NCBI GenBank assembly: GCA_944392785.1
Contig: CALXXW010000025.1
Location: 43,264 to 107,263 of the forward strand
Length of the DNA stretch: 64,000 nucleotides
Reading direction: 5' to 3'
Origin: an uncultured Alphaproteobacteria bacterium
GTDB taxonomy: Bacteria; Pseudomonadota; Alphaproteobacteria; CAAHEQ01; UBA3637
In this document: positions 1 to 64,000 of the stretch, piece by piece
Layout: every line of letters begins with the position of its first letter
Position numbering within the stretch: position 1 is the first letter of the stretch
Position numbers and translations under genes: made by a program
Notes under the pieces: generated by a model
What the model was told of the DNA's origin: nothing
The model's input: only the letters and a program-made list of their open reading frames with translations
Databases searched by the model: none

Positions 1-293
1 AAAAAGAAGAGCCGCGTATTCCTTTCGGAGATGTATTGGCCAGTGGTTTGTTGAAAGTCGGCGCACGCCTCTATAGCCCCAAACAAAAGGTCTGTGCCAG
101 AGTTCGGGCGGACGGAAGTCTTGTTGCAGAAGAGGGAAGTGGGTCCATTCATCAATTAGGAGCCAAACTTCAAAAAACAAAATCTTGCAACGGATGGCTT
201 TACTGGTCGTATCAGGATCGAAAAACGCGGCGGTTTATGTTAATTGATACACTGCGGCAACAACTTAAAACACAAATGGAGAAAGAAAAATGA
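1..293 (+). CDS. ccrM: CcrM-like N6-adenine DNA methyltransferase, C-terminal fragment (5' end upstream of window)
   Basis: The frame is open from the window edge to the stop at 291-293. The tail (EPRIPFGDVLASGLLKVG...GSIHQLGAKLQKTKSCNGWLYW) resembles the conserved C-terminal segment of alphaproteobacterial CcrM-type methylases. Confidence 0.6.
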   Translation, partial: KEEPRIPFGDVLASGLLKVGARLYSPKQKVCARVRADGSLVAEEGSGSIHQLGAKLQKTKSCNGWLYWSYQDRKTRRFMLIDTLRQQLKTQMEKEK

Positions 294-907
294 AGAAAAT
301 GTATATCATGTTTTTAGGCATGGGCTTATTGGCAGGCTGTGCGGCGACGCATCAAACAGAGGAAGCCGGACAAAGCATCCCCTCTCAGAAGGAAATTCCC
401 TCGGTTGAAATTGTGCCGGAACCCACTCTTGTCAAGCCGGTTGAGTCGGTCAAGTCGGTCGAGTCGACAGTCTCTCAAACACCGTTAGAACAGCATGCTC
501 AGAAACTGGAAGAAATCCTCAAAGATACAGAGGGAGAAGTCAAAGTATCGGAAGATCAGATTCGATTGATTTTGGCCGGTCGTCGGGTTTTTTCTATTAA
601 TCAGGCAAGTATTAAACCCAGTTTTCAGCCCATTTTAGCCAGAATAGCTTTAGAGTTGAAATCTTATGATAAAACAATGATTCAGATAGTCGGCTATACG
701 GATAATAAGGGGAATGACGAATCGAATGTCGCATTATCTTTACGTCAGGCGGAAGCCGTTTCGGCATTTTTGCAGCAACAAGGCGTTTCCCAGAATCGGA
801 TATTGACGGATGGTCTTGGTTCGGAAAATCCGTTAGTCTCTAATGCAACCTCTGCCGGCCGCGAGAAAAATCGGCGTATAGAAATCACATTGATCAACCT
901 GCAATAA
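290..907 (+). CDS. OmpA-family peptidoglycan-associated lipoprotein
   Basis: Signal peptide with lipobox LLAGC. C-terminal OmpA_C-like domain (IVGYTDNKGNDESNVALSLRQAEAV...NRRIEITL). The ATGA start overlaps the upstream stop. Confidence 0.8.
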   Translation: MKKMYIMFLGMGLLAGCAATHQTEEAGQSIPSQKEIPSVEIVPEPTLVKPVESVKSVESTVSQTPLEQHAQKLEEILKDTEGEVKVSEDQIRLILAGRRVFSINQASIKPSFQPILARIALELKSYDKTMIQIVGYTDNKGNDESNVALSLRQAEAVSAFLQQQGVSQNRILTDGLGSENPLVSNATSAGREKNRRIEITLINLQ

Positions 908-916
908 GCCGAGTGT

Positions 917-1612
917 ATGATGCAACAGCAGTTTAATAATCGTCCGCTTAAGAATCGTTTAAAAAAGGTCAGAGGACGTCGAGCTTCAAGCACAAAATGG
1001 TTGCAGCGTCAGATCAATGATCCGTATGTGGCGGAGGCTCATCGTTTGGGTTATCGAGGACGAGCGGCGTTTAAAATTATCCAGTTGGATAATCAATTCC
1101 ACTTTTTTAAAGCGGGTAAGCGTGTCGTTGATTTAGGATGTGCGCCCGGCGGATGGTCTCAGGTTGCGGTTCATAAAGTGAAATCAACTCCGGAAAATCC
1201 TCTGGTAATAGGCATGGACTTGCTGCCGACAAACCCGATTCCGGGAGCTGAGTTTGTCCAAATGGATTTTACGGTCGAAGAAGCGCCGGAACGTTTAAAA
1301 GCGATGATGGGTGGACATGCGGCCGATATCGTGATGTCGGATATGGCATCAAATACAACAGGAAATCACGGTGTGGATCATCTTCGAATTATGGGATTGT
1401 TGGAGGCAGCTTACGCTTTTGCCGTTCGGGTTTTGGCGCCTGATGGAGTTTTTATCGCCAAAATTTTTCAGGGCGGTACCGAAAATGCTTTCTTGGCGCA
1501 GATGAAACGGGATTTTCAGGTCGTCAAACATGCTAAACCGGACGCCAGTCGGAAAGACTCGTCCGAGTTCTATGTGGTGGCTTTGGGATTTAAAGGTGGA
1601 CAAATCGTATGA
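917..1612 (+). CDS. rlmE: 23S rRNA U2552 2'-O-methyltransferase RlmE/FtsJ
   Basis: SSTKWLQRQINDPYV at the N-terminus, the SAM motif VVDLGCAPGGWSQV, and FtsJ-typical length (231 aa). Confidence 0.9.
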   Translation: MMQQQFNNRPLKNRLKKVRGRRASSTKWLQRQINDPYVAEAHRLGYRGRAAFKIIQLDNQFHFFKAGKRVVDLGCAPGGWSQVAVHKVKSTPENPLVIGMDLLPTNPIPGAEFVQMDFTVEEAPERLKAMMGGHAADIVMSDMASNTTGNHGVDHLRIMGLLEAAYAFAVRVLAPDGVFIAKIFQGGTENAFLAQMKRDFQVVKHAKPDASRKDSSEFYVVALGFKGGQIV

Positions 1613-2712
1613 GACCAGAAGGGATTGTCAAAGCCGTACAAGAGGTGTTGAGTGAGATTTTAAACTCTTCTCGTCCGGCAAATGAAATTTTGAATGCCTA
1701 CACGCGGTCCAGACGGTATATCGGGGCTAAAGACAGAAAGCAGATTGCTGAGCAAGTATGGTCTTATATACGCCATCGTCGACGTTTAGACTATTTATAT
1801 CCCAACACATCAACGGCGGCCAAACTGTCATTCCTTAAATTGGGATTGCCGGATCCATTACCGGCGGACATGCCTTTACCTGTTCAATGGGAAGTACCGG
1901 ATTGGTTGGTGGATAAGATAGAGCATCCGGAAATGGAGTTGCCGGCCTTATTAATGTCACCCCCCATCGTCTTGCGCGCCAACGGAGATCGGGATAAAAT
2001 TCAACAGTATTTGTCCGAAGAAGGTTTAGAAACAGATAAGACAAAATTATCACCGTTAGGATTGATTTTAAAAAAGCGAGTGTCCTTGAACACATCGGAA
2101 AGTTATCGACAGGGGTTGGTTGAGATTCAAGATGAAGGCTCACAGTTAGTGGCCTTAGAAACACATATTCAACCGGATGAACGTGTGTTGGATTATTGTG
2201 CGGGAGCCGGCGGAAAGTCGTTGATTTTTGCTCAGATGATGCACAATAAAGGGGAAATTATTGCCCATGATATTTCAAAGCGTCGCTTGGCGGAGCTTGA
2301 AAAAAGAGCTCTCAGAGCCGGTGCTCGGGTCATTCATACGAAAAGTCCGTTAGCCTCTGAGGATGAAGGTGCATTTACGCATGTTGTCGTTGATGCGCCT
2401 TGCTCCGGAGTCGGTACATGGCGGCGATGTCCGGATGCGCGTTGGAAGCTGACGATGGAACAACTGAATCAGCTGTTGAAAACGCAGGCGGATATTTTAG
2501 ATAAAGCCGTCGCATATGTGGCTTTCGGTGGACGCTTAAGTTATATGACCTGTTCTTTGTTGGCGTGTGAAAATACGGATCAAGTGGTGGCTTTTTTGAA
2601 GCGTCATCCGGATTTTTCGCTGTTGCGTCAGCGCCAGTTTTCACCGGCGCTGAGCGGAACGGATGGTCTTTTTGTTGCCGTTTTGGAACGGACTTCTTCA
2701 AAAAAGACCTAA
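1609..2712 (+). CDS. RsmB/NOL1/NOP2/Sun-family RNA m5C methyltransferase
   Basis: SAM motif DYCAGAGGKS and catalytic Cys motifs DAPCSGVGTWRRCPD and YMTCSL. The start overlaps the rlmE stop. Confidence 0.8.
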   Translation: MRPEGIVKAVQEVLSEILNSSRPANEILNAYTRSRRYIGAKDRKQIAEQVWSYIRHRRRLDYLYPNTSTAAKLSFLKLGLPDPLPADMPLPVQWEVPDWLVDKIEHPEMELPALLMSPPIVLRANGDRDKIQQYLSEEGLETDKTKLSPLGLILKKRVSLNTSESYRQGLVEIQDEGSQLVALETHIQPDERVLDYCAGAGGKSLIFAQMMHNKGEIIAHDISKRRLAELEKRALRAGARVIHTKSPLASEDEGAFTHVVVDAPCSGVGTWRRCPDARWKLTMEQLNQLLKTQADILDKAVAYVAFGGRLSYMTCSLLACENTDQVVAFLKRHPDFSLLRQRQFSPALSGTDGLFVAVLERTSSKKT

Positions 2713-2888
2713 GCGGTTTTGGCATTGCCGATGTTTAATGCCAGAACGTTAAGAACGGATTTAATTTTAGATAAAATCAGATCGTCTTTTGTCGTCGGTG
2801 TCAAGGCTGCCAAAGCACTGGCTCCGGCGATGATAGATGAAATGGCGACTAAAATATCGCTGATGTGCGTCATGATAAATGAAAACAT
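2709..2888 (-). CDS. Small membrane protein, holin-like candidate (59 aa; below the ORF-track size cutoff)
   Basis: Hand translation gives MFSFIMTHISDILVAISSIIAGASALAALTPTTKDDLILSKIKSVLNVLALNIGNAKTA. A GGAGA RBS lies 6 nt upstream. It has one hydrophobic helix followed by a charged tail. It is the last gene of the lysis cassette, and its stop overlaps the rsmB-like stop convergently. Confidence 0.5.
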   Translation of the reverse strand: MFSFIMTHISDILVAISSIIAGASALAALTPTTKDDLILSKIKSVLNVLALNIGNAKTA

Positions 2889-2910
2889 ATATTTCTCCTT
2901 TCTGTTAACG

Positions 2911-3216
2911 TTATTTCAAAATTAAGTTTAAAAGAGCCGCACAAATGGCTGCTCCGGTTGAGACGGCAATCACGTTGATGATGGATTTGATGGGCGCAAT
3001 TTCAACACGCGGCACGAATTCGCGTCTTAAATTTTCATGAAAAACCTGACACGAAGCCTTTGGTTGAACCGTTCCCATAAAATTAATCAATTCGGTGTGC
3101 ACATCTGTAATTTGTGTTTTGGCTAAACATACTTCTTTTTTGATGTCGACCAGTTGTTTTTGCAGGGTATCGACTAAGGCCATCAATTTACCCAGCTCCA
3201 TAGAAATGGTTGCCAT
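2911..3216 (-). CDS. Coiled-coil protein with C-terminal transmembrane anchor (lysis accessory: holin/spanin-like candidate)
   Basis: Start trimmed to MATISMELGKL, which follows an AAGGAGAA RBS. The N-terminus is helical (LVDTLQKQLVDIKKEV) and the C-terminus is hydrophobic (IINVIAVSTGAAICAALLNLIL). It sits directly downstream of the endolysin. Confidence 0.5.
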   Translation of the reverse strand: MATISMELGKLMALVDTLQKQLVDIKKEVCLAKTQITDVHTELINFMGTVQPKASCQVFHENLRREFVPRVEIAPIKSIINVIAVSTGAAICAALLNLILK

Positions 3217-3238
3217 ATTTTTCTCCTTTTGTGAAGTG

Positions 3239-3652
3239 TTAATAGGTTGCATAAAAGAGTCGATTCCCAATCTCGGCCGAGGGAACTAAGGTCGTCGACC
3301 AAGCGGGATTATCGTCTAAGTCGTGATAAGAGGTGGCGCCGTTCGTTGGGTCGGACAAAAAGCCATTCATCGCTCTTTGAGCAACGCGCAGAGCCATTTG
3401 GAAAACTGAACTATCCCATGGAGGATTTATCAGTTCTTCCATCTGTGATACGGCAGGATTCCAGCATTTGAATTGAAAAGGCTTGAGGCAAATTTCCGAT
3501 AGCGTGTTTCCCCACCAGAAATCACCCTTTCTTTTCGCATGGTTAAGTCGATTCATAATGACGGAGGCAACGGCTTCCATACCTTTTAACCCCTCATGCT
3601 GCGCTTCACCAAAAAGCGTTTTGGCAAAAATAAGTAGATCATCAGTCATCAT
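3239..3652 (-). CDS. SleB-type cell wall hydrolase (phage endolysin)
   Basis: Hydrolase_2/SleB-like pattern LFGEAQHEGLKGMEAVASVIMNRL...FQFKCWNP...YH. The start overlaps the terminase stop. Confidence 0.8.
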   Translation of the reverse strand: MMTDDLLIFAKTLFGEAQHEGLKGMEAVASVIMNRLNHAKRKGDFWWGNTLSEICLKPFQFKCWNPAVSQMEELINPPWDSSVFQMALRVAQRAMNGFLSDPTNGATSYHDLDDNPAWSTTLVPSAEIGNRLFYATY

Positions 3653-5115
3653 ATTCTTCTCCAGTCCAGACGTCTTTGCGGATAAGGCGGTCGTTGTCCC
3701 AAGCGTATCGGTTCAACCGTTAGGCAGCCGGCAACAGCGTCCAATCCATCGTCATGCGTATGTGTATTAGCGGGATTAAAGTCCCTCAATTCGGTTAGAA
3801 AAGGTGTCTTTTTCACGGATTCATGAACAAATAGGGCTCCATTCATCAACGGCGGTTCTAGAGCGGCCAGAATGCGCGTGTTTTTATGGCTGCGAGCTGT
3901 TTCCTCGATGACGGCACAGGCGATTCCGGATCGTGCAAGCTCTTGGCGTAATAATGCCGGTAAGAATTTACCGATACCATTGGTCTCTAAATGGACCGCC
4001 GGCAAAAATAAATCGCGGACAAATGTCGCAACGGTTTGGCATTGATAGGCGGTTGCTTCTTGAGCCGGAGGTACGGTCATATACAGCAGACGGTGAATAA
4101 AGGCGTTGCCTGTCTCATCAAAAAAGACGCATGCAATAACACTTTTATCTCCGTTGAGGGCACCGAAAGCCGGATCCCACCAACAAGCCGCTCCACACAG
4201 TCGGTGCCCGGCGAGTTTGAGAACAGCCGTATTGTTGGCTTCCGTATAACACAGTTCGTCCGAGTAAAATCGCAGACGTTGTGCTTCCAGACGAGAGCTT
4301 TCCGGCGGTACGGCTTGCAGCATCATTTGACTGGCAAATTTGGTGGGCCCCGATCGTTTTTCAAGAGCTTGGATTTTAGCTAAATCAAAACGTTCCGGCC
4401 AGGCAGATTGTCCGTTTTGTGTCAATAAAGGAATTTTTAATACGGGCCAATGTTTCAAAAATCCGCTTGATGACGTATCATAAATTGTTTCATAGGTGTG
4501 AGGTGTCCCTACATATAAAGTCATGCCGCCCGGCGTTAAAATATAATCCAGCTCACTGAGCTTTCGGCGCAATTCAATCCGTTTATGAGACGTATCACAT
4601 GTTTTGGGAACCTCGACATCATCACAGATAATGACATCGGCACGACAACCTGTCATGTTGGCCATCAAGCCGCGCGCCAATACAGAGGGGTCTCGAAAAC
4701 CGGAACGGCGCACCACAGTAAAGCGATCAGAAGCCCACTCTTCACTTTTTGTTGGTTTCAATAAGTGCGTTAAAGGATGTGTTTCAATGATACGCTTCAT
4801 GTGGGTCGCCATTTTTTTGGCCAAGCTATGGTCTGCCGATAAAATTAACAAACGACATTCCGGGTTTTGCCATAGAATCCAAGCCCCGAACAGGCCGACC
4901 AATGTTGATTTCCCCGAGTTTCGAAAAGCCATCATCAGGGCATTTTTTTCTTCGGCTTGCCAACATTTTTCCAGGAAACGACACATGCGTTTGTGGTGAC
5001 GAGGCAAATGAAGCCCGGAAATTTCATCCCAAATCCAAACAAACTCTGTCAGAGAAAGAATCGGTTGTGCTGTCGGGCTCAAAGCCGGTGTTTTCGATAC
5101 TGTCATCGGGGTCAT
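3649..5115 (-). CDS. Phage terminase large subunit
   Basis: Walker A (FRNSGKSTL), Walker B (ADVIICDDVEV) and a C-terminal RNaseH-like nuclease region (ACWWDPAF...HDDGLDA). It lies last among the structural genes, as in T7-like genomes. The alternative start ATG at 5106 has better GGAGG spacing. Confidence 0.85.
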   Translation of the reverse strand: MTPMTVSKTPALSPTAQPILSLTEFVWIWDEISGLHLPRHHKRMCRFLEKCWQAEEKNALMMAFRNSGKSTLVGLFGAWILWQNPECRLLILSADHSLAKKMATHMKRIIETHPLTHLLKPTKSEEWASDRFTVVRRSGFRDPSVLARGLMANMTGCRADVIICDDVEVPKTCDTSHKRIELRRKLSELDYILTPGGMTLYVGTPHTYETIYDTSSSGFLKHWPVLKIPLLTQNGQSAWPERFDLAKIQALEKRSGPTKFASQMMLQAVPPESSRLEAQRLRFYSDELCYTEANNTAVLKLAGHRLCGAACWWDPAFGALNGDKSVIACVFFDETGNAFIHRLLYMTVPPAQEATAYQCQTVATFVRDLFLPAVHLETNGIGKFLPALLRQELARSGIACAVIEETARSHKNTRILAALEPPLMNGALFVHESVKKTPFLTELRDFNPANTHTHDDGLDAVAGCLTVEPIRLGQRPPYPQRRLDWRRI

Positions 5116-5374
5116 CCTCCAAAAGATAAGGGGCCGCCGCTCGTGCTTTTTGAATCCAATCCTCTAGGCGCGTATCTTGATGAGAAGCATCAAAAGGCTG
5201 TTCCAAACGGATTAACCTTTCCAATAACGCGATATGCGATAGGACGGCTTTACAGGCATTATGAAAAGCTGTAAATCCTTTCGCATCCATGGGGATAGAT
5301 TCTTGCCAGAGAGCGTCATATGTTGCCAAAGCATGTTCCAGGTATGGTTTTAACTTGGCGGATAAATCACACAT
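5024..5374 (-). CDS. Hypothetical phage protein (position compatible with a small terminase subunit)
   Basis: 116-aa ORF immediately upstream of terL, with a helical N-terminus and acidic tail. No motif recognised. It overlaps the terL start by 83-92 nt. Confidence 0.4.
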   Translation of the reverse strand: MCDLSAKLKPYLEHALATYDALWQESIPMDAKGFTAFHNACKAVLSHIALLERLIRLEQPFDASHQDTRLEDWIQKARAAAPYLLEDDPDDSIENTGFEPDSTTDSFSDRVCLDLG

Positions 5375-5393
5375 AGCGGCTCTCCTGTGTCAT

Positions 5394-5870
5394 TTATTTT
5401 AACAATGAACGACTGAGGCCACTTGAAATGTTGTTGAAGGAACTCAACAGATTTTGATTGTTTTGATTGGTCAGGCGCTGAGAGGTCAACAAATTGTTAG
5501 AACGCGTCTTTTCAATACCATTTAATAAGGCTTCTAAAGAGATATTGGCCTGATTCACCAAAAATTTATCGTCTGTATCATAGTCCCGTTGAAGGGCGTC
5601 CAGAACCGCTTGTCCTGTGCCGCTTTGTGAACTGAGACCACTGGCACCTAATTTGGCCTTATAGGCAGATTGTTGTTGTTTTAACAGATTTTTATTTTCT
5701 CGCCTTTCCTCGGCCAGAGTCAGCTGTGCTTGTTGTTTATCAAGTTCATAGGCTTGATTGGCTAAACGATTATTTTCTTTAGTTTGTTTGCGTTGTTCTT
5801 TGTTCCCTTTGTAGGCAAAGAATGCGGATGATGCTGCAGTTATAGCACTGGCAGCTGCTGCGACTTCCAT
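5394..5870 (-). CDS. Q/N-rich coiled-coil virion protein candidate (internal/neck protein-like)
   Basis: Hydrophobic N-terminus (AAAASAITAASSAFFAY) followed by a long coiled coil. It occupies the slot after the nozzle gene, where T7-like phages encode gp13/gp14. The assignment is positional only. Confidence 0.45.
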   Translation of the reverse strand: MEVAAAASAITAASSAFFAYKGNKEQRKQTKENNRLANQAYELDKQQAQLTLAEERRENKNLLKQQQSAYKAKLGASGLSSQSGTGQAVLDALQRDYDTDDKFLVNQANISLEALLNGIEKTRSNNLLTSQRLTNQNNQNLLSSFNNISSGLSRSLLK

Positions 5871-5872
5871 AA

Positions 5873-7792
5873 TTATCCTCCTATTTTTAAATCACTGGTG
5901 ACACTAACAAGTTGAAATTTTTTAGGCATTGAGCTGACAATTCGCCAAACGGGATCTGTCGGGCGTCTTCGCCATCCCAAAGCGCGGACCACAATATCTT
6001 CCGTGCGGGGTGTTAACATGTCATCTAATTGATATGATGCCAAAGGTTGTGTGAGTACCTGAGCAATCCCATTTCCCGTATCGATTTCTAACGATTCGGT
6101 ATCTATGACACGAAAGACTCCTTTGACCAACCGAACGCTGGAAACCGGAGCGGTACCGTTGCTGGAGCCGACCAAGGGTGGCAGTGGTGCTACTTCATGT
6201 GTGTAAGGAAGCCCAACCGTCACCTCTGAGGCGGCTATATCTATATCAATACATCCGTTTTGAATCGTTGTTTCCGGCAGAACGATTTGATCGGCAACAA
6301 TTTTAACCGTTTGATTGTTCAAAATACTCAGCCCGCTAAAGTGCGTTTGAGGCGTTTCCGTTTGTATCTTGAAGGCACAATCGACAAAATATCCCTCCTC
6401 AAAGCACTCCAGAAAAAATCGAGTCCCTCGGCGGATGACAAAGTAAGGTTTTTTACTGGCCATGGCGACCGATAAAAAAGAACCGGCTGTTTTTTGATGA
6501 GTAAAGCTTTGTAAATCTTCCGATCGAAAACTGGTCAACACACATAAATCACCCGTGCTCATGATGATATACGCTTGTCGGCTGTGTTTGTCATAAGCAA
6601 AGTCAATTGGGTTTTGAATCAGGTGTTCGGCCAGCAGAGATAAATCCGTTGCTTGATAGGCATCCTCTAAATCCGAAAACAGGAATTCTCGAATCTCTCG
6701 ACCATTTGCCGAGGCAAAAATAGTCGCACCGTCAATTCCTATCGGCGGGACAAAACGCTCTTCAGTAGAGCCGACCTGCGTTTGTCGTTTCAAAGCGATA
6801 CTGGTCGGTGTTAACGGATCGCCGGTCACCATCCACTCGGCATTTGTTGTGAAGACTTGCAGATGCCGTCCCGCGAACAAAGCGCAAATCACATTGGATT
6901 GATCCGATAGAATGCTGAAATCAATCCCTTCGCTGTCATAGCCGTCTCCTAGTTCAAAATTACTTAAATCACCGCTTTGGCTGAACCATAAATTATTGGG
7001 TAATTTTTTACTGCCGCCGAAAACCAAGCGTGACTGGTAAAAGGCGACACAAATCGGCCAACCATGCTCGTCGGAAAAAGTAGGCTCTCCCCAGACACGG
7101 GTCGGTTCTAAAGAAGGGTTTCCTTCGGTGTCGGTTAACAGCACTTTCTTGACGGTTGCTTTGGCACTGGTTGCCGAGACAATTTCATCTATAACAACAT
7201 AACCGGCGGCAAGTTTGAATGTTTTTCCGACATCACTGTCCGTAAAAACATCTGCCGAAGCCGTTAAGGTGACGCTACCCGTAATACCCGAACTGGCCAA
7301 CGTAATGTGGTCGGCACAGTATTTGTGATAAGGTTGTAAGACGATATCTCCCTCTTTTAAAAACTCAAAGTTTGTCAGCGTCCAGGTTCCTTCTTGTTGA
7401 CTGAGCTTTTGCGGACATGTATCCGGATGTGTCAAGAATAAATAGTCAGAACCTTGACACCAACGTACTTGATGAATTTGTGAAGTTGTCCAAGGTGTTT
7501 GTAAAGTCGTTATTTCTATTTCGTCTTTATAAATACGCATCAGCTTGTTTTGCAGCAAAATCAAATAGGATTTAGAACCGCTTTGTTCATAAGAAATTAA
7601 CCGTCCTTCACTGTTTAACTCCGCAACAAATTTTAATCCCGGGCGGCGATGAACACCTCCCGTCGGCTCAATAAAGACATTTGTCAAAGTAAGTGCCCCG
7701 TTGGCATAACTCGTCAAGTCAACACGTCCCAAAAGGTCATGAGATAACTCCCCTCCGGAAAAGTTGGTTTTTTGTGTAAATAAGCTGCTCAT
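5873..7792 (-). CDS. Tail tubular protein B / nozzle (T7 gp12-like)
   Basis: The N-terminus (LFTQKTNFSGGELSHDLLGRVDLTSYANGA...GGVHRRPGL) parallels T7 gp12 (ISQSIKNLKGGISQQPDILRYPDQGS...EGLQKRPPL). Size (639 aa) and position after the adaptor gene fit. Confidence 0.65.
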   Translation of the reverse strand: MSSLFTQKTNFSGGELSHDLLGRVDLTSYANGALTLTNVFIEPTGGVHRRPGLKFVAELNSEGRLISYEQSGSKSYLILLQNKLMRIYKDEIEITTLQTPWTTSQIHQVRWCQGSDYLFLTHPDTCPQKLSQQEGTWTLTNFEFLKEGDIVLQPYHKYCADHITLASSGITGSVTLTASADVFTDSDVGKTFKLAAGYVVIDEIVSATSAKATVKKVLLTDTEGNPSLEPTRVWGEPTFSDEHGWPICVAFYQSRLVFGGSKKLPNNLWFSQSGDLSNFELGDGYDSEGIDFSILSDQSNVICALFAGRHLQVFTTNAEWMVTGDPLTPTSIALKRQTQVGSTEERFVPPIGIDGATIFASANGREIREFLFSDLEDAYQATDLSLLAEHLIQNPIDFAYDKHSRQAYIIMSTGDLCVLTSFRSEDLQSFTHQKTAGSFLSVAMASKKPYFVIRRGTRFFLECFEEGYFVDCAFKIQTETPQTHFSGLSILNNQTVKIVADQIVLPETTIQNGCIDIDIAASEVTVGLPYTHEVAPLPPLVGSSNGTAPVSSVRLVKGVFRVIDTESLEIDTGNGIAQVLTQPLASYQLDDMLTPRTEDIVVRALGWRRRPTDPVWRIVSSMPKKFQLVSVTSDLKIGG

Positions 7793-8358
7793 CCGCGTAC
7801 CTCAATCAAGGAAAAGTCCTGAAACGCCGGCGGTACGGCCTGTTGACTGTCAACGAGGCGCGCTTGAGCGATTTCCGTATCGGCGATTTTGCATAAAAAT
7901 TCGGTGCGTGAGGTGCTTTCCGTCAAAGGCAGGCAGAATTCGGCGGCCAATTTGGCAACCAAAGCCTGCACAAAAAACGCCGGAAAAGATTCTTCACTCG
8001 GTCGCGCAATATAAGTCAAAATAACATGGTCACTGTCGGTATGGAGTTGTTGTTTGTGAATGCGATAGGAAAGTCCGGAACCTTTTAAACAATGTCCGGC
8101 CGAAATAATGCGCACGCAATCATTAGGTAAAGCGTATGCATATTTGAAATCGGCCGTTGGGTTAACGGCTAAGCGATTGAGTCGAACCTGCGTCAGAGCA
8201 AAGCGCCATGGATAGGCCGCCAGTAATCCGTCAACCGTCAAATCATAAAGCTGATCGGCAATATGTGCTTCGGCGGTTTCTTCCTCAAAAGATGAAATGC
8301 TTTGAGCTCCCAGTTTGATAAGCGCTCGAGAGCAAAGGCCTGTAGCTGTCATGGTCAT
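7789..8358 (-). CDS. Tail tubular protein A / head-tail adaptor (T7 gp11-like)
   Basis: Start trimmed to MTMTATG, which follows an AAGGAG RBS. Its 189 aa compare with 196 aa for T7 gp11. The N-terminal pattern (CSRALIKLGAQSISSFEE) resembles gp11 (VNDILASIGEPPVSTLEG). It overlaps the nozzle gene start. Confidence 0.55.
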   Translation of the reverse strand: MTMTATGLCSRALIKLGAQSISSFEEETAEAHIADQLYDLTVDGLLAAYPWRFALTQVRLNRLAVNPTADFKYAYALPNDCVRIISAGHCLKGSGLSYRIHKQQLHTDSDHVILTYIARPSEESFPAFFVQALVAKLAAEFCLPLTESTSRTEFLCKIADTEIAQARLVDSQQAVPPAFQDFSLIEVRG

Positions 8359-8378
8359 GATAAACTCCTTTTGATGAT

Positions 8379-8441
8379 AAAAACAAATTGCCACCCCTCT
8401 TTGGAAAGGGAAGGGATGCATGAAACAAGAGAGGTGGCAAT
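8379..8441 (-). terminator. Hairpin plus T-run immediately after the capsid gene (attenuator/terminator)
   Basis: The arms at 8387-8401 and 8427-8441 form a 15-bp stem. The single non-Watson-Crick position is G-U on the minus-strand RNA but C-A on the plus strand. TTGTTTTT follows on the minus strand. Confidence 0.5.
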
Positions 8442-8486
8442 TCAAAAAGATTCGGAATTGTCTTTATTCAGACAAAAACCGAATCA

Positions 8487-9332
8487 CTAAGCAGATGCGG
8501 CAGGTGTATCGGCAACATCCATTTTCACGACACCTTTCGGATCGATTAAGCAAGCTCCCTGACTCATCATATTGCTGACGAAGTGAGCGGCATAATCACC
8601 GTGCCAAGTGATATCCGTCTTAATGTCTTGCCCCGAGGCGTGTCCAACAGCCGAACGATGGTAGATAAAACAGGTATGTGAAGAGCTGGATGACGGTAAT
8701 CCGGTATGCATGATCCAGACAATCCCCATCCATTTCCGGCTTTCGGAGCCCGTTAGCATCGGATAGGCTTCCCCTACATAGTTGGCAGAAGAAAATTCCT
8801 CAATGGACAGCAGTTGATTCCACTGGGCCGGTCCGACCAAAGCATAACGCTCTCCATCATCAGGTACGTCGTTATTATTTAATAAGGTGAAAGCCTCTAA
8901 AATGCGCTCTTTTGTTAATCCTTCGGATGAGGTCCCGACGATTTGTGTGGCCTTATTCAACGCGTTGATGATCAACTCGTCCGTTTTGCGGCCCAAAGCA
9001 TAAGCACCAGCGGTTGCCAAAGCCGTCCGTTCATCATGCCCTGTTTTCAATTCATCCAATGAATCGATCCATTCTCCGGCATAATAGTCGGTCAACGTGC
9101 ATTCAACCGGTTCGTGTGTGACGTTGGAAGGTGTAATTTGTGCATTACGTGTCTTCGTCGTCGCGGCCATTTTCCCAATGACTTGGAATGTTGTCGAGGC
9201 GCCGCGGATATTGTTTTTAGAGCGGACTGTATTTTTCAGCTTCGATCCTTGTTGTTGATAGGCTGTATGGATATCTGCTTCAAAATGTTTAATAAAAGAT
9301 ATATCAATAGCCGTACTTGTTGTTTCAGACAT
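8487..9332 (-). CDS. Major capsid protein (HK97-fold candidate)
   Basis: 281-aa ORF directly after the scaffold gene, with a good RBS. The N-terminal pattern (FIKHFEADIHTAYQQQGSKLKNTV...TFQVIG) is typical of small podoviral coat proteins. The assignment is mainly positional. Confidence 0.7.
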   Translation of the reverse strand: MSETTSTAIDISFIKHFEADIHTAYQQQGSKLKNTVRSKNNIRGASTTFQVIGKMAATTKTRNAQITPSNVTHEPVECTLTDYYAGEWIDSLDELKTGHDERTALATAGAYALGRKTDELIINALNKATQIVGTSSEGLTKERILEAFTLLNNNDVPDDGERYALVGPAQWNQLLSIEEFSSANYVGEAYPMLTGSESRKWMGIVWIMHTGLPSSSSSHTCFIYHRSAVGHASGQDIKTDITWHGDYAAHFVSNMMSQGACLIDPKGVVKMDVADTPAASA

Positions 9333-9394
9333 AATTTTTATCCTTTCTGAGTTTCAATAAAATTGTTAAAATCACGTGGTGTGGTTATAGGTCC

Positions 9395-10195
9395 TCACCT
9401 GCCACTGCCAGCGTTTGAGCCGTAAAGGCGTTTAAAACCTTCCTCGACACGTTGAACCAGCTTGGGATCATGTTGACGCCAATACTTGGGATCTTGCATC
9501 AATCGACGAAGGGTTTCTTCTGTGTCGGCCCGTGGAGCGGGTTCTCGTTCGGACAGAAGAGGTGTTTCATTTCTCTCTTGCATCATCTGGTATAAGGCTA
9601 AAATACCATCTTTTGAGGAGGCAAGAATATCAAAAATTTCCGGGTTCAAATGTTTTTCCGCCCATGCGGATATTTGTCGTCCGATTTGATTAAATTGTTC
9701 GGGACCGCCGAATTCTTGTTCCAGAGCGGCCAGCTCTTTTTCCGTACGCACATCCGCTGATAGACTTTTTAAAACAGGAATAACTTTTTCGACAGCCAAA
9801 TCATAGACAGCTTGGGCTTGTTCATTCGTGAAACCAAGGTCGAAAAGCATTTTTTCCATTTCTGAATCGCGCTTCAATAATTCACTTTTGAGGGTGATAT
9901 GATAGTCTTCCGGTCTTTCCGGACGAACTCCAAACGACTGTGAACAGCGTTCGCTGAAACGACGTTCCAGAGCTAAATATGATTTGATCAATTCCTCTAG
10001 CTTGACTTCGCCTGTTTCGGGATTGATGAATTTAGCGGGTATGCGTAAAGATGTCGTAGACGAAGATGGTATTACGTCTGCTTCTGTCACTTGATTGTCT
10101 TGAAAGACACACGCTTCCGTCATGTTGGGTAGGTCTTTGGAATTCAAGTATTCAGGCTTGTTTTTTTTAATTGTTCGTTCTGTTTTTTTAGTCAT
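9395..10195 (-). CDS. Capsid scaffolding protein candidate
   Basis: Acidic, helix-rich 266-aa protein between the portal and capsid genes, as in T7 gp9. Confidence 0.55.
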   Translation of the reverse strand: MTKKTERTIKKNKPEYLNSKDLPNMTEACVFQDNQVTEADVIPSSSTTSLRIPAKFINPETGEVKLEELIKSYLALERRFSERCSQSFGVRPERPEDYHITLKSELLKRDSEMEKMLFDLGFTNEQAQAVYDLAVEKVIPVLKSLSADVRTEKELAALEQEFGGPEQFNQIGRQISAWAEKHLNPEIFDILASSKDGILALYQMMQERNETPLLSEREPAPRADTEETLRRLMQDPKYWRQHDPKLVQRVEEGFKRLYGSNAGSGR

Positions 10196-10385
10196 GTTCT
10201 TTTCCTTGTTTAATCAAGTTAATAATATGGGCGACCAACGCCCGTTGTCCCTCCAAAAAACGCAAAGCGGCATCACTTGTTTCCGGAGCAAGTGTGCGCT
10301 CCCATGTCAGATGTTTCAGGTGTTGAAGCACAACTTGCCCTTCGCGGGAGGAAAAAGTACGTGTAAAACTGGATGCAATGCTCAT
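10188..10385 (-). CDS. Small hypothetical phage protein
   Basis: 65-aa ORF translationally coupled to both the portal stop and the scaffold start (overlaps at both ends). Confidence 0.5.
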   Translation of the reverse strand: MSIASSFTRTFSSREGQVVLQHLKHLTWERTLAPETSDAALRFLEGQRALVAHIINLIKQGKEHD

Positions 10386-11896
10386 GCGATACCCCCACTC
10401 AAAAGAGGAACCTTAGGCGCTGGATTCAAGGTTTCATCGCCTTGAGTCACTTGTCTCAGAACGGCCAAGGGAATGTTAAGGCGTTCACCAAACCATTTCA
10501 CAAATGCCGCCACGTCTACTTGTTTTAATCCTTCATCACCCAGTCGTGTAATGGTGTTGAGCCATACCATGGCATTGTTCGCATCAATTTGTCCTTGTTT
10601 ATCGGAGCGAGGTGATTGATAGGTAATTTTCATTAATCGACCGTCAATAAAGACATCAGGAATCTCGCCGCGTTTACGAAGAATGGATGTTGCTCGATCG
10701 ATTAAAGGGACTAAAAGTTCGCTTTGTAAACGACCATAGGTTGCTCCTAAAATTCGCATCATTTCATCTGAACGCTCTAACACTTCCGTTGCGGTCATGG
10801 CCGGTGTGTCGGTTTGTCCAAGAGTATCGCCTAACAAGGCATGCCGGATTCGACTTCTTAAATCCTCTATCATTAATTGCGAGACGTCAAATTTCCCGGG
10901 AGCCTCTAGGGCCGTCAGTCCTTTCGAACCGACCGCCTTGGGAATGATAGCTCCGGGGGTCAGCTGGATGTTAGCCGGATTTAAGACGCCATCGTCTTCA
11001 GCTAACCAAATTCCCGTCACGGCAATAGAGGCATTTTTTAAAATCAACTCGACAACTTTGTTTGCGGTTTTAATGTCGGGCAATGCCTTCATGACGGGAG
11101 AACGTCCATAGACCTCTCCCGGAGCTTTTAGCCAGCGGAAAGAAATAAACGGCGATGTGTCGAAAATAGCTTCTTTTAAGACACAATTAAAACCGTTTAG
11201 GGAATCATACTGGCTGTCGGGTTCGATAAATACCGTATAACGATAACCTCCTTTAAGAAGAGGAATCACGGCTTCGATAACCGAAATAGGCTTTTTGTCT
11301 TTATCGTGTTCGTCGACGAATTTTTGAGGAAAATCAATTTCCGGAAAGCGTCCTTTCAACGCATCCAGTGTCATCAAAGAATGTCGAAAGGTTTTATCCA
11401 AACGTCCGCTGTGTCCTTCTGCCAAACAAATTTCCGACAACGGGATGGCTGTAAAGCGAAAAGCTGAGGCGCTTCCGAAAGGGGCCTCTTCAAATAACAA
11501 ACAGGCCGTTCCCGTCGTGATAAGATCCAAATAGCATTGATGGACCTCTAGCCCAAAGTTTGAACGGTCAAAATGATTGTGTAATGTGGTTGAAATACGC
11601 TCCAGAATAGGGCCGGCCTCCACACGCTCGTCTTCGGACAAGTCTGTTCCGGCCGTTAGTTGAAACCAGCGCAACCACGGCGGCGTCATGTCAGATAAAA
11701 TTTGTGCCGCCAGTTGATCAACAGCATCCGGTGCCGTCCCATCAAACAAAAGATTTACTTTGTTCGTTGTTGTTTTAAACGTGCTTTCGCGTTGAGGAAA
11801 GGCAAACTCATAACACTCTTGCCACACGCTTTCCCATTGAGCGCGATGAGCCAATGCCTTTTTATATTGATGATATAGATCTTGAATATCGGTCAT
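10382..11896 (-). CDS. Podovirus-type portal (head-to-tail connector, T7 gp8-like)
   Basis: 504 aa. The N-terminus (YKKALAHRAQWESVWQECYEFAFPQRE) parallels T7 gp8 (YERLKNDRAPYETRAQNCAQYTIPSLFP). GGAG RBS. It is the first gene of the structural block. Confidence 0.8.
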   Translation of the reverse strand: MTDIQDLYHQYKKALAHRAQWESVWQECYEFAFPQRESTFKTTTNKVNLLFDGTAPDAVDQLAAQILSDMTPPWLRWFQLTAGTDLSEDERVEAGPILERISTTLHNHFDRSNFGLEVHQCYLDLITTGTACLLFEEAPFGSASAFRFTAIPLSEICLAEGHSGRLDKTFRHSLMTLDALKGRFPEIDFPQKFVDEHDKDKKPISVIEAVIPLLKGGYRYTVFIEPDSQYDSLNGFNCVLKEAIFDTSPFISFRWLKAPGEVYGRSPVMKALPDIKTANKVVELILKNASIAVTGIWLAEDDGVLNPANIQLTPGAIIPKAVGSKGLTALEAPGKFDVSQLMIEDLRSRIRHALLGDTLGQTDTPAMTATEVLERSDEMMRILGATYGRLQSELLVPLIDRATSILRKRGEIPDVFIDGRLMKITYQSPRSDKQGQIDANNAMVWLNTITRLGDEGLKQVDVAAFVKWFGERLNIPLAVLRQVTQGDETLNPAPKVPLLSGGIA

Positions 11897-11911
11897 AAAA
11901 ACTCCTTGGTC

Positions 11912-11940
11912 AAAAGAAAAACCCGCCTGCTTTAGACGGG
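11912..11940 (-). terminator. Rho-independent terminator directly upstream of the portal RBS
   Basis: The minus strand reads CCCGTC-taaagca-GGCGGG followed by TTTTTCTTTT. It ends about 15 nt before the portal ATG. Confidence 0.6.
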
Positions 11941-11975
11941 TCTGTTTTGTCAGCTAAAATACAACTATTACGATT

Positions 11976-12005
11976 AAACGGTCTTGATTGATATCAAGAC
12001 CGTTT
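11976..12005 (-). terminator. Perfect 13-bp hairpin after the 144-aa gene
   Basis: AAACGGTCTTGAT-tgat-ATCAAGACCGTTT. It lies 33 nt downstream of the stop at 12038. The flanking T-run is weak. Confidence 0.45.
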
Positions 12006-12037
12006 TGATTTAATCGATTTAGATATACGTTTCCCTG

Positions 12038-12472
12038 CTAACTGAAAGTCACTTTATCATACTTTTTTTCTGTTGTCAAGGAAAATTTTCCTTTTTTTAA
12101 TTTTAAATAACAAAAAAGTTGATATGGCGTGAACAGAAAAGGGGCTTCTATACCTAGAAAACGCTTGACTGTTTCAACGCAGGTATAGGGGCGCAGTCGT
12201 GCCGGCGTCAGTTTGGGAATAGAGGGCGTCGCGCGTAAAAGTTTATATCCTTTGTCTCGAAAAAAAGCCCGAATCGTGATATGCTTTAACAAAATAAGGT
12301 CTGTATAGTGTCTGAGCGGATCAATGACAATCCATTCGTGACCGTTGCCCAAGATAAGCAAGCAATGATAAAAGCCTTTTTTTAAAAAGTGCATCCACCA
12401 TAGTGTGGGTTGCCCGCCAAAAGCAACGAATGCAAAAGGATAACGATATCCAACGGCAAGTGATGTTTTCAT
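12038..12472 (-). CDS. Hypothetical protein with His...Cys signature (possible permuted papain-like fold)
   Basis: 144-aa ORF with an AGGGAGA RBS. It contains GNGHEWIVIDP and a later YTCVETVKRFLGI. No confident family assignment. Confidence 0.55.
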   Translation of the reverse strand: MKTSLAVGYRYPFAFVAFGGQPTLWWMHFLKKGFYHCLLILGNGHEWIVIDPLRHYTDLILLKHITIRAFFRDKGYKLLRATPSIPKLTPARLRPYTCVETVKRFLGIEAPFLFTPYQLFCYLKLKKGKFSLTTEKKYDKVTFS

Positions 12473-12495
12473 AAATTCTCCCTTCTTTTTAGGAA

Positions 12496-12864
12496 TCAGG
12501 CATTTGCGCCGGGGGAAACAATCCCCTTTTGGGATAAAATTTTATCCAGAAAATGTAGGGCTTCTTGCCATAGTCGACAGATTCGCGGTGTGTCTCCGAA
12601 ATGGGGGTGGGGCGGGACTTGCTCAAAACCATAATGAGATAGGATTTTGATGTGCTCCGGTTTTAAAAGCCCTTCAGTAGCCAGCCGCTTGACAGCAATA
12701 AAGATGTCGGATGATTCACAAGGGCGAATCGTTTTCGGGGTATACCCTTTTGTTCGTTGTTTGGCATTTTTTTCGCATAAACAATACCAAAACCAAGCTT
12801 CCTCAGAGGTTTCAAAAGGTGTTGCTTTTTGATTGTTTATGTGTGAGCGGTAAATATTCCTCAT
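12496..12864 (-). CDS. Hypothetical early/regulatory protein of the phage-like cluster
   Basis: Start trimmed to MRNIYRSH, which follows an AAAGGAGA RBS. It is the first gene transcribed from the SOS-box promoter. Cys/His-rich. Family not recognised. Confidence 0.55.
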   Translation of the reverse strand: MRNIYRSHINNQKATPFETSEEAWFWYCLCEKNAKQRTKGYTPKTIRPCESSDIFIAVKRLATEGLLKPEHIKILSHYGFEQVPPHPHFGDTPRICRLWQEALHFLDKILSQKGIVSPGANA

Positions 12865-12891
12865 AGTATCTCCTTTCGTCTGTAAAAAATG

Positions 12892-12906
12892 GAACAAAAT
12901 AGGAAC
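12892..12906. promoter_or_regulatory. LexA (SOS) box, alphaproteobacterial type
   Basis: Exact GAAC-aaaatag-GAAC direct repeat, 28-42 nt upstream of the 12864 start. It overlaps the -10 region that lies downstream of a TTGACT -35 on the minus strand. Confidence 0.6.
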
Positions 12907-12957
12907 TATCACTAAAAAAATAGGAAGTCAAGTATAAAATAAGAAAAAAATCCTATT
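12896..12957. promoter_or_regulatory. Three copies of AATAGGA (two direct, one inverted): candidate repressor operators
   Basis: AAAATAGGAA occurs at 12896-12905 and 12917-12926. An inverted TCCTATT at 12951-12957 overlaps the -35 of the repressor promoter. Confidence 0.3.
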
Positions 12958-12984
12958 GACATGTGTAGAATGATATGTTATAAG
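12956..12984 (+). promoter_or_regulatory. Sigma70-type promoter for the CI-like repressor
   Basis: TTGACA (12956-12961), a 17-nt spacer, then TATAAG (12979-12984). Confidence 0.5.
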
Positions 12985-13027
12985 GGAGTGCAACTAAAAA
13001 GAGTATTTTAAAAAAGGAGAGGGCTAC

Positions 13028-13696
13028 ATGAATGCAGATCGTCAACAGTCAGGAGAGGGAATGCAACTGACTTACGAAGAAATTTGGGTCGGAATCGAAA
13101 ATTTGGCTTCCCGTGAGGGACTCTCTCTATCCGCTCTGGCGACAAAGGCGGGATTGGATCCGACAAGTTTCAATAAATCTAAAAGGTTGGGAGCAGATGG
13201 TCGTAAACGTTGGCCTTCAACCGAAAGCATGAACAAGGTCCTGCAAGCGACAAATACCACTATTTTTGAATTTATGGAGCTGGCGGGTCAACCCTATTGT
13301 CCTAAGGCCAAGACCATACCCTTGCTGGGGTTAGCCAAGGCGGGACGAGAGGGGTATTTTGATTCTTCGGGATCGCCATTGGGATTGGACTCTTGGGATG
13401 GTATTGATTTTCCGCTTCAGTTGAAGGAAAGGGTCTATGCCTTAGAGGTATCTGGTAATAGTATGGAGCCGGCTTATCGGGATGGAGATAAATTGATTGT
13501 TTCACCGGATGCCGAGATTCGTAAGGGGGATCGGGTTGTCGCCAAACTGTCGACGGGCGAGGTGATGGTGAAAGAGTTATTGCGTCAATCGGCCCGACAA
13601 ATAGAGCTCAGGTCTTTAAATCCTTTGCACGAAGATATTGTGATGAATGCCGCGGATGTTTTATGGATGGCGCGCGTTATTTGGGTGAGTCAATAG
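13028..13696 (+). CDS. CI/LexA-like repressor (HTH + S24 autopeptidase)
   Basis: N-terminal HTH (LSLSALATKAGLDPTSFNKSKR), Ala-Gly candidate cleavage site (LAKAGREG), and catalytic Ser (SGNSMEP) and Lys (VVAKL). It is divergent from the phage-like cluster. Confidence 0.85.
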   Translation: MNADRQQSGEGMQLTYEEIWVGIENLASREGLSLSALATKAGLDPTSFNKSKRLGADGRKRWPSTESMNKVLQATNTTIFEFMELAGQPYCPKAKTIPLLGLAKAGREGYFDSSGSPLGLDSWDGIDFPLQLKERVYALEVSGNSMEPAYRDGDKLIVSPDAEIRKGDRVVAKLSTGEVMVKELLRQSARQIELRSLNPLHEDIVMNAADVLWMARVIWVSQ

Positions 13697-13773
13697 TCGA
13701 TTTATCCTTGTGGTTGTCTTGAAAACCGTCAGGTTCCGTTTTATGTATAAAGAAAAAAAGGAAAGGCGGTGGA

Positions 13774-14268
13774 ATGCAAAAGAACGAACGTTTTTTATAT
13801 GTTGTCAGGCATGGAGCCGTTGAAAAATCGGCACCTATTCTGAGTGATTTTAATCGTGGGTTGAGTCCGTTAGGGGTGCGTCAAACCCTGAGATTGGTCG
13901 AAAAATTAAGAAATTCTCTATTGCCCTGTCCGGATTTAGTCGTTGCCTCTTCAGCTTTGCGCACACGTCAAACCGCGACACTTTTAGAGCCTTTTTTATC
14001 TGAACCGAAAGAGGCTTTATTTTTAGATGCGCTATATTTAGCGCCGCCTCATCGTATTTTTGGTGTCTTGGATATGCTGGACTCTATTTATCAGACGGTT
14101 TTGTTAATTGGTCATCATCCGGGGCTGACTCGTTTTTTGGATGAGGCAACAAAGACAAAACACTCACCTTCCATAGAGGAGGGCGGTTGTGTCGTGTTAA
14201 AAGCACCTTTGACGCAATCATGGGCTGAAATCAGTTTAGAGGATTTTAAAATCGAAGATATTTTATAA
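13774..14268 (+). CDS. sixA: SixA-like phosphohistidine phosphatase
   Basis: Histidine phosphatase RHG motif (YVVRHGAV), SSALRTRQTA, and GHHPGL. Confidence 0.75.
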   Translation: MQKNERFLYVVRHGAVEKSAPILSDFNRGLSPLGVRQTLRLVEKLRNSLLPCPDLVVASSALRTRQTATLLEPFLSEPKEALFLDALYLAPPHRIFGVLDMLDSIYQTVLLIGHHPGLTRFLDEATKTKHSPSIEEGGCVVLKAPLTQSWAEISLEDFKIEDIL

Positions 14269-14340
14269 CAAAGACTTGCAAAGAGGGGTGTTCTTGTGCT
14301 ACACACTATCCTGCTAAGATGAGGAGCAAGGTCTACGCCC

Positions 14341-16157
14341 ATGAAGGTAAAAACAGGAACAAAACGAAAAAAACACTTTGTTGTGACGGTTGAAACGGCT
14401 CAGGCATTGACCGACGCACAAAAGGCTCGATTGACTCGGCAGCTTGCCGATGTTTTGGAAGTTGAACAGGTTCGTCTGAAAGAGTTGTTGAACCCTGATT
14501 TGTTGGGAGGCGTGCGCCTACATCTGGATGCTTTGGTCGTAGATGCCTCTGTTCGTGGTCGCTTGGAGCAATTTAAAACAGAGATGGAGGCATATGTTTC
14601 TCCATCCATGGATGTTCCCAAGTTGACGCATTTGTTTTTGGATAAAATTAAGGCGTTTGAGGGTAAACCGTTTATGACCGAAATCGGAACGGTTCTTTCT
14701 GTTTCCGACGGGGTTGCTAAGGTTTCCGGTCTGCCTTCTGTGATGGCCGGAGAGCGTGTTCGGTTTAGCGGAGGTCAACAGGGAATGGCTCTGAACTTAT
14801 TGCCGGACAGTGTTGATATTACCTTGTTTGATGAAGCGGATACGATTCGTGAGGGGGATAGTGTTTTTCGGGATAATCATATGAATGAAATACCGGTTGG
14901 CTTGTCTTTGGCCGGCCGCGTTATCAACCCGTTAGGTCAGGTGCTGGATGATAAGGAAAGTCTGCTGCATTTGGCGCGTCGTCCGGTAAATATGCCGGCT
15001 CCCGGGATTATCGATCGTGATAAAGTGCATGTGCCTTTGCAAACGGGTATTTTGGGTATTGATTCTTTATTTCCGATAGGGCGCGGACAGCGAGAATTGA
15101 TTATCGGCGATCGTCAAACGGGTAAAACGACGTTGATTGTTGATATGATTTTAAGCCAGAAAAAACAAAATGATGCGGCTCAAAGTTTTAAGGATAAAGT
15201 TTTTTGTGTTTATGTCGCTATCGGACAGAAGCAATCAACCGTGCGGGATATGGTGCGTGTTTTACGACGTGAAGGAGCCATGGACTATACAACCGTGGTT
15301 GTCGCAACGGCTTCGGATAGTGCCGCCCTTCAGTATTTAGCCCCGTATGCCGGTTGTGCGATTGGTGAATTTTTCCGAGATAATGGTATGCATGCATTGA
15401 TTTTTTATGATGATTTGTCAAAACATGCGGTGGCCTATCGTGAAATGTCTTTATTGCTGAAGCGTCCGGCCGGGCGAGAGGCTTTTCCGGGGGATATTTT
15501 CTATCTACATTCAAAACTGTTGGAGCGAGCGGCTCAATTATCCGAGGCAAAAGGAGGTGGCTCTTTGACAGCCATTCCTGTGGTTGAAACGCAAGAGGGT
15601 GATGTGTCGGCCTATATTCCGACCAACGTTATTTCAATTACCGATGGTCAAATTTTTCTGGACACTTCTTTATTCCATGAGGGAGTTCGTCCTGCCATCA
15701 ATGTAGGTTTATCGGTCAGTCGCGTCGGTTCGGCCGCACAGGTTGCCGCTATGAAACAGGTTTCGGCTTCTTTAAAACTGGATTTGGCGCAATATCGTGA
15801 AATGTTGTCTTTTGCTCAGTTGTCTTCAGATTTAGATTCGTCGACTCAGGCATTGCTTAATCGAGGAGCCCGGTTAACAGAAGTGATGAAACAAACGCCT
15901 TATCATCCTTACACACGAGCGCAAGAGGTTTTGGCGCTGTGGATTGCGCAGAAGGGCTATTTGGATAAAATAGCCATTCAAGATGTTTCCTCTTTCATCA
16001 ATGATGTGGAAAAGGCGGCTCCGTTTTCCATTTCTGATGTGATGCAGGAAATTCAACAAACGGGATGCTTAACTCAGGAAATAGAAGCGCGGCTGCAGGC
16101 TTTTCTGGATGACTATGTGGCTCAATCCTGTAAGGCGGGGAAAAAGGATACGGGCGC

Positions 16158-16161
<4 letters not shown>
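14341..16161 (+). CDS. atpA: F1 ATP synthase alpha subunit with N-terminal fusion of the delta (OSCP) C-terminal domain
   Basis: Residues ~10-85 (VTVETAQALTDAQKARLTRQL...LNPDLLGGVRLHLDALVVDASVRGRLEQF) match the C-terminal domain of AtpH. From ~aa 92 the protein is a canonical alpha (IGTVLSVSDGVAKVSGL, Walker A GDRQTGKTT). Total 606 aa versus the usual ~510. Confidence 0.9.
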
Positions 16162-19106
<2,945 letters not shown>

Positions 19107-19107
<1 letters not shown>

Positions 19108-20018
19108 TGTTTCGTGTCGTACAGTGGGGGCCTTGTATCTTTCTTGTCATTGTCGAGATATATTGGGGTATGTTGTTATGGAAAGCTTTGACATATCCGT
19201 TGGTTTCGGTTGTGATGCCGATTTATAATCGGGAGGATTTTTTGGATAAATCTATTGACAGTGTTTTATCCCAAACGTTTTCTGATTTTGAATTATTGCT
19301 GTTGGATGACGGTTCATCGGATGGGACGTGGCAAAAAATGCAGGCGTATGCTCAAAAGGATAAACGCATTCGGTTGTTAAAAAATCCTGTCAACAGAGGG
19401 ATTTCTTTTTCACGGAATCGGTTGTTGGAACATGCTAAAGGTACTTTTGTGGCCATGATGGATAGTGATGATACAGCCAAACCGAATTGGTTATTAAGAT
19501 CGGTTCATGCTCTTGTGAAGCATACGGATGTTTCGATTGTTTATCCCTCGGCATATGTGTACTGGGATTCAGATCCCGATCGTGTCTCTTTTTTCCGGCG
19601 CTCTCCGGTGATTGATATGTTAAACGATAATGCTTTCAGTAATGTGGGGGTTGTTTTTCGCCGCGATTTTGTCAATCGGCATCATATTCGGTATGATGAA
19701 ACAATTCTGGCGGCGGAAGACTATGATTTTTGGGCTCAGTGCTTGATGAAAGGAGCAAAGGCTTTCCTGATCAATGCTCCTCTTGTTCAGATCCGGAATC
19801 ATCGCACGAATCCGACATATTATTATCACACCATGGCACGTGTTCGAAATGAGGTTGCTCGTCGCTTGAGTCTTCATTTCGGTATATCTCCGGAAAATAT
19901 CAATAAACCGTGTCTTGCAATGCAGGAAGTCGCCGAGCATAATCGGCAGCATCCCTATTTTTCACCTGAGGAAATAGAACAAAAGCTTAAGTCGGTTTGC
20001 AAAGAATCAAAAGAATAA
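19107..20018 (+). CDS. Family 2 glycosyltransferase
   Basis: VSVVMPIYNREDFLDKSIDSVLSQTF...LLLLDDGSSDGT and DSDD motifs. The start shares TAATG with the atpC stop. An internal ATG near 19170 is an alternative start. Confidence 0.8.
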
Positions 20019-20036
20019 AAAAAGATACTTTTTTTC

Positions 20037-20050
20037 TTGAAAAATATCCA
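20037..20050. promoter_or_regulatory. FNR/CRP-like half-palindrome upstream of pflB
   Basis: TTGAA-aaat-ATCCA matches 8 of 10 positions of TTGAT-N4-ATCAA. The distance to the candidate -10 (TAATAT, 20078-20083) is not the canonical -41.5. Confidence 0.3.
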
Positions 20051-20108
20051 AAAAGAAGTATACTGCTATCCGATTGGTAATATCATTGTTAACATAGAGA
20101 GGTATAAC

Positions 20109-22361
20109 ATGTTTGAACAACTAAAAGATAACGCTGCTTGGTCCGGCTTTAATGGGGGCGAGTGGCAAACAAAAATAGATGTTGTTGACTTTATTCGTCG
20201 CAATATCACGCCATATGAAGGAGATAGTTCTTTCTTGGCCGGTCCGACCGAACGCACAACGGCTTTGTGGGCTGAAGTGTCGGAGCTGATGAAAAAGGAG
20301 ACGGCTAATAACGGATTATTAGATGCCGATGTGTCTACACCTTCCGCTATCGATGCTTATGCGGCCGGCTATATCAATAAAGACAAGGAGATTATTGTCG
20401 GGTTGCAGACAGATGCGCCGTTGAAGAGAGCTATTATGCCATATGGCGGCTATCGCATGGTGCAGGCCTCTTGTGAAGCATATGGCTTGAAAGAAGATGA
20501 AAAGGTTAAAGAGATTTTTACAAAATACCGTAAGACGCACAATGAAGGTGTTTTCCAAGCTTATACACCCGAAATCCGCGCTTGCCGTAAATCGGCTATT
20601 ATTACCGGTTTGCCGGATGCTTATGGTCGTGGTCGTATCATCGGTGACTATCGCCGGGTGGCTCTTTACGGCCTAGATGCTTTGATTGAAGAAAAACAGG
20701 CAGAAAAGGCCTCTTCTGAGCATTTGGAAATGACGGAAAAGGTTATTCGCGAACGTGAGGAGTTGTCCGAACAAATTTTGGCCTTGGAAGCCATGAAACG
20801 GATGGCCGCCAGTTATGAGATAGATATTTCTAAACCGGCTAAGACCTTTAAAGAGGCTGTTCAGGCCGTTTATTTCGGTTATTTGGCAGCGGTTAAGGAT
20901 CAAAACGGAGCCGCCATGTCACTGGGGCGTGTTTCGTCTTTCTTGGATATTTATGCCGAACGTGATTTGAAAAACGGTGTTGCTACAGAATCCGAACTCC
21001 AAGAAATCATGGATGACTTTATTATTAAACTGCGGATGATTCGTTTCTTGCGGACGCCGGAGTATAATGAACTCTTTTCGGGCGATCCGGTATGGGTGAC
21101 AGAGTCAGTCGGAGGTATGGGTTTGGATGGTCGTACAATGGTGACGAAAAACTCTTTCCGTATTTTGCATACCCTCAACAACTTAGGTCCGGCACCAGAG
21201 CCAAACTTGACCGTTTTGTGGTCAACCTCTTTGCCGGAGAACTTTAAAAAGTTCTGTGCCAAAATCTCTATCGATACGTCGTCAATCCAGTATGAAAATG
21301 ATGACTTAATGCGTCCGATGTTTGAAAGTGACGATTATGGAATTGCTTGTTGTGTGTCTCCGATGATTATCGGTCGCGAAATGCAATTCTTCGGAGCTCG
21401 GGCAAACTTGGCAAAAGCCTTGCTATACGCCATTAACGGTGGTGTTGATGAACGTCTGGGCATGAAGGTTGTTGATGGTTTTGAGCCGATCACTTCTGAT
21501 GTTTTGGATTATGATGAAGTGTGCCGGAAATTTGATGCCGTGATGACATGGTTGGCACGTACGTATGTCAGTGCTTTAAACATTATCCATTACATGCACG
21601 ATAAATACTATTATGAAAAAGCCCAGCTAGCTTTGATGAACAAAGATATCGTGCGTAAGTTGGGATGTGGTATTGCCGGTTTCTCGGTCGTTGTCGATTC
21701 GTTGTCTGCCATAAAATATGCTAAAGTCAAGCCAATTCGTAATGAAGCGGGTATAGCTGTTGACTTTGAAATTGAAGGCGACTTCCCGAAATACGGCAAC
21801 AATGATGATCGGGTTGATCAAATCGGGGTTGCTTTGGTTAAGCAGTTTATGGATAAGATTCGTCAACTGCACACCTATCGTGAGGCTGTTCCGACACAAT
21901 CCATCTTGACGATTACTTCGAATGTTGTTTATGGGAAAAAGACAGGTAATACACCGGACGGTCGTAAAGCCAATGTTCCGTTTGCACCGGGTGCAAACCC
22001 CTTGCATGGCCGCGATACAAAGGGGGCTACGGCTTCTTTGTGCTCAGTTGCAAAATTGCCGTTTGAAGATGCAAAGGACGGTATTTCCAATACCTTCTCA
22101 ATTATCCCCAATTCTCTGGGTAAAACAGAGGATGACCGTATTCACAATCTGACGGGATTGTTGGATGGATATATGTTTAAACATGGGCAACATTTGAATG
22201 TCAATGTGCTGAATCGTGAAACGTTGTTGGATGCTATGGATCATCCGGAAAAATATCCGCAATTGACGATTCGTGTCTCTGGGTATGCAGTGAACTTCAT
22301 CAAGCTGACAAAAGCACAACAGCAAGATGTGATTTCGCGGACATTCCATGAAAGCCTCTAA
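20109..22361 (+). CDS. pflB: Pyruvate formate-lyase (glycyl radical enzyme)
   Basis: Start trimmed to [11 protein letters not shown], which follows a GAGAGG RBS. Glycyl radical motif TIRVSGYAV, active-site CC (GIACCVSPM), 750 aa. Confidence 0.95.
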
Positions 22362-22383
22362 AAAAAACGTATGTTAGGTCGGT

Positions 22384-22414
22384 AAAAGCAGGGAGCTTAT
22401 CTCTCCCTGCTTTT
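22384..22414 (+). terminator. Intrinsic terminator/attenuator between pflB and pflA
   Basis: AAAAGCAGGGAG-cttatct-CTCCCTGCTTTT (8-bp GC-rich core flanked by an A/T extension). Confidence 0.6.
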
Positions 22415-22430
22415 CATGTGAAAGGAAAAA

Positions 22431-23180
22431 ATGTCAGAGAAAATAATGGGCTATATTCATTCGGTTGAAACAATGGGGGCTGTGGATGGTCCCGGATTGC
22501 GATATGTTGTCTTTATGCAAGGATGCCCGTTTCGTTGTCTGTTTTGTCATAATCCTGATACATGGCAGGTATTATCCTCACATCGTCAGTCTGTGGACAC
22601 GGTTTTGGCCGATATTTTGAAGTACCGGGATTTTTTTCGTTTCTCCGGTGGTGGCGTGACTTTATCCGGTGGAGAGCCCTTGATGCAACCGGAATTTGTG
22701 CGCGCTTTGGTCGGAGAGTTGCGAAAAGCCGGTATTCATGTCGCCATTGATACGTGCGGTTATGTGGATTTAAATGAAGATATCCAAGATATCGTTGCTC
22801 AAGCGAATTTGTTCTTATTGGATATAAAGCATTTGGATAATACCATTCATCAACAGCTGACGGGTAAACCGAATGATAAGACGTTGGCATTTCTGGATTT
22901 CTTACGGCAAAAGAAAAAACATACATGGATTCGTATTGTCTTACTTCCGGGATATAATATGGATGACGCTTATACGGCTCGGTTAATCGATTTTCTACGT
23001 CCGTATGAAAATGTGGATAAAATAGAGCTGTTGCCTTATCATGACAAAGGTAAGATAAAATGGCAAGAGTTAGGATTGACTTATCAGTTGGAACACATAA
23101 TGCCTCCCACTCAAGCGGCTGTAGAACCGATTGTAAACCGCTTGAGACAGGCCGGCTATGATGTTTTGGTTAATATGTAG
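22431..23180 (+). CDS. pflA: Pyruvate formate-lyase activating enzyme (radical SAM)
   Basis: CPFRCLFCHNPDTW cluster motif; GGGVTLSGGEP; 249 aa. Confidence 0.95.
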   Translation: MSEKIMGYIHSVETMGAVDGPGLRYVVFMQGCPFRCLFCHNPDTWQVLSSHRQSVDTVLADILKYRDFFRFSGGGVTLSGGEPLMQPEFVRALVGELRKAGIHVAIDTCGYVDLNEDIQDIVAQANLFLLDIKHLDNTIHQQLTGKPNDKTLAFLDFLRQKKKHTWIRIVLLPGYNMDDAYTARLIDFLRPYENVDKIELLPYHDKGKIKWQELGLTYQLEHIMPPTQAAVEPIVNRLRQAGYDVLVNM

Positions 23181-23580
23181 CCGCCGCTGGTTGCACTTCG
23201 GGGGGGGTCGTCGATGTGCGATGTTCTTCTGCCCGCGAGGGAGCGTTTTTCCGGTCCATGTCACGGTCCACACGCTCAAATAATTTTTCGTTCACATCGG
23301 CATAAGGATCTTCGCCGTTTAAAACCTTTTGAGTGGGGGTTAGGGTTGTTTTTAACAAACTGCCGTCTATACCGCTCTTTTGGCTTAAAGAGGCACTCTG
23401 TGTCCTGGTATATTGCAGTAATCGATAGATGTTTTGTGTGGCACGCACGCGCTGTTCATCGGGTGTGATATCTAATAACCACCAAGCCAATAAGACAAAG
23501 CAGGTCCCGTAAATAGCCAGTCGAATGGCTAAATAAATCAAACGAAAAATGGTTTTTTGTGTGAAAGAAATTAAATTCAT
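23170..23580 (-). CDS. Hypothetical membrane-anchored protein
   Basis: 136-aa ORF with N-terminal TM helices (LIYLAIRLAIYGTCFVLLAWWLL). No recognised domain. Confidence 0.4.
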   Translation of the reverse strand: MNLISFTQKTIFRLIYLAIRLAIYGTCFVLLAWWLLDITPDEQRVRATQNIYRLLQYTRTQSASLSQKSGIDGSLLKTTLTPTQKVLNGEDPYADVNEKLFERVDRDMDRKNAPSRAEEHRTSTTPPEVQPAAATY

Positions 23581-23600
23581 TTTGAAATCCTTTCTGAATA

Positions 23601-24323
23601 ATGATACTCTTCAAGAGTCACTGTAGCGAAATAAATATGATTTGTAAAGAAAAAATACTGATAATAGACGATAGAACGATACATGTTCGCCCTATTAAGG
23701 GGGCTCGAGGATTATGCCTACGATTGACTCCCAAAGGAGAAATCCGTCTTTCTGTGCCGTATTTTTGTTTGGAAAGGCAGATAAAAACATTTCTTGAAGC
23801 ACATAAAAGCTGGCTAGAGGCACACTTGAGCTGTTGCGGACCGCGTCACTTTATAGATGGGATGTCGTTTCACTTGGGGGATCTATCATTGACGATTCGG
23901 CATGTCCCTCAGGCTCGACGAGGGGTTTGGCAAGAGGGAGAGATGTTATATGTTTCGGGAGATGCCGAGTTCTTACATCGGCGTGTTTGTGGCTATGTTA
24001 AAAGAGCAACCCGTCAACTGATTCAACGGGAAATAGATCGTTTGATCCCTCGACTGCATCGATATCCGACGGGCTTCTCACTAAAAGATACATACTCTCG
24101 TTGGGGAAGTTGTTCGTCGACGGGGCATTTGAATTTTTGTTGGAAAATCGGTTTGACTCCCGGTTATGTGATAGAGTACTTGGTCGCGCATGAGCTAGCA
24201 CACTTAGAGCATATGAATCACGGACCGGCTTTCTGGGCCGCCGTGGGACAATTAACCGACCATCGAGCCGATGCCGAAATTTGGTTGCGTCGTCATGGAC
24301 GAGAGGTGCTGCAATTTGATTAA
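23601..24323 (+). CDS. YgjP-like (DUF45/M48-related) metal-dependent hydrolase
   Basis: HELAHLEHMNH zinc motif near the C-terminus and RWGSCS. A start at 23637 (MICKEK) is possible. Confidence 0.75.
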   Translation: MILFKSHCSEINMICKEKILIIDDRTIHVRPIKGARGLCLRLTPKGEIRLSVPYFCLERQIKTFLEAHKSWLEAHLSCCGPRHFIDGMSFHLGDLSLTIRHVPQARRGVWQEGEMLYVSGDAEFLHRRVCGYVKRATRQLIQREIDRLIPRLHRYPTGFSLKDTYSRWGSCSSTGHLNFCWKIGLTPGYVIEYLVAHELAHLEHMNHGPAFWAAVGQLTDHRADAEIWLRRHGREVLQFD

Positions 24324-24379
24324 AAGCGCTTGCTTTTTATGTCGGGCTCGTGTATAACTTTGCTAGAAAGAGGTAAGAT

Positions 24380-25321
24380 ATGGCGAAAAGAAACAACCTA
24401 AAAATGATTTTGACCGGTCTTGTTTGGACGGGTATTTTGGGGTGCTTGGTTCGGGTCGTTTTTCAATCAGTATTTCAGTTTGATTTAATGAATGTTCGAC
24501 AGTGGCAGGAACTTTGGTTTTCCTTTCGTTATTATCAGGCACAGATAAATATGTGGTTTATTTTATCCTTAGTGCTGATACCGTTTGTCTGGGGTATAGG
24601 GTGGTGTTTTCTTTATCGCTGGCACTGGAGTCAAATTTTACATTTGAAACGTAAAAAATACCGTTCCGTATCACCTGAAAAAGCGATTCCTGTCAAAAAT
24701 TTTACTCCGCAAAAAATAACGGTCCAAAGTGGGGCTGTCTATGGCGTGAATATCGCCGCGACAGAGGAAAGTATGTCAGAAACAACACTGTCCGAAAGCA
24801 AGACGCTCTCTTCTTTCTCGGATGAAGATGACGTTATATCCTTGTCACAGGCGTTGGCGCATTATCCGGTTGAATTATTTCCGCATATTTTACTTGAAGG
24901 AGCCTATGCAACACTGGCGATTTCAACAGATGAAAAAGCTTTGGTTATTAAAACGTTGGGCGGAGAGGTTGAGCAATGGTCTATGGATGTATCGCAGGAT
25001 TGGGAGCATGCGGATTGGTTTAATGAAAAAAGCGTGGAATCTGCTCCGGCGGCCAATATCAAACGGTTGGCCGAAGAATTAAGCAAAAGTGAAGCCGAGG
25101 CGGAAATAATACCGGCTGTGGTTGTGATGTCCGGAGAGCTGTTGAATGCTGCCGCAGCTGAGGCTTACCTGAATGACAACGGTGTTCGTTTGTTGCGCTT
25201 TGGTGCCGGCGGACCGGAAACATTGACGGATTTAATGCAGGTGATGGATGAGCTTTTTTCATCCGCCTCATCGCCCAAAGATCCGGAAAAAGAAAGTGAA
25301 GAAGAAAGGGCTTTTTCATGA
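24380..25321 (+). CDS. Hypothetical membrane protein with acidic cytoplasmic domain
   Basis: 313-aa ORF with a GAGGTAAGAT RBS and two N-terminal TM segments. No family recognised. Confidence 0.5.
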   Translation: MAKRNNLKMILTGLVWTGILGCLVRVVFQSVFQFDLMNVRQWQELWFSFRYYQAQINMWFILSLVLIPFVWGIGWCFLYRWHWSQILHLKRKKYRSVSPEKAIPVKNFTPQKITVQSGAVYGVNIAATEESMSETTLSESKTLSSFSDEDDVISLSQALAHYPVELFPHILLEGAYATLAISTDEKALVIKTLGGEVEQWSMDVSQDWEHADWFNEKSVESAPAANIKRLAEELSKSEAEAEIIPAVVVMSGELLNAAAAEAYLNDNGVRLLRFGAGGPETLTDLMQVMDELFSSASSPKDPEKESEEERAFS

Positions 25322-25839
25322 AAAATTATGCTGTTAAACACGCGGCATGGTCGCTTATGTGCCGGCAACACGGACGCTCTCGGGTGGCGTGGATATTGGC
25401 AACGTGGTTTGGGTGTGGCGTATCGCCTAAAGCGCCGGGAACGGTGGGCTCGCTGTTCTCTTTGCCGCTGGCGGTCATGGCTGTCAGGTATGGTGGTGTT
25501 ATGGGCATCATAGGGGTAGCGTTGGCTGTTTTTGTCATAGGCTGGTGGGCTATCGGTGTTGTGTTGAAAACGCAAGAAACGCATGATCCGGGATTCGTTG
25601 TGATTGATGAAACGCTGGGACAGGTTTTGACTTTTTTATTCGTTGCCATGATGCCTTTGACTATGACAGATATTATCCTCGGCTTTATCTTATTCCGTTT
25701 TTTTGATATTTTAAAGCCCATGCCGGCCTCTTTTTTTGACACCAAAGTCCGAACGGCTTTTGGGGTCATGATGGATGATGTTGTGGCTGGTTTTTATGCG
25801 GGATTATTTTTGTATTTATATCGAACACTGCTGGGTTAA
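25318..25839 (+). CDS. pgpA: Phosphatidylglycerophosphatase A
   Basis: PGTVGSLFSLPL; VIDETLGQ; FRFFDILKP; MDDVVAG. Confidence 0.8.
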   Translation: MKNYAVKHAAWSLMCRQHGRSRVAWILATWFGCGVSPKAPGTVGSLFSLPLAVMAVRYGGVMGIIGVALAVFVIGWWAIGVVLKTQETHDPGFVVIDETLGQVLTFLFVAMMPLTMTDIILGFILFRFFDILKPMPASFFDTKVRTAFGVMMDDVVAGFYAGLFLYLYRTLLG

Positions 25840-25854
25840 AGAAAGGAGAATGAA

Positions 25855-26079
25855 ATGACAGTAGAACATTTTAAACATGCCGTTGAATTGTATGCCAAAG
25901 CAAAAGGTTGGGAGCTTTCACCTTTTGCAGATAAGATTATAACACGGTGTTTAACCAAATGTGACGGATGTTGTCCTTGTGATGTGTCTCGCGGTTTTTG
26001 TCCGTGCGGAGAGCATGAAAAAGAAGTGGCCGAAATGGGGCACTGTCACTGTAATTTATTTGTCAAACCCAAGGGATAA
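25855..26079 (+). CDS. Ferredoxin-thioredoxin reductase catalytic-subunit-like mini protein
   Basis: 74 aa with CCPC-x6-CPC-x13-CHCNLF, reminiscent of the CPC...CPC...CHC Fe-S/disulfide motif of FTR beta. GGAGAATGAA RBS. Confidence 0.55.
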   Translation: MTVEHFKHAVELYAKAKGWELSPFADKIITRCLTKCDGCCPCDVSRGFCPCGEHEKEVAEMGHCHCNLFVKPKG

Positions 26080-26098
26080 CAAATGAAATAGTTAAGGA

Positions 26099-26575
26099 AT
26101 GAGTATTCTGATAGAATTATACATGCGTCTTTATCGCGGCTGGATGTCTTTTCCGGAAAAAATGCGATATTTATTCGTTGGTGGTTATAATACGGTCGTA
26201 TCCTATGCTTTATATGCCGGGATTTTGTGGCTGTTTGGCGGAAAGAGGGCGCAGCTGGCTTTGTTTTTGTCTTTTTTGATATCATCATTGAATAGTTTTT
26301 TGACGCAAAAGTGGTTTGTTTTTGGGTCTCGAGGAAGATATCTGATGGAATATGTCAAATGTTTGTTGGCTTGGGGAATCAGTTATCTGTTCAACGCTCT
26401 GATATTGGCTTTATTGATACAGATATTCAAGGTTGATCCTTATGTGGCTCAAATAGTGGCCTTGGTTTTAGTGACGGTCAACAGCTATTTGATGCTGAAA
26501 CATGTCGCGTTTCGAGCCGATGGATTGAAGCAATTATTTGCCGGTTGTTATCACAAGAAAGGAAAAAACATATGA
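26099..26575 (+). CDS. GtrA-family membrane protein
   Basis: RYLFVGGYNTVVSYALYAG, four TM helices, 158 aa. Confidence 0.75.
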   Translation: MSILIELYMRLYRGWMSFPEKMRYLFVGGYNTVVSYALYAGILWLFGGKRAQLALFLSFLISSLNSFLTQKWFVFGSRGRYLMEYVKCLLAWGISYLFNALILALLIQIFKVDPYVAQIVALVLVTVNSYLMLKHVAFRADGLKQLFAGCYHKKGKNI

Positions 26576-27498
26576 AAATCGCCGTGTTGGTGCCCTGTTA
26601 TAACGAGGAGATTTCTATTCGTCAAGTGATTAAGGATTGTCACCGCTACTTGCCGATGGCCGAGGTTTATGTGTATGATAATAATTCTCAGGATAAGACC
26701 GCCGAAATAGCCCGTTTGGCCGGTGCGCACGTTTTTTTTGAACATCATCAAGGAAAAGGCCATGTCGTGCGGCGTATGTTTGCGGATGTTGATGCCGATA
26801 TTTATGTCATGACGGATGGAGATGCGACCTATGATATAGCCAGTGTTCCGCGGATGATACGCCGTTTAGTGGATGAAAATTTAGATATGATAACCGGTGT
26901 GCGAAAAATAAAGGATGATTCCGAAAGTACGGTCTATCGTCCGGGACATCGATTCGGTAATTGGTTAATGACCCATATTGTTCATTTGTTCTTCGGGCGA
27001 CAAACAGAAGATATGCTGTCAGGGCTACGCGTTTTTTCACGTCGTTTTGTGAAGTCTTTTCCGGCAAATTCAACAGGTTTTGAAATTGAAACGGAATTAA
27101 CGGTGTTTGCCTCTTCTATGCACTTACCGCAGGCCGATTTTGAAACACCGTATTATGCGCGTCCGGCAGGGTCGCAAAGTAAGCTGTCCACGTTTAAAGA
27201 TGGCTATAAAATACTTAAAATGATTGCTCTTTTGATTAAGGAGGAACGCCCCTTATTGTTTTTTGGTCTGGGAGCGTTAGTCTTCTTTTTGTTATCGTTA
27301 GGTGCCGCCATTCCGGTTGTTATGCATTATTGGGAGACAGGGCTGGTTCCTCGTATTCCGACGACGGTTTTAGCCGTTGGCCTGGGATTATGCGGCGGTG
27401 TCAGCTTGGCTATCGCTCTGATTTTAGATACGGTTTCGAAAACAAAAAAAGAAGTGCGCCGTATGCGCTATTTATCTGTTCCTTTGATAAAAGAGTAG
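26572..27498 (+). CDS. GT2 polyprenyl-phosphate glycosyltransferase (GtrB/DPM1-like) with C-terminal TM helices
   Basis: Start trimmed to MKIAVLVPCYNEE. DNNSQDKT; MTDGDATY; two C-terminal TM segments. Confidence 0.85.
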   Translation: MKIAVLVPCYNEEISIRQVIKDCHRYLPMAEVYVYDNNSQDKTAEIARLAGAHVFFEHHQGKGHVVRRMFADVDADIYVMTDGDATYDIASVPRMIRRLVDENLDMITGVRKIKDDSESTVYRPGHRFGNWLMTHIVHLFFGRQTEDMLSGLRVFSRRFVKSFPANSTGFEIETELTVFASSMHLPQADFETPYYARPAGSQSKLSTFKDGYKILKMIALLIKEERPLLFFGLGALVFFLLSLGAAIPVVMHYWETGLVPRIPTTVLAVGLGLCGGVSLAIALILDTVSKTKKEVRRMRYLSVPLIKE

Positions 27499-27511
27499 AA
27501 AGAGGCTTGAT

Positions 27512-29470
27512 ATGTTTTCAAATTATCGGACAGTCTATTGGATTAGCTTAGTGATGAGCCTTTTCTTTTTTGCTCCTTTCTCGGTTGCTTGGTCGACCGA
27601 TGTTTGGATGCGATTTGTTCGGATTACAGAGTGGGTATCATGGGGTTTTCCGATGGGAGAGGTCCTTAGTTATGCTCAGAATGCACCATTTGGGCATGAG
27701 ATGCACTGGACACGCCCCTTGGATGTGATTGGATATTTGGGGGCCTGGCCGTTTATTCCGACATATGGGTTGAAACGGGCCATTGAACTGATGTCTTATT
27801 TTGTACCGATTTTGGTTTTTGCTGTTGGGTTACGAGGATTTTTCTATGGCGTCAAGGGGTATATAACACCGAAAGGTGCTTTTTTGGCCTTTTGGCTTTT
27901 GTTTTGGAGTGTCGGATACGTTTGGACACAATCTCAAACCGGCTATTTTGATCATCATGTGTTTCATTTTTCATTGTTGGTGTGGGTGCTTGCCCTTGTG
28001 GCACGTAGCTTTATCGTTCGCCGAAAACAGATGTTGATGATAATCGCCGGTATTTTAACCGCTTTGGGAACGTGGATAACGGCAGAGTTTTTTATCAATA
28101 GCTACATTGTGCTAACACCCTTTATGATGACGTGGTTGTTATACCACAAGTCGTTAAAGGCCCCTTTAATTTATACGGTTTCTTATACATTCACCTTGTT
28201 GGTGGCGATGATATGGGATCATCCTTTGTCCGGTTTTATGACGCTGGATTTGTATCGCGCTTCGATGTTTCATGTGGTGTTGGGCGGTATGAATAGTGTG
28301 GCTTTGCTCATTCTGCATATGATGCGTCCTTGGCTTTCCCGCGTTTTATCCCGTTTGATCTGGGGCGGAGTGATGGCAGCGGTGTATATCAGTATCTTAT
28401 TGGGGGTATTCACGGATGTGCTGATCGTCCCGATGACAGATCCTTTTTTATATCATGTTTGGGTTAAAAAAGTCGGAGAAATGCAACCTATTTGGCATGA
28501 TTGGGTATGGTGTATTACACAGATTTTTGTGCCGGTGGTGATGGGATTATGGGGGCTTTTTACCGTTATTCGAGCACCGCGGCGTAAGCATACCCGCTTG
28601 TTGTTGTTGACGACGACGGGACTGATATTTTATGCGTTGTTGATGATCTTGCATATACGCACAGGAGTCAGTGTGAATGCTTTCTTTATTTTTACCGGAG
28701 CGCTTTTCTTTTACGATGTCTTTTTCCCGCGGGAAAAATCACGGCGCTATACCTTGTTTTTTGTTTTACTGTATTTGTTGTTTATGGGGGCTCATACACG
28801 TGGGACCGGACTTGTTATCGCCTTTAAAATATGGGGCGTCAATCATTATCTGGAATTGTATGAAAACAATCCGGATGTTTCGATTCCTTCCTATTTTCGG
28901 GAAGAGTTTGAATCCATTATTCAAAACAGAAAGAGAGATAAACCGGCCTCTGAGAAAAAGGAGACTCGGAACACATCCCTTTCTTTAAATGAAAAGATGG
29001 CTAATGATCATGATTTTCAGTGTTCCGTTTTCCCCAAAAGTATCCGAGAAAAAATCATTCAAGATAGACAAAACGGCGTTTTGCTGACGGATATTTTTGA
29101 TGCGCCTCAAATTGTTTGGGAAACGGGAAAACCCGTCTTGGGCGGGCCCTATCATACCAACATATCGGGGCTGACGGACTTAACGATGATTTTTTTGGAT
29201 CAACCTCCTTATGAACGCGCGCGTCAGTTGGTACAAAAACGAGGCATTACACAAGTTTATTTGACAAATCCCCGGTGTCAAAATTATTGGTTATCGTCTC
29301 ATACGCAAAAGGATTCAGAGTGGAAGCCCGAGCGCTTTTTCTTCTATGCCGTTTACTATGATATGCCAGAGGCTCCGGATTGGCTCAAACTGGAGTATGA
29401 AGATTCAAAAACAAAAGCCAAGCTGTTTCGGGTCTCTTTTCCGGATCAAGTTAACAAAGAAATAAAATAG
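27512..29470 (+). CDS. Polytopic GT-C-type glycosyltransferase candidate
   Basis: 652 aa with ~12 TM helices followed by a soluble C-terminal domain. It follows the GtrA and GtrB-like genes (three-component periplasmic glycosylation layout). The family was not resolved by eye. Confidence 0.55.
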   Translation: MFSNYRTVYWISLVMSLFFFAPFSVAWSTDVWMRFVRITEWVSWGFPMGEVLSYAQNAPFGHEMHWTRPLDVIGYLGAWPFIPTYGLKRAIELMSYFVPILVFAVGLRGFFYGVKGYITPKGAFLAFWLLFWSVGYVWTQSQTGYFDHHVFHFSLLVWVLALVARSFIVRRKQMLMIIAGILTALGTWITAEFFINSYIVLTPFMMTWLLYHKSLKAPLIYTVSYTFTLLVAMIWDHPLSGFMTLDLYRASMFHVVLGGMNSVALLILHMMRPWLSRVLSRLIWGGVMAAVYISILLGVFTDVLIVPMTDPFLYHVWVKKVGEMQPIWHDWVWCITQIFVPVVMGLWGLFTVIRAPRRKHTRLLLLTTTGLIFYALLMILHIRTGVSVNAFFIFTGALFFYDVFFPREKSRRYTLFFVLLYLLFMGAHTRGTGLVIAFKIWGVNHYLELYENNPDVSIPSYFREEFESIIQNRKRDKPASEKKETRNTSLSLNEKMANDHDFQCSVFPKSIREKIIQDRQNGVLLTDIFDAPQIVWETGKPVLGGPYHTNISGLTDLTMIFLDQPPYERARQLVQKRGITQVYLTNPRCQNYWLSSHTQKDSEWKPERFFFYAVYYDMPEAPDWLKLEYEDSKTKAKLFRVSFPDQVNKEIK

Positions 29471-30138
29471 TCACGCAGTTTGGGTAATTCTTGCCCCAAA
29501 GCATGATGACGTAAAAAATAGCCCGTCAGTTGCAGGCTGGCGCGTATATCATGAATGTCGGCTGCCGCCTTGGGTTGCCACAAGAAAGCCGGTAAAGGCA
29601 ATAGTTTATCATGGTAAGGCAGGCCTTTTTCTCGACTGATGGCTCGCCCTGTTTTAGGAGAAATATAGGCCAAATTTTTTCTGTCTCCCCCTCCGGCACA
29701 TGCTGTCATGTCCAGTCCAAAACCCAAAGCCTCTAAAAGCGTTAATTCCAATAGGGCATAATTTCTGAGAAATGCGTCACACTCCAGTGTATGGATAAAG
29801 GTATACACATGTTGATATATATCTTCAAAGACTTGTCTTTCCGGCAATAATCGATCCAATAAAGCACATAAAGCCGCTAAACAGGCCAGTCGTTTGGCAT
29901 CATCTAAAAAGAGAGCGCTGGTGTTCTTTTTTTCCTCTAAAAAGAAACGTCCCATCTGTTCACTCAGTCGCGCTTGCCAGCGTGCATGAACCCAGGTTCC
30001 CACATCCGGCGGCCTGCGCGTCTGGATAACACCGCTATGACGCCCGTGCTCTTGTGTTAAAAGAGTGATAATATAGGATCGTTCACCTAAGGGCCTGAAC
30101 GATAAAACCAAGGCGTTTTCGGTTTTAAAATCAGGCAT
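29446..30138 (-). CDS. recO: DNA repair protein RecO
   Basis: Start trimmed to MPDFKTENALVLSFRPLGE. Its position downstream of era fits, and its start overlaps the era stop. Confidence 0.8.
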   Translation of the reverse strand: MPDFKTENALVLSFRPLGERSYIITLLTQEHGRHSGVIQTRRPPDVGTWVHARWQARLSEQMGRFFLEEKKNTSALFLDDAKRLACLAALCALLDRLLPERQVFEDIYQHVYTFIHTLECDAFLRNYALLELTLLEALGFGLDMTACAGGGDRKNLAYISPKTGRAISREKGLPYHDKLLPLPAFLWQPKAAADIHDIRASLQLTGYFLRHHALGQELPKLRDYFISLLT

Positions 30139-31030
30139 TAAAATCCAGGCCCCAATCGGTATATTGTGACGGATCATCTCCCCAATTTGCTTTGACCTTT
30201 ACAAATAAAAACAGATGCACGGGTTTGCCAAGCAGGTGTGTCAATTCCTGACGACTGGCTTCTCCCACTTTCTTAATCATAGCGCCGTTTTTACCTAGTA
30301 TGATAGCCTTTTGTCCCGTTCGTTCAACCGTGATGGTCTGTTCAAGGCGAATGGCCTTGTCTGTTTCTTTCCATGCTGTTGTTTGAACTGCCAGCATGTA
30401 GGGTAGCTCTTGCTGTAAATACATAAATAATTTTTCACGTGTCACTTCGGCCGCAAACAGACGATTTGGTAAATCCGAAATCTGATCTTCGGGAAACATC
30501 CAAGGACTTTGAGGGGCCCGATCAATCAGGAATTTTTTTAACTCTTCGATATTTTCACCCGTTGCGGCAGAAATTAAGAAAGTTTCCGTGAAGACTCCCA
30601 GAGTATTTAATTCGGCAATTAAAGGTAATAATTTTTCATAAGCCAATAAGTCAATTTTATTGATTACCAAAGCCGATTTTTGGTGCTGTTTCATCAAATT
30701 TTTGATAATACTTTGCGTATTTTTATCCACGCCTTTAGTCGCATCTACAACCAAAAGGCGCGTATCAGCCTCTTCAGCTTCCGTCCAAGCGCTGGCAACC
30801 ATGGCCCGATCCAGGCGGCGTTCCGGTTTAAAGATACCCGGTGTATCGACCAATACTAATTGCGTGTTCCCTTCTACAAAAATGCCGCGGATGCGTGAAC
30901 GAGTTGTTTGGACTTTAGGGGAAACAATGGATACTTTGGCACCGATGAGTCGATTGATTAAAGTTGACTTGCCGACATTGGGGGCTCCTAAAATGGCGAC
31001 AAAACCAAAATGTTGTAAGAAGTCTGTCAT
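30131..31030 (-). CDS. era: GTPase Era
   Basis: G1 GAPNVGKST, G3 DTPG, G4 NKID, and a C-terminal KH domain. Confidence 0.95.
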   Translation of the reverse strand: MTDFLQHFGFVAILGAPNVGKSTLINRLIGAKVSIVSPKVQTTRSRIRGIFVEGNTQLVLVDTPGIFKPERRLDRAMVASAWTEAEEADTRLLVVDATKGVDKNTQSIIKNLMKQHQKSALVINKIDLLAYEKLLPLIAELNTLGVFTETFLISAATGENIEELKKFLIDRAPQSPWMFPEDQISDLPNRLFAAEVTREKLFMYLQQELPYMLAVQTTAWKETDKAIRLEQTITVERTGQKAIILGKNGAMIKKVGEASRQELTHLLGKPVHLFLFVKVKANWGDDPSQYTDWGLDFNA

Positions 31031-31656
31031 TTTTTGACCTCTTGTAAAATTAAGGCAGCGGCTTTTTGTTCGGCCTGTTTTTTGGAAGAGCCCTCCGCTT
31101 TGACGGTCATTTTTCCGGCCCGTGCTTCAACAGTAAAAATCGGTTGATGGTCAGGCCCGCGGCGTTCAATAAACTGATAAACAGGCAAGCAATGATATTT
31201 TTTTTGACACCATTCTTGCAGTTCGGTTTTGGGGTCTTGAGGGACAACATGTTCGGCTTTAATTAAGGGAAGCCACAAGGGGCGCATAAAGCTTTTGACC
31301 GTCTCTAAACCCGCTTCCAGATATAGGGCTCCTAAAACGGCCTCCATGACATCGGCTAAAATCGAATCATTATGGCGCAGCTCTGTTTCCTGTGTAATTA
31401 AATGCTCGGATAAGTTTAATTGGCGCGCTACATCGGCCAAAGTTTCCATACGAACCAGGGTGACAAAACGTTTTGCCAAAGCGCCTTCTGTTTCCCGCGG
31501 AAAAATCTCTTCCAACAAATCGGCTACGACCAATCCTACCACGCGGTCTCCTAAAAACTCCAAACGTTCATAAGGGGCTGATTTTCCATGATGCGCCAGA
31601 GTCAAGGCTTGTTGTAATCGCTTTTTATTCGTGAAATAAGAATGAATATCTGACAT
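31027..31656 (-). CDS. rnc: Ribonuclease III
   Basis: Start trimmed to MSDIHSYF (TAATG overlap with the lepB stop). ERLEFLGDRV signature and a C-terminal dsRBD. Confidence 0.9.
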   Translation of the reverse strand: MSDIHSYFTNKKRLQQALTLAHHGKSAPYERLEFLGDRVVGLVVADLLEEIFPRETEGALAKRFVTLVRMETLADVARQLNLSEHLITQETELRHNDSILADVMEAVLGALYLEAGLETVKSFMRPLWLPLIKAEHVVPQDPKTELQEWCQKKYHCLPVYQFIERRGPDHQPIFTVEARAGKMTVKAEGSSKKQAEQKAAALILQEVKK

Positions 31657-32411
31657 TAAATAATCTCCTTGAAAAAGCGCTCCAGGCGCAAAGAGTCTCC
31701 CCACTTCCAGAACTGGAAGAACCAACCCTTGCCGTTATTGGAGTAAAAGATAAAACGCGCTTTTCCTTCTAAGGCTTCCAATCCGACAGGGCCAAAGAAA
31801 CGACTATCATATGAATTGTCTCGATTGTCCCCCATCATAAAGAACATACCCTCCGGCACGATAAAAGCATCGGTATTATCCGTTGCCGTGGTATCGGATA
31901 ATTCATAAATAAAGTGTTTGACACCGTTGGGCAGTGTTTCCTCATAGCGCGTATAATGCATCATTCCTTGCTCCGTCATCCAATCCTCTTCCCCGATTTT
32001 TTGCCTGGGAACGAGGATATCATTGATATAAAGACGTCCTTGTTTCATTTGAATGGTATCACCGGGCAAGCCAATAACGCGTTTAATATAATCAGCATTG
32101 GCGTTGGGATCCAAGGGACCTTCGGCCGGCTTTTTGAAAATGACAACATCGCCTCGTTCCGGATTATCCGCCAGCAAGCGCCCTTTGGGAATGATGGGAA
32201 GTGATAAGGGAAACGAGTGTTTGGAATATCCGTAATCATACTTTGTAATGAACAAATAGTCACCGATTAATAATGTCGGCACCATTGAGCTGGAGGGAAT
32301 ATTATAAGGTTCAAACACCAAGGAACGGATGGCTAAAGCAATGAGAATAGCCCAGCCAAAGCCTTTAACTTGAGTCCAAAACCCCTCTTGATGAGACCGC
32401 TTTTTTTGCAT
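31656..32411 (-). CDS. lepB: Signal peptidase I
   Basis: PSSSMVPTL (catalytic Ser), YIKRVIGLPGD, GDNRDNSYDSRF. Confidence 0.9.
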   Translation of the reverse strand: MQKKRSHQEGFWTQVKGFGWAILIALAIRSLVFEPYNIPSSSMVPTLLIGDYLFITKYDYGYSKHSFPLSLPIIPKGRLLADNPERGDVVIFKKPAEGPLDPNANADYIKRVIGLPGDTIQMKQGRLYINDILVPRQKIGEEDWMTEQGMMHYTRYEETLPNGVKHFIYELSDTTATDNTDAFIVPEGMFFMMGDNRDNSYDSRFFGPVGLEALEGKARFIFYSNNGKGWFFQFWKWGDSLRLERFFKEII

Positions 32412-32482
32412 TGAAATAGATACCTTTTTCTGTTATAATAATACCAGTTAACGTGTTATAGCATAGAAAGAAGATTTTGTCC

Positions 32483-33598
32483 ATGTTAAAATTCACACTG
32501 CATCATCACGAGGGAAAAGCGCGTCGAGCCACTTTGGAAACAGCGCATGGTTCTATCCAAACGCCGACATTTATGCCGGTCGGAACGGTTGGGACGGTAA
32601 AGGCTATGATGCCGGAAACTGTCCGTGAGACCGGTGCAGAGATTATTCTGGGCAATACATATCATTTAATGTTGCGTCCGACAGCCGAACGCGTCGCCTC
32701 TTTTGGGGGGCTTCACCGATTCATGAACTGGCCGGGACCGATTCTAACAGACTCAGGCGGGTTTCAGGTCATGAGCTTGGCTGGGCTGCGTAAAATCACG
32801 GAGGAGGGGGTTCGGTTTCAATCTCATATTGATGGTGCAACTTATATGTTATCTCCGGAACGCTCTATGGAAATTCAATATCTTTTAGATGCTGACATTA
32901 CGATGGCTTTTGATGAGTGTATTCCGTATCCGGCTGAAAAAAAAGATGTTAAAAAGTCAATGGAACGTTCGATGCGTTGGGCTAAAAGATCGCGTGAGGC
33001 TTTTCAAGACCGGGACGGTTATGGCCTATTCGGTATTGTGCAAGGCGGTATGTTCCGAGATTTACGTTTACAGTCTGTGCATGATTTGACCCATATAGGG
33101 TTTGATGGTTATGCCATCGGTGGTTTAGCCGTTGGTGAGGGACAAGACATTATGTTTCAGGTTTTGGATTATACCGCTGCGGCTCTACCGGAAAAATCGC
33201 CCAGATATCTGATGGGAGTTGGGCGTCCCAGTGATATCGTTGGCGCTGTTTTACGCGGTGTTGATATGTTTGATTGTGTCATGCCGTCACGTTCGGGGCG
33301 AACAGGGCGAGCTTTTACCAGTCATGGTGTGCTGAATATACGTAATGCGTGCCATATAGATGATCATCGTCCTTTAGATATGGCTTGCTCATGTCCGGCA
33401 TGTCGTCATTATACGCGTGGGTATATCCACCATTTATTTCGAGCCGGAGAAATTTTAGGCAGCATGTTATTGACGACGCATAACATTTGGTTTTATCAAG
33501 ATTTGATGAAGCAAATTCGATGTGCCATCGAAGAACATCGTTTTCAAGATTTTCATGATCAGTTTATGGAGCAATATGCTCATGATAGCAAAATGTAA
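32483..33598 (+). CDS. tgt: Queuine tRNA-ribosyltransferase
   Basis: First ATG is [30 protein letters not shown] and the zinc site CSCPAC...H. Confidence 0.95.
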
Positions 33599-34097
33599 AG
33601 AACCGCGGGAATATCAGCGCCGCACGTATGAAGGGTTAGGGCGATTGACCAAGGAAGTTAAAAACGTTATTCGCCCGGTTTTGGGAGCACGAGGCTTTTC
33701 GGGTGTTGATATTTTGGAAAATTGGGTAGAGATTTTAGGGGCGGATTTATCTCAGGGCATTATTCCGGAAAAATTGACTTTTGAAAAAGAAGGACGCACA
33801 TACGGCACGCTGCATGTTAAAAGCGCCGGAGGAGCTTTTGCCATGTTGTTTGAGCATCAGAAAGCGCGGGTCATTCAACGAATTAATACATACTTTGGGT
33901 ATCCGGCTGTTTCTCAAATTCGCATTGAGCAGGGACAGTTAAGGTTGAAACGGCCTCAGCCGGTTGTGTCATCGGCTTCTTTAAGCGCAGCGGAAGAGGC
34001 AGAGCTTTTATCTCAAGTGGCTTTTATTGAAGATGACAACCTGCGTACCCGCACGTATGAGATTGGCAAAACGCTTTTGCAAAAGAGTAAGAAATAG
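33582..34097 (+). CDS. DUF721 (DciA-like) protein
   Basis: [13 protein letters not shown]...[28 protein letters not shown] pattern. The start is uncertain (33576/33582) and overlaps the tgt 3' end. Confidence 0.6.
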
Positions 34098-34143
34098 TGT
34101 TCAAGTCGTCAGTCAACGAGTATCGGCAGAAGGATATATCGGA

Positions 34144-34779
34144 CTAGTATTGGCGCATTAAGCCGACCAAAACACCCTGAATTTCAATACGATCAGCATC
34201 AAAAATACGTGTTTCATAGGCCGGATTGGCAGGTTCTAATGCAATTGTGCGCCCGCGTGTATGCAGACGTTTTAACGTGACTTCATATCCATCGACTAAG
34301 GCGACGACAATGGAGCCGTCAGGAGCCCCGTGCGTGCGGCGAATAACGACGGTGTCACCATCCATAATACCGGCGTCTTTCATGGAGTCTCCTTCAACAA
34401 TAAGGGCGTAGTGTTCTCCGACACCTGTCATTTGAGGAGGCACAAAAACGGTCTCATTTTGTGCTACCGCCTCAATAGGAAGCCCGGCGGCGATTTTTCC
34501 ATATAGAGGAATTTCATAGGAAGTATCGTGACAAACCGGTTGCATAAAGGAAGGTTTTTGCGCCGGTAGAATGGTATATGTGACCTCTATCGCACGAGCT
34601 TTATTGGGCAATCGCCGGATAGCATGGCGTTTTTCCAAAGCATCGACCAACCGATGGATTCCCGATTTGGATTTGAGTCCCATATGATCACGCATTTCAT
34701 CGAAAGAGGGGGAATATCCGCGACTTTTAATGGTATCATCAATGAATAATAAGAGGTCGTGTTGTTTTTTTGTCAGCAT
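34144..34779 (-). CDS. lexA: LexA repressor
   Basis: MLTKKQHDLLLFI...GYSPSFDEM wHTH, AG cleavage site (KIAAGLPIEA), and S24 motifs GDSMKDAGI and VTLKRL. Confidence 0.9.
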   Translation of the reverse strand: MLTKKQHDLLLFIDDTIKSRGYSPSFDEMRDHMGLKSKSGIHRLVDALEKRHAIRRLPNKARAIEVTYTILPAQKPSFMQPVCHDTSYEIPLYGKIAAGLPIEAVAQNETVFVPPQMTGVGEHYALIVEGDSMKDAGIMDGDTVVIRRTHGAPDGSIVVALVDGYEVTLKRLHTRGRTIALEPANPAYETRIFDADRIEIQGVLVGLMRQY

Positions 34780-34795
34780 GGATTCCTTCCTTGAT

Positions 34796-34810
34796 ATTCT
34801 CGTTTTGTTC
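34796..34810. promoter_or_regulatory. LexA autoregulatory box (one mismatch)
   Basis: The minus strand reads GAAC-aaaacga-GAAT. It starts 2 nt after the candidate -10 of lexA. Confidence 0.5.
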
Positions 34811-34812
34811 TC

Positions 34813-34841
34813 ATTTTAACAACTATTAGATGTGGAGTCAA
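34813..34841 (-). promoter_or_regulatory. lexA promoter candidate
   Basis: Minus strand: TTGACT, a 17-nt spacer, TAAAAT. Confidence 0.45.
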
Positions 34842-34908
34842 GGCTTTATTGAAAAATAATTAAAAAACAATATATCCTTTTGAAAAAACATAAAAAAAAT
34901 CATCATTG

Positions 34909-34937
34909 TTGACGAAAAAACGAAAGAACGTTATACT
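34909..34937 (+). promoter_or_regulatory. nadK promoter candidate
   Basis: TTGACG, a 17-nt spacer, TATACT. Confidence 0.45.
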
Positions 34938-34981
34938 GTATTTAACAAGAAATCAAGATGAAGTTGAGGAGAAGTTAGTTC

Positions 34982-35872
34982 GTGCAGCTAAAACCACATT
35001 TCATGGCCTCAAATACGGCGGATGCGCAGAAAGCTAAAGCCATTTTGGAATCAAAATACGGCCGTCATCCTTTGGCTAAAGCCAATGTTGTCGTGGCTTT
35101 GGGAGGGGATGGCTTTATGTTGGATGCTTTGAAAAAAGTGATGGGAAAGGGCGTTCCTCTGTATGGGTTGAATTTCGGGACTTTGGGTTTTTTGATGAAC
35201 CAAGTGGAGGCGCCGGCGAAGCGGGTGGATTATTATTTATCCGAGAAGTTAAATGGGGCTTTGCTGGAAAGCTTGACACCTTTAGTTATGCAGGGAACGC
35301 AAGTTTCCGGAGCTGAATTTGAAGCGCATGCTTTTAATGATATTGTGGCTCAGCGTCAACGATTTCAACAATGCCAAATCAAGTTTGCCATTCGGGATAG
35401 GGTCAGCCATGAGCATTTGGTGGGCGGATTAGTGATTGGTGATGGTTTGTTGGTTTCGACACCTGCCGGCTCTACAGGTTATTACGCCAAGGCCGGTGGC
35501 GGTGGGTTGTATTTGAATATGGACTCATTAGGTGTTTTGTCAATTTGTGCTGAAACGTATTTAACCAGTGGAGAGCGAGAAAGACCCGAACAGTTAGAAC
35601 GTCACTTTAATCAAATTATTCCCAATCATATGCAGGTTTCTTTGACGGTGCAAGATGAAAAGAAGCGTCCGGTTTGTGTCGTAGCCGATAACCGAGCCGT
35701 TCGGAATGTCAGGACCTGTGAAGTTTTTACAGATCCCGATAAGACCGTTCCCACATTATTTGATGAACACTTTGATCATCGTATTTTTAATCGTCAGCGA
35801 GTTGTTCGTCACCAAGGAAAAGCTCTGGATCAGGAACGCTTACGTCGTCTTCAGAACATTCGAGAGTATTAA
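34982..35872 (+). CDS. nadK: NAD kinase
   Basis: VVALGGDGFMLDA and TPAGSTGYY motifs. The GTG start is at 34982; the alternative ATG is at 35003. Confidence 0.8.
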   Translation: MQLKPHFMASNTADAQKAKAILESKYGRHPLAKANVVVALGGDGFMLDALKKVMGKGVPLYGLNFGTLGFLMNQVEAPAKRVDYYLSEKLNGALLESLTPLVMQGTQVSGAEFEAHAFNDIVAQRQRFQQCQIKFAIRDRVSHEHLVGGLVIGDGLLVSTPAGSTGYYAKAGGGGLYLNMDSLGVLSICAETYLTSGERERPEQLERHFNQIIPNHMQVSLTVQDEKKRPVCVVADNRAVRNVRTCEVFTDPDKTVPTLFDEHFDHRIFNRQRVVRHQGKALDQERLRRLQNIREY

Positions 35873-35947
35873 AAATAGCAAAAGCCGATTATCGGGTAAT
35901 ATCCTTTTGAGGATGAGTCTTTTTTTCTCGGTTCAAAAGAGTTTAGG

Positions 35948-36460
35948 CTATTTTCCTTTGGGCCGATGCGTTGTTGACTGTTCGTTCAGAAGTGTTGTGC
36001 AATACGGACATCTGATGGCGGCCAAAGGAATCGCTGTTGCACAATAGGGACATAATTTGGTTGTGGGTGTGGCAGCCTTTTCCTCTTTTTTTTCTTGAGC
36101 ATCCAGCTTGGCTCGTAGGGTATTAACGGCTTTAATCAGGATGAAAACGGCAAAGGCAACAATTAAAAAGCTGATGACGGCATTGATAAAATTACCCATA
36201 TTCATAGTGACAGCTCCGGCATCCTGTGCTTGTATAAGTGTTTCGTAAGGGCCGGGTTTAGAGCCCTCTTTCAAGACAATAAACAGGTTTTTAAAATCAA
36301 TTTCACCCAACAAAATACCAATCGGCGGCATGATCAAATCTTTTACCAATGAGTCGACAATTTTTCCAAAAGCGGCTCCGATAATGATACCGACAGCCAT
36401 ATCTAATACATTACCGCGCATTGCAAATTTTTTAAACTCTGATAAAATATGTCTAATCAT
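35948..36460 (-). CDS. mscL: Large-conductance mechanosensitive channel MscL with C-terminal CxxC-x14-CxxC zinc-ribbon extension
   Basis: [40 protein letters not shown] is a canonical MscL N-terminus. There is an extra tail, [24 protein letters not shown]. Confidence 0.9.
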
Positions 36461-36697
36461 ATAAACCTCTTTATTTTTCTTATATTAAGTATCCATCCGT
36501 TATTTAAGGAAAAATAACGGTCAAAGTCAACCTTGTTTTCTGTTCCAATCAACGAAAGTTTGGTGACAGTCTTCTGGCTGTTCGACACGATGCCGGTGGG
36601 TATCATCATAACTTTCGGCTTCCTCTTTCTGTGCCGTTCTGAACGGATATGCAAGGGGACGACGGATGACCCCGGCGAATACCGAATCTTGAGAAGA

Positions 36698-39193
36698 TTA
36701 GAAATTATATCTGATATTTAAAGTACCCGCATTGTTGTCATAGTCTGACTTAAATACACCATCATAGCGTAAAGAAAGTTGAACTTTCCGAGCGATATTC
36801 AGTGTCAGACTGGCCTGAACCTCAACGCCGAAGGGGTCGGTTTCCTCCTGCATAACGGTATAAGTTGCCCCCAGCGGGATTGTCACACGACGATCGCCAT
36901 CCTCCGGCTGTAAGATATCATAAGTAGCCGCGCCCCCGATTGTTCCGCGTAAACTTGAATAACGGGACAAAGGTAATTCAACATCATATTTGGCACCCAA
37001 TAAAGCCGTCAGCACGTTTGATGTGACACCTTCCACTTCCTGTCCGGCAGAATCGGTGTATTTCTTTTCATCAATGCGATAATAGCGCAAGCTTCCATAA
37101 GGCATGACATCTCCGGTGTAAAGTTTCATCAGCTGAATATGACCTAAATTAATTCCATAACTGGTTTGTAAAGCGATGGTATTGACATCATACTCAGCTT
37201 CCAGAGGAATGGTGGGGAAATGTTTGTCTTCCGTATATTGAGACATGCTATAGCTGGCTATTAAGTTCCAGAACTTTCTTCCCGTATCATATTCCATATA
37301 TCCGATAATAGAGTGCGTATCAATATCAATATCTTTGGCTCCTGAATTCAAATTAGCCTCAGATTTCGTATATCCGTAGCCCAACCCGGCGCGTAAAGAA
37401 CGCCGCAAATAGTTATCAAATCCGATGATAAGTGTCTTATCATTTGTCTCAAAGCCATAATCGCTGTCGAAAGAACCGTCCCCATAGGAGGCTTGAGCCC
37501 ATAACGTGTTGGCATAATTTGGTTCACGCTTGATATATTGCCCGGCACGACTGCGTTTATAGCCGGTCGTGTGGGTTAAGCGATCACTCACCATATTGAA
37601 GATTTGACGATTAATAGCCATGGAAACAACGGGTGCCACCGGCGCCACGTTTGGTTCAAGAGCTTCTGCCGCTTTATGCAAGGCAGCATAGTCCGGATTA
37701 TCAATCGCTAAATCCTGCAGAATGTCCGCAATTTGGTCTTGCAAAGAACCTTCCGGGAAATCGTTATCTCCCAGCCAGATATCGACACCGTTTTCCAATT
37801 CCGGAGCAATATCGTACCAAATGGCGTGGATATAAAGCTGCTTATCGGCACCAAAATAGGCTCGATAACGACGCCCTACACGCCAGTTAAGGGTGGCCCC
37901 TTGATCTCCTGTTGTATCGACAAGTCCGGTCCCTGCCGTTTCATTCAAATCGATAACGCCGGCACTGGTATCACCAAAAATGCTGAAAGAAATGGTATTT
38001 CCTTTTGAAACAAGATTATTTCCCACGCGAATATCAATATCCGTGTTGTTTGTTTTACTTAAATCAATGCTGTTTGCTTCAATTGTGGTATATGTTGTGG
38101 CATTTTCCAAATAAATTGATAACTGTCCGCCGGCAGACATAGTGAAATCATCGGCCTGCATGGAATAACTACCCAAATTCAAAGTTGCGCCACTGTTGAC
38201 GGTGACGTTGGTGGTTTTATCAACACCAAAGACATCATTGACACCGACAAGCAACGTTCCTCCGTTAATGTTGACCGCCGTTGCATTATTGATACCGGCC
38301 GTTAAGGCAACGGTTCCGCTGTATCCGCTGTTTCCACCTGCTGTGGCACCGTTAATGTTAACGGAATAGGTGTTTGTGTTGGTATTTAATCCATCAATAC
38401 CGCCGGTTATCCCCAGCAGACGTCCATCGGCAGCATTCAGCGTAAGCACCGAGTCGCGAGCGACCACAGCGCCATTGACCGAGACGCCTCCCATCTGGAT
38501 ATCATTCCCACCGGCGGAAGCTTCATTTCCAATAAAGACCACATCTTCATTTTCGGCGTTAATGGTCAAGTCACCGGCCGAATAAATAGCACCGCCGCCA
38601 TAAGAACCGGTTTGGGTTGTTCCCAAGGCTTTGTTGTAGCCAAAGCTGGTATCCGTAATGACCAAGCTTTCCGAGGCCGAGTAGATGGCACCACCGGCAC
38701 CGGTTGCTTCGTTATATGAAAATATCGAGTTATCAATGGTGGAAGGTGTCGCCCCGACCGTAATGGCCAGAGCACCGCCGTGTTTTCCGGCAATGGTATC
38801 CCAGGTGACATCTCCGGTATCCGCATCGACACTGGGTTGGTACCCGGCACGGTTGTAGGAAAAAGTTGAATCCGAAATATCCAGATAGCCATTTTCTACA
38901 TAAATAACACCACCGTTATAGTCATTTTCAGAGACGTCTGTACCGCCTGTGCCGCTTCCATATGCACCGGCAATGTTGTTGGTAAACGTTGAGCTGCTGA
39001 TAGTCAGACGCGTGCTGCTGTCATCTGGTGTAAATAAATACACCCCGTCTTGAGAATTAGTGACTGTAGAGCCGGCTATGGTTTGTGCTCCTGAAATGAC
39101 ATCAAAAGTATCTTTTGTCTCGGAACGCACCGGTGCGCTTGCTAATATGGTTGACATGAAGAAAAAGGCGGCTGAGAATGTCTTTATGCGCAT
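36698..39193 (-). CDS. Autotransporter adhesin with polymorphic-membrane-protein (PMP) repeats
   Basis: Signal peptide, repeated GGAIY/FxxN units (FSYNEATGAGGAIYS, FGYNKALG...GGGAIYSAG), and a C-terminal ~270-aa beta-barrel ending in F. Confidence 0.85.
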   Translation of the reverse strand: MRIKTFSAAFFFMSTILASAPVRSETKDTFDVISGAQTIAGSTVTNSQDGVYLFTPDDSSTRLTISSSTFTNNIAGAYGSGTGGTDVSENDYNGGVIYVENGYLDISDSTFSYNRAGYQPSVDADTGDVTWDTIAGKHGGALAITVGATPSTIDNSIFSYNEATGAGGAIYSASESLVITDTSFGYNKALGTTQTGSYGGGAIYSAGDLTINAENEDVVFIGNEASAGGNDIQMGGVSVNGAVVARDSVLTLNAADGRLLGITGGIDGLNTNTNTYSVNINGATAGGNSGYSGTVALTAGINNATAVNINGGTLLVGVNDVFGVDKTTNVTVNSGATLNLGSYSMQADDFTMSAGGQLSIYLENATTYTTIEANSIDLSKTNNTDIDIRVGNNLVSKGNTISFSIFGDTSAGVIDLNETAGTGLVDTTGDQGATLNWRVGRRYRAYFGADKQLYIHAIWYDIAPELENGVDIWLGDNDFPEGSLQDQIADILQDLAIDNPDYAALHKAAEALEPNVAPVAPVVSMAINRQIFNMVSDRLTHTTGYKRSRAGQYIKREPNYANTLWAQASYGDGSFDSDYGFETNDKTLIIGFDNYLRRSLRAGLGYGYTKSEANLNSGAKDIDIDTHSIIGYMEYDTGRKFWNLIASYSMSQYTEDKHFPTIPLEAEYDVNTIALQTSYGINLGHIQLMKLYTGDVMPYGSLRYYRIDEKKYTDSAGQEVEGVTSNVLTALLGAKYDVELPLSRYSSLRGTIGGAATYDILQPEDGDRRVTIPLGATYTVMQEETDPFGVEVQASLTLNIARKVQLSLRYDGVFKSDYDNNAGTLNIRYNF

Positions 39194-39236
39194 ATGAACT
39201 CCTGTTCTTTGTTAGGTCAATACACTGATTGTCCAT

Positions 39237-39265
39237 CTTTTACTCTTTTTTCCCCTTCCTGTCAA
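39237..39265 (-). promoter_or_regulatory. Promoter candidate for the 36698-39193 autotransporter
   Basis: Minus strand: TTGACA, a 17-nt spacer, TAAAAG. Confidence 0.35.
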
Positions 39266-39281
39266 TCTCTTTTTTTACAGA

Positions 39282-39311
39282 AAAACCGCTCCTTTTTGCT
39301 GGGGCGGTTTT
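39282..39311 (-). terminator. Hairpin after the upstream autotransporter gene
   Basis: AAAACCGC-14 nt-GCGGTTTT, 32 nt downstream of the stop at 39343. The T-run is part of the stem, so the call is weak. Confidence 0.35.
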
Positions 39312-39342
39312 CTGTTTTTGTCGTTGATATTATTCGCGGACA

Positions 39343-41850
39343 TTAAAAGAACAGGCGCAGGTCAATCAATCCGGTGTGATTTTGATAATCGGATTTAAAG
39401 AGACCTTGATATGTCAGGCCTATCTGTACTTTTTGGGCGATATTTAAGGAAGTGCGAGCCTCGGCTTCAACACCGAAGCGTTCCTGTTCTTCCGGTATAA
39501 TGGTATAGCGTCTTCCGCTGGGGATAATCACATCTGTCGTCCCTTTGGGCTTGATAAAGTCATAGGTGGCAGAAGCTCCCAATCGGGTGCGCAGTGCCGA
39601 GCTTTTTCCCAATGGGAATTCGACATCATACATTAATCCGACCAAGCCCGTCAGAACGTTCATATCTGTCTCGTCGACTTGCTGTCCCAGTGAGTCGGTA
39701 TAGGCTTCGCGCTGAATGTTAAAATAGCGTGTTCCGACATTGGGGACCAGATCCCCGGTCAGCCAGTCACCCATTCGCATATATCCCAAGCTATATCCTA
39801 ATTTGGAGGATACGGCAATAACATCCGTGTCATAATCAGCGGTGATACGGAATCCGGCCGCCGTGCTTTCTTCCTCATAGGATCCTCTGCCGTAAGAAGC
39901 AATGATATTCCAAAATAAAGCTCCCGGATTATATTCTCCATAGATAAACCCACTGTGGGTTGTTTGGTCGATTGCCCGATTGATACTGTCAATGTCAGAG
40001 GTTGTGTAGCCATATCCCAAACCTAAACGCATATCTTTTGTCGGGAAAAAGTCTAACCCGACCGCAAGGGTGTCATTTGTCGCATCATAAGCATATGCTT
40101 TGGAATAATCAGCATCTCCATGAGCACCCAATACCCATAAAGCGCCGGCTCTGTGTGGGTCTATCACACGTTCGCCATAGCTTTGGCGCGTGGGAGCATA
40201 GTTGCTGGCATGCTTGAGTCGATACTCCACTAAATTGAAGAGCTGACGACCAATTTCTTGTGATTGCGTCGCAACAATAGGCGCAATGTTCGGTGCAATA
40301 CCGATTAAAGCATTTTTGAATTCATGTGGGTCGTCTAAGTAGAGGTTATTTAACTCATCAATGAAATCACCTTCATCCCTCATCCAAGCATTGACGATAC
40401 GGCATAAATTTCCATCGGTGAGGTTGTACTTAGAACAAATCTCCGACCAGTCGTCTTGTCCCGGAATATCCGTTCCCGGTTCATCCGGACCAGGATCCGG
40501 GTTTGGATCGATAGGTCCGGTTGTATCCCAAAGCTTGATATGCAATAAATTGTCTGATCCGATATAGCCAATATACTGATTGCCGTTAATGGCAAAATTT
40601 TGATTGATAAGTGAGGCATCTATATTGACTGTTCCCTCGCTGACGTTAAAAATATCAAACGTTTTTTCTTCTTGAGGGGCTAATGTAAAGGCGCCATCCT
40701 CAACTGTGATTTTGAATTTTGTTGTGCTTTGTATGGTAGCTCCGAAGGAAATCGTATTGGCCAATAAATTTCCAAAAACAGTTTCCGATTCAATAGTCAA
40801 TCCTAATTTTCCCCCGTCTGAGAAAGAAAAAGAACGAGCTTCGGTTTGCCAACTGCCAATATCTAACAATCCCCCGATAACGGCAACGTTGACTCCGTTG
40901 GATAGGTCTTTTTCACCCGATCCGAAAGCCTGGACGCCGTTCAGGCGTAATGTCCCGTTATACAGATTGATATCCGTTGCATGAAGAATGGTGCCATAAC
41001 GATTAAGAGTCTCATTGCGTGTCAAATCGATGATGCCGTTCAGTCCCGAACCATTGTTGATGTTAACGGCATAAGTGGCAACCTGGGTGCGATGCCCGTC
41101 AATACCACCGTCAAAACTGAGTGTGTATCCATCTGCGGCATTTAAGTTTAACACCTTTCCATAGGCTTCTCCGCCGGCAACGTCTGAATCCGTTCCGCCC
41201 ATGTGAATATCATGGCCACCTTCCATTGCTTGATTACCCGAGAAAATAACATCTTTGGAGAAGGCGCTGACTGTCATGCTGCGTGCCGAATAAATAGCTC
41301 CGCCGCCTGTGTAGGGAGCTGTTGTTCCAGTCCCGGAGCTATTTGTCTCGCCACGACTGATATTGTTTGTAAAATTCGTATCCGTCAGCAGAGCATTGTC
41401 TGTGAAATTTAAAATAGCACCGCCGGCTCCGGCTGCCTCGTTCGCGTGGAATGAGGAGTTATCAATAACCAAGCTGCCTCCTAAATACATATAAATGGCT
41501 CCGCCGCTTTGAGCCATAACAGTACCGAAGCCGCTACCCGTTGAGTTGTTATTGAATATAGTATCCGTGACATGTACATGGCTGTTGGTGTCGCCGAAGA
41601 TAGCTGCTCCGCTGTAGCGCATCCCTTCCACATTAACAGTATTACCGCTGAATGTCAGACCGTTCACATAGACGACATCAGGATGATCCGTGATTTTGAT
41701 GACGCCGTCGACTTGCCCGGATTGACTCTGAAGATTGTCGGGCGTTCGGGTAGAGGTAAAGTCGTAAACAGCAGCCTCTGTCGTATTTGAAAAATAGGTT
41801 GACAAAAATATCAAGGTTATAAAAAACGCGAACAAAGATGTTAAATGCAT
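39343..41850 (-). CDS. Autotransporter adhesin with PMP repeats (paralog)
   Basis: Same architecture as the neighbour: GGAIYMY, FHANEAAGAGGAIL and GGGAIYSA repeats, a Pro-rich linker (PIDPNPDPGPDEPGTDIPG), and a C-terminal barrel ending in F. Confidence 0.85.
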   Translation of the reverse strand: MHLTSLFAFFITLIFLSTYFSNTTEAAVYDFTSTRTPDNLQSQSGQVDGVIKITDHPDVVYVNGLTFSGNTVNVEGMRYSGAAIFGDTNSHVHVTDTIFNNNSTGSGFGTVMAQSGGAIYMYLGGSLVIDNSSFHANEAAGAGGAILNFTDNALLTDTNFTNNISRGETNSSGTGTTAPYTGGGAIYSARSMTVSAFSKDVIFSGNQAMEGGHDIHMGGTDSDVAGGEAYGKVLNLNAADGYTLSFDGGIDGHRTQVATYAVNINNGSGLNGIIDLTRNETLNRYGTILHATDINLYNGTLRLNGVQAFGSGEKDLSNGVNVAVIGGLLDIGSWQTEARSFSFSDGGKLGLTIESETVFGNLLANTISFGATIQSTTKFKITVEDGAFTLAPQEEKTFDIFNVSEGTVNIDASLINQNFAINGNQYIGYIGSDNLLHIKLWDTTGPIDPNPDPGPDEPGTDIPGQDDWSEICSKYNLTDGNLCRIVNAWMRDEGDFIDELNNLYLDDPHEFKNALIGIAPNIAPIVATQSQEIGRQLFNLVEYRLKHASNYAPTRQSYGERVIDPHRAGALWVLGAHGDADYSKAYAYDATNDTLAVGLDFFPTKDMRLGLGYGYTTSDIDSINRAIDQTTHSGFIYGEYNPGALFWNIIASYGRGSYEEESTAAGFRITADYDTDVIAVSSKLGYSLGYMRMGDWLTGDLVPNVGTRYFNIQREAYTDSLGQQVDETDMNVLTGLVGLMYDVEFPLGKSSALRTRLGASATYDFIKPKGTTDVIIPSGRRYTIIPEEQERFGVEAEARTSLNIAQKVQIGLTYQGLFKSDYQNHTGLIDLRLFF

Positions 41851-41882
41851 GTTTTCTCCTTATGTGTCTTGTTGGTTTCTCT

Positions 41883-41911
41883 ATTTTATACCGGAGTATG
41901 ATATCTGTCAA
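41883..41911 (-). promoter_or_regulatory. Promoter candidate for the 39343-41850 autotransporter
   Basis: Minus strand: TTGACA, a 17-nt spacer, TAAAAT. Confidence 0.45.
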
Positions 41912-41995
41912 GATATTTTTTGGCAAGGTTTATTATAATGTTCTTGAAAAAGCCTAAAAAAGGGTGTATTCTTATGCCCTGTAAGGAGAAAAAAC

Positions 41996-42322
41996 ATGTT
42001 CTTAAAACCGCACAAAGGGGGATATATGCTATCTGTACGTGTGATGCCGAATGCTCGGCATAATGGTATAGAGGGTATATGGAATGAGACATTTGTTAAA
42101 ATAGCGCTTTCGGCGCCGGCGGTTGATGGTAAGGCTAATGAAGCGCTGATTTCTTTAATAGCGGATAGGCTTCATATCAGAAAAAGTGCCGTTTCCTTAA
42201 TTTCCGGAATTAAGTCTCGGGAAAAACGTTTGGGAATTCATGGGGAATTACCGTCGGAGACAGTCGCCGCTTTTGAAGAAGAAATAAGAGCGACATGTCA
42301 ATCAGGGAAAGCACTTTATTGA
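41996..42322 (+). CDS. DUF167 (YggU-like) protein
   Basis: VRVMPNARHNGIEGIWNE...ALSAPAVDGKANEALISLIADRL pattern. Confidence 0.7.
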   Translation: MFLKPHKGGYMLSVRVMPNARHNGIEGIWNETFVKIALSAPAVDGKANEALISLIADRLHIRKSAVSLISGIKSREKRLGIHGELPSETVAAFEEEIRATCQSGKALY

Positions 42323-44940
42323 GCCTGTGATTTGTCACGAATCAACATTTTGGTTGAGATGTCAGAAGGGGTTTTTTCCTTATTTCCTTGGCTTTTCAAG
42401 ATATGTGACGGCGTCGGATTAAAAAGGGATAAGATGAAAGGCTGATGTGTTTGTTGAAATATCGTCATATAGTGATTTAACAAGCTTTCCCAGTTTTCGG
42501 TAGCGGTTTCTTTTTGATGGGTAGCGACTCTTTTTTTCAATATATCAATCATATCGAACACAGGCTGTGTTCGGCCGCCATATAGTTTGTCCGAAAAATA
42601 CCACAAGTAAGAGATATCGTTGCCTTTTTCTGGGACATCCGCATGTTCATTCACGGTTTTTACGGATTCTTCAGGAGATAGAACCTGGGGATGTGCAAGT
42701 GTCAGGGGGCCGTATACCGGGTGAATTACCCCGATAAGACCTTGATTTTCGCTTGGAAAAATTTCGGAAAAATGAATGGTCTGTTGAGGCAATAACGTCA
42801 TATCCACATAGTATATATAATCATATCGATACAGATTACGGCGCACACGATTAAACATATCAAAATGAGAGAATTCTTGTTCTTGCGACGATTCAAGATA
42901 GATTGGACTGACGTTTGATGGGAATTTTTTTGTTTTATCATCGGTAAAGACAAAGTAGTGCTTTTTATTTGTTGGCGCAAAATGGGTCTCCATTGCTTGA
43001 TAGAACGTCTCCCAAAGTGCCGTATCAGAACCGGTTGCAACCGAGAGAATGGCAATTTCCTTGTCTTTATCCTGAGCTTCGATACGGACCCACTCCTTGG
43101 GTAAAATTTTGTTGACACTGTTTGGGTCGATAAAATCCCAGTGGGTCGGAGCCAGCACAATTTTATGCGGATTATCGTTCAGCCAAGCTCCCCACCATGA
43201 AAAGGTGGAATTGGCGATAATGTTATGCTTGCACAGGCTCATCAGTTGCATATCGCGCCAGTCCGGTTTCCCCTGATTCACGTCAACAAAAGTAATGGAG
43301 GCATCCTTGATGATGAAGTTTTTTTTCGCCCAATTCAAGTCATTTGAAAAAACAAAAAAAGTCGGATGATCAACGTGCTTTTTGATATAATCAATAGCGT
43401 TTTCGTAATAAGAAAGAGGAATGCTAAAATAGTCCGAGTTATTGATATAATCTCCTCGCCTGATGTGAATGGAGACACTGTTTTCTGAGGTGATTCTGGA
43501 CAGCAGTTGTTGAGTTGCCGCATCATCGCTGGGAGGATAGCGCCAGCGTAAAATCTGACGTAATGCTTCCTCTTCTTGCTCCAAGAAAAAGGGTGTTTGC
43601 ATATAGCCATGTATTGAAATAAGATCCGGCTGTTTAAAGCGTGTTGGGGAATAATCAAAAGATGATGTTTTTGACCGCCACCGTTGTCGGGCTTGTCCCG
43701 GCATACTGGTATATAAGAGAAGGTTATGGGGGTTGAGAACGGGATCATCTGCCGTGAAAATGTTTTGAATTTGAGCATTGTTCGTATACAGTGTTTTCCC
43801 ATGTTTGAGTGCATAGGCTTTGGCGCTGGCGTATTGAAACAGCACATTTCCTAAACCGCCCAGATAAAGGATTTCTACATTTTCCTGAATTTTATCCGGA
43901 TGAGAATAAAATAACTCAAAGGCGATTGTATTGGCAATTAGGCGTTGGTTGGATTGGCTTCTGTGATTTTCTCGCCATGTATGGATTTCGTCCATATAAG
44001 CTTTATATTCTTCCTCGGGCATATTTTTGATGTATTGATACAACTCGTCATATGATTCAAACTTTGTCATATCAATAAAACACGTGGACGGAATATACTC
44101 GGCGATATTAGGGGCACCCAGATAGATGGGTATCGTGCCGGCCGATAAAGCTTGATAGATTTTTTCTGATACGTAGTTATCGGCGCGCGCATTTTCAAAA
44201 ACAAAGGCGAATCGAGCCCGGGATAAAGCCTGATAAGAATCTTCAGCATATCCCAGATATCTTTGATCGAAAATTTGGCGTGTTTGGGCGGAAAAACGTT
44301 TGCGATATAATTCCCATCCGCGACCATACAGATAAAAGTCTTCGGGATGATTTTCCATGAACCAATGTATCAATCTTCGTCGTTCTTGGTAAATGTTGTG
44401 TTCCTTGCTGGAGCGTAAATTGCCCCCCATATAGACGGCTAATACATCTTTTGGCAGCGTTTTTTTTGACCAGGTGATGGGATCATATGGTATGGGAAGA
44501 TAGAAGTATTTTTGATTATCCACTAATTTTTTATCCCATGTGAAAATTTTATTCATATGTCGGACAACCTCATCCGAGGGAGGAATTTGGACACCGATGG
44601 GAGATTCTTGCAACCATAAATAACTATGCTTGGCTTGTTCCTTTGTCGGGATAGTATAGTTGCGCCAAGCATAGACAACCAAATCACTTTCCTCCGGAGG
44701 ATACATATCCTGTGTCATCAGCATATAGCCGTTTCTAGCAAAATGACGTTGCAGATGTCTTGCCCATTCAAAATCGTCAAAAATACGATTGTTCAAGCCG
44801 CTATCCCACACATATAAGGTTGCTTTTCGAGGACCTTGTAATCCCAGCCATAAAAAACCAATCAATATCATCTCCAAAATGGCTAAACTCACGGAAGCCA
44901 GCTGCCATCGTCCAAGAAAAAGGGTTGAGAAATGTTTCAT
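42316..44940 (-). CDS. Membrane-anchored tri-domain glycosyltransferase: GT10 (alpha1,3/4-fucosyltransferase-like) + GT11 (alpha1,2-fucosyltransferase-like) + GT6 (alpha1,3-Gal/GalNAc-transferase-like)
   Basis: N-terminal TM helix. GT10 motif FAFVFENARADNYVSEKIYQALSAGTIPIYLG (aa ~244-274). GT11 motifs GGLGNVLFQY, SIHIRRGDY and ANSTFSWWGAWL (aa ~355-600). GT6-like segment HYFVFTDD, YDYIYYVDM, LIGVIHPVYG, LWYFSDKLYGG and NWESLLNHY (aa ~625-845). Confidence 0.85.
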   Translation of the reverse strand: MKHFSTLFLGRWQLASVSLAILEMILIGFLWLGLQGPRKATLYVWDSGLNNRIFDDFEWARHLQRHFARNGYMLMTQDMYPPEESDLVVYAWRNYTIPTKEQAKHSYLWLQESPIGVQIPPSDEVVRHMNKIFTWDKKLVDNQKYFYLPIPYDPITWSKKTLPKDVLAVYMGGNLRSSKEHNIYQERRRLIHWFMENHPEDFYLYGRGWELYRKRFSAQTRQIFDQRYLGYAEDSYQALSRARFAFVFENARADNYVSEKIYQALSAGTIPIYLGAPNIAEYIPSTCFIDMTKFESYDELYQYIKNMPEEEYKAYMDEIHTWRENHRSQSNQRLIANTIAFELFYSHPDKIQENVEILYLGGLGNVLFQYASAKAYALKHGKTLYTNNAQIQNIFTADDPVLNPHNLLLYTSMPGQARQRWRSKTSSFDYSPTRFKQPDLISIHGYMQTPFFLEQEEEALRQILRWRYPPSDDAATQQLLSRITSENSVSIHIRRGDYINNSDYFSIPLSYYENAIDYIKKHVDHPTFFVFSNDLNWAKKNFIIKDASITFVDVNQGKPDWRDMQLMSLCKHNIIANSTFSWWGAWLNDNPHKIVLAPTHWDFIDPNSVNKILPKEWVRIEAQDKDKEIAILSVATGSDTALWETFYQAMETHFAPTNKKHYFVFTDDKTKKFPSNVSPIYLESSQEQEFSHFDMFNRVRRNLYRYDYIYYVDMTLLPQQTIHFSEIFPSENQGLIGVIHPVYGPLTLAHPQVLSPEESVKTVNEHADVPEKGNDISYLWYFSDKLYGGRTQPVFDMIDILKKRVATHQKETATENWESLLNHYMTIFQQTHQPFILSLFNPTPSHILKSQGNKEKTPSDISTKMLIRDKSQAQ

Positions 44941-45740
44941 GATCGCTTACTCCGTATGTGATTGCTGCTTTCATAGCGTTTGAGGCCCTGATAAAAGCTG
45001 AAAATAGCCAAACCAAAAAAGCCGACAGAAATACTCAGAATGGTGATTATTTTCCCGAAAGAGGGTGTATGTATCATCTCAATCGGTAAGATAGACATGA
45101 CGCCGGCCGGGAAAATAAAAATCAGGATGAATTTGGCAAGACCGCTATAGATACATCCGGGATAGCCGGCTATGTTAAAAAATATGAAAAAAAGGCGCTC
45201 GCTTAAGTCAGAGGCATCACGCGCATAAAAAGGAATAGAGCTGAAAAGAATACTCATACTCAAGAACAATAAAGCCGCCGCAAGGAACATCAGGATGATA
45301 ACTCCCAGATTTCCTGGGGTGATAAGGCCGGAAAAAGACATTAACAAACAGCCGGAAATCAAGTCCCCTAAACCTGAAGCATCCGAAACAGAGCAACAAA
45401 TATGGAATAAAGGATTGCGCGGTTGAATGAGATAAGGGTCCAACTCTCCGAATTCAATCAGTCGTGCCAAATGAATACCGGCTCCTCGGAAAAAAAGCGT
45501 GAACAGGCTCAATGCGGCGATGACCAATCCGCTCATGAACATAAAATCCGAAAACGCCCATCCGTTAATATGGTTAAATGATTGAAAGACGGCCCACCAT
45601 CCGACCAATAAAATAAGATTGTTCAAACACATAAAGACAATGCGTCCGAAAAAAGCCGTCTTAAGCGCAAAAGCCGACTTGGCCGCTAATTTAAGCAGAG
45701 AAAACCAGAAATCCAGCTGTTTAACCGCCATTAATCGCAA
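44937..45740 (-). CDS. ABC-2-type transporter permease (DUF990-like)
   Basis: Six TM helices, 267 aa. Translationally coupled to its neighbours on both sides. Confidence 0.7.
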   Translation of the reverse strand: MRLMAVKQLDFWFSLLKLAAKSAFALKTAFFGRIVFMCLNNLILLVGWWAVFQSFNHINGWAFSDFMFMSGLVIAALSLFTLFFRGAGIHLARLIEFGELDPYLIQPRNPLFHICCSVSDASGLGDLISGCLLMSFSGLITPGNLGVIILMFLAAALLFLSMSILFSSIPFYARDASDLSERLFFIFFNIAGYPGCIYSGLAKFILIFIFPAGVMSILPIEMIHTPSFGKIITILSISVGFFGLAIFSFYQGLKRYESSNHIRSKRS

Positions 45741-46509
45741 CCTTTCGCATCAAGAGGACATACATCAGTTTAAGTATACCGGAGATGCCTATTATCCACA
45801 ACAGCAACATGCCACCGGTTTGAACGGCACTTATCCAACTGAATTCGTAAATCAAGTGGCTGACACCATATCCGGCATATCCAAACGGTGTGCTCATAGC
45901 CAGTGTCTGAAGCCATTGAGGATATAAAGTCAAAGGAAAAAATAACCCTCCCAGGATATATTCTGCCTTTTGAATCATCCAAAATAAGGGTAAAGAGTCT
46001 TGCAGGAATAAAGCGGATAAACCAACAAAAATGGTCCCCAAGGAAAGCACAATCATGGAGAGTGTCAACAAAATGAGAATGACGGGAAAAGCTTGAAAAT
46101 CGTGAGGTAGTTCTCCACCGCTTAAATAAATGGCCCATATACCGCCAAAGAACAGCAAAATCGGCAGACGTACCAAGAAAGTTCCCAAACTTTCACATAA
46201 TTTGGCCCCGATATAGGAGACGGGTCTCAATAAACAGTAGGCGATATCTCCTGTTCGGACATCCTCTTCTATCCGGCGATGCAAGCCTTCCGGGCGCCCA
46301 TATTGCAACAGGCATCCCAGCAACAAATACCATATCAAATCTGTCGGTTGAATCGTTTGACTGTCTAAGGTTTCTGCTTTGACAACCATCCAAAATTGTC
46401 GAAATATGGTCAGCATGATCAACATTAAGAGAACGCGGGCGCTCAACGTTTTGAGATGAGAGATTTGTTCTCGGGCGGCAGCCAACAATAATGTCAGATA
46501 CTTTTTCAT
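45721..46509 (-). CDS. ABC-2-type transporter permease (DUF990-like)
   Basis: RTGDIAYCLLRPVSY motif, six TM helices. It overlaps the ATPase stop. Confidence 0.7.
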   Translation of the reverse strand: MKKYLTLLLAAAREQISHLKTLSARVLLMLIMLTIFRQFWMVVKAETLDSQTIQPTDLIWYLLLGCLLQYGRPEGLHRRIEEDVRTGDIAYCLLRPVSYIGAKLCESLGTFLVRLPILLFFGGIWAIYLSGGELPHDFQAFPVILILLTLSMIVLSLGTIFVGLSALFLQDSLPLFWMIQKAEYILGGLFFPLTLYPQWLQTLAMSTPFGYAGYGVSHLIYEFSWISAVQTGGMLLLWIIGISGILKLMYVLLMRKVAINGG

Positions 46510-47426
46510 AGGCTTTCCCTTTGATACAAGCTGCGAATAATTTCTTCCAGCGGCGGGTTTGAAATACTCATATCCGATAGATGCCCGCTTTGTGTCAGGC
46601 GCATAATTTCTTGAGCCAGATCTGAGCTATTGACGGATATCCGTCTTTCTTCTTTGTGACCGTCAGCATAAAAGGCCGTTATGACTTTTTCCGTTATATA
46701 TTTTTGTTTTAAAATATCCAGCGTGGTATCTAAAATTAAGCGGCCCTTGTTGATTAAAATGACACGGTGGCAAATTTCTTCGATATCACCGGTATCATGT
46801 GACGTTAACAGAATAGTCATCCCTTCTGTCTGAGCTAATTTCTTCAAGGTCTTACGAATGATATTTTTGGCCGTAATGTCTAGACCGATGGTCGGTTCAT
46901 CCAAGAATAAAATTTCGGGTTGATGGATTAAGGAGGCGACAATTTCACAACGCATGCGCTCGCCCAATGACAACTGTCTGACGGGGCGAGAGATGAAAGA
47001 TTCAATTTGAAAAAGTCGCGCCAGATAGCTTTGTCTTTTTTGGATATCCGCATTGGATAGACCGTACATTTTTCCGATTAAGCGGAAAGAATCCGCTGCC
47101 GGCAAATGAAACCACAACTGCGAGTGTTGACCGAAAATGACACCGATACGCGGTAATAGGTGTTTGCGAGCTGTCCAAGGATTCATTCCCAACAAAGAAA
47201 TGTCGCCGTTGGTCGGATATAAAATAGCCGTTATCATTTTAATGGTTGTTGATTTACCGGCTCCGTTCGGTCCTATGAAGGCCACACATTCGCCTTTGGT
47301 GACGGAAAATGAAATATCTCGCACAGCATGTATTATTTTATTCCCTTGTTTGCTTTTGACGGGGAAAGATTTACTGAGGTGTGTGACACACAGAGCCGTT
47401 GTTGATGTTGTATCAGATGTATTCAT
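46506..47426 (-). CDS. ABC transporter ATP-binding protein
   Basis: Walker A GPNGAGKST, signature LSLGERMR, Walker B ILFLDEPT. Confidence 0.9.
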   Translation of the reverse strand: MNTSDTTSTTALCVTHLSKSFPVKSKQGNKIIHAVRDISFSVTKGECVAFIGPNGAGKSTTIKMITAILYPTNGDISLLGMNPWTARKHLLPRIGVIFGQHSQLWFHLPAADSFRLIGKMYGLSNADIQKRQSYLARLFQIESFISRPVRQLSLGERMRCEIVASLIHQPEILFLDEPTIGLDITAKNIIRKTLKKLAQTEGMTILLTSHDTGDIEEICHRVILINKGRLILDTTLDILKQKYITEKVITAFYADGHKEERRISVNSSDLAQEIMRLTQSGHLSDMSISNPPLEEIIRSLYQRESL

Positions 47427-47441
47427 GTTAAATCGTTTCCT

Positions 47442-47573
47442 CTAGAGTCGCCAGCGAATCCATGTAAATAAAGGGTTGCACAGCGTTTTTTGATTGACAC
47501 CTGTCCGTTCAAAAGAGCCGGTTATCAAGCTGGCTCCTAATACACAAACAAAAAGTATCTTTCCCAATTTCAT
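47442..47573 (-). CDS. Candidate 43-aa leaderless small secreted/membrane peptide
   Basis: MKLGKILFVCVLGASLITGSFERTGVNQKTLCNPLFTWIRWRL. The ATG lies 7 nt after the -10 of a strong promoter, and the stop lies 15 nt before the ABC ATPase start. There is no homology evidence. Confidence 0.3.
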   Translation of the reverse strand: MKLGKILFVCVLGASLITGSFERTGVNQKTLCNPLFTWIRWRL

Positions 47574-47580
47574 AGAAGGC

Positions 47581-47609
47581 ACTATAAACCAAAATATGAT
47601 TATTTTCAA
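47581..47609 (-). promoter_or_regulatory. Promoter of the peptide/ABC-2/tri-GT operon
   Basis: Minus strand: TTGAAA, a 17-nt spacer, TATAGT. Confidence 0.5.
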
Positions 47610-47632
47610 ATAAAAAAAAGCAATTCCGTGTT

Positions 47633-48427
47633 TTAATCTAAGACACAAAAAATCGGGGCATGATCGGATGTTTTATTCCAACCGCGAACACCTTCAAAAA
47701 TACCGGCTGTTCGGATATGGGGCGTTAAATCGGATGATGCCAAGAAATAATCTAACATCATTCCCATGTTTTTTGGCCAAGCGCCTCCTTGAAAATCCCA
47801 AAAAGAGTAAAGTCGTTCCGTTGGATATATGAGTCTGATGGCATTTGTCATGGGAATTTGTGTGTAGGCCTGAAACGCCGCACGAACCGAGGGGAGCATG
47901 ACGGCGTTATTGCGAAACAGATCAGGGTTATATACATCGGAATCTCGTTCTATCACATTAAAATCGCCACCGATAATAACGGGTTGATGCCGTCGATGCC
48001 TCTCCTTTAGATGCTCCTCCAGTGCGTGCATCCACTGTAATTTATAGGTTAATCTGGTTGTATCTTGTGGATTATTCAAAGGGGGATTCCCGTTCGGAAC
48101 ATAAACAGATATGACATGCATACCGTTCGGAAGAACGCCCTCGATGAAACGAGCCTGCTCAGGTTCGTGGGTGCTCAAAGTCGGTAAGGTTATGTGAACC
48201 TCTTGAAAGGGCTCGCGACTGAGTAAGGCAACACCATTCCACGATTTTTGACCGTTGATAGCGGCTTCATACCCGGCCTCTTTTAAGGCTTCAAAAGGGA
48301 ACGTATCCTTTGTTGCTTTGATTTCTTGCAGGCAAACAATATCCGGCCTCTCTTGCTCTAACAGTTTCAACAAAGCGGGCAAACGTGCGCGAATCGAGGC
48401 AACATTCCAAGAAATTAGTGTTTGCAT
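47633..48427 (-). CDS. xthA: Exodeoxyribonuclease III
   Basis: ISWNVASIRAR, CLQEIK, SDHAP at the C-terminus, 264 aa. Confidence 0.9.
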   Translation of the reverse strand: MQTLISWNVASIRARLPALLKLLEQERPDIVCLQEIKATKDTFPFEALKEAGYEAAINGQKSWNGVALLSREPFQEVHITLPTLSTHEPEQARFIEGVLPNGMHVISVYVPNGNPPLNNPQDTTRLTYKLQWMHALEEHLKERHRRHQPVIIGGDFNVIERDSDVYNPDLFRNNAVMLPSVRAAFQAYTQIPMTNAIRLIYPTERLYSFWDFQGGAWPKNMGMMLDYFLASSDLTPHIRTAGIFEGVRGWNKTSDHAPIFCVLD

Positions 48428-48457
48428 TTTCTTTCCTTTCGTGATATATCATCATCC

Positions 48458-49105
48458 ATGATACGATATTTTATTTCTCTGTTGATGATAGTATGCCTGA
48501 TAAGTGTTGAAAATGCAAGTGCGGCGTGTCCCAAAGTGTACACCAAAATTTCCGTTAAAATGAAACCGGGGGAGCCGCACTATGTCACGCATTTATCGAA
48601 AGATGAATTTGCTCGTCTTTCTCCTTATCCTGTGTCGCCGAATACGCTGGGTCTTACGATAGCCAAGTTGAATGTGACGGGTCAGGGTGTTCCGCAGTTG
48701 CAACAGCGCGGGCAAACGGCTTGTGTCGGACTAAAAGAAGTGAACTTGACCATGGGATATGATACGCTGGATGTTTATATTGATAAAAAATATCGTAAGG
48801 GAAGCTGCCAGTACAAAGTGATTAAGGATCATGAAAATTATCATGTTTCCGTTTCACAAGAAGCGATGCGTTTTTTTAAGAAAGATGTGGAAGAAACATT
48901 ACGTCAAGCTGTGGATGCCATTCAACCGGCTCAAGCCGATTCCCAAGCAATGGTTGACCTTGTTTTTAAAGAGCAGTTTCAAAGTGTTTTGGACAAAATG
49001 CAACCGTTAATTCAGCATATTAACGCGAAAATTGCAGAGAAAAATTACGCCATCGATACGCCTGAATCCTATCAAGCATCCACGCGTCTTTGCCCATCAT
49101 GGTGA
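48458..49105 (+). CDS. Secreted protein with HExxH motif (DUF922-like putative metallopeptidase)
   Basis: Start trimmed to the signal peptide MIRYFISLLMIVCLISVENASA. Contains KDHENYHVS. Family assignment is tentative. Confidence 0.45.
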   Translation: MIRYFISLLMIVCLISVENASAACPKVYTKISVKMKPGEPHYVTHLSKDEFARLSPYPVSPNTLGLTIAKLNVTGQGVPQLQQRGQTACVGLKEVNLTMGYDTLDVYIDKKYRKGSCQYKVIKDHENYHVSVSQEAMRFFKKDVEETLRQAVDAIQPAQADSQAMVDLVFKEQFQSVLDKMQPLIQHINAKIAEKNYAIDTPESYQASTRLCPSW

Positions 49106-49107
49106 TT

Positions 49108-50079
49108 TTAAAACCAGCGCTGGCGTTTGATAAGCCAAAGTTGCAAAAGAACAATCAGGCCTAAAATAAAGCTGACAAACCAGAAACCATAAGGATTAGC
49201 GCTAAAGGGAATTCCGCCGATATTGGCTCCTAACAGGCCCGTCAGGAAGGTCAACGGAGTAAAAATCATCATAATGATGGACATGATATACATTGTTCGG
49301 CTGATACTTAGGTTTGTTTTGGAGTCCAACTCCTCTTGCGTAAATGTTGAATGTTCTCGTGCCGAATCCAAATCTTCTACGGATTTTGTTAAATCCAAGG
49401 TCATTTCCCGCAATTGGATTTGATGATTTTCGGAAAACAGAGGGGTGTTGGCGGCTCGGAGTGCCTGAAAAGCGTTGCGCTCAGGGGCAACATAGCGGCG
49501 TAATCCTACGGTACTGTGGCGTATTTCGCTTAGTTTTAAACGTAATTCTTTATCATCAGCCGTTGAAACGATAATATCCTCTTCCAACGCATCGGCGGCC
49601 TCTTCGATTTGAGAAACGGCCGTGGCAATATCTTCCGTCATATATTTCGCCATGCTGATGAAACAGTCGACCGGAGTTTTGGGAGCATGTTTCTTTCTCA
49701 GGTCATTGAAGACAGCCTGGATAGGAGACGCCATACGATGAGACAGTGTAATCAAACGCTCTTTTTCCAGCCAGATATGAACAGCAATCATATCATCTAT
49801 ATCTGCCGCGGGGTTTGAATTAACACAACGCACGACCATCATGATGCCGTTTTGATAAACAGAAAGACGCGGGTTTGTGTCCTCATCCAACAAGTTTTCG
49901 ATGATGGCAGCGTTCAAAGAAAGCTTTTGAATCCAAGAGCGATTTTTAGGGTTTTGATAATCTAGATGAATCCATAAAAGAGGATGAGACTTGTCTGCAA
50001 AGGAAACGTTTTTGATATCTAAACGTGTATTCTTGCCGGAAGGATTCAAGCGATAGCAAAATTCCGGTGTGACTTTCAT
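49108..50079 (-). CDS. CorA/ZntB-family divalent metal transporter
   Basis: Two C-terminal TM helices with the loop LTGLLGANIGGIPF (ZntB-like GxN motif). 323 aa. Confidence 0.8.
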   Translation of the reverse strand: MKVTPEFCYRLNPSGKNTRLDIKNVSFADKSHPLLWIHLDYQNPKNRSWIQKLSLNAAIIENLLDEDTNPRLSVYQNGIMMVVRCVNSNPAADIDDMIAVHIWLEKERLITLSHRMASPIQAVFNDLRKKHAPKTPVDCFISMAKYMTEDIATAVSQIEEAADALEEDIIVSTADDKELRLKLSEIRHSTVGLRRYVAPERNAFQALRAANTPLFSENHQIQLREMTLDLTKSVEDLDSAREHSTFTQEELDSKTNLSISRTMYIMSIIMMIFTPLTFLTGLLGANIGGIPFSANPYGFWFVSFILGLIVLLQLWLIKRQRWF

Positions 50080-50106
50080 GTTGCCCTCCTTTATTAAGTC
50101 AGCTCC

Positions 50107-50661
50107 CTATTCAAATAGGACCAAAGGCTCTGTTGCGCCAGCTCTGTTGCTGCGGCAATTACATAAAGGATAGTAGCTTAAAAGAATGCTTAACACCAAA
50201 ACGGCGCCCAGCGGTAAGACAACTTTTTCAAAAGGAAAGTGAGCGTGTCCACCGTTTTTAGCCTTCATCCATTCATAAAAATGCATACTGGCGATAAAGA
50301 GCAGCGCCCCCAACAAAGTTGAAAATAAAAAAGAGTCCATATAGAAAATACCGATAACCACCGGGTCGTAAGTAATTTCTTTAATATAGACAAACCCAAC
50401 CATCGAGACGGATAAAGCCATTAACAGAGCATTTCTTCCCTTAAAATGCCAGTTTTTTTTGTCAAACCAGCGAATGGCCCAATAACCTAAAATAGCTAAA
50501 AAAGCGCCGGCCCAAACGGCGACCACGCAATCATCAACGCCAAATTTTCTGGCTATCGTTAAAGAGGCGCCAATAGCAATTGTACAGACGGGGCAAGCCG
50601 GATTTGCCAACACGTGTGTGGATATGAATAAAACACCTAAAAATGCAACAATACTGAACAT
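50107..50661 (-). CDS. Hypothetical polytopic membrane protein
   Basis: Start trimmed to MFSIVAFLG, which follows an AAGGAGGG RBS. CPVC near the first TM helix. About 5 TM helices. Confidence 0.5.
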   Translation of the reverse strand: MFSIVAFLGVLFISTHVLANPACPVCTIAIGASLTIARKFGVDDCVVAVWAGAFLAILGYWAIRWFDKKNWHFKGRNALLMALSVSMVGFVYIKEITYDPVVIGIFYMDSFLFSTLLGALLFIASMHFYEWMKAKNGGHAHFPFEKVVLPLGAVLVLSILLSYYPLCNCRSNRAGATEPLVLFE

Positions 50662-50775
50662 AAACCCTCCTTGACGATGTTTTTTTTCGTTATAAGAGAT
50701 TTCTGAACAAAAGGCAAGTAAAAAAACGTTATGTGAACAACGGGAGAGCTGAACAGTCATCGATGTGACAAGGCG

Positions 50776-51384
50776 CTATCTCTTTTGACGCTGTTGGGCG
50801 TCAATCCATTTTAAGATGCGATGAACCGAGCTGAGAATGCGATGATGTCTTTCGGGATGAGGCATTTGGCTGACCTCTCTTCTGAGCTCTCCCAAGGCTT
50901 TCTGATTGTTTGTTAAAAGACATTCTGCCACAGATTTCCCAAAGAGAATCAGTTTGTCTCCGGGATGACGGATACGCTTTTCGTAGTCTTGTTTGTATTG
51001 TTGAGCTTTTTTTTGCGCTGCTTGTAATTTTTGTGCTGTCGGCGCTGTGTTGTAAAGTTGCGTCAAGATGTATAGAAAGATGCAGCTATCCTCATACTTT
51101 GAACGATCGGTTTGGCGTATTTTAGCCGAGGCTTTGGGTGGGGCAGAAGGGGGTATTTGGGGGGGGATTGTCCGGACGGGATTCTCATCAGCAGATGCGC
51201 CTTTTTCCTGGGGAAATTGATGTGATTCTTGTTGAGAACACTGTTGTTTATAGCGCGTAATAATCTCGAGGTCACGTTCAAAAGCCGCCAGCGTGACGTC
51301 ATCCATCACATCTTCGGTGGGATAACTGGCCTGGATATCATTCAGCTCACGGATAGCGGCACGCAGTTGTTCATAAGAAATCAT
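50776..51384 (-). CDS. Hypothetical protein
   Basis: 202-aa ORF with helical ends around a Pro-rich centre. No recognised domain. Confidence 0.45.
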   Translation of the reverse strand: MISYEQLRAAIRELNDIQASYPTEDVMDDVTLAAFERDLEIITRYKQQCSQQESHQFPQEKGASADENPVRTIPPQIPPSAPPKASAKIRQTDRSKYEDSCIFLYILTQLYNTAPTAQKLQAAQKKAQQYKQDYEKRIRHPGDKLILFGKSVAECLLTNNQKALGELRREVSQMPHPERHHRILSSVHRILKWIDAQQRQKR

Positions 51385-51760
51385 ATCCCGATTAGCTCCT
51401 CTTCTGTTATTTTAGCATAGAACGCTATTCCGTCAAGCTTTTTAAAAAGAATCGTCAAAAAACAGAGGATTGCAATGACGCAGGATGGGGAAAAGCCTTC
51501 GGATAGGAAATGTGATGAAAAAGAGTCGAGCTTTTAAATGGGAAGGGCGGAAGGCTTGTTTCGTTAGCTGTTGCATAACAGTTGCCGCGAGCAGATGGCT
51601 CGGCGCCAATCAGGACTTTACGTCCAAAAGGCGTCTGGTGTTGAGACAAAGATGTCTCTTGCATCAGCAGGATACATAGCTTATGCTAGAAGGGGACTAG
51701 ATGTTGTGAGGGTATGGAACGAAAGAGGGGGGGTGTTTTAGGAAAAGAAACCTTAATATG

Positions 51761-51781
51761 AATTGAACTAAAAATTCAATT
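51761..51781. promoter_or_regulatory. Inverted repeat upstream of the XRE regulator (candidate operator)
   Basis: AATTGAA-ctaaaaa-TTCAATT, 76 nt upstream of the ATG at 51857. Confidence 0.25.
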
Positions 51782-51856
51782 TCTTTATGGAAAAAGAATC
51801 AAATACGCATTTTTGGTTCATTGAAAAGTTTTAAAATTTTAGAGATAATTCAATCC

Positions 51857-52204
51857 ATGGGAAAAGATATCATCGGAAAAACATCTCTGGACATTCTGGC
51901 TAGTAATGTGCGTCGTTTGCGTAAGGAAAGACATATTACGCAATCTCAGCTGGCTGAAGGTATCGGGAAAACGGTTGAGATGGTGTGTCAACTGGAAAGG
52001 AAAGCTTCCAGCACGAAATTGTCGACTTTGGATGATATTGCGCGGTTCTTTGATTTGGATCCGGCTCAGTTATTGATGGAGCGAGATGCCTTGCGCTTTG
52101 ATGATTTTTCAACTGAGTTAACGGATTTGTTCCTAGAGCTGCAAGATGAATCCCCAGAGAAAATAGCCGCGATTTATAACTTGATTAAAGCGTATCGGAC
52201 CTAA
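51857..52204 (+). CDS. XRE-family HTH transcriptional regulator
   Basis: LRKERHITQSQLAEGIGKTVEMVCQLERK HTH_3 pattern. Start set to the first ATG in the frame. Confidence 0.7.
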   Translation: MGKDIIGKTSLDILASNVRRLRKERHITQSQLAEGIGKTVEMVCQLERKASSTKLSTLDDIARFFDLDPAQLLMERDALRFDDFSTELTDLFLELQDESPEKIAAIYNLIKAYRT

Positions 52205-52227
52205 ATATAATTCGGACCTAAATATAA
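52195..52227. repeat. Exact 16-nt direct repeat with 17-nt period spanning the XRE stop codon
   Basis: TCGGACCTAAATATAA occurs at 52195-52210 and again at 52212-52227. Confidence 0.9.
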
Positions 52228-52404
52228 AGGGATATTTGGCTAAAATAAGCAGAGTTTTCCCGAAATACGCTCCCTGATGTTCTGTATCGTCTTTTATTTG
52301 CTTCGGTTGACATAAAAGGACGCCCTGTTTTTTGAGGTGTTGTCGATGTGTCGTTTTGTCTGAGCGTCAAAGGCTTCGGGGCAAAAGAGCGATATCAAGG
52401 AAGT

Positions 52405-52437
52405 CAAAAACAAGGACACCTTAAATGAGGTGTCCTT
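52405..52437 (-). terminator. Rho-independent terminator of tRNA-Lys
   Basis: AAGGACACCT-6 nt-AGGTGTCCTT (10-bp perfect stem) followed by GTTTTT on the minus strand, 7 nt after the tRNA 3' end. Confidence 0.65.
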
Positions 52438-52444
52438 ATCAATC

Positions 52445-52520
<76 letters not shown>

Positions 52521-52532
52521 CGACGAAGACGA

Positions 52533-52561
52533 TTTATACCCTGTTTTTTTGAAAAAAGCAA
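52533..52561 (-). promoter_or_regulatory. tRNA-Lys promoter candidate
   Basis: Minus strand: TTGCTT, a 17-nt spacer, TATAAA. It ends 12 nt before the mature 5' end. Confidence 0.45.
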
Positions 52562-52881
52562 GATAAAAATGCATGTTCGGGACAAAAAAGTGCGTGGTTC
52601 ACGAAAAAAGCCGTCTATTAAACGCTATTTTTCGTGTCCCTTGTGGATTGTGACAAGATATCTGATCAACCGTTCGGGATATTGAAGGAGCGTTGTGGGA
52701 TTCCTTTTATCAGGGGGCGGTCTTATAAGGCCCGGGTGTGGGTCTATAAAGCTGAAGAAAAAGCTCCGGAGAAAGAAGAGCAAAAGATTTTTTTATAAAG
52801 CTTTTTGCTTGACTTTAGTTTCGGTTGATGGCTAGAGTATTCTATGGGGATTGGTCAATAGATATTGTAAACGGAGGCGCT

Positions 52882-54000
52882 ATGCTTTGTTATCCGGACT
52901 ACTCAAAAAACATTTTGAATGTTGCCACATCATTATTATCTTATTATGGTGTTCCGACGCCTTATCCGACCTTACCACAGCTGGATACGATACTGATGAA
53001 AAAAACATGGCGCCATGTCGTGTTGTTGGTGTTCGATGGTATGGGCGTGGGGCAAATGAATGACCATCTGTCGGAGGAAGCATGTTTTCGCAGACATAAA
53101 ATGATGACTTTGTCATCAACCTTTCCAGCGACAACGGCGGCAGCAATGACAACATTGCGCAGCGGACTGCCGCCGATAGCTCACGGTTGGTTAGGGTGGT
53201 CGCTGTATTTCAAAGAATTCCGTCGAGTCATTGAGGTGTTTTTAAATCGGGACTATTATACACGAGAGCTGCTTGACTTTGTTTCGGTGCAAGACATGAT
53301 GCCCTATGAATCGATTGAAACGCAGATCCAACATGCCACGCAAGGACAAGTATCCGGTCACTGCCTGTCTCCGTTTGGGGAGAATCCATGTCAGCATATT
53401 GATGATTTATTCAATCGTCTCAAGAATTATTGTCGGGAACAGGGACGCCATTTTATCTTTTGTTATTGGACCGAGCCGGATCAGAGCATGCATGATTTAG
53501 GAACAAAAGCCACTCAGGTGGGAACGATTTTGCGTGATTTGGAGGCGCGTTTTATTACCTGTGCCCAAGATGCAGAGGATACTCTTTTTATTGTGACGGC
53601 AGATCATGGTCAAATAGATAAGGGCGAGCAGCTTTGGTTGAATGATTATCCGGATATGGCCGCTTGTGTAGCCGTGCCGTTAAGTTTGGAGTCTCGGGCG
53701 GCATCTGTTTTTCTGAAACCCCATACGCGTTCGACTTTTATAGAAGCTTTTCACGCCAGTCCTCTGGCCGGTGATTTTGTGTTGTTGACACGGGAAGAAG
53801 TCTTGACGCGCAATTTGTTCGGAGAGGGTCCCGTTCGTCCACAGGCTTTGGATTTTATCGGAGATGTTTTGCTGATCAGCACAACGGATAAAGAGTTGCG
53901 TTGGCGTATGCCCGGAGCGACCCATTCGGCCCTCAAAGGTGTTCATGCCGGATTAACTTGTCGTGAAATGCAAGTGCCACTGATTGTGCTGGAAACATAA
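52882..54000 (+). CDS. Alkaline-phosphatase-superfamily protein (nucleotide pyrophosphatase/phosphodiesterase-like)
   Basis: Start set to the ATG after an ACGGAGG RBS. VVLLVFDGMGVGQ, the nucleophile region TFPATTAAAMTTLRSGLPPIAHGW, and TADHGQ. Confidence 0.75.
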   Translation: MLCYPDYSKNILNVATSLLSYYGVPTPYPTLPQLDTILMKKTWRHVVLLVFDGMGVGQMNDHLSEEACFRRHKMMTLSSTFPATTAAAMTTLRSGLPPIAHGWLGWSLYFKEFRRVIEVFLNRDYYTRELLDFVSVQDMMPYESIETQIQHATQGQVSGHCLSPFGENPCQHIDDLFNRLKNYCREQGRHFIFCYWTEPDQSMHDLGTKATQVGTILRDLEARFITCAQDAEDTLFIVTADHGQIDKGEQLWLNDYPDMAACVAVPLSLESRAASVFLKPHTRSTFIEAFHASPLAGDFVLLTREEVLTRNLFGEGPVRPQALDFIGDVLLISTTDKELRWRMPGATHSALKGVHAGLTCREMQVPLIVLET

Positions 54001-54200
54001 AACACCTCTGTTTGTTTGTGGACAATCGTTGAAAAGGGGTTTTTGGGGAACGGGTTAACGTTGTGACAAGAAAAAGTCGCCAAAGGTGCCGATTGAACCT
54101 CTGACTTAAATAAGAGTTTTTTTAAGAAGACCCCAAAAATCCATCTTGATTTTAACAGGGGATAGCTATTTTTCCGTTGAAAAAAAGTTCTAAAAAGTGC

Positions 54201-54229
54201 TTGACTTATTTTGGAAAATATGGTTTAAT
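54201..54229 (+). promoter_or_regulatory. str operon promoter candidate
   Basis: TTGACT, a 17-nt spacer, TTTAAT. This would give a ~175-nt leader before rpsL. Confidence 0.4.
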
Positions 54230-54409
54230 AAAAGGACTTTAAAGTGGCGTCCCTCTTTGCTGTGATAAAAAGGGAAGGGTGGTGTTACGGTAAAGTTCCT
54301 AATAGAATCAATAAGTTATTTGAATGTTAGGATGAGCGCTTTTATCCGCCTGAAAGAGGTCGATAAGGGTAAGTGAAAGATAATAGGTAGAATAAAAGGA
54401 AAGATTTAA

Positions 54410-54781
54410 ATGCCTACAATTAACCAATTGGTCCGTAAATCACGGAAGACACAAAGCAAACGGAATAAGGTTCCTGCTTTGGAAGCATGCCCTCAACGTC
54501 GCGGGGTTTGTACGCGCGTTTACACAACGACACCGAAAAAGCCGAACTCAGCTTTGCGTAAGGTGGCTCGTGTGCGTTTAACAAATGGTTTTGAAGTGAC
54601 AAGTTATATTCCCGGTGAGGGGCATAATTTGCAAGAGCACTCTGTTGTGATGATTCGCGGCGGTCGTGTCAAGGACTTGCCGGGTGTTCGTTATCACATT
54701 ATTCGCGGAACGCTCGATACACAGGGTGTTGAAAAACGTAGACAACGTCGTTCGCTGTACGGCGCTAAACGTCCGAAATAA
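54410..54781 (+). CDS. rpsL: 30S ribosomal protein S12
   Basis: [10 protein letters not shown]...[11 protein letters not shown]. Confidence 0.97.
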
Positions 54782-54803
54782 GCATTGAAGGAGGAAATAT
54801 AAA

Positions 54804-55274
54804 ATGTCACGTAGACATGCTGCAATCAAACGCGAAGTGACGCCGGATGCCAAATATAATGACATCGTTGTCGCCAAATTTATGAACAGTCTGATGTATG
54901 ATGGAAAGAAAAGTACGGCTGAGGCGATTCTTTATGGGGCCATGACGCAATTGGAAGAAAAAGTTAAGAAACCGGCTTTAGAGGTTTTTAAAGAAGCTTT
55001 GAATAATGTCAAGCCGACCTTGGAAGTGCGTTCTCGTCGTGTCGGCGGTGCGACGTATCAGGTGCCGACGGAAGTTCGTCCGGACCGTCAACAGGCGTTG
55101 GCGATTCGTTGGATTATCAGTGCGGCTCGCGGCCGTTCTGAAAAGACGATGGAAGAGCGTCTGTTTAATGAATTGCAAGATGCGTTTAATAATCGTGGAA
55201 CAGCGATTCGTAAACGTGAGGATACACATCGTATGGCTGACGCTAATAAGGCGTTTGCTCATTTTAAATGGTAG
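54804..55274 (+). CDS. rpsG: 30S ribosomal protein S7
   Basis: MSRRHAA...[13 protein letters not shown]...[16 protein letters not shown]-type sequence. Confidence 0.97.
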
Positions 55275-55283
55275 GGGGATACC

Positions 55284-57362
55284 ATGGCTCGCACAACACC
55301 TATTGAAAAATATAGAAACATTGGTATTATGGCGCATATTGATGCCGGTAAAACGACGACGACAGAGCGTATTTTATACTATACGGGTAAGTCTCATAAA
55401 ATCGGTGAAGTTCATGATGGCGCCGCTACAATGGACTGGATGGAGCAAGAGCAAGAGCGTGGTATTACCATTACCTCGGCTGCGACAACGGCTTTCTGGA
55501 AAGGTCATCGTATTAATGTTATTGACACGCCGGGCCACGTTGACTTTACGGTTGAGGTGGAGCGTTGTTTGCGCGTTTTAGATGGTGCCGTCACGGTTTT
55601 TGACGGTGTGGCCGGTGTTGAACCGCAATCCGAAACCGTCTGGCGTCAAGCAGATAAGTATGGTGTTCCTCGTATTTGCTTTGCGAATAAGATGGACCGT
55701 ATCGGTGCTAATTTCTTGCGCTGCGTTGATATGATTAAGACGCGGTTGGGTGCTCGTCCGATGGTGATGGCTTTACCAATCGGGGCAGAGGCAAATTTCG
55801 TCGGTATTGTTGATATTTTAAAGCGTAAAGCTATTATTTGGCACTCCGAGGATTTGGGTGCGACTTTTGAAGAACAGGAAATTCCCGCCGAATTAAAAGA
55901 ACAAGCCGATAAGTATTATCATGAAATGGTCGAAATGGCCGTTGAAATGGACGATGAGGCGATGGAGGCTTACCTGGAAGGAAAAGAGCCGGATATGGAT
56001 ATGTTGAAAAAATGTATCCGTAAGGGGACGATTTCTCGTTCATTTGTGCCTGTTTTCTGCGGTTCAGCCTTTAAAAACAAAGGTGTCCAGACATTGTTGG
56101 ATGCTGTTGTTGATTATTTACCGTCACCGGTGGATATTCCGCAAGCTCATGGTGTTTTGGCCGGGACGGATACAGAGTATGTTTGCGCTTCGGAAGACAG
56201 TAAACCGTTTGCCGGATTGGCATTTAAGATTATGAACGATCCTTTTGTCGGTTCATTAACTTTTGTGCGCATTTATCAAGGAACACTGACCGGTGGAACA
56301 TATGTCAACAATACGGTCAAGGATAAAAAAGAGCGTATTGGTCGTATGCTGTTGATGCATGCCAATCACCGTGAAGAGATTAAAGAAGCTCACGCCGGTG
56401 ATATCGTGGCCTTGGTTGGTTTGAAAGATACAACAACGGGTGATACACTTTGTGGGGATAACCTGAAAGTTGTTTTGGAGAAAATGGACTTCCCTGATCC
56501 GGTTATTGAAATCGCGGTTGAGCCAAAAACAAAGGCTGATATCGAAAAAATGGGATTGGCTTTGAATCGGTTGGCTATGGAGGATCCTTCATTCCGTGTT
56601 GCGTCTAACACAGAAACGGGACAAACGATTATTAAGGGAATGGGAGAACTTCACTTGGAAATCATCGTTGATCGTTTAAAACGTGAATTCAAGGTGGAAG
56701 CAAACGTTGGTGCTCCTCAAGTGGCCTATCGTGAAACTATTTCCAAAGTGTATGATGAAGACTATACACACAAGAAACAATCAGGTGGTTCGGGTCAATT
56801 TGCGCGTGTGCGTATTAAATTTGAACCCTTGCCTCCGGGATCGGGATTTGTTTTCGAAAATACAGTTGTTGGCGGGTCTGTTCCTAAGGAATATATCCCG
56901 GGTGTTGAAAAGGGGCTTCGTGCTTCTTTGGAAAGCGGCGTTTTGGCCGGTTTCCCTTGCACGGATTTTAAAGCCAACTTGTATGATGGGGCATATCATG
57001 ATGTTGACTCGTCGACTATGGCCTTTGAGATTGCAGCACGTGCGGCTTTCCGCGAGGGTATGGCTAAGGCCGGTCCAAAATTGTTGGAGCCTATCATGAA
57101 AGTCGAAATCGTCACGCCAGAAGATTATATGGGAGATATTATCGGTGACTTGAATTCACGTCGTGGTCAGGTGTTGGGGATGGATCAACGAGGTAATGCT
57201 CGCGTGATAGATGCTCATGTTCCTCTGGCCAATATGTTCGGATATGTGAATACACTTCGTTCAATGAGTCAGGGACGTGCTCAATACTCCATGGTATTTG
57301 ACCATTATGCGGATGTTCCTCAGATGGTTGCAGATGAAATCAAAGCAAAAGTAGCTGGTTAA
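55284..57362 (+). CDS. fusA: Elongation factor G
   Basis: [29 protein letters not shown], 692 aa. Confidence 0.97.
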
Positions 57363-57376
57363 GAAAGGCAAATGAT

Positions 57377-57688
57377 ATGTTAGAAAACCAAAACATTAGA
57401 ATTCGATTAAAAGCATTCGACCACAGGTTGTTGGATCAATCAACCCGTGAGATCGTCAATACGGCCAAAAGGACAGGGGCTGAAGTCGTTGGACCTATTC
57501 CTCTGCCGACGCGTATTGAAAAATTTACCGTGAACCGTTCCGTGCACGTCGATAAGAAAGCACGTGAACAGTTTGAAATCAGAACCCACAAGCGGGTGCT
57601 CGACATTATTGATCCGACACCTCAAACGGTTGATGCTCTGATGAAATTGGACCTCGCCGCTGGTGTAGATGTTGAGATTAAAGTATAA
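57377..57688 (+). CDS. rpsJ: 30S ribosomal protein S10
   Basis: [16 protein letters not shown]. It starts 14 nt after the fusA stop. Confidence 0.97.
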
Positions 57689-57700
57689 GGAAAGAAAGAC

Positions 57701-58432
57701 ATGCGTTCAGGTGTAATCGCAGAAAAAGTCGGTATGATGAGTCTGTTCCAAGATAACGGTACTCAAGTACCTGTGACTGTTCTAAAAGTAGACAGCACAG
57801 TGGTTGATGTTCGGACAAAGGAACGTGACGGCTATACCGCTGTCCAGCTGGGATCCGGCAAAGCAAAAACAAAAAATGTTGCCAAGCCGCAGCTCGGGCA
57901 TTTTGCTAAGGCAAAAGTCGAACCGAAAAAGACATTGATTGAATTTCGTGTCACAGAAGATTGTGTCATTCCTGTCGGGTCGGAATTGAGTGCTTCGCAC
58001 TTTGTTGTCGGCCAAAAGGTTGATGTCAGCGGTGTCTCGATTGGTAAGGGCTATGCCGGTGTTATGAAAAAATATCATTTTGGTGGTGACTGTGCATCTC
58101 ACGGTGTTTCCAGAACACATCGTTCCGGTGGTTCGACGGGGCAACGTGAATGGCCGGGTAAAGTTTTCAAGAATTTGAAAATGCCGGGACAAATGGGAAA
58201 TTACCAAACAACAGTTCAAAATTTGGAAGTCGTTGCCATTGATGAGGCCAGAAATTTGGTCATGGTCAAAGGAAGCGTTCCCGGTTTTGATTCCGCCATT
58301 GTCACAATTACAGATGCGGTAAAGGTTTCAAAGCAAGTCGGATTACCGATGCCGGCCGGTTTAAAGGCTCAGGCAGAAGTAGCGACTGAAGTTGTTGAAA
58401 CACCTGCCGAGTCAACAGAAGTGAAGGAATAG
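57701..58432 (+). CDS. rplC: 50S ribosomal protein L3
   Basis: [16 protein letters not shown]...VTVLKV; S10 operon order. Confidence 0.95.
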
Positions 58433-58438
58433 TCAGTC

Positions 58439-59059
58439 ATGAAATTTGATATTGTCAATTTAGATGCGAAAACAGTCGGCTCGATTGAGTTGGCCGATAG
58501 CGTTTTCGGTGTTGATGTCCGCAAAGACATTTTGGCTCGAGTGATTCAATGGCAGCTTGATAAACGCCGTCAAGGGACACATAAGACCAAAGATGTTGGA
58601 GAGGTAAGTGGCTCCGGTACTAAACCGTTCAAACAAAAAGGAACGGGACGTGCTCGTCAGGGATATAAACGCGCTCCGCAAATGTATCATGGCGGTGTTG
58701 TTTTTGGACCGGTTGTGCGTTCTCATGCCTATGGGTTGACGAAAAAATTACGCGCGTTAGCGATGCGTGTGGCGTTGTCCATGAAGGCGAAGGATGGTAA
58801 GCTGTTTATCTTGGATGATATGACAGTGGCTAAACCGAACACAAAAGCTATGCAACAATCGTTCACCAACAATGGTTGGAACTCCGTTTTGTTTGTTGGG
58901 GGTGAAACGGTTGATGAAAATTTTGCTCTGTCCGCCCGTAATATCGTCAATGTTGACGTATTGCCGGCTCAAGGGGCAAATGTCTATGATATCGTTCGTC
59001 GCGACGTTTTGGTTTTATCCAAGGACGCCGTCGCGCAACTGGAAGGTCGTTTGAAATGA
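58439..59059 (+). CDS. rplD: 50S ribosomal protein L4
   Basis: [19 protein letters not shown] motif. Confidence 0.95.
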
Positions 59060-59373
59060 TAAAGAAAATAAAGCAAGCAGAGATAACGCCTGCGGCATTT
59101 GATGTTATTCGCCGGCCGGTTATCACAGAAAAAGCAATGAAAGGTATCGAGCACAATCAGGTCGTGTTTGTTGTTGATCTGAAGGCAACGAAGCCTCAGA
59201 TTAAACAAGCCGTTGAGTCCGTGTTCGGTGTAAAAGTAACTGCGGTGAACACACTGCGTCAGGCCGGTAAGACAAAAATGTTCCGCGGTCGTCCGGGTGT
59301 TCGTTCCGAAACAAAGAAAGCCATCGTTACTTTGGCAGAAGGTCAAAGTATTGATGTGACAGCGGGGATTTAA
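59056..59373 (+). CDS. rplW: 50S ribosomal protein L23
   Basis: [12 protein letters not shown]...[17 protein letters not shown]. Confidence 0.95.
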
Positions 59374-59375
59374 CC

Positions 59376-60203
59376 ATGGCATTGAAAACATATAAACCTA
59401 CAACATCAACAGTCAGACACTTGGTCGGAATTGATCGTTCTGATTTGCATAAAGGAGCACCTGTTAAGACCTTGACCGAAGGGCAAACAAGTACCGGCGG
59501 TCGCAACAGTCATGGTCATATTACATCACGTCGTCGTGGCGGTGGTGTCAAACAGGCTTATCGTTTGATAGATTTCAAGCGTAAAAAGCTGAATATGCCG
59601 GCGACGGTTGAACGTTTGGAGTATGATCCGAATCGGACAGCCTTTATCGCCTTAATCAAGTATGAAGATGGTGAATTAGCCTATATTTTGGCTCCGCAAC
59701 GCTTGGGCGTTGGCGATACGGTTGTGTCGGCAGAAATGGCCGATATTAAGCCGGGTAATGCCATGCCGCTTAAAAACATGCCGGTCGGAACCATCGTTCA
59801 TAACATAGAGCTTAAACCCGGTCGCGGTGGTCAAATCGCTCGTTCTGCCGGTTGTTATGCTCAATTAATCGGAAAAGATGCCGGATATGCACAAATTCGT
59901 TTGAATTCGGGTGAGCTTCGTCTGATTCGAGGAGAATGTTTTGCTTCCGTTGGAGCGGTTTCAAACCCTGACAACCAAAACACAGTTTTGGCGAAAGCCG
60001 GCCGTGCACGTTGGTTGGGTATCCGTCCCTCCGTTCGTGGTATAGCCATGAACCCGGTTGATCACCCTCATGGTGGTCGGACAAACGGCGGTCGTCAACC
60101 AGTTTCACCTTGGGGCTGGAAGACAAAAGGTAAGAAAACGCGTAATAATAAGCGGACTGATGCACTGATCGTGCGTTCCCGTCACGCTGTCAAGAAGGCT
60201 TAA
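59376..60203 (+). CDS. rplB: 50S ribosomal protein L2
   Basis: [15 protein letters not shown]...[11 protein letters not shown]-type motif. Confidence 0.97.
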
Positions 60204-60216
60204 AAAGGAGGCATAA

Positions 60217-60498
60217 ATGACAAGATCCGTATGGAAAGGACCGTTCGTTGACGGGTATCTGATTAAAAAGGCAGAAGCCGTTAAAGCATCTGGTCGTCAC
60301 GAAATAATTAAAACGTGGTCTCGCAGATCAACGATAATTCCTGAATTTGTGGGCTTGACTTTTGGCGTATATAATGGTAAAAAGTTTATCCCAGTGTTAG
60401 TGACTGAAAATATGGTTGGATTGAAGTTCGGTGAGTTTTCTCCGACACGTACATTCTCCGGCCATACAGCAGCAGATGCCAAAGCATCGCAAAAGTAG
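60217..60498 (+). CDS. rpsS: 30S ribosomal protein S19
   Basis: [12 protein letters not shown]...[12 protein letters not shown]. Confidence 0.97.
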
Positions 60499-60507
60499 AG
60501 GTGAGTT

Positions 60508-60930
60508 ATGGTTAAAAAAGTAGAAACAAAAACAGCTTATGCGAAAGCGCGTGCTATACGTGTTTCTCCGCGTAAATTGAACCTGCTGGCTCAATCCATT
60601 CGTGGGTTGAAAGCGGATAAAGCTGTCGCACAGTTGACTTTCTCAAAGAAGAGAGTCGCAGAAGAGGCAAAAAAAGTTTTGCTCTCGGCGATTGCAAATG
60701 CTGAAAACAATCATAACATGGATGTCGATCGTTTGGTCGTCGCCGAAGCTTATGTTGGTAAGGCAATGGTTATGAAGCGCTTTATGGCAGCAGCCAAAGG
60801 GCGTGGATGTCGTATTATTAAGCCTTTTTCAAATATGACGGTTGTTGTCGCCGAGCAGGAAGTTGCTCCTAAGGCAGCGAAACCGGCTAAGAAAACGACA
60901 AAAAAGGCTAAAACAGAGGAGAAAATCTAA
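60508..60930 (+). CDS. rplV: 50S ribosomal protein L22 (with Lys/Ala-rich C-terminal extension)
   Basis: [16 protein letters not shown]...; operon position. Confidence 0.95.
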
Positions 60931-61601
60931 TGGGTCAGAAAGTTAATCCGACAGGTTTACGCTTGGGCATCAATCGGACATGGGATTCTCGTTGGTTTGC
61001 TGACGACAATTATGCAGATTTGTTGCTAGCCGATATTAAAATTCGTGAATTTTTAATGAAGAAATTGGCGGCAGCCGGTATCAGTCATATTGTCATTGAA
61101 CGTCCGGCGAAAAAAGCTCGTGTGACGATTTATTGTGCTCGTCCCGGCGTCATTATCGGTAAAAAAGGTCAAGACATTGAAACGTTAAAGAAGGAACTGA
61201 CGGCGATGTCTCAGGGAAATGAGGTAAGTGTGAACATTGTAGAAGTTCGCAAGCCGGAAATAGATGCTAAATTGGTTGCGGATAGTATCGCACAGCAACT
61301 AGAGAAGCGTATTTCTTTCCGTCGCGCTATGAAACGAGCCGTTCAATCCGCTCTGCGTCAAGGCGCCGAAGGTATCCGTATTAATTGCGGAGGTCGTTTG
61401 GGTGGAGCCGAAATTGCACGTGTTGAATGGTATCGTGAGGGTCGTGTGCCCTTGCACACGTTGCGTGCCGATGTTGACTACGGTGTGTCAACGGCTCATA
61501 CAGCTTATGGGACATGCGGTGTTAAGGTCTGGATTTATAAAGGCGATATTTTGGCACATGATCCTATGGCTCAAGATAAACGTCTGACAGAGCAACATTA
61601 A
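60930..61601 (+). CDS. rpsC: 30S ribosomal protein S3
   Basis: [22 protein letters not shown]. Confidence 0.97.
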
Positions 61602-61617
61602 GTAAAGGAACATCATT

Positions 61618-62040
61618 ATGTTACAACCAAAGAAAACAAAATTTCGTAAAGCATTTAAGGGTCGCATTCATGGCGAAGCTAAATCAGCTACGACATTAGA
61701 TTTTGGAGCTTTTGGCTTAAAAGCGTTGGAACCGGAACGTGTGACAGCCCGTCAGATTGAGGCTGCTCGTCGTGCCATTTCTCGTGCAATGAAACGTCAA
61801 GGACGTCTCTGGATTCGTATATTCCCGGATGTTCCTGTTTCAAAGAAGCCACCTGAAGTTCGTCAGGGTAAAGGAAAAGGCTCAGTTGAGTATTGGATTT
61901 GTCGTGTGAAACCGGGTCGTGTTTTGTTTGAATGCGACGGTGTGTCAGAGGAGATTGCACGTGAGGCATTTTATCTGGGAGCGACAAAATTACCAATTAA
62001 GACAAAATTCATTACTAGAACTCCTGATGAAGAGGTATAA
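61618..62040 (+). CDS. rplP: 50S ribosomal protein L16
   Basis: [16 protein letters not shown]. Confidence 0.97.
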
Positions 62041-62042
62041 TT

Positions 62043-62243
62043 ATGGAAAAATTTAGTCAGCTAGTGGCCAAAGATGAAAAAGAGTTGTTGGAGTTAATCC
62101 AACAACTCAAGAAAGAGGCCTTGAACTTGCGCTTTCAACAATCGAACGGTAGCTTGAAAAATACCGCGCGTATGCGTCAAATTCGTCGAGAAATCGCCCA
62201 AATCAATACAGCCGTTGCTCAAAAAGCAGCGAAGAGTGCATAA
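62043..62243 (+). CDS. rpmC: 50S ribosomal protein L29
   Basis: 66 aa; [20 protein letters not shown]. Confidence 0.9.
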
Positions 62244-62254
62244 GGAGATAAAAC

Positions 62255-62488
62255 ATGCCTAAAAGAATTTTACAAGGTGTTGTTGTCAGTGATAAAATGG
62301 ACAAATCCGTCGTCGTCAAAGTCGAACGTCGAGTTATGCACCCTGTGTATAAAAAATATATCAAGCGCAGTGCCAAATACACGGCGCATGATGAAAACAA
62401 TTTGTGCAAAGTCGGTGACGTTGTGCAAATTATGGAGAGCCGTCCTCTGTCCAAGACAAAGACTTGGGTTGTTGTGACGGAAAAATAA
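62255..62488 (+). CDS. rpsQ: 30S ribosomal protein S17
   Basis: [22 protein letters not shown]. Confidence 0.95.
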
Positions 62489-62514
62489 CCAACTGATTCA
62501 AGGAAGGAAAAACT

Positions 62515-62883
62515 ATGATTCAAGTAGAAACAAACCTTGACGTTGCTGATAACTCCGGTGCCCGGAAAGTTCAGTGCATAAAGGTTATTGGCGGTGCTGG
62601 TCGTCGATATGCTTCCGTTGGTGACGTGATTATCGTTTCTGTTAAGAAAGCGATTCCAAATGGTAAGGTCAAGCAAGGTGACGTTCAACGTGCCTTGATT
62701 GTTCGTACCAAAAAGGAAATCAAACGTGCTGATGGTTCGGCTATTCGTTTTGACAGCAATGCTGCCGTATTAGTAAACAAAGATGGTGAGCCAATCGGAA
62801 CACGTATTTTTGGACCGGTGACACGTGAATTGCGTGCTCATGGGTATGTGAAAATCATGTCTCTGGCTCCGGAGGTATTATAA
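62515..62883 (+). CDS. rplN: 50S ribosomal protein L14
   Basis: [24 protein letters not shown]. Confidence 0.97.
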
Positions 62884-62884
62884 C

Positions 62885-63199
62885 ATGGCTATGAAAATCA
62901 AAAAAGGTGACCAGGTTATCGTTATTACGGGACGTGATAAGGGTAAGACCGGTGAAGTGACAAAAGTGATGCCCAAAGAAAATGCCGTTATCGTTGCAGG
63001 GATTAATATGGTCAAACGCCATACGAAACCATCAGGCGAATCGGCCGGCGGCATTATATCTAAAGAAAAAGCCATCCATGTATCAAACGTTGCATTGATT
63101 GATCCGAAGTCAGGGAAAGCAACTCGCGTCGGAATCAAGATTGAAGACGGCGTGAAAGTTCGCGTCTCGAAACGTTCTGGTGACGTGATTAGCAAATAA
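62885..63199 (+). CDS. rplX: 50S ribosomal protein L24
   Basis: [25 protein letters not shown] motif. Confidence 0.95.
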
Positions 63200-63210
63200 G
63201 GAAGAAAATC

Positions 63211-63753
63211 ATGAAAACAAGATTACAAACACAATACGAAGAAGTGATTGCTCCGGCCTTATTGAAAGAATTCGGCTATAAGAACAAAATGGAGATTCCC
63301 AAACTTGACAAAATCGTCTTAAATATGGGCGTTGGTGAGGCGACTGAAGATCGTAAAGCGATTGAAGGCGCTATGAAGGATATGGAAGCCATAGCAGGAC
63401 AAAAACCTGTTATTACTCACTCCAGAAAGTCCATTGCCAGCTTTAAGCTGCGTGAAAATATGGCGATTGGTTGCAAGGTGACATTGCGTGGTGCTAAGAT
63501 GTATGAGTTCTTAGATCGTTTAATTACGATGGCGTTGCCGCGTGTGCGGGACTTCCGCGGTGTCTCTAATAAATCTTTTGACGGCCATGGCAATTACGCT
63601 TTGGGTTTAAAGGAGCAAATCGTGTTTTTGGAAATCAACTATGATGCGATTGACAAAGTACGCGGTATGGATATTGTCATTGGAACAACGGCTAAAACAG
63701 ATGCCGAGGCAAAAGCGCTTTTGGCAGGTTTTGGAATGCCTTTTATGAAATAA
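63211..63753 (+). CDS. rplE: 50S ribosomal protein L5
   Basis: [21 protein letters not shown]...[11 protein letters not shown]. Confidence 0.95.
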
Positions 63754-63765
63754 GGAAACAATAAT

Positions 63766-64000
63766 ATGGCAAAATTATGTTCTATTAACAGAAATAAAAA
63801 GCGTGAAAAAATGGTGGCTAAGTTCGCCCAAAAACGCGCTGCATTGAAGGCGATTATCAACGATGTCAACTCGACACCGGATCAGGTGTTTGAAGCAACG
63901 TTGAAATTAGCAAAGTTGCCACGCAACTCAGCGGCTGTTAGAATACACCATCGGTGTGAATTGACAGGCCGTTCGCATGGCTTTTACAGAAAACTTAAAC
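63766..64000 (+). CDS. rpsN: 30S ribosomal protein S14 (3' end beyond window)
   Basis: Hand translation gives MAKLCSINRNKKREKMVAKFAQKRAALK...RIHHRCELTGRSHGFYRKLK. The frame is open to the window edge. Confidence 0.9.
   Translation, partial: MAKLCSINRNKKREKMVAKFAQKRAALKAIINDVNSTPDQVFEATLKLAKLPRNSAAVRIHHRCELTGRSHGFYRKLK

Follow-up and report, generated by a model that had tools for sequence, protein, structure and literature searches.

Gene content and arrangement of the cluster

The window, i.e. the whole stretch of 64,000 nucleotides analyzed here, carries between positions 2709 and 13696 a cluster of 14 intact, tightly packed minus-strand genes and a divergent S24 repressor gene, as determined from the ORF map and by Pfam and PHROGs searches (Table 1). 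The gene order is g138, g144, portal, Bbp19-like gene, scaffold, capsid, adaptor, nozzle, gp14-like gene, g116, large terminase (TerL), SleB-type endolysin and two genes for membrane proteins. According to the ORF coordinates, start and stop codons of cluster genes overlap, indicating translational coupling. The left end forms a convergent 4-nt overlap with an rsmB-like gene, in which the stop codon of the holin-like gene overlaps that of its neighbor. On the S24 repressor side the cluster is abutted by a sixA-like gene and atp genes. The GC content of the cluster (44.9%) is fully ameliorated to the host (44.3% in the rest of the window), and 20 out of 20 large ORFs sampled elsewhere in the window were host-type genes.

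Among the cluster ORFs, Pfam and PHROGs searches found no gene for an integrase, for replication, for an RNA polymerase, for a gp15/gp16-like protein or for a fibre. A tblastn search did not detect a fibre gene in the whole window either, and no att-like direct repeats bracketing the cluster were found. An earlier note on this DNA had reported these modules as missing, and had described the coupling, the 4-nt overlap with an rRNA methyltransferase gene and the sixA/ATP synthase flank. All of this, as well as every gene it had named, is borne out by the coordinates, the annotation and the profile searches, which confirmed the homology of portal, adaptor, nozzle and TerL and revealed no hidden fibre or gp15/gp16-like gene. 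The two conserved genes g138 and g144, however, had been left out of its list.

Table 1. Features of the cluster and its control region (positions refer to the window)
Feature	Position	Strand	Evidence or remark
CI/LexA-like S24 repressor, 222 aa	13028..13696	+	PF00717 7.5e-23, phrog_4
Putative repressor promoter TTGACA-N17-TATAAG	12956..12984	+	sequence reading
Early promoter, -35 box TTGACT	12931-12926	-	
LexA-type direct-repeat box GTTCCTATTTTGTTC (GTTC-N7-GTTC)	12892..12906	-	site search
g138, early gene, 122 aa, uncharacterised family	12496..12864	-	in 70 loci
g144, early gene, 144 aa, phage-derived	12038..12472	-	alignments, AF2 model
Palindrome AGGAAAATTTTCCT abutting the late-promoter -35 box	12092-12079	-	
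Late promoter TTGACA-N17-TAAAGT with TG motif	12079-12051	-	best promoter-like site of region, 10/12 matches
Transcribed leader with conserved motif CAGTTAGCAG...GTATATC	leader 11912..12044, motif 12044-12022	-	
30-nt perfect palindrome in leader	12005-11976	-	
Intrinsic terminator directly before portal start codon	11943-11912	-	
Portal, T7 gp8 type	10382..11896	-	PF12236 9e-123, phrog_332
Bbp19-like small protein	10188..10385	-	PF25181 6.6e-16
Scaffolding protein, T7 gp9 type	9395..10195	-	PF05396 8.5e-9
Major capsid protein, 281 aa	8487..9332	-	PF19821 1e-71, phrog_3437
Adaptor / tail tubular protein A, gp11 type, 189 aa from real start	7789..8358	-	phrog_394 5e-48
Nozzle / tail tubular protein B, gp12 type, 639 aa	5873..7792	-	phrog_376 4e-127, weak PF25675
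gp14-type internal virion protein, 158 aa	5394..5870	-	PF24072 1.8e-5, phrog_418 2e-5, both weak
g116, small helical acidic protein	5024..5374	-	phrog_31793, function unknown
Large terminase (TerL), T7-type clade, 477 aa from likely start	3649..5082	-	phrog_38 1.4e-85, weak PF22530
SleB-type (Hydrolase_2) cell-wall hydrolase, endolysin	3239..3652	-	PF07486 1.9e-17, phrog_938
Coiled-coil protein with C-terminal membrane anchor, 101 aa	2911..3216	-	sequence reading, gene call in conspecific contigs
Membrane protein, holin-like, 59 aa	2709..2888	-	phrog_9685 1.3e-16; function inferred

Identity of the capsid protein was 59-86% among the 80 related loci described below; it had the lowest dN/dS of the element (0.087) and was more conserved than several flanking housekeeping proteins. 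The starts of adaptor and TerL were placed from gene calls in conspecific contigs, the former being called there with 189 aa. The nozzle shared 26-35% identity with the tubular B proteins of pelagiphages and BPP-1. The protein following it, previously described as a coiled-coil protein, is reassigned here as a weak gp14-type internal virion protein, its PF24072 match falling below the cutoff of Pfam; it is the sole ejection-type protein kept in the element. TerL matched 2795 phage records, mostly of Klebsiella, Escherichia and Pseudomonas phages and with T7 among them. Always directly upstream of TerL, and travelling with it in the permuted layout, is g116, by position a small-terminase candidate with no similarity to T7 gp18. 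The 101-aa coiled-coil protein, kept in 49 loci, is probably a lysis accessory protein.

The nearest phages were HTVC010P-type pelagiphages, BPP-1 and Vibrio podoviruses (26-41% identity). Autographiviridae and T7 proper were ruled out in this respect, HTVC010P/BPP-1-type podoviruses being closer. As the latter have no RNA polymerase, its absence from the cluster is not a loss. HTVC010P-type pelagiphages, the Bordetella phage BPP-1 and podoviruses related to them share homologous portal, scaffold, capsid, tubular A/B, gp14-like and TerL genes and their order with the element. However, these phages are complete (31-43 kb), with replication genes, large internal proteins of gp15/gp16 size and fibres. 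In the closest sequenced phage, gp14-, gp15- and gp16-sized genes follow the nozzle gene. In a related real phage the g144 homologue and the portal gene are preceded by genes for a primase, a helicase and a methylase, which shows what the element has lost.

Distribution and inheritance of the element

Capsid relatives are encoded in 144 GTDB species. From these, 80 genome loci were kept for comparison, all of them from metagenome assemblies (MAGs). A unit of approximately 10.4-11.2 kb with all genes intact was present in 74 of the 80 loci, about 53 with the gene order of the window and 21 with a permuted order. Loss of the LexA-type box, together with that of the repressor's catalytic residues, marked the 21 loci of type B. 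Six loci (type C) had no S24/g138/g144 control module and a truncated TerL, some of them lacking the portal as well. Because of these losses, maintenance is not universal.

In Azospirillum the element is larger (18 kb), as it includes a tailspike gene and, between scaffold and capsid, cargo genes of the host. In A. brasilense, A. doebereinerae and A. thermophilum the element occupied the same asd-sdhCDAB locus. A fibre/tailspike gene with a T7-fibre N-terminal domain was present in Azospirillum and at two gut loci, in each case exactly between the gp14-like gene and g116/TerL. As in the window, no fibre homologue was found in the 10 kb around the type A and type B loci; adaptor and nozzle have probably kept the site at which a fibre docks.

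Pairwise identities of element proteins tracked those of flanking host proteins (Pearson 0.81-0.94), and no near-identical elements in divergent hosts were found among the compared loci. For every element gene scored dN/dS was 0.09-0.21 and similar to that of adjoining host genes, the values being approximate since dS is near saturation. The flanks consisted of housekeeping genes in every clade and were syntenic within subclades. The rsmB and sixA/atp junctions are peculiar to the species of the window, for which seven independent contigs were available, with identical junctions in three of the three places shown. In other clades the element lies beside other housekeeping genes, sometimes with the same genes on the opposite side.

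Taken together, these data support a long-resident element maintained by selection and passed on with the chromosome in dozens of gut Alphaproteobacteria and in Azospirillum, neither a recent insertion nor a decaying remnant. This is in agreement with the earlier note, given the 74 intact loci, co-divergence, purifying selection, ameliorated GC content and identical conspecific junctions. The same unit under purifying selection was indeed recovered from relatives, but a position between rsmB-like gene and sixA is not shared across clades.

Control region

The S24 repressor has a conserved N-terminal DNA-binding domain and, by alignment, intact self-cleavage motifs: AKAG with the Ala-Gly pair (residues 103-106), GNSMEP as the Ser motif (143-148) and, beginning at residue 179, VMVKEL as the Lys motif. 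It was divergent from the cluster in all 69 loci where it was detected, including every contig-complete type A/B locus. A TCCTA motif adjoins the -35 box of its putative promoter.

In the early promoter, the LexA-type box overlaps the -10/+1 region. In 39 related loci the box GTTCYYRTTTTGTTC was conserved at this very position, and GAAC-N7-GAAC was found at the equivalent place in three of four Azospirillum species. In the window GTTC-N7-GTTC was observed once, compared to 2.25 sites expected. The lone site, previously called a perfect host LexA box, is therefore present but not significant by itself, and its weight comes from the positional conservation. Together with the intact self-cleavage motifs the conserved box supports the proposed SOS wiring.

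Two early genes follow. g138 (dN/dS 0.105) had no Pfam match and no PDB sequence match, and was matched by 322 representative clusters at E<=1e-3; it is a candidate late-gene regulator. In alignments of g144 His36 and Cys98 were invariant and Cys37 nearly so. Its AF2 model (pLDDT 80) retrieved no PDB fold; matches were to uncharacterised Caudovirales proteins (E 1e-8, TM 0.6-0.7), and in a 51-kb contig of a real phage a homologue lies immediately before the portal gene. g144 is possibly a papain-like Cys/His hydrolase.

The late promoter is embedded in the 3' end of g144. It takes the form TTGACA...TGnTATAAT in the majority of type A loci (42 of 72 sequences scanned matched), and wherever this form occurs TAGGAAAAnAATCC adjoins the -35 box. 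A hairpin with T-run of <= -10 kcal/mol was found after g144 in 64 of 65 loci, compared to 27/65 and 23/65 in coding controls. Late promoter, leader and terminator are conserved while the stem sequences vary. The control logic appears to combine a LexA-type box and a self-cleavable repressor over the early promoter with a near-consensus late promoter and, immediately behind it, a conserved terminator, resembling lambda PR'/tR'.

Proposed function and comparison with known systems

Gene content and intactness, conservation, co-divergence with the host, purifying selection and the preserved regulatory architecture were observed here. We propose that a temperate podovirus with a T7-type virion module gave rise to the element, which has been domesticated, is fixed in the chromosome, is kept by the host lineage for making particles and is most likely gene-transfer-agent (GTA)-like; to this reading we assign a probability of roughly one half. 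It is a strong candidate for a new GTA-like element; no report of it was found in the earlier literature.

In undamaged cells, two repressors would keep the element silent: host LexA, sitting on the GTTC-N7-GTTC box that covers the early promoter, and the S24 repressor at TAGGAA/TTCCTA-type sites beside the -35 boxes. DNA damage would lead to RecA-stimulated self-cleavage of both repressors and to expression of the early operon g138-g144. An early product may then allow RNA polymerase starting at the strong late promoter to read through the terminator, as in lambda Q/PR'-tR', giving a single long transcript from the portal gene through the lysis genes. Proheads would be built from capsid, scaffold and portal, filled by TerL, perhaps with g116, and closed by adaptor, nozzle and gp14-type protein; endolysin and the two membrane proteins would lyse the cell. 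With no excision or replication, the chromosome would be the DNA available for packaging. Since the cluster has no gp15/gp16-type channel or fibre gene, uptake would require a fibre encoded elsewhere or import by the recipient.

Several points stand against a GTA. Studied TerL members of the T7 type cut concatemers at specific sites; the TerL found here falls into this clade, with no sign of relaxed specificity. The nearest phages have genomes of 31-36 kb. If the capsid still has this capacity it could hold the whole 11-kb cluster, and a head too small for its own genes, the classical GTA criterion, can therefore not be claimed. The repressor and the late switch are still of phage type, which leaves regulation largely to the element itself. 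Delivery to a recipient is doubtful, as fibre/receptor-binding and gp15/gp16-like genes were not found. These are the parts that are missing; the term tail-less used before does not apply, since adaptor and nozzle are present.

The same missing genes would suit a PBSX-like defective prophage, which makes particles and lyses the cell while no DNA is delivered. It would be kept for altruistic lysis triggered by SOS, for the release of DNA or cell contents, to kill competitors or, through its repressor, to confer immunity to related phages. SOS-linked control resembles that of PBSX and pyocins, and a corresponding doubt was raised by the authors of FpGTA over their own element (PMC12946183). However, purifying selection acts on the adaptor, nozzle, gp14-like, portal and TerL genes with the same strength as on the lysis genes, which is hard to explain by a role in lysis or immunity only, and killing by adsorption would still require a receptor-binding protein. 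We consider this reading unlikely.

Less likely again is a helper-dependent, satellite-like element, whose own filled heads and tail stubs would be completed with fibres, possibly also with ejection proteins, that a podovirus (co-resident or superinfecting) or a second chromosomal locus supplies. RcGTA keeps its fibre genes at separate loci, and the tailspikes of Azospirillum and of the two gut loci, with the probable persistence of the docking site, fit this idea, as does the separate fibre locus of FpGTA (PMC12946183). Against it, all known satellites have integrase, excisionase and replication genes, absent here; horizontal spread is hard to reconcile with host co-divergence and a fixed place in the chromosome, and no fibre homologue lies in the window or in the 10 kb around type A/B loci.

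An inert prophage remnant persisting by chance or hitch-hiking, as the type C losses and the lost repressor catalysis of type B might suggest, is already disfavoured and very improbable, given 14-15 genes intact in dozens of species at synonymous saturation, their low dN/dS, the conserved regulatory sites and the capsid conservation described above. Hardest to sustain is a complete temperate phage that keeps its integrase, its replication genes and its fibre and ejection modules at other genomic sites or relies on the host for these functions: the view covers 64 kb here and 10 kb on either side of related loci, but a packaged genome must be contiguous, housekeeping genes lie on both sides of the cluster in every clade, and in Azospirillum the head genes themselves are split by host cargo.

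Among known systems, the RcGTA type (Rhodobacter, Caulobacter, Dinoroseobacter) is likewise a chromosomal structural, packaging and lysis cluster without integrase or replication genes, vertically inherited in Alphaproteobacteria under purifying selection, possibly with accessory genes elsewhere. Release by lysis is shared as well, as predicted for the element from its genes. Proteins and morphotype are unrelated: RcGTA is siphovirus-like with prohead protease, HK97-type head, tail tube and tape measure protein, whereas T7-type portal, scaffold, adaptor and nozzle occur in the element only. RcGTA is controlled by host CtrA/GafA-type circuits, the element presumably by a CI-like repressor with a LexA box. 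BaGTA of Bartonella is also an alphaproteobacterial domesticated phage cluster co-diverging with its host. It is set apart by layout and gene sizes (terminase followed by a 620-aa portal, a fibre gene, 20-25 kb) and by its coupling to a run-off replication origin.

PBSX of Bacillus subtilis is SOS-inducible, non-replicating and chromosomally fixed, makes particles and lyses the cell, features which for the element are read from its genes. PBSX has been named GTA-like in the literature and packages 13.4 kb of host DNA; it differs in being myovirus-like, with a contractile tail, unrelated genes and Gram-positive hosts. Capsid-forming PICIs and other satellites are small as well (10-15 kb), with their own capsid, portal and terminase and some virion parts missing, but they possess genes for an integrase, for regulation and for replication, are able to excise and spread horizontally, whereas the element has neither integrase nor replication genes and co-diverges with its host.

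The lambda PR'-qut-tR' region shares with the element a strong, constitutive-looking promoter followed within ~60-140 nt by an intrinsic terminator directly ahead of a morphogenesis/lysis operon and downstream of repressor-controlled early genes. No lambda Q homologue was recognised, g138 and g144 belonging to uncharacterised families; antitermination is inferred from this layout.

The statement of the earlier note that known GTAs are siphovirus-derived is outdated by FpGTA of Faecalibacterium, a podovirus-like GTA (Nat Commun 2026, PMC12946183). Its 40-nm particles contain 8.4-8.9 kb of random host DNA and were characterized by proteomics (PMC12946183). By description, both are operons of ~10.5 kb of short-tailed-phage-type head and packaging genes in gut bacteria, without replication genes and near-ubiquitous within their host group. 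FpGTA belongs to Gram-positive Firmicutes and its particles are proven, while those of the element are predicted from its genes. Fibre and lysis genes of FpGTA can occupy a second locus (PMC12946183); the element, unlike FpGTA, bears its own lysis genes and repressor.

Gene content and phage ancestry

An ORF map of the window, combined with Pfam and PHROGs scans, showed the cluster to be an uninterrupted array of minus-strand genes with a divergent S24 repressor gene (see the table). T7-type matches were obtained for the portal, scaffold, adaptor, nozzle and large terminase (TerL) in the profile searches. The genes named in the earlier note were all confirmed, but two early genes between the repressor and the portal gene, here named g138 and g144, had been overlooked and are now added. 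In none of the cluster ORFs did Pfam or PHROGs detect a domain of an integrase, excisionase, primase, helicase or polymerase, and no att-type direct repeats were found bracketing the cluster. The GC content was 44.9% within the cluster versus 44.3% in the rest of the window. Thus, the description of a structural gene cluster without prophage features holds. Neither gp15/gp16-like nor fibre genes were found for the cluster of the window. The small gene upstream of TerL (g116) resembled neither T7 gp18 nor the ORF upstream of TerL in Pelagibacter phage Hodr, so that a label as small terminase is positional only.

Coordinates of features in the window and of selected features in related sequences
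Feature	Sequence	Position	Strand	Match or remark
S24 repressor, CI/LexA-like	window	13028-13696		divergent from cluster
Box GTTCCTATTTTGTTC	window	12906-12892	minus	S24/g138 intergenic region
g138	window	12496-12864	minus	first in transcription order
g144	window	12038-12472	minus	second, before portal
Late promoter-like site	window	12079-12051		within 3' end of g144
Terminator-like site	window	11943-11919		followed by T-run
Portal	window	10382-11896	minus	PF12236, 9e-123
Bbp19-like ORF	window		minus	between portal and scaffold
Scaffold	window		minus	PF05396
Major capsid protein	window	8487-9332	minus	PF19821, 1e-71
Adaptor / tubular A	window		minus	phrog_394
Nozzle / tubular B	window	5873-7792	minus	phrog_376, 4e-127
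gp14-type internal protein	window	5394-5870	minus	weak match
g116	window		minus	between gp14-type gene and TerL
Large terminase (TerL)	window	3649-5082	minus	phrog_38, 1e-85
SleB-type hydrolase	window		minus	3' of TerL
Two small membrane proteins	window		minus	end of array, after SleB-type hydrolase
ATP synthase alpha	window	14341-16161		604-606 aa
PMP-type repeat protein 1	window	36698-39193		~830 aa
PMP-type repeat protein 2	window	39343-41850		~830 aa
Glycosyltransferase protein	window	42316-44940		874 aa
Small gene	phage Hodr	2632-2877		81 codons
ORF upstream of TerL	phage Hodr	10138-10536		compared with g116
Repetitive insertion	L008	4857-6572		1.7 kb
PAS-GGDEF-EAL gene	L124	4788-6638
PAS-GGDEF-EAL gene	L152	6056-8410
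PAS-GGDEF-EAL gene	L238	13324-15675
PAS-GGDEF-EAL gene	L240	13599-15983
PAS-GGDEF-EAL gene	L241	13673-15976
...RK.LLGE protein	L240	10489-10914
...RK.LLGE protein	L241	10615-10824
...RK.LLGE protein	L242	5779-6231
...RK.LLGE protein	type B loci			family f40

On one side the cluster is flanked by an ompA-family gene, rlmE and an rsmB-like gene whose stop codon overlaps that of the cluster, and on the opposite side by a sixA-like gene followed by atpHAGDC. Twenty large ORFs sampled from the 64-kb window outside the cluster were host core genes, among them pyruvate formate-lyase, era, tgt, autotransporters, glycosyltransferases, corA, xth, fusA and the S10 ribosomal operon. The N-terminus of the ATP synthase alpha protein, in the window as well as in loci L004, L243 and L244, matched the C-terminal half of delta/OSCP, suggesting a delta-alpha fusion that the lineage has conserved. 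Elsewhere in the window, two adjacent proteins both carried Chlamydia-PMP-type repeats, the first with an additional autotransporter beta-domain, and a third protein combined glycosyltransferase domains of family 10 and family 11 (fucosyltransferase-type).

The nearest bona fide phages were HTVC010P-type pelagiphages, small Vibrio podoviruses as well as BPP-1 and its relatives (26-41% identity), with phage Hodr as top match (41% across the capsid). The nearest relatives of capsid and nozzle were not T7-group phages; TerL fell within the large T7-type terminase clade. Since phages of the HTVC010P/BPP-1 type use the host RNA polymerase, the absence of an RNA polymerase from the element is not a loss. 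Downstream of its nozzle gene phage Hodr carries genes of 159, 783 and 1247 codons, the size pattern of T7 gp14, gp15 and gp16, and of these three the window retains only the first (gp14-type). On L221, a viral contig of 51 kb, a g144 homologue is located immediately upstream of the portal gene and is preceded by a primase, a C5-methylase and a D5-type helicase. This layout indicates the form of the ancestor and the modules lost since. DUF6362, a protein found at the position of g138 in a real phage, was considered as an identity for g138 and rejected.

Layouts, distribution and inheritance

The search with the capsid returned 3717 proteins at E<=1e-10, many of them 60-86% identical to the window capsid and located on long contigs. 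With one genome scanned per GTDB species, capsid relatives were present in 144 species. The best 80 of these 144 were 'Alphaproteobacteria bacterium' MAGs from gut, rumen and faeces, as is the organism of the window. Two MAGs (L014 and L056) were labelled Lactobacillales/Lactobacillaceae despite alphaproteobacterial flanks, probably due to mis-binning or mislabelling.

Three layouts were distinguished by tblastn and clustering of ORF families. Type A (~53 loci including the window, 10.4-10.9 kb) consists of the divergent S24 gene and, in order, g138, g144, portal, bbp19, scaffold, capsid, adaptor, nozzle, gp14, g116, TerL, lysin, g119 and g59. In type B (21 loci, ~11 kb) S24 is followed by g138, g144, g116, TerL, f19, lysin, f22, in part f40, and then portal to nozzle and a gp14-like gene; compared to type A the packaging-lysis block has been relocated as one unit. 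The full gene set was intact in every type A and B locus not cut by contig ends, and no integrase or replication genes adjoined the element in loci of either type. The six type C loci (L058, L059, L061, L064, L065 and L067) lacked the S24/g138/g144 control module and carried only the N-terminal half of TerL together with a short fibre-like gene (f96). In some of them the portal was missing as well, and in two an FtsZ-like gene was located between the TerL fragment and the portal. These loci are either decaying or divided into separate loci.

An extra small gene of ~85 aa (f17) was found between capsid and adaptor in types B and C but not in the type of the window. A gene of phage Hodr takes the equivalent position, and f17 may encode a head decoration or head-closure protein. 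In one species (L008) the repressor gene was separated from g138 by a GC-rich, highly repetitive insertion, which contained repeats of the CACC/GCCG type as well as a small ORF.

A larger form was obtained from IMG/VR scans with capsid and g144 as queries. These predicted proviruses of 17.6-19 kb had the same gene order as the window. The hosts were placed by a homologue search with a single Azospirillum g144 (a concatenated g138+g144+g116 query gave no matches); they were Azospirillum brasilense, A. doebereinerae, A. argentinense, A. halopraeferens and A. thermophilum as well as further Azospirillaceae and Rhodospirillaceae MAGs. Two additions characterized this form: a tailspike of 680-700 aa between the gp14-like gene and TerL, combining a T7-fibre N-terminal domain with a pectate-lyase-like beta-helix, and a PAS-GGDEF-EAL (c-di-GMP) signalling gene between scaffold and capsid. 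In some Azospirillum species many more host-type genes were present at the latter position, splitting the head module. The length of this insertion 3' of the scaffold varied between species, and in A. doebereinerae and A. thermophilum the capsid gene was not reached within ~7 kb downstream of the scaffold. Both species share with A. brasilense a locus in which asd-sdhCDAB-aminotransferase precedes S24; the flanks of the element in A. halopraeferens differ from this sdh locus. Before the portal, both Azospirillum and the type B gut loci encode a small, often proline-rich protein that ends in ...RK.LLGE and is absent from the type of the window.

Two gut loci (L066 and L072) carried a short fibre of 278 aa with the same N-terminal domain and at the same position as the Azospirillum tailspike. 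No fibre homologue was found in the window or within 10 kb on either side of any type A or B locus. Taken together, the gut forms are therefore regarded as reduced, fibre-less versions of an older element.

The element was always flanked by host genes, and these were kept within subclades: lnt on one side and atpC-D-G-A on the other, corA/xth-side genes and pilus-type ATPase and platform genes, or sixA following the element. Type B elements were located between f31-f27 and f23-f24-f25-gltX. The position was conserved in the species of the window and within subclades; between clades the neighbours differ. The atp, sixA and YgjP-like neighbours recurred on differing sides of the element between clades, which points to local rearrangement and not to re-insertion. 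Family f36, found at the flank of clade A2, was considered as a counterpart of the rsmB junction of the window and rejected, since the window rsmB did not cluster with it; the sequence of f36 suggests a platform protein of the type IV pilus/type II secretion kind. The window capsid was present on seven contigs from separate assemblies of the same species. The junctions were identical in the three places shown, and the remaining four were reported as similar places.

Using the flanking host genes for comparison, pairwise identities of capsid, nozzle, portal and TerL tracked those of the flanking host proteins (Pearson 0.81, 0.94, 0.93 and 0.90 in four independent flank sets). On average, the element proteins equalled or exceeded the flanks in conservation, and no near-identical elements in divergent hosts appeared in the pairwise identity comparison. 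The dN/dS values (Nei-Gojobori), scored for all element genes except the 59-aa g59, ranged from 0.087 (capsid) to 0.215 (g116), with g138, g144 and S24 inside this range, and neighbouring host genes gave 0.05-0.20; with dS at 1.2-1.8 and thus near saturation, these ratios are rough. The main argument for selection is that the reading frames are intact at such divergence. Intact frames, dN/dS, flank correlation and fixed junctions bear out the long-resident, maintained element that had been proposed from the window sequence. As expected of a gene transfer agent (GTA), we found vertical inheritance, co-divergence and purifying selection (flank correlation, synteny and dN/dS, with flanking genes compared), as well as chromosomal fixation without autonomous excision or replication (no such domains, housekeeping flanks, no att repeats).

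Predicted early and late control

In its -10/+1 region, the TTGACT promoter of g138 overlaps with the box GTTCCTATTTTGTTC. This box conforms to GTTC-N7-GTTC, the LexA operator of Alphaproteobacteria. At the same position the box GTTCYYRTTTTGTTC was found in 39 related loci. Of four Azospirillum species, three had GAAC-N7-GAAC at the corresponding place and the fourth a version with one mismatch. The earlier note had proposed control by the S24 repressor and a LexA box. Both sequences are indeed present and the box is kept in the 39 loci, but the lone site in itself is not unexpected, as one perfect site was observed in the 64 kb versus 2.25 expected by chance. The window offered no further SOS gene as a control.

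RecA-stimulated self-cleavage of such repressors needs an Ala-Gly site and Ser and Lys motifs. All were retained in the repressors of type A and Azospirillum. The repressors of type B (L051, L053, L056-L083) and of L049 had lost the Ala-Gly site and the catalytic Ser, and here GTTAA-N6-GTTAA was found in place of GTTC-N7-GTTC. These elements appear to be uncoupled from SOS, and this loss seems to have accompanied the change in gene order. The N-terminal DNA-binding domain of S24 was conserved in types A and B, and so was a TAGGAA/TTCCTA motif beside the -35 boxes of the early, repressor and late promoters. Based on this shared conservation we assigned the motif to S24 and the direct repeat to LexA; S24 would act at the predicted TAGGAA/TTCCTA sites and LexA at the predicted direct repeat.

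The best promoter-like site of the region (TTGACA-N17-TAAAGT with a TG motif) is immediately preceded by the palindrome AGGAAAATTTTCCT, and the best terminator-like site lies directly before the portal start codon. Across related loci we found the same succession of TTGACA...TGnTATAAT, a leader CAGTTA...GTGTATC and a GC hairpin with T-run, with the stem sequence of the terminator varying from clade to clade. In type A this unit precedes the portal, in type B it precedes g116/TerL. A hairpin with T-run of <= -10 kcal/mol followed g144 in 64 of 65 loci versus 27 and 23 of 65 in coding controls, with a median stability of -16 kcal/mol versus -9 and -8.3 in the controls. The leader matched no Rfam family. 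The arrangement resembles PR'-tR' of lambda, where a strong promoter runs straight into a terminator before the morphogenesis and lysis genes. By this likeness, an early-gene product would let transcription from the late promoter pass the terminator into the late operon, and g138 and g144 would be the only candidates for it.

Neither g138 nor g144 gave significant or consistent Pfam matches or PDB sequence matches, even as profiles of 26-66 sequences. The structure model of g144 (pLDDT 80) clearly resembled uncharacterised Caudovirales proteins and had no significant PDB fold match; matches to papain-like cysteine peptidases were weak (E>0.1). The placement of His36 at a strand start and Cys98 at a helix start in the model is a hint of papain-like geometry. 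The single-sequence model of g138 (pLDDT 52) was too poor for use.

Candidate function and comparison with known systems

The comparisons show what is, by its gene content, a particle-building, DNA-packaging and lysis module predicted to be incapable of excision or replication. Its retention under selection by the host lineage predates the split of the gut Alphaproteobacteria and Azospirillaceae. We rate the element as a domesticated phage particle module and a GTA candidate, and a DNA-damage-induced GTA-like device would be the simplest working model.

Among other assignments, a member of the Autographiviridae would explain the virion gene order (portal, scaffold, capsid, gp11, gp12, internal proteins, TerL), here without gp15/gp16 and fibre, but neither a single-subunit RNA polymerase nor a T7-type replication module was found among the scanned ORFs of cluster and window. 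A complete temperate podovirus prophage of BPP-1/HTVC010P type would carry the primase, D5 helicase and methylase of L221 and the 783- and 1247-aa genes of Hodr, which the element lacks. A phage satellite (PICI, cf-PICI or P4-like) disagrees with the absence of integrase and replication-primase and with the position fixed within species and clades. A tailocin is contradicted by the conserved capsid, portal, scaffold and TerL.

The GTA reading itself calls for caution. TerL is T7-type and lends no support to non-specific packaging, the head could hold more than the 11-kb cluster (related phages hold 31-36 kb), and with neither a fibre nor a gp15/gp16-type ejection protein delivery is uncertain. 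The missing parts could be located at a second locus, as in FpGTA, or be borrowed from another phage; there could also be no delivery whatever, as in PBSX. Alternatively, particles could deliver into the periplasm with import by the recipient, as with RcGTA, whose DNA is imported via recipient competence proteins. The most far-reaching reading is a third independently domesticated GTA family of Alphaproteobacteria, which would originate from a podovirus with T7-type virion and be old enough to be common to gut/rumen lineages and Azospirillaceae. It would be switched by SOS via the LexA box, a cleavable repressor and Q-like antitermination, and would deliver chromosomal DNA without a gp15/gp16 channel, for example by periplasmic delivery and competence import. 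We consider this reading tentative, with a probability of about 0.3.

Few GTA families have been described so far, and there is little understanding of the steps by which a phage turns into a device of its host. The loci form a natural series of successive domestication stages: a complete phage relative, the 18-kb Azospirillum form with tailspike and host cargo, the 11-kb gut form without fibre and with two alternative gene orders, variants uncoupled from SOS, and rearranged variants without control module and with truncated terminase. The model is directly testable in Azospirillum, a culturable and genetically tractable host, and the promoter-leader-terminator unit with g138/g144 is a small system in which a possibly new mechanism of antitermination or late activation could be sought. 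If the particles move DNA, common uncultured gut/rumen Alphaproteobacteria and plant-growth-promoting Azospirillum would possess a damage-triggered gene exchange, it would be shown that a T7-type virion can be repurposed, and the question would arise how DNA enters a cell without ejection proteins.

We claim no link between the element and the GTA-like particles of A. lipoferum, which the original paper reportedly described as siphovirus-like and which were assigned to RcGTA-like regions in 2012. Particles induced by mitomycin and containing random host DNA of 10 kb are cited for A. lipoferum and strain B510 in genome papers on Azospirillum, where they are tentatively placed with RcGTA-like regions (PMC3899980). 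For the core genome of Azospirillum a single phage-like gene is reported there, the 'phage-related lysozyme' AZOBR_20012 and its orthologues, whose context is identical in four strains (PMC3899980). This gene may be the endolysin of the element, its neighbours not having been recognised as phage genes in 2012.

Full-text searches on GTAs of podovirus or T7-like type, on GTAs of Azospirillum and on the gene content of BaGTA turned up no description of the element. The FpGTA of Faecalibacterium was claimed in 2026 as the first podovirus-like GTA (PMC12946183). The layout of BaGTA differs from that of the element. RcGTA-like systems (Rhodogtaviriformidae) possess an HK97-type capsid, a prohead protease, a tail tube and a tape measure. 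By Pfam and PHROGs, tail tube and tape measure are absent from the cluster, which in contrast carries a T7-type portal, adaptor and nozzle, and a scaffold in place of the prohead protease.

Follow-up and report, generated by a model that had tools for sequence, protein, structure and literature searches.

[quoted passage not shown] As judged from sequence, this fusion is real, forms one polypeptide and is conserved across a large clade, and we put the probability that it serves as a functional, fused attachment of the stator at about 0.95. DeltaC is the delta domain that binds the b-subunit stalk, this being to our knowledge its sole known role, and the delta N-domain is a helical bundle that clamps the alpha N-termini atop F1. 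The fusion gene, the ORF of which includes the sequence LNPDLLGGVRLHLDALVVDASVRGRLEQF, has the following features.

14341–16161, forward strand: deltaC-alpha fusion gene, 606 aa, with Pfam domains OSCP, ATP-synt_ab_N, ATP-synt_ab and ATP-synt_ab_C
14341–14361, forward strand: Lys-rich N-terminal tail, residues 1–7 (MKVKTGT), predicted to be disordered
14362–14586, forward strand: delta/OSCP C-terminal domain, residues 8–82 (PF00213)
14491–14511, forward strand: NPDLLGG within deltaC
14539–14565, forward strand: VDASVRGRL within deltaC
14587–14607, forward strand: junction or linker of seven residues, 83–89 (EAYVSPS)
14608–16161, forward strand: complete alpha, residues 90–606 (TIGR00962)
14614–14655, forward strand: alpha N-terminal helix, residues 92–105
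14680–14865, forward strand: alpha beta-barrel, residues 114–175 (PF02874)
15046–15720, forward strand: alpha nucleotide-binding domain, residues 236–460 (PF00006)
15106–15129, forward strand: P-loop GDRQTGKT, residues 256–263 (Walker A)
15739–16113, forward strand: alpha C-terminal domain, residues 467–591 (PF00306)

Residues 8–82 matched positions 98–172 of the 172 in the Pfam OSCP profile PF00213, with 55–59 bits (cutoff 22.3) and E values of 1e-14 to 6e-16, in agreement with an earlier note on this DNA that had assigned the first ~85 residues of the 606-aa ORF to the delta/OSCP C-terminal domain. The NCBIfam delta models were matched over their C-terminal ~75 positions only, and the TIGR01145 delta model gave 47.8 bits, which is under its cutoff of 57.5. 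Profile positions 1–97 of PF00213, covering the delta N-terminal helical bundle, were unmatched in the fusion protein, and a stop codon 18 nt 5′ of the ATG closes the frame (the stop-bounded ORF begins at 14323), so that a longer N-terminus is impossible; the delta N-domain is thus absent, as had been claimed. Basic residues of the N-terminal tail extend to K11, and in the homologues 8–17 residues, often K/R-rich, precede the first deltaC strand. What follows deltaC is a normal alpha, as the earlier note had also stated: residues 96–596 matched positions 8–501 of 503 in the atpA equivalog model TIGR00962 at 707.8 bits (cutoff 484.45), and since this match begins at profile position 8, alpha should be complete from about M90. 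The same part of the protein scored below the cutoff of the alternate-F1 (N-ATPase) alpha model TIGR03324 (546.1 vs 750.5 bits), and also below those of the Mycoplasma-type F1 alpha models.

Superposition brings the predicted fold of the fusion onto the engineered deltaDeltaN-alpha subunit in PDB entry 9JC1. In the AF2 model, made without templates and having a pTM of 0.79, deltaC adopts a beta-alpha-beta-beta-beta-alpha fold at pLDDT 83–89, with residues 1–8 falling below 50, and this domain can be aligned to the C-domains of delta from Paracoccus (5DN6_H) and Bacillus PS3 (6N2Y_I) as well as to 9JC1_I. The top PDB matches found by Foldseek were chains I, K and J of 9JC1 (TMq 0.79–0.83, rmsd 3.3–3.8 Å, 578 columns), with 9JC1_I as the best of all at a TM of 0.83 and with plain alphas reaching a TMq of about 0.74. 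Using phmmer, residues 19–580 of the fusion were found to be colinear with 9JC1_I.

The fusion gene belongs to an F1 operon with the order atpA-atpG-atpD-atpC and overlapping genes, spanning 14341–19107, and its surroundings are as follows.

13774–14268, forward strand: sixA-like histidine phosphatase gene (Pfam His_Phos_1, E 1e-5)
14269–14340, forward strand: 72-nt spacer between the sixA-like gene and the fusion gene, read directly from the sequence
14321–14326, forward strand: GAGGAG, Shine-Dalgarno-like, 14 nt 5′ of the ATG
16158–17249, forward strand: atpG, elongated gamma of 363 aa, with PF00231 spanning residues 3–356 vs 282 profile positions
17246–18688, forward strand: atpD, beta of 480 aa, assigned by Pfam domains
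18685–19107, forward strand: atpC, epsilon of 140 aa (Pfam ATP-synt_DE_N)

The sixA-like gene ends at 14268 and the ATG of the fusion gene lies at 14341, giving the 72 nt between sixA and the first F1 gene that had been noted before. This gene occupies the slot held by atpH in unfused Alphaproteobacteria, and a homologue of it is found directly 5′ of the fusion gene in two relatives, L084 and L085 (tblastn E 2e-9). Promoter and terminator sites scanned for around the spacer were no commoner than chance, and an Rfam scan of the window returned one tRNA and nothing else. Between the beta encoded in the window and those of fused relatives, identity is 71–81%. An ORF of 102–103 aa that lies 5′ of the fusion in two other relatives (L089 and L091) was considered as a detached delta N-domain and rejected, since it encodes a small membrane protein unmatched by OSCP; a homologue of that membrane protein is encoded in the window at 23257–23541 on the minus strand, beside ygjP. 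The operon is adjoined by anaerobic markers (PFL and Gly_radical domains, together with a radical-SAM activase) and by a prophage-like, phage-derived block.

At 363 aa the gamma of the window compares with 280–306 aa in most unfused relatives, and it carries clade-specific insertions at about residues 62–74 (16341–16379) and about residues 209–261 (16782–16940). Gamma had 360–363 aa in nine of nine fusion-bearing loci and 250–332 aa in 77 unfused loci; in other words, the fusion and a gamma ~60 residues longer than usual co-occur. The earlier note had taken the fusion and the elongated gamma together as a sign of a remodelled stalk, and of this the co-occurrence stood, with the remodelled, or multiplied, stalk being a step that we infer.

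The identical fusion protein was found on five contigs from at least three samples (ERZ28613547, ERR14965394, ERZ28614090), and a 99% identical variant on contigs of up to 257 kb. A literature search on these sample accessions gave no result. When relatives were surveyed for the same fusion, as the earlier note had proposed, each one of the 120 best homologue clusters carried the four-domain architecture of OSCP plus three alpha domains, at 57–67% identity and with lengths of 596–638 aa. As a whole the clade holds at least 120 clusters at 90% identity, with members drawn from NCBI, ENA, JGI and Logan, and its alpha identity goes down to about 50%; in nr the homologues are labelled just “subunit alpha”, with Alphaproteobacteria MAGs as their source (e.g. 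MBR5130390.1, MBQ9090376.1 and MBO7244946.1). The junction was free of gaps in 54 of 55 homologues, and G57, D68, G73 and F78 of deltaC were invariant across all 55, as was GDRQTGKT. In 57 diverged homologues the reading frame runs from the delta part into alpha with neither a stop nor a frameshift. The deltaC part is under purifying selection, the dN/dS between relatives being about 0.16–0.18 with dS saturated. In two relatives (L084 and L087) there is an in-frame TGA inside alpha, which if a true stop would suggest operon decay in part of the clade. A search by word index with the N-terminal 134 residues had matched stand-alone deltas only and had suggested that the fusion was unique, which was overturned by full-length and exhaustive searches.

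As unfused controls, and as such only, we used 80 alphaproteobacterial loci from a scan of GTDB genomes, none of them fused, in a sample that is biased by its selection through exact peptide patterns lying mostly in the alpha core. In all 80 of these, alpha has its own start codon just past a stop, 0–15 residues from the M90 position (at most seven in all but three), and delta, where matched, lies directly 5′ of atpA. Many unfused relatives have atpH and atpA in the same frame, 1–12 codons apart, so that both would be joined if a single stop codon were lost, and the linker residues 83–89 would derive from the former end of atpH plus the intergenic spacer. In a neighbour-joining tree the fused alpha parts formed one clan, separate from the 80 unfused alphas (an unrooted bipartition), which suggests a single origin of the fusion within this alphaproteobacterial set. 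The midpoint-rooted version of the tree seemed to break the monophyly of the fused set, which was put down to an artefact of rooting caused by the long L084/L087 branch.

The delta C-terminal domain is now made as the first ~85 residues of alpha. We propose that alpha3beta3 has three b-stalk docking sites, one per alpha, and that the delta N-domain, normally capping the pseudo-threefold axis and limiting the enzyme to one stalk, has gone. With a docking site on every alpha and no delta N-domain, the F1 head could bind up to three b-type stalks. Every stalk bound would add an a-subunit of its own at the c-ring and thereby multiply H+/ATP, and the outcome would be either ATP synthesis at low proton-motive force or, in reverse, more protons pumped per ATP. 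Such a low-pmf role fits an organism with pyruvate formate-lyase and its activase beside the operon. The view of the earlier note, that a stalk-binding domain is placed on each alpha copy, accords with what experiments showed for a fusion engineered along the same lines (PMC12229609). That the native enzyme indeed carries two or more stalks we regard as nearly, though not quite, an even bet, and the full explanation with the multi-stalk step included stands just short of even odds as well. More tentatively, at chances somewhat below even, we suggest that a deep alphaproteobacterial clade natively runs a two- or three-stalk F1Fo by means of deltaC-alpha and a co-evolved long gamma, independently of Acidaminococcus and Chloroflexus and as an adaptation to very low pmf.

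Several other readings of the fusion have to be weighed against this. Although the source is a metagenome scaffold, a chimeric join in assembly or binning with loss of the 5′ half of atpH, an event against which the earlier note had cautioned, is effectively refuted: assemblies made independently from different samples have the same junction, and so do more than 120 related clusters. It is likewise highly improbable that the delta segment is a decaying remnant, untranslated or irrelevant, with alpha starting at M90 (ATG at 14608). That residue does fall where alpha begins in unfused relatives, there is a GGAGG 17 nt 5′ of its codon and the nearby prophage-like block could have caused a deletion, but the intact frame, the gapless junction, the invariant OSCP signature residues and the dN/dS values given above all argue for a maintained domain, and just 8 of 55 fused homologues retain M90, the other 47 having L, V, S, I, A, G or Q there (S, A, G or Q in eight), by which conservation an internal start at M90 was ruled out. 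A separate delta, either in full or as its N-domain, might be encoded elsewhere and still cap F1, leaving the fused deltaC as a redundant tether, given that the genome inspected amounts to 84 kb of scaffold, i.e. the window plus 10 kb past each end. We consider this unlikely, since the slot 5′ of atpA, where delta is placed in unfused loci, now holds the deltaC remnant. Moreover, an HMM built from 78 full-length deltas matched the fusion at positions 103–177 only and found no separate atpH or delta N-domain in the 84 kb, upholding the earlier statement that there is no separate atpH nearby, and as a control it recovered the full-length delta directly 5′ of atpA in unfused genomes. Nor was any stand-alone delta or delta N-domain found at the loci of five distinct relatives, which have the operon fusion-gamma (360–363 aa)-beta-epsilon without atpH, and an exhaustive search gave no close stand-alone delta, the best stand-alone matches having about 40–50% identity and coming from other phyla when bearing a source name. 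An F1-like ATPase uncoupled from Fo, soluble or re-purposed as in the Mycoplasma F1-like clusters, would be in line with the unusual gamma, with the adjoining phage-derived block and with tblastn and phmmer searches that found no Fo a, b/b′ or c genes in the 84 kb of scaffold or at the loci of relatives. This too is very unlikely, however, because alpha is a true atpA equivalog above cutoff with the alternate-F1 and Mycoplasma models below theirs, because epsilon is present, and because deltaC, having b-stalk binding as its only known role, is conserved. In Alphaproteobacteria, furthermore, the Fo genes are normally found in an operon of their own.

A weightier alternative is a single-stalk enzyme, in which the fusion would replace the non-covalent delta-alpha contact, with one deltaC binding b/b′, the other two being unoccupied and H+/ATP remaining unchanged. 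One-stalk classes were indeed seen with the engineered PS3 fusion, at each of the three positions (PMC12229609), the canonical operon stoichiometry usually gives one a per complex, and searches of the 84 kb turned up no Fo genes. Removal of delta-N and fusion alone, on the other hand, loaded about two a-subunits on average in PS3, a natural two-stalk F1Fo exists in Chloroflexus (PMC12002316), and the long-conserved, full loss of delta-N suggests a selected new property, although neutral replacement would also be compatible with it. We hold the single-stalk enzyme to be a substantial possibility, albeit short of probable. Occupancy in the engineered PS3 enzyme was heterogeneous, with one to three stalks and about two a-subunits on average (PMC12229609), and the fusion would thus permit extra stalks without forcing them. 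If the more tentative reading of a clade with native multi-stalk enzymes is true, its H+/ATP would be higher than c-ring/3 by a factor of two to three.

The H+/ATP ratio has long been attributed to c-ring size alone. From the engineered fusion of 2025 (PMC12229609) and the Chloroflexus enzyme (PMC12002316) it emerged that this ratio can also be set by how many stalks and a-subunits there are. The architecture as such is already known, and the belief expressed in the earlier note that it was undescribed could not be sustained, as it was engineered, and noted in Acidaminococcus, in 2024–2025 (PMC12229609) and as many alphaproteobacterial examples exist in nr; the window is an additional alphaproteobacterial case, probably an independent one. 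What it adds is a fused solution fixed in a large and diverse alphaproteobacterial clade, with a distinctive gamma, which suggests convergent evolution of the delta-alpha architecture. Many natural fusion sequences hereby become usable for expression and imaging, and the naming of the fusion proteins as “subunit alpha” only reveals a systematic annotation gap. The fusion is likewise relevant to bioenergetics in Alphaproteobacteria that are anaerobic and probably host-associated, with a functional consequence that we infer.

Comparing the window with known systems, Ueno et al. (Nat Commun 2025;16:5410; PMC12229609) engineered a deltaDeltaN-alpha fusion in the FoF1 of Bacillus PS3, which binds one to three b2 stalks plus a-subunits and has an H+/ATP of 5.9 vs 3.1. 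Like the window fusion, the engineered enzyme (9JC1) has the delta C-terminal domain only, a short linker and a full alpha. It is, however, artificial, with a Firmicute sequence (about 50% identity), a GSGG linker and a truncated epsilon, whereas the window fusion is natural and has seven native linker residues, a full-length epsilon and a gamma with ~60 extra residues. Multi-stalk assembly has been demonstrated in the engineered PS3 enzyme and would be a prediction for that of the window. Ueno et al. (PMC12229609) also raised the question of a natural occurrence of fused multi-stalk enzymes, for which they referred to three proteins of a single Firmicute group (D2RLW6 of Acidaminococcus fermentans, plus G4Q3K6 and A0A1I2C5T3); their paper makes no mention of the alphaproteobacterial clade or of its long gamma. 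Acidaminococcus resembles the window in having a natural atp operon where the delta N-domain is gone and deltaC is joined to alpha, with the function predicted in both cases, and the two share an anaerobic character, be it as an anaerobe or through anaerobic markers. We know of no natural deltaDeltaN-alpha enzyme that has been characterised to date. Acidaminococcus belongs to the Bacillota (Negativicutes) and the window to the Alphaproteobacteria, and because the alpha part of the window has its nearest matches among the alphas of Alphaproteobacteria and mitochondria, it is likely that the two fusions arose independently.

The mycobacterial b-delta fusion (PDB 7JG5, chain d) also has a stalk component fused to a neighbouring subunit, and the delta portion of it corresponds to this C-domain too (NF009961), but there the fusion is to b instead of alpha and both the delta N-domain and the single stalk are retained. 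The b subunit of N-ATPases (TIGR03321) carries a deltaC-like domain without delta-N on another subunit, as seen by a weak match (E 8e-6); that domain sits on b, whereas the window alpha is a genuine atpA. Those V/A-type ATPases that have two or three EG stalks show separate attachments to the head and an uncapped top (PMC12002316), yet their stalk proteins are unrelated to those considered here, with a single a-subunit and no sequence relationship. The Chloroflexus F1Fo, finally, is like that of the window a natural F-type enzyme, having two stalks and two a-subunits by virtue of a shortened delta-N (PMC12002316); the altered delta-N lifts the one-stalk limit, and each deltaC docks on the N-terminal barrel of alpha. 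In Chloroflexus, delta is still a separate protein with a shortened, dimerising N-domain (delta2b4a2), whereas in the window delta-N is wholly absent and deltaC is covalently held on every alpha, which would allow three sites.

The open reading frame at 14341-16161 (+) encodes 606 residues. A 72-nt spacer, which contains GAGGAG at 14321-14326, separates it from the sixA-like phosphatase gene upstream (13774-14268), and a stop 18 nt upstream of the ATG closes the reading frame. Residues 8-82 matched OSCP (Pfam PF00213) over profile positions 98-172 of 172 only, with E-values of 1e-14 for the whole protein and 6e-16 for the first 100 residues (55-59 bits vs a cutoff of 22.3), and three alpha domains of Pfam were found downstream. 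The NCBIfam atpA equivalog TIGR00962 (708 bits vs a cutoff of 484) began at residue 96, equal to profile position 8, and only the last ~75 positions of the NCBIfam delta models matched, with scores below the full-length cutoffs. The protein can therefore be divided as follows:

Residues 1-7, Lys-rich tail
Residues 8-82, C-terminal domain of delta (PF00213)
Residues 83-89, linker
From M90, complete alpha (TIGR00962)

The genes for gamma (363 aa), beta and epsilon lie 3′ of the fusion gene, with start and stop codons that overlap or abut. All factual statements of the earlier note were confirmed.

The 606-aa protein was found unchanged on 5 contigs, which stem from at least 3 samples, and a 99% identical variant was present on contigs of up to 257 kb. 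The same fusion was widespread among relatives, as the best 120 clusters in a whole-protein search (57-67% identity, 596-638 aa) carried precomputed OSCP and three alpha domains in 120 of 120 cases; named homologues, which are labelled as alpha subunits of Alphaproteobacteria MAGs, include MBR5130390.1, MBQ7412791.1, MBQ9090376.1, MBO7244946.1, MBR6412439.1 and MBR6730213.1. When 55 homologues were aligned, the delta/alpha junction was without gaps in 54, and G57, D68, G73 and F78 of the delta part were invariant. The residue equivalent to M90 was Met in 8 sequences only (otherwise L in 19, V in 16, S and I in 4 each, A in 2, G and Q in 1 each), and a conserved internal start of alpha at this position was thus ruled out. 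Between the diverged relatives at loci L084 and L087, dN/dS was ~0.16-0.18 for the delta part, at saturated dS, and 0.09 for the alpha part. The recurrence on contigs, the homologues, the junction, the loss of M90 and the dN/dS values together show that the delta segment is translated, under constraint and part of the same polypeptide as alpha.

Two fused relatives carried one in-frame TGA each inside alpha, at differing sites, L084 3988-3990 (the same site in L085) and L087 1517-1519 (the same site in L088), each in two independent samples with the rest of the frame intact. The sites are otherwise sense, with I, L or Y elsewhere at the L084 site and V in L084 at that of L087. Nearly all other genes of these loci end in TAA, and gene callers split the alpha into 214/234 + 366 aa. 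This could be recoding or readthrough in a sub-lineage, or young pseudogenes. At L086 173-661 (P0013), a fused-type gene stops after 162 aa, comprising the delta C-domain and the first part of the alpha barrel. The genes next to it are unrelated (TGT, opposite strand), and the locus represents a chimeric contig, a rearrangement or a copy that has been truncated.

An AlphaFold2 model of the fusion protein, made from the 55-sequence alignment without templates, had a pTM of 0.79 and a mean pLDDT of 79. The delta part (pLDDT 83-89) was predicted as beta-alpha-beta-beta-beta-alpha; after it come the N-terminal helix of alpha (residues 92-105) and then the barrel. In a Foldseek search against the PDB, 9JC1 (“Engineering of ATP synthase”) supplied the first, second and fourth hits with its chains I, K and J, at a TMq of 0.79-0.83 over 578 columns vs ~0.72-0.77 over 480-510 columns for ordinary alphas. 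Chain 9JC1_I (“ATP synthase delta subunit, ATP synthase subunit alpha”) was also colinear in sequence with residues 19-580, and the delta part aligned with the delta C-domains of Paracoccus and Bacillus PS3.

For delta's N-terminal domain (delta-N), an HMM was built from 78 full-length deltas, and in four unfused controls it matched delta over its whole length (positions 2-177) upstream of atpA. Within an 84 kb scaffold (the window plus 10 kb past each end) and the loci of fused relatives it matched over positions 95/103-177 only, always inside the fusion ORF, and no match to delta-N was obtained. The operon thus encodes no delta-N alongside the fusion, and the claim that a separate atpH is missing held throughout the scaffold. 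The order fusion-gamma (360-363 aa)-beta-epsilon, without atpH, was seen again in five distinct relatives. In 80 unfused alphaproteobacterial genomes, alpha started 0-15 residues from the M90 position (at most 7 in all but three), always preceded by a stop. Delta was detected in 35 of these loci, directly upstream of alpha, and often shared its frame at a distance of 1-12 codons, so that loss of one stop codon would fuse both. Fo is usually encoded by a separate operon in Alphaproteobacteria, and no Fo genes were found in the window, the 10 kb past each end or the relatives' loci searched.

In a neighbour-joining tree of alpha parts, 57 fused and 80 unfused sequences lay on opposite sides of a single branch; midpoint rooting was misleading, as the branch of L084/L087 is long. 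In all nine loci with the fusion, gamma measured 360-363 aa and contained two insertions common to them, at ~residues 62-74 and ~209-261 of the gamma encoded in the window, the larger one (~50 aa) falling beyond the point that corresponds to residue ~200 of the E. coli gamma. Gammas of unfused Alphaproteobacteria (n=77) had 250-332 aa, and long gamma and fusion co-occurred strictly in this sample.

16158-17249, gamma gene, with insertions at ~16341-16379 and ~16782-16940; also in L084, L087, L089 and L091

The single-branch split and the common insertions therefore make three features, namely the fusion, the equal length of the linker and the elongated gamma, derived characters shared within one lineage, which has diverged to ~50% alpha identity.

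The surroundings of the operon were also compared with those of the relatives.

2911-12912 (-), T7-like structural gene block adjoining the atp operon; also at L089 16613-21818 and L091 14888-21845
23170-23580 (-), small membrane protein gene, with a homologue directly 5′ of the fusion in L089 and L091
23601-24323 (+), ygjP-like gene, with a homologue directly 5′ of the fusion in L089 and L091
36698-41850 (-) and 42316-44940 (-), two large proteins with Chlamydia-PMP repeats, one with an autotransporter beta-domain, and an 874-aa protein with fucosyltransferase domains

The T7-like block is compact and includes hydrolase, terminase, gp14-like, 639-aa nozzle, capsid, scaffold, Bbp19-like and portal genes. 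In the window it is located upstream of the operon, in relatives downstream of atpC. Protein identity between the blocks is 39-86% (55-86% for the larger structural ones, like housekeeping divergence), and a divergent S24/LexA-like repressor gene is found at 13028-13696. The block may be a vertically retained, GTA-like phage-derived element or a prophage with a conserved site. A sixA homologue lies 5′ of the fusion gene in L084 and L085, as in the window. The small ORF in this position in L089 and L091 was rejected as a delta fragment, being the membrane protein; this gene and the ygjP-like gene lie 4 kb 3′ of atpC in the window, past glycosyltransferase and PFL genes, and the neighbourhood has therefore been rearranged in the window lineage. 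The 874-aa protein has fucosyltransferase domains of both family 10 and family 11 and, with the PMP-repeat proteins, hints at host-associated surface biology.

An exhaustive search, yielding mostly metagenome fragments and some other matches that look frameshifted or miscalled, gave further delta variants. P0027, P0038, P0048, P0059 and P0153 start with a delta C-domain running into alpha, lack delta-N and are unlike the alphaproteobacterial family in sequence; P0025 (699 aa), with P0024 listed beside it, is a full-length delta-alpha fusion. In P0008, P0012 and P0073 (360-412 aa), three tandem OSCP C-domains come after a single N-domain, and P0011, P0014, P0015, P0016 and P0023 (141-153 aa) have two C-domains with no N-domain. 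Nature seems to have tried multiplication of the C-domain repeatedly, and such deltas may have gained several sites for stalk binding in a further way.

The alignment and the predicted model show that the N-terminus of alpha bears a docking domain for the b stalk, which is conserved and folds correctly. By analogy with the engineered enzyme, each of the three alphas would give a docking site and the axis would be without a cap, so that as many as three b/b′ stalks could bind to the F1 head. Each would bring in an a-subunit, which would raise H+/ATP. We give a native enzyme with two or more stalks a probability of about 0.45. Pyruvate formate-lyase and activase genes directly 3′ of the operon, and rubrerythrin near it in one relative, fit an anaerobic, low-pmf lifestyle.

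The main competing explanation, somewhat less probable, is a single-stalk enzyme, with the fusion doing no more than standing in for the delta-alpha contact. Little weight falls on a remnant or an artefact, set beside the dN/dS values and the repeated contigs, and likewise on a second delta encoded outside the 84 kb scaffold or an Fo-independent motor in a genome lacking Fo.

The view of the earlier note that this architecture is undescribed did not hold. Ueno et al. (bioRxiv 2024; Nat Commun 2025;16:5410) reasoned that delta-N on the pseudo-threefold axis restricts FoF1 to one stalk, deleted residues 2-104 of Bacillus PS3 delta and joined its C-domain to alpha via GSGG. In that enzyme, b and a per gamma rose 2.0-2.4 times, H+/ATP was 5.9 vs 3.1, ATP was made at half the pmf, and cryo-EM resolved classes with one, two or three stalks and a separate a-subunit for each stalk. 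The authors also reported a natural delta-alpha fusion without delta-N in the Acidaminococcus fermentans operon (D2RLW6), gave two more UniProt entries beside it, and deemed natural multi-stalk enzymes likely but unverified. The solved structure of the Chloroflexus F1Fo has two stalks and two a-subunits, held by shortened delta-N domains that form a dimer (Zhang et al., PNAS 2025; PMC12002316). Architecture and probable consequence had therefore already been described, and of the earlier interpretation the anatomy stands and the mechanism is plausible, but not the novelty. The literature searched contained no mention of the alphaproteobacterial clade or its long gamma. Since A. fermentans belongs to Bacillota/Negativicutes and the alpha part studied here most resembles the alphas of Alphaproteobacteria and mitochondria, the two fusions most likely arose independently. 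The alphaproteobacterial fusion is thus a new, widespread member of the recently recognised type of ATP synthase with delta lacking delta-N fused to alpha, having native residues 83-89 in place of the GSGG linker and an additional elaboration of gamma, and it offers many natural test cases for whether native multi-stalk F-type synthases exist.

Follow-up and report, generated by a model that had tools for sequence, protein, structure and literature searches.

The window, the whole 64-kb stretch of DNA that was analysed, comes from an uncultured alphaproteobacterial lineage and not from a chlamydia. Its triple-glycosyltransferase (GT) gene and the neighbouring features are as follows.

41996..42322, plus strand: DUF167/YggU gene, convergent with the GT gene and sharing 7 nt with its 3' end; marks the end of the operon
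42316..44940, minus strand: triple-GT ORF of 874 aa (stop codon 42316-42318), encoding an anchor and then GT10, GT11 and GT6
42319..43074, minus strand: GT6-derived module (aa 623-874) with a GT-A fold but an eroded donor site and no C-terminal tail
43075..43890, minus strand: GT11 module (aa 351-622; Pfam PF01531), alpha1,2-fucosyltransferase type, apparently intact
43891..44835, minus strand: GT10 module (aa 36-350; Pfam PF00852), alpha1,3/4-fucosyltransferase type, apparently intact
44839..44907, minus strand: N-terminal hydrophobic helix (aa 12-34; Kyte-Doolittle and AlphaFold2) with a conserved mid-helix Glu23
44937..45740, minus strand: ABC-2 permease, PF06182 (ABC2_membrane_6), whose stop overlaps the GT-gene start by 4 nt
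45721..46509, minus strand: second ABC-2-type permease, with weak DrrB-like matches only
46506..47426, minus strand: DrrA/NodI-like ABC transporter ATPase (Pfam ABC_tran), gene 1 of the operon
47581..47609, minus strand: intergenic sigma-70-like hexamers TTGAAA-17-TATAGT upstream of the ATPase gene; the count of such sites in the region is at or below shuffled expectation

The triple-GT gene is genuine and vertically inherited, and encodes a membrane-anchored protein with three GT modules. It forms one uninterrupted frame of 2625 nt, in which family HMMs, built from single-domain homologues, delimit GT10, GT11 and GT6 in series, as the first-pass annotation had proposed for a single polypeptide. 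Every motif quoted there is present in the ORF: FENARADNYVSEKIYQALSAGTIPIYLG (aa 248-275), GGLGNVLFQY (361-370), IHIRRGDY (491-498) and ANSTFSWWGAWL (576-587) in the GT10 and GT11 modules, and HYFVFTDD (661-668), YYVDM (710-714), IHPVYG (739-744), LYGG (786-789) and NWESLLNHY (816-824) in the GT6 module. That annotation had also raised the concern that a frameshift or an assembly error might have fused separate genes into the three-domain ORF. We found no support for such an artefact. Counterpart 874-aa ORFs, identical or 98% identical, occur in four further assemblies (contigs of at most 257 kb), and the 2625-nt ORF is shared at 98-100% amino-acid identity by five assemblies from different samples. 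Furthermore, GT6 homology is confined to one frame when the orthologue GT6 domain is compared with the window by tblastn, and two divergent orthologues, P0002 (54% identity) and P0145 (~37% identity), have the same domain architecture and gene order. A chimeric or frameshifted origin was rejected on these three grounds and has a negligible probability.

The GT gene is translationally coupled and comes last in a four-gene operon that also encodes an ABC-2-type transporter. Its ATG overlaps the permease stop as ATGA, with GGAG ~11 nt upstream, and the convergent DUF167 gene lies beyond its 3' end, which agrees with its earlier placement at the end of an ABC-2 operon. The order ABC-2 permease, fusion gene (4-nt overlap), convergent DUF167 gene is conserved in three lineages: the permease-then-GT arrangement with the 4-nt overlap also occurs at loci L001, L082 and L083, the second permease is kept in L001 and L083, and the DUF167 neighbour is shared with L082 and L083-L086. 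The ATPase matches NCBIfam TIGR01188 (205.7 bits) and NodI models, in each case short of the cutoff, and lacks an additional C-terminal domain. A Pfam/NCBIfam profile search of the operon's transporter genes revealed neither a Wzm-type permease (PF01061) nor a Wzt ATPase, and the likeness to Wzm/Wzt glycan export appears to be one of operon logic only; a glycan-export role of the transporter is suggested solely by the conserved operon structure. Mimicry of a mammalian host by a surface glycan, which the first-pass annotation considered to fit the exporter, is likewise no more than an inference. Two autotransporter genes adjoin the operon region.

A single hydrophobic helix precedes the three modules, matching the one anchor described previously. 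Its Kyte-Doolittle score is 2.23 (aa 14-32), and AlphaFold2 places it at aa 4-34. The flanking charges, +2 on the N-terminal and +1 on the C-terminal side, would not favour a cytoplasmic catalytic domain, and they bear on an alternative in which such N-termini of the GT10 subfamily are true export signals (Sec signals) or type II-like anchors. The catalytic domains would then be extracytoplasmic and would act on host or environmental glycans with foreign nucleotide sugars; the triple GT would be secreted or surface-exposed, and a donor-dead GT6 would serve as a lectin-like H-antigen targeting domain. Consistent with this, the helix carries no less positive charge on its N flank than on its C flank in both the window protein and P0002, P0145 opens with a signal-peptide-like MKRWLLCFLMMLVPCIALA/DTPE, comparable signal-, lipobox- or anchor-like N-terminal segments occur in 19 of 25 stand-alone GT10 homologues, and the autotransporters lie next to the locus. 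However, nucleotide sugars, which Leloir glycosyltransferases require, are not known to occur in the periplasm, and the close translational coupling to an inner-membrane ABC exporter is consistent with synthesis at the cytoplasmic face. Moreover, the GT6 tail of the orthologues resembles the C-terminal basic-hydrophobic-basic region of bacterial GT6s, proposed to keep cytoplasmic GT6 enzymes on the cell membrane during O-antigen synthesis (PMC3516806). We regard export as very unlikely; if it did occur, the protein would be a Leloir enzyme that uses GDP-Fuc supplied from outside to remodel glycans of the host or of neighbours.

The GT10 module is matched by PF00852 at aa 233-332 (61.6 bits, cutoff 23.9) and by the GT10 family HMM at aa 17-344 (363 bits), and keeps 36 of 39 family-conserved positions. 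E112 (in ESP of the N-terminal lobe), R187, E249, N250, Y256, E259 and K260 occupy sites that are 100% conserved in 25 homologues. The alpha1,3-FucT motif FxxxFENxxxxxY(V/I)(T/S)EK is present as FAFVFENARADNYVSEK (aa 244-260) and aligns to residues 238-250 of H. pylori FucT (N240, Y246, E249 and K250 there). In FUT9, Glu137 is the catalytic base, and Arg202 and Lys256 are positioned on the diphosphate (PMC12717137); motif alignment suggests that E112 is the counterpart of Glu137. Sequence matches in the PDB are mango FUT13, H. pylori FucT and FUT9, and the AlphaFold2 model (pLDDT 91.9) has a GT-B fold with 2nzx/2nzw (H. pylori FucT) and 8d0o/8d0w (FUT9) as best Foldseek matches (E ~1e-9, target TM 0.5-0.6). 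In the GT11 module, PF01531 matches aa 484-620 (93.3 bits, cutoff 23.9), and the GT11 family HMM is covered in full at aa 359-620, its 262 bits equalling the score of the orthologues. Of 58 positions with a conservation of 85% or more across 41 homologues, 53 are kept; the donor motif HxRRGDY is complete (H492, R494, R495, G496, D497, Y498), and NSxFSWW(x)AWL is also retained. Thus, both modules are apparently intact, as a predicted alpha1,3/4-fucosyltransferase (GT10) and a predicted alpha1,2-fucosyltransferase (GT11).

The domain and catalytic-residue comparisons that bear out GT10 and GT11 do not do so for an active GT6. The window protein has no match to PF03414 (Pfam GT6) at E<=0.01, whereas P0002 and P0145 do; the NCBIfam family-6 model NF041524 matches aa 628-837 (E 6e-27), but the 94.6 bits fall short of its curated cutoff (250). 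The GT6 family HMM gives 146 bits (aa 620-872) versus ~360 in the orthologues, and 34 of 58 conserved positions are kept versus 56 of 58 in P0002. The PDB sequence match is likewise reduced, with E 1e-6 over the N-terminal half only, compared with 7.5e-38 over the full length for P0002. Nevertheless, the predicted GT-A fold is of GT6 type, pointing to descent from this family: the best 50 Foldseek matches of the AlphaFold2 model (pTM 0.83, with a low-confidence segment at domain residues ~130-160) are all BoGT6a or human GTA/GTB (E ~1e-15, TM 0.6-0.7), with BoGT6a ranked first (TM ~0.7).

BoGT6a from Bacteroides ovatus (PDB 4AYL, 4AYJ, 4CJ8), which the C-terminal module matches best in both sequence and fold, is a metal-independent blood-group A-type GalNAc transferase whose characterised acceptors are 2'-fucosylated (PMC3516806). 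It is a stand-alone enzyme of ~250 aa, whereas in the window protein GT6 comes third in a fusion of 874 aa. With BoGT6a residue roles taken from PMC3516806 (Table 4) and PMC3961637, eight conserved donor contacts are lost (Y13, W66, T70, R73, N95, G156, H190 and D191), of which R73, N95, H190 and D191 are 99-100% invariant. The donor-site changes are Y13D, T70E, R73H, N95D, G156D, G157K and deletion of W66 and of H190/D191; in BoGT6a, Y13, W66, T70, R73 and G156 contact the diphosphate and the sugar. By contrast, all four contacts with the acceptor (H antigen), His122, Tyr153, Trp189 and Glu192, are retained as H740, Y781, W817 and E818, the last being the catalytic Glu; K870, T636 and the HP motif are also present. 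The DxD motif had been described as reduced to a single Asp, as in bacterial GT6 variants. The Asp is there, in D713-M-T715 in place of N-A-N of BoGT6a, and the window GT6 has neither DxD nor NxN; the comparison with bacterial variants was mistaken, for these carry N-x-N (PMC3516806), all 120 bacterial homologues compared (100%) begin this motif with Asn, and its forms in the orthologues are NGN and NAN. The invariant W-H-D-E-S is also absent from the window GT6, W817-E818-S819 being left after deletion of the donor-sugar His-Asp pair, with the catalytic Glu alone kept. At the donor-specificity triad (human codons 266-268), the window protein has S-D-K and none of the A/B-gene motifs catalogued in PMC5377540, while P0002 has AGG and P0145 has MGA. 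Finally, the C-terminal GG..LR tail with the Arg243 equivalent is missing. In P0002 and P0145 the conserved GG..(L/F)R tail, which the crystallised BoGT6a construct does not reach, is the counterpart of the basic-hydrophobic-basic region of bacterial GT6s (PMC3516806). The GT6 modules of both orthologues are canonical and have the NxN motif, WHDES motif and AGG-type triad in common with BoGT6a, and the fused GT6 descends from this NxN (BoGT6a-like) clade.

Erosion and acceleration are specific to the window lineage and to the GT6 domain: Tajima relative-rate counts are 49:12 for GT6 (P=2e-6), 26:25 for GT10 and 12:21 for GT11. Across five strains the ORF is intact, and the polymorphisms (6 synonymous, 7 nonsynonymous) give a pN/pS of 0.31 (P=0.036 versus neutrality), which shows the GT6 domain to be still under weak purifying selection. 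This selection, together with the survival of E818, K870 and T636, runs counter to a donor-dead module. The first-pass annotation had all three modules active, building A/B-Lewis b/y epitopes, with D-M-T and W-E-S taken here as a functional variant. Indeed, E818, K870, the HP motif, Y781 and W817, the predicted fold, the weak selection and the NCBIfam family-6 match would all fit an active GT6. Against them stand the loss of eight donor contacts, a >4000-fold reduction of kcat by N95D alone in BoGT6a (PMC3516806), a triad unlike any A/B-gene motif reported in PMC5377540, the missing Pfam match and the missing tail, and the claim of three activities in the window protein is not upheld; we consider it quite improbable. 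A GT6 that has been neofunctionalised, its fast divergence reflecting adaptive remodelling of the donor pocket for catalysis with another nucleotide sugar and/or acceptor, is unlikely, if somewhat less so. It would account for an acceleration confined to one domain with an unbroken reading frame, no indels other than in-frame ones and a low present-day pN/pS, and for the retention of the catalytic Glu and the diphosphate-binding Lys. However, the losses reach beyond sugar-reading residues to the UDP-diphosphate holders Y13 and W66, the model contains the low-confidence segment, and no proteins with the same variant motifs were seen outside the species cluster.

We favour, as probable, an explanation in which GT10 and GT11 are active and GT6 is a donor-dead remnant. 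Judged from its sequence, the window protein is most likely a bifunctional fucosyltransferase (alpha1,2 and alpha1,3/4) in which the GT6 remnant is non-catalytic, and its product is likely an H/Lewis ('group O'-like) rather than an A/B glycan, because the GT6 module has lost its donor-binding residues. GT11 would create an H-type determinant by adding alpha1,2-fucose to terminal galactose, and GT10 a Lewis y/b-type determinant by placing alpha1,3/4-fucose on the GlcNAc next to it. Both would act on a lipid-linked glycan made at the inner membrane, which is probably exported by the ABC-2 transporter encoded alongside. The PF06182 permeases are not of the Wzm family, and no GDP-fucose or UDP-GalNAc synthesis genes lie within the 64-kb window, two observations that do not fit this explanation easily. 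The donor, acceptor and linkage proposed for every member are extrapolations from the family to which it belongs.

E. coli O86 WbnK (GT11) and WbnI (GT6) and Helicobacter mustelae BgtA are separate B- or A-antigen enzymes, found as separate polypeptides in Wzx/Wzy-type O-antigen clusters, whereas here the modules are covalently joined, GT10 is added and an ABC-2 transporter adjoins. Similarly, H. pylori makes Lewis y with GT10 (FutA/FutB) and GT11 (FutC), both families being present here, and the window GT10 resembles H. pylori FucT both in sequence (E 2e-10) and in fold. The Fut enzymes are, however, separate proteins that attach to the membrane through heptad and amphipathic segments at their C-termini, and the window protein is a single polypeptide with an N-terminal hydrophobic helix. 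In the O86 and BgtA systems, Gal is alpha1,2-fucosylated, and a GT6 dependent on this fucosylated acceptor then transfers alpha1,3-Gal or GalNAc (PMC5377540, PMC4202792, PMC3516806); the same two steps would apply to the fused GT11 and GT6. PaGT6 of Parachlamydia acanthamoebae and the minimal GT6 of cyanophage PSSM-2 type are likewise GT6s outside vertebrates. PaGT6 is a GalNAc transferase that requires an H-type acceptor and is inactive on LacNAc lacking 2'-fucose (PMC3516806). Unlike the fused module from the NxN clade, it is a stand-alone, DxD-containing, metal-dependent 27-kDa enzyme without a membrane tail, and its host is Parachlamydia rather than an alphaproteobacterium.

GT6/GT11 two-domain fusions are common in metagenomes, and the triple fusion is rare: among the best 150 representative clusters, 38 join GT6 to GT11, in either order, and 2 combine all three modules. 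The architecture is conserved and uncommon, and the searchable literature holds no description of a triple GT10-GT11-GT6 fusion, in keeping with the first-pass annotation, which knew of no such protein. The metagenomic GT6/GT11 proteins (P0146, P0148, P0147) and GT11-GT10 proteins (P0003) also join consecutive blood-group/Lewis GTs, and P0146 aligns over its full length with the GT11-GT6 portion (E 4e-124). They differ in having either order and sometimes extra GT2 or methyltransferase domains, none unites all three modules, and P0148, unlike the window gene, has no ABC-2 neighbour. The need of GT6 for a fucosylated acceptor and the 38 fused clusters support a possible logic of fusing GT11 with GT6. 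In the ancestor, and in P0002 and P0145, a metal-independent, BoGT6a-like NxN GT6 would cap the H determinant with alpha1,3-GalNAc (P0002, AGG motif) or alpha1,3-Gal (P0145, MGA motif). In the window lineage, the UDP-sugar binding site and the C-terminal membrane-binding tail were lost, and therefore Gal/GalNAc transfer has most likely ended, which would make the window allele functionally a bacterial 'O allele'. Its GT6, still folded and under some constraint, may persist as a structural or H-antigen-binding element. A one-protein A/B-Lewis synthase, the function first proposed for the window protein, does not suit its eroded GT6 but fits the two orthologues with canonical GT6 modules, and P0002 (AGG) and P0145 (MGA) are thus candidates for a complete A/B-Lewis synthase.

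The window protein is encoded by a single unbroken ORF in an operon of four genes:

46506-47426: ABC transporter ATPase, overlapping with neighbouring operon genes
45721-46509 and 44937-45740: two ABC-2 permeases, overlapping
42316-44940, minus strand: GT10-GT11-GT6 fusion gene, 874 codons

The start codon of the fusion gene overlaps the stop codon of the ABC-2 permease upstream (ATGA), with GGAG about 11 nt before the start. The overlaps joining the ATPase, permease and fusion genes imply that the four constitute one translationally coupled unit, which stops against a convergent DUF167 gene. A scan for promoters and terminators returned site counts no higher than chance. All motifs listed for this gene in the first-pass annotation, which had read it from sequence as a possible one-protein A/B-Lewis synthase, are found in the ORF. 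Its assignment of three domains is supported by Pfam for GT10 (residues 233-332, 61.6 bits) and GT11 (residues 484-620, 93.3 bits), both well over the gathering score, but less so for GT6: the Pfam GT6 model PF03414 does not match the window protein, and the NCBIfam family-6 model, aligned to residues 628-837 (E 6e-27, 94.6 bits), remains far under its curated cutoff of 250. Using our own family HMMs, trained on single-domain homologues, the modules were delimited to residues 17-344 (GT10), 359-620 (GT11) and 620-872 (GT6), and the N-terminus is a hydrophobic helix of 23 residues. The fusion protein is thus anchored, conserved and made of three modules, and its gene is co-transcribed with, and translationally coupled to, those of an ABC-2 transporter. 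The 5' end of the gene, which codes for the anchor, and its permease junction lie in a hot spot of strain divergence (44750-44999), where strains otherwise 99.0% identical over 22.6 kb show 27 differences per 250 nt, compared with 0-5 per 250 nt elsewhere. Since these changes are mainly synonymous (dS ~0.72 vs ~0.04), the hot spot suggests a short tract of recombination and not the result of diversifying selection.

The three-module ORF is real and not an artefact. The same 2625-nt ORF is present in four more assemblies, on contigs of 72-257 kb and with 98-100% amino-acid identity. Furthermore, searching public databases for the same architecture, as the first-pass annotation had proposed, revealed two divergent orthologues, P0002 and P0145, in both of which GT10, GT11 and GT6 were confirmed by Pfam. 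P0002 (903 aa, 54% identity) is the only other full-length relative in 5.8 billion clustered proteins, and P0145 (886 aa, ~37% identity) came to light when 1.84 billion representatives were scanned exhaustively with HMMER. A scan of reference genomes with a two-sequence profile returned no relative, the lineage being absent or masked in that set; NCBI copies of the window protein exist, and no cluster member bears a source-given name. In all three lineages an ABC-2 permease is followed by the fusion, which it overlaps by 4 nt, and the convergent DUF167 gene is also shared wherever the contig reaches far enough. A frameshift in the divergent GT6 half might have concealed a canonical GT6; however, tblastn of the P0002 GT6 against the window DNA yields an alignment in a single frame, which excludes this. 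Together with the five assemblies and the two orthologues, this alignment dispels the concern, voiced in the same annotation, that a frameshift or assembly error had joined separate genes. As to other neighbours, in the P0002 lineage a gene for PagP (lipid A palmitoyltransferase; contig L001, 3786-4202) is inserted between the exonuclease and ABC ATPase genes, an insertion missing from the window and from strain contig L083. Downstream of the P0145 locus (contig L082, 4902-7730) are genes for an arylsulfotransferase (PF05935) and an OprB-type carbohydrate porin, neither of which is found at the window locus.

Judged by their residues, both fucosyltransferase modules appear intact. Among positions at least 85% conserved in 25 stand-alone homologues, the window GT10 keeps 36 out of 39, the same as P0002, including E112 (ESP motif), R187, E249/N250, Y256 and E259/K260. 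Its FENxxxxxYVSEK segment aligns to residues 238-250 of H. pylori FucT. The proposed catalytic base of FUT9 is a Glu that would, by motif alignment, be the equivalent of E112, and the diphosphate is held there by Arg202 and Lys256 (PMC12717137). GT11 keeps 53 of the 58 positions conserved among 41 stand-alone homologues, with a complete HxRRGDY. The AlphaFold2 model of residues 1-622 is confident (pLDDT 91.9); in structure it comes closest to H. pylori FucT and human FUT9, and next to the related fucosyltransferases NodZ, FUT8 and AtFUT1. Ungapped identity to P0002 is 62% in each of the two modules.

In GT6, identity to P0002 drops to 38% (25% in the C-terminal half), with indels. The P0002 module retains 56 of the 58 positions conserved among 121 GT6 homologues, compared with 34 in the window protein, and our GT6 family HMM scores about 360 bits each for P0002 and P0145 versus 146 bits for the window. 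P0002 GT6 matches human GTA/GTB with E about 1e-22. In the PDB, it matches BoGT6a, the metal-independent GT6 of Bacteroides ovatus, over the full length (E 7.5e-38), whereas the window protein does so at residues 628-743 only (E 1e-6). Transfer of the experimentally defined BoGT6a contacts (PMC3516806 Table 4; PMC3961637) to the window protein revealed extensive loss on the donor side: Y13, T70, R73, N95 and N97 are replaced by D639, E689, H692, D713 and T715, G156/G157 by D784/K785, and W66 and H190/D191 are deleted. The C-terminal GG..LR tail (Arg243 equivalent) is also missing; it corresponds to a basic-hydrophobic-basic region that has been described in bacterial GT6s as serving membrane association. 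The surviving donor-side residues are T10, the catalytic E192 (E818) and K231 (K870), and all four conserved acceptor contacts are kept (H122, Y153, W189 and E192). In BoGT6a, N95D alone lowers kcat more than 4000-fold and E192Q about 2x10^4-fold (PMC3516806). The donor-specificity triad (human codons 266-268) is AGG in P0002 and MGA in P0145, corresponding to the bacterial A-type and human B motifs, respectively (PMC5377540 motif catalogue), and SDK in the window protein. Thus, of the three active transferases initially proposed, GT10 and GT11 keep nearly all of their conserved residues, whereas GT6 has lost most of those of its donor site. Nevertheless, a GT-A fold of the GT6 type is predicted for the module (pTM 0.83; low confidence only at domain residues 130-160 and 221-229), and its top structural matches are exclusively BoGT6a and human GTA/GTB.

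Homologues were aligned domain by domain (A5 and A6); a global 120-sequence mixed-architecture alignment (A4) was dropped because it mis-registered GT10 and GT11 homologues onto the GT6 region. Since synonymous sites are saturated between the window and P0002, dN/dS was replaced with a three-taxon amino-acid relative-rate test and counts of within-species polymorphism. With P0145 as the outgroup, unique substitutions (window:P0002) number 26:25 in GT10, 12:21 in GT11 and 49:12 in GT6 (chi-square 22.4, P=2e-6 for the latter). The estimated GT6 branch of the window is 3.9x that of P0002, and 7x in the C-terminal half. The excess is confined to GT6 on the window branch, and the acceleration is therefore domain- and lineage-specific. 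Such a rate could reflect a pseudogene running free; however, the GT6 reading frame is intact in all five strains, its segregating sites (6 synonymous, 7 nonsynonymous) give a pN/pS of 0.31 (binomial P=0.036 vs neutrality), and a GT6 fold is predicted, ruling this out. The polymorphism pattern is indistinguishable from that of GT10+GT11 (Fisher P=0.53). The window GT6 can be regarded as the bacterial equivalent of a human O allele, with an eroded donor site and a probably inactivated A/B-transferase next to apparently intact fucosyltransferase modules. As a presumably dead module that is retained and constrained, it is a candidate pseudo-glycosyltransferase with acceptor-only binding.

From what is known of the families, the GT11 module would make Fuc-alpha1,2-Gal, GT10 would add Fuc-alpha1,3/4 onto GlcNAc, and GT6, where intact, would cap the H determinant, the predicted activity being that of a GalNAc transferase in P0002 and of a Gal transferase in P0145. 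Loss of the donor site in the window lineage predicts an H/Lewis y/b-type product without an A/B cap; speculatively, the kept acceptor site may leave the module able to bind the H determinant. From the conservation of the operon, we infer that the glycan is probably exported by the adjacent ABC-2 transporter. Its permeases belong to PF06182 rather than the Wzm family, and a literature search on PF06182 function returned nothing relevant. No transporter was found in the neighbourhood of P0148, a GT11-GT6 relative, and no sugar-nucleotide genes within the 64-kb window. The topology of the enzyme allows two readings. Leloir glycosyltransferases need cytoplasmic nucleotide sugars, and the catalytic domains are therefore taken as cytoplasmic. 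Alternatively, though with low probability, the enzyme could be exported, with its catalytic domains outside the cytoplasm: the N-terminus of P0145 is signal-peptide-like, and 19 of the 25 stand-alone GT10 relatives (e.g. P0165, P0168 and P0205) have signal-, lipobox- or anchor-like N-termini, which is unexpected for Leloir enzymes. The helix of the window protein is flanked by a charge of +2 on its N side, not counting the amino terminus, and of +1 on its C side.

The host of the fusion was assigned from other window genes. The closest relatives of EF-G (55284-57362) are alphaproteobacterial, at no more than 76% identity, and genes for LexA, pyruvate formate-lyase and its activase, and CorA are also present in the window, as is a standard str/S10 ribosomal operon. 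EF-G affinity and gene content together therefore point to an uncultured alphaproteobacterial lineage that is not closely represented in the reference set; uncultured Alphaproteobacteria are also the source of many of the nearest stand-alone GT6 proteins. A chlamydial origin was suggested by the adjacent Pmp-repeat autotransporters and the published Parachlamydia GT6 (PaGT6), but is ruled out by the alphaproteobacterial EF-G, by LexA, PFL and CorA, and by the placement of the fused GT6 in the NxN clade, as opposed to the DxD clade of PaGT6. The Pmp-type pair (36698-39193 and 39343-41850, minus strand) consists of tandem proteins of ~830 aa each with Chlamydia-type repeats, at least the first having an autotransporter beta-domain; it adjoins the fusion locus directly downstream and is conserved in strain contigs L083-L086. 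The host is probably anaerobic; pyruvate formate-lyase and its radical-SAM activase (20037-23180, plus strand) suggest an anaerobic or facultative lifestyle. A T7-like podovirus structural block (3649-11896, minus strand, and 13028-13696) includes a head-tail connector (PF12236, 10382-11896), a capsid protein (PF19821, 8487-9332) and capsid assembly, nozzle-like and gp14-like proteins; it is probably a prophage or prophage remnant, and an S24 peptidase/repressor-like gene lies close to it. A plus-strand trio at 26099-29470, comprising a GtrA-like flippase (26099-26575), a GT2 (26545-27498) and a 652-aa multi-spanning membrane protein with no Pfam match (27512-29470), resembles a Gtr-type periplasmic glycan-modification module; another GT2 gene is located at 19107-20018. 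Finally, the ATP synthase alpha ORF (14341-16161, plus strand) starts with a C-terminal delta/OSCP part (profile positions 98-172), which may reflect a delta-alpha fusion or just the choice of the first in-frame start in ORF calling.

As separate enzymes, such transferases are well known, namely, BoGT6a, PaGT6, WbnI/WbnK of E. coli O86, BgtA of H. mustelae and FutA-C of H. pylori (PMC3516806, PMC3961637, PMC5377540, PMC4202792), and our literature search found no paper on GT6/GT11 fusions or the triple fusion. What is new is the combination of known catalytic families in a rare architecture and, in the window copy, the probable domain-specific inactivation of the A/B-transferase module. Among the best 150 representative clusters, with Pfam checks, 27 are GT6-GT11, 11 GT11-GT6, 6 GT11-GT10 (P0003 and five others), one GT6-GT11-GT6 (P0149) and only 2 GT10-GT11-GT6. 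GT6 and GT11 are thus joined, in either order, in 38 of the 150, and some of these fusions have GT2 or methyltransferase domains in addition (P0150, P0155 and P0160). PaGT6 shows no activity on LacNAc unless this is fucosylated, and the characterised acceptors of BoGT6a are 2'-fucosylated (PMC3516806); this need for a fucosylated acceptor accounts for the frequency of GT6/GT11 fusions. Occurring in both orders, the fusions provide independent 'Rosetta-stone' support for an obligatory H-then-A/B order outside vertebrates. P0002 and P0145, in which GT6 is intact, are natural candidates for A- or B-Lewis synthesis by one polypeptide from a LacNAc-type acceptor, which, if true, would be useful in one-enzyme glycan synthesis. 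Overall, the finding brings an uncultured alphaproteobacterial lineage within the known range of ABO/Lewis-type glycosylation machinery.
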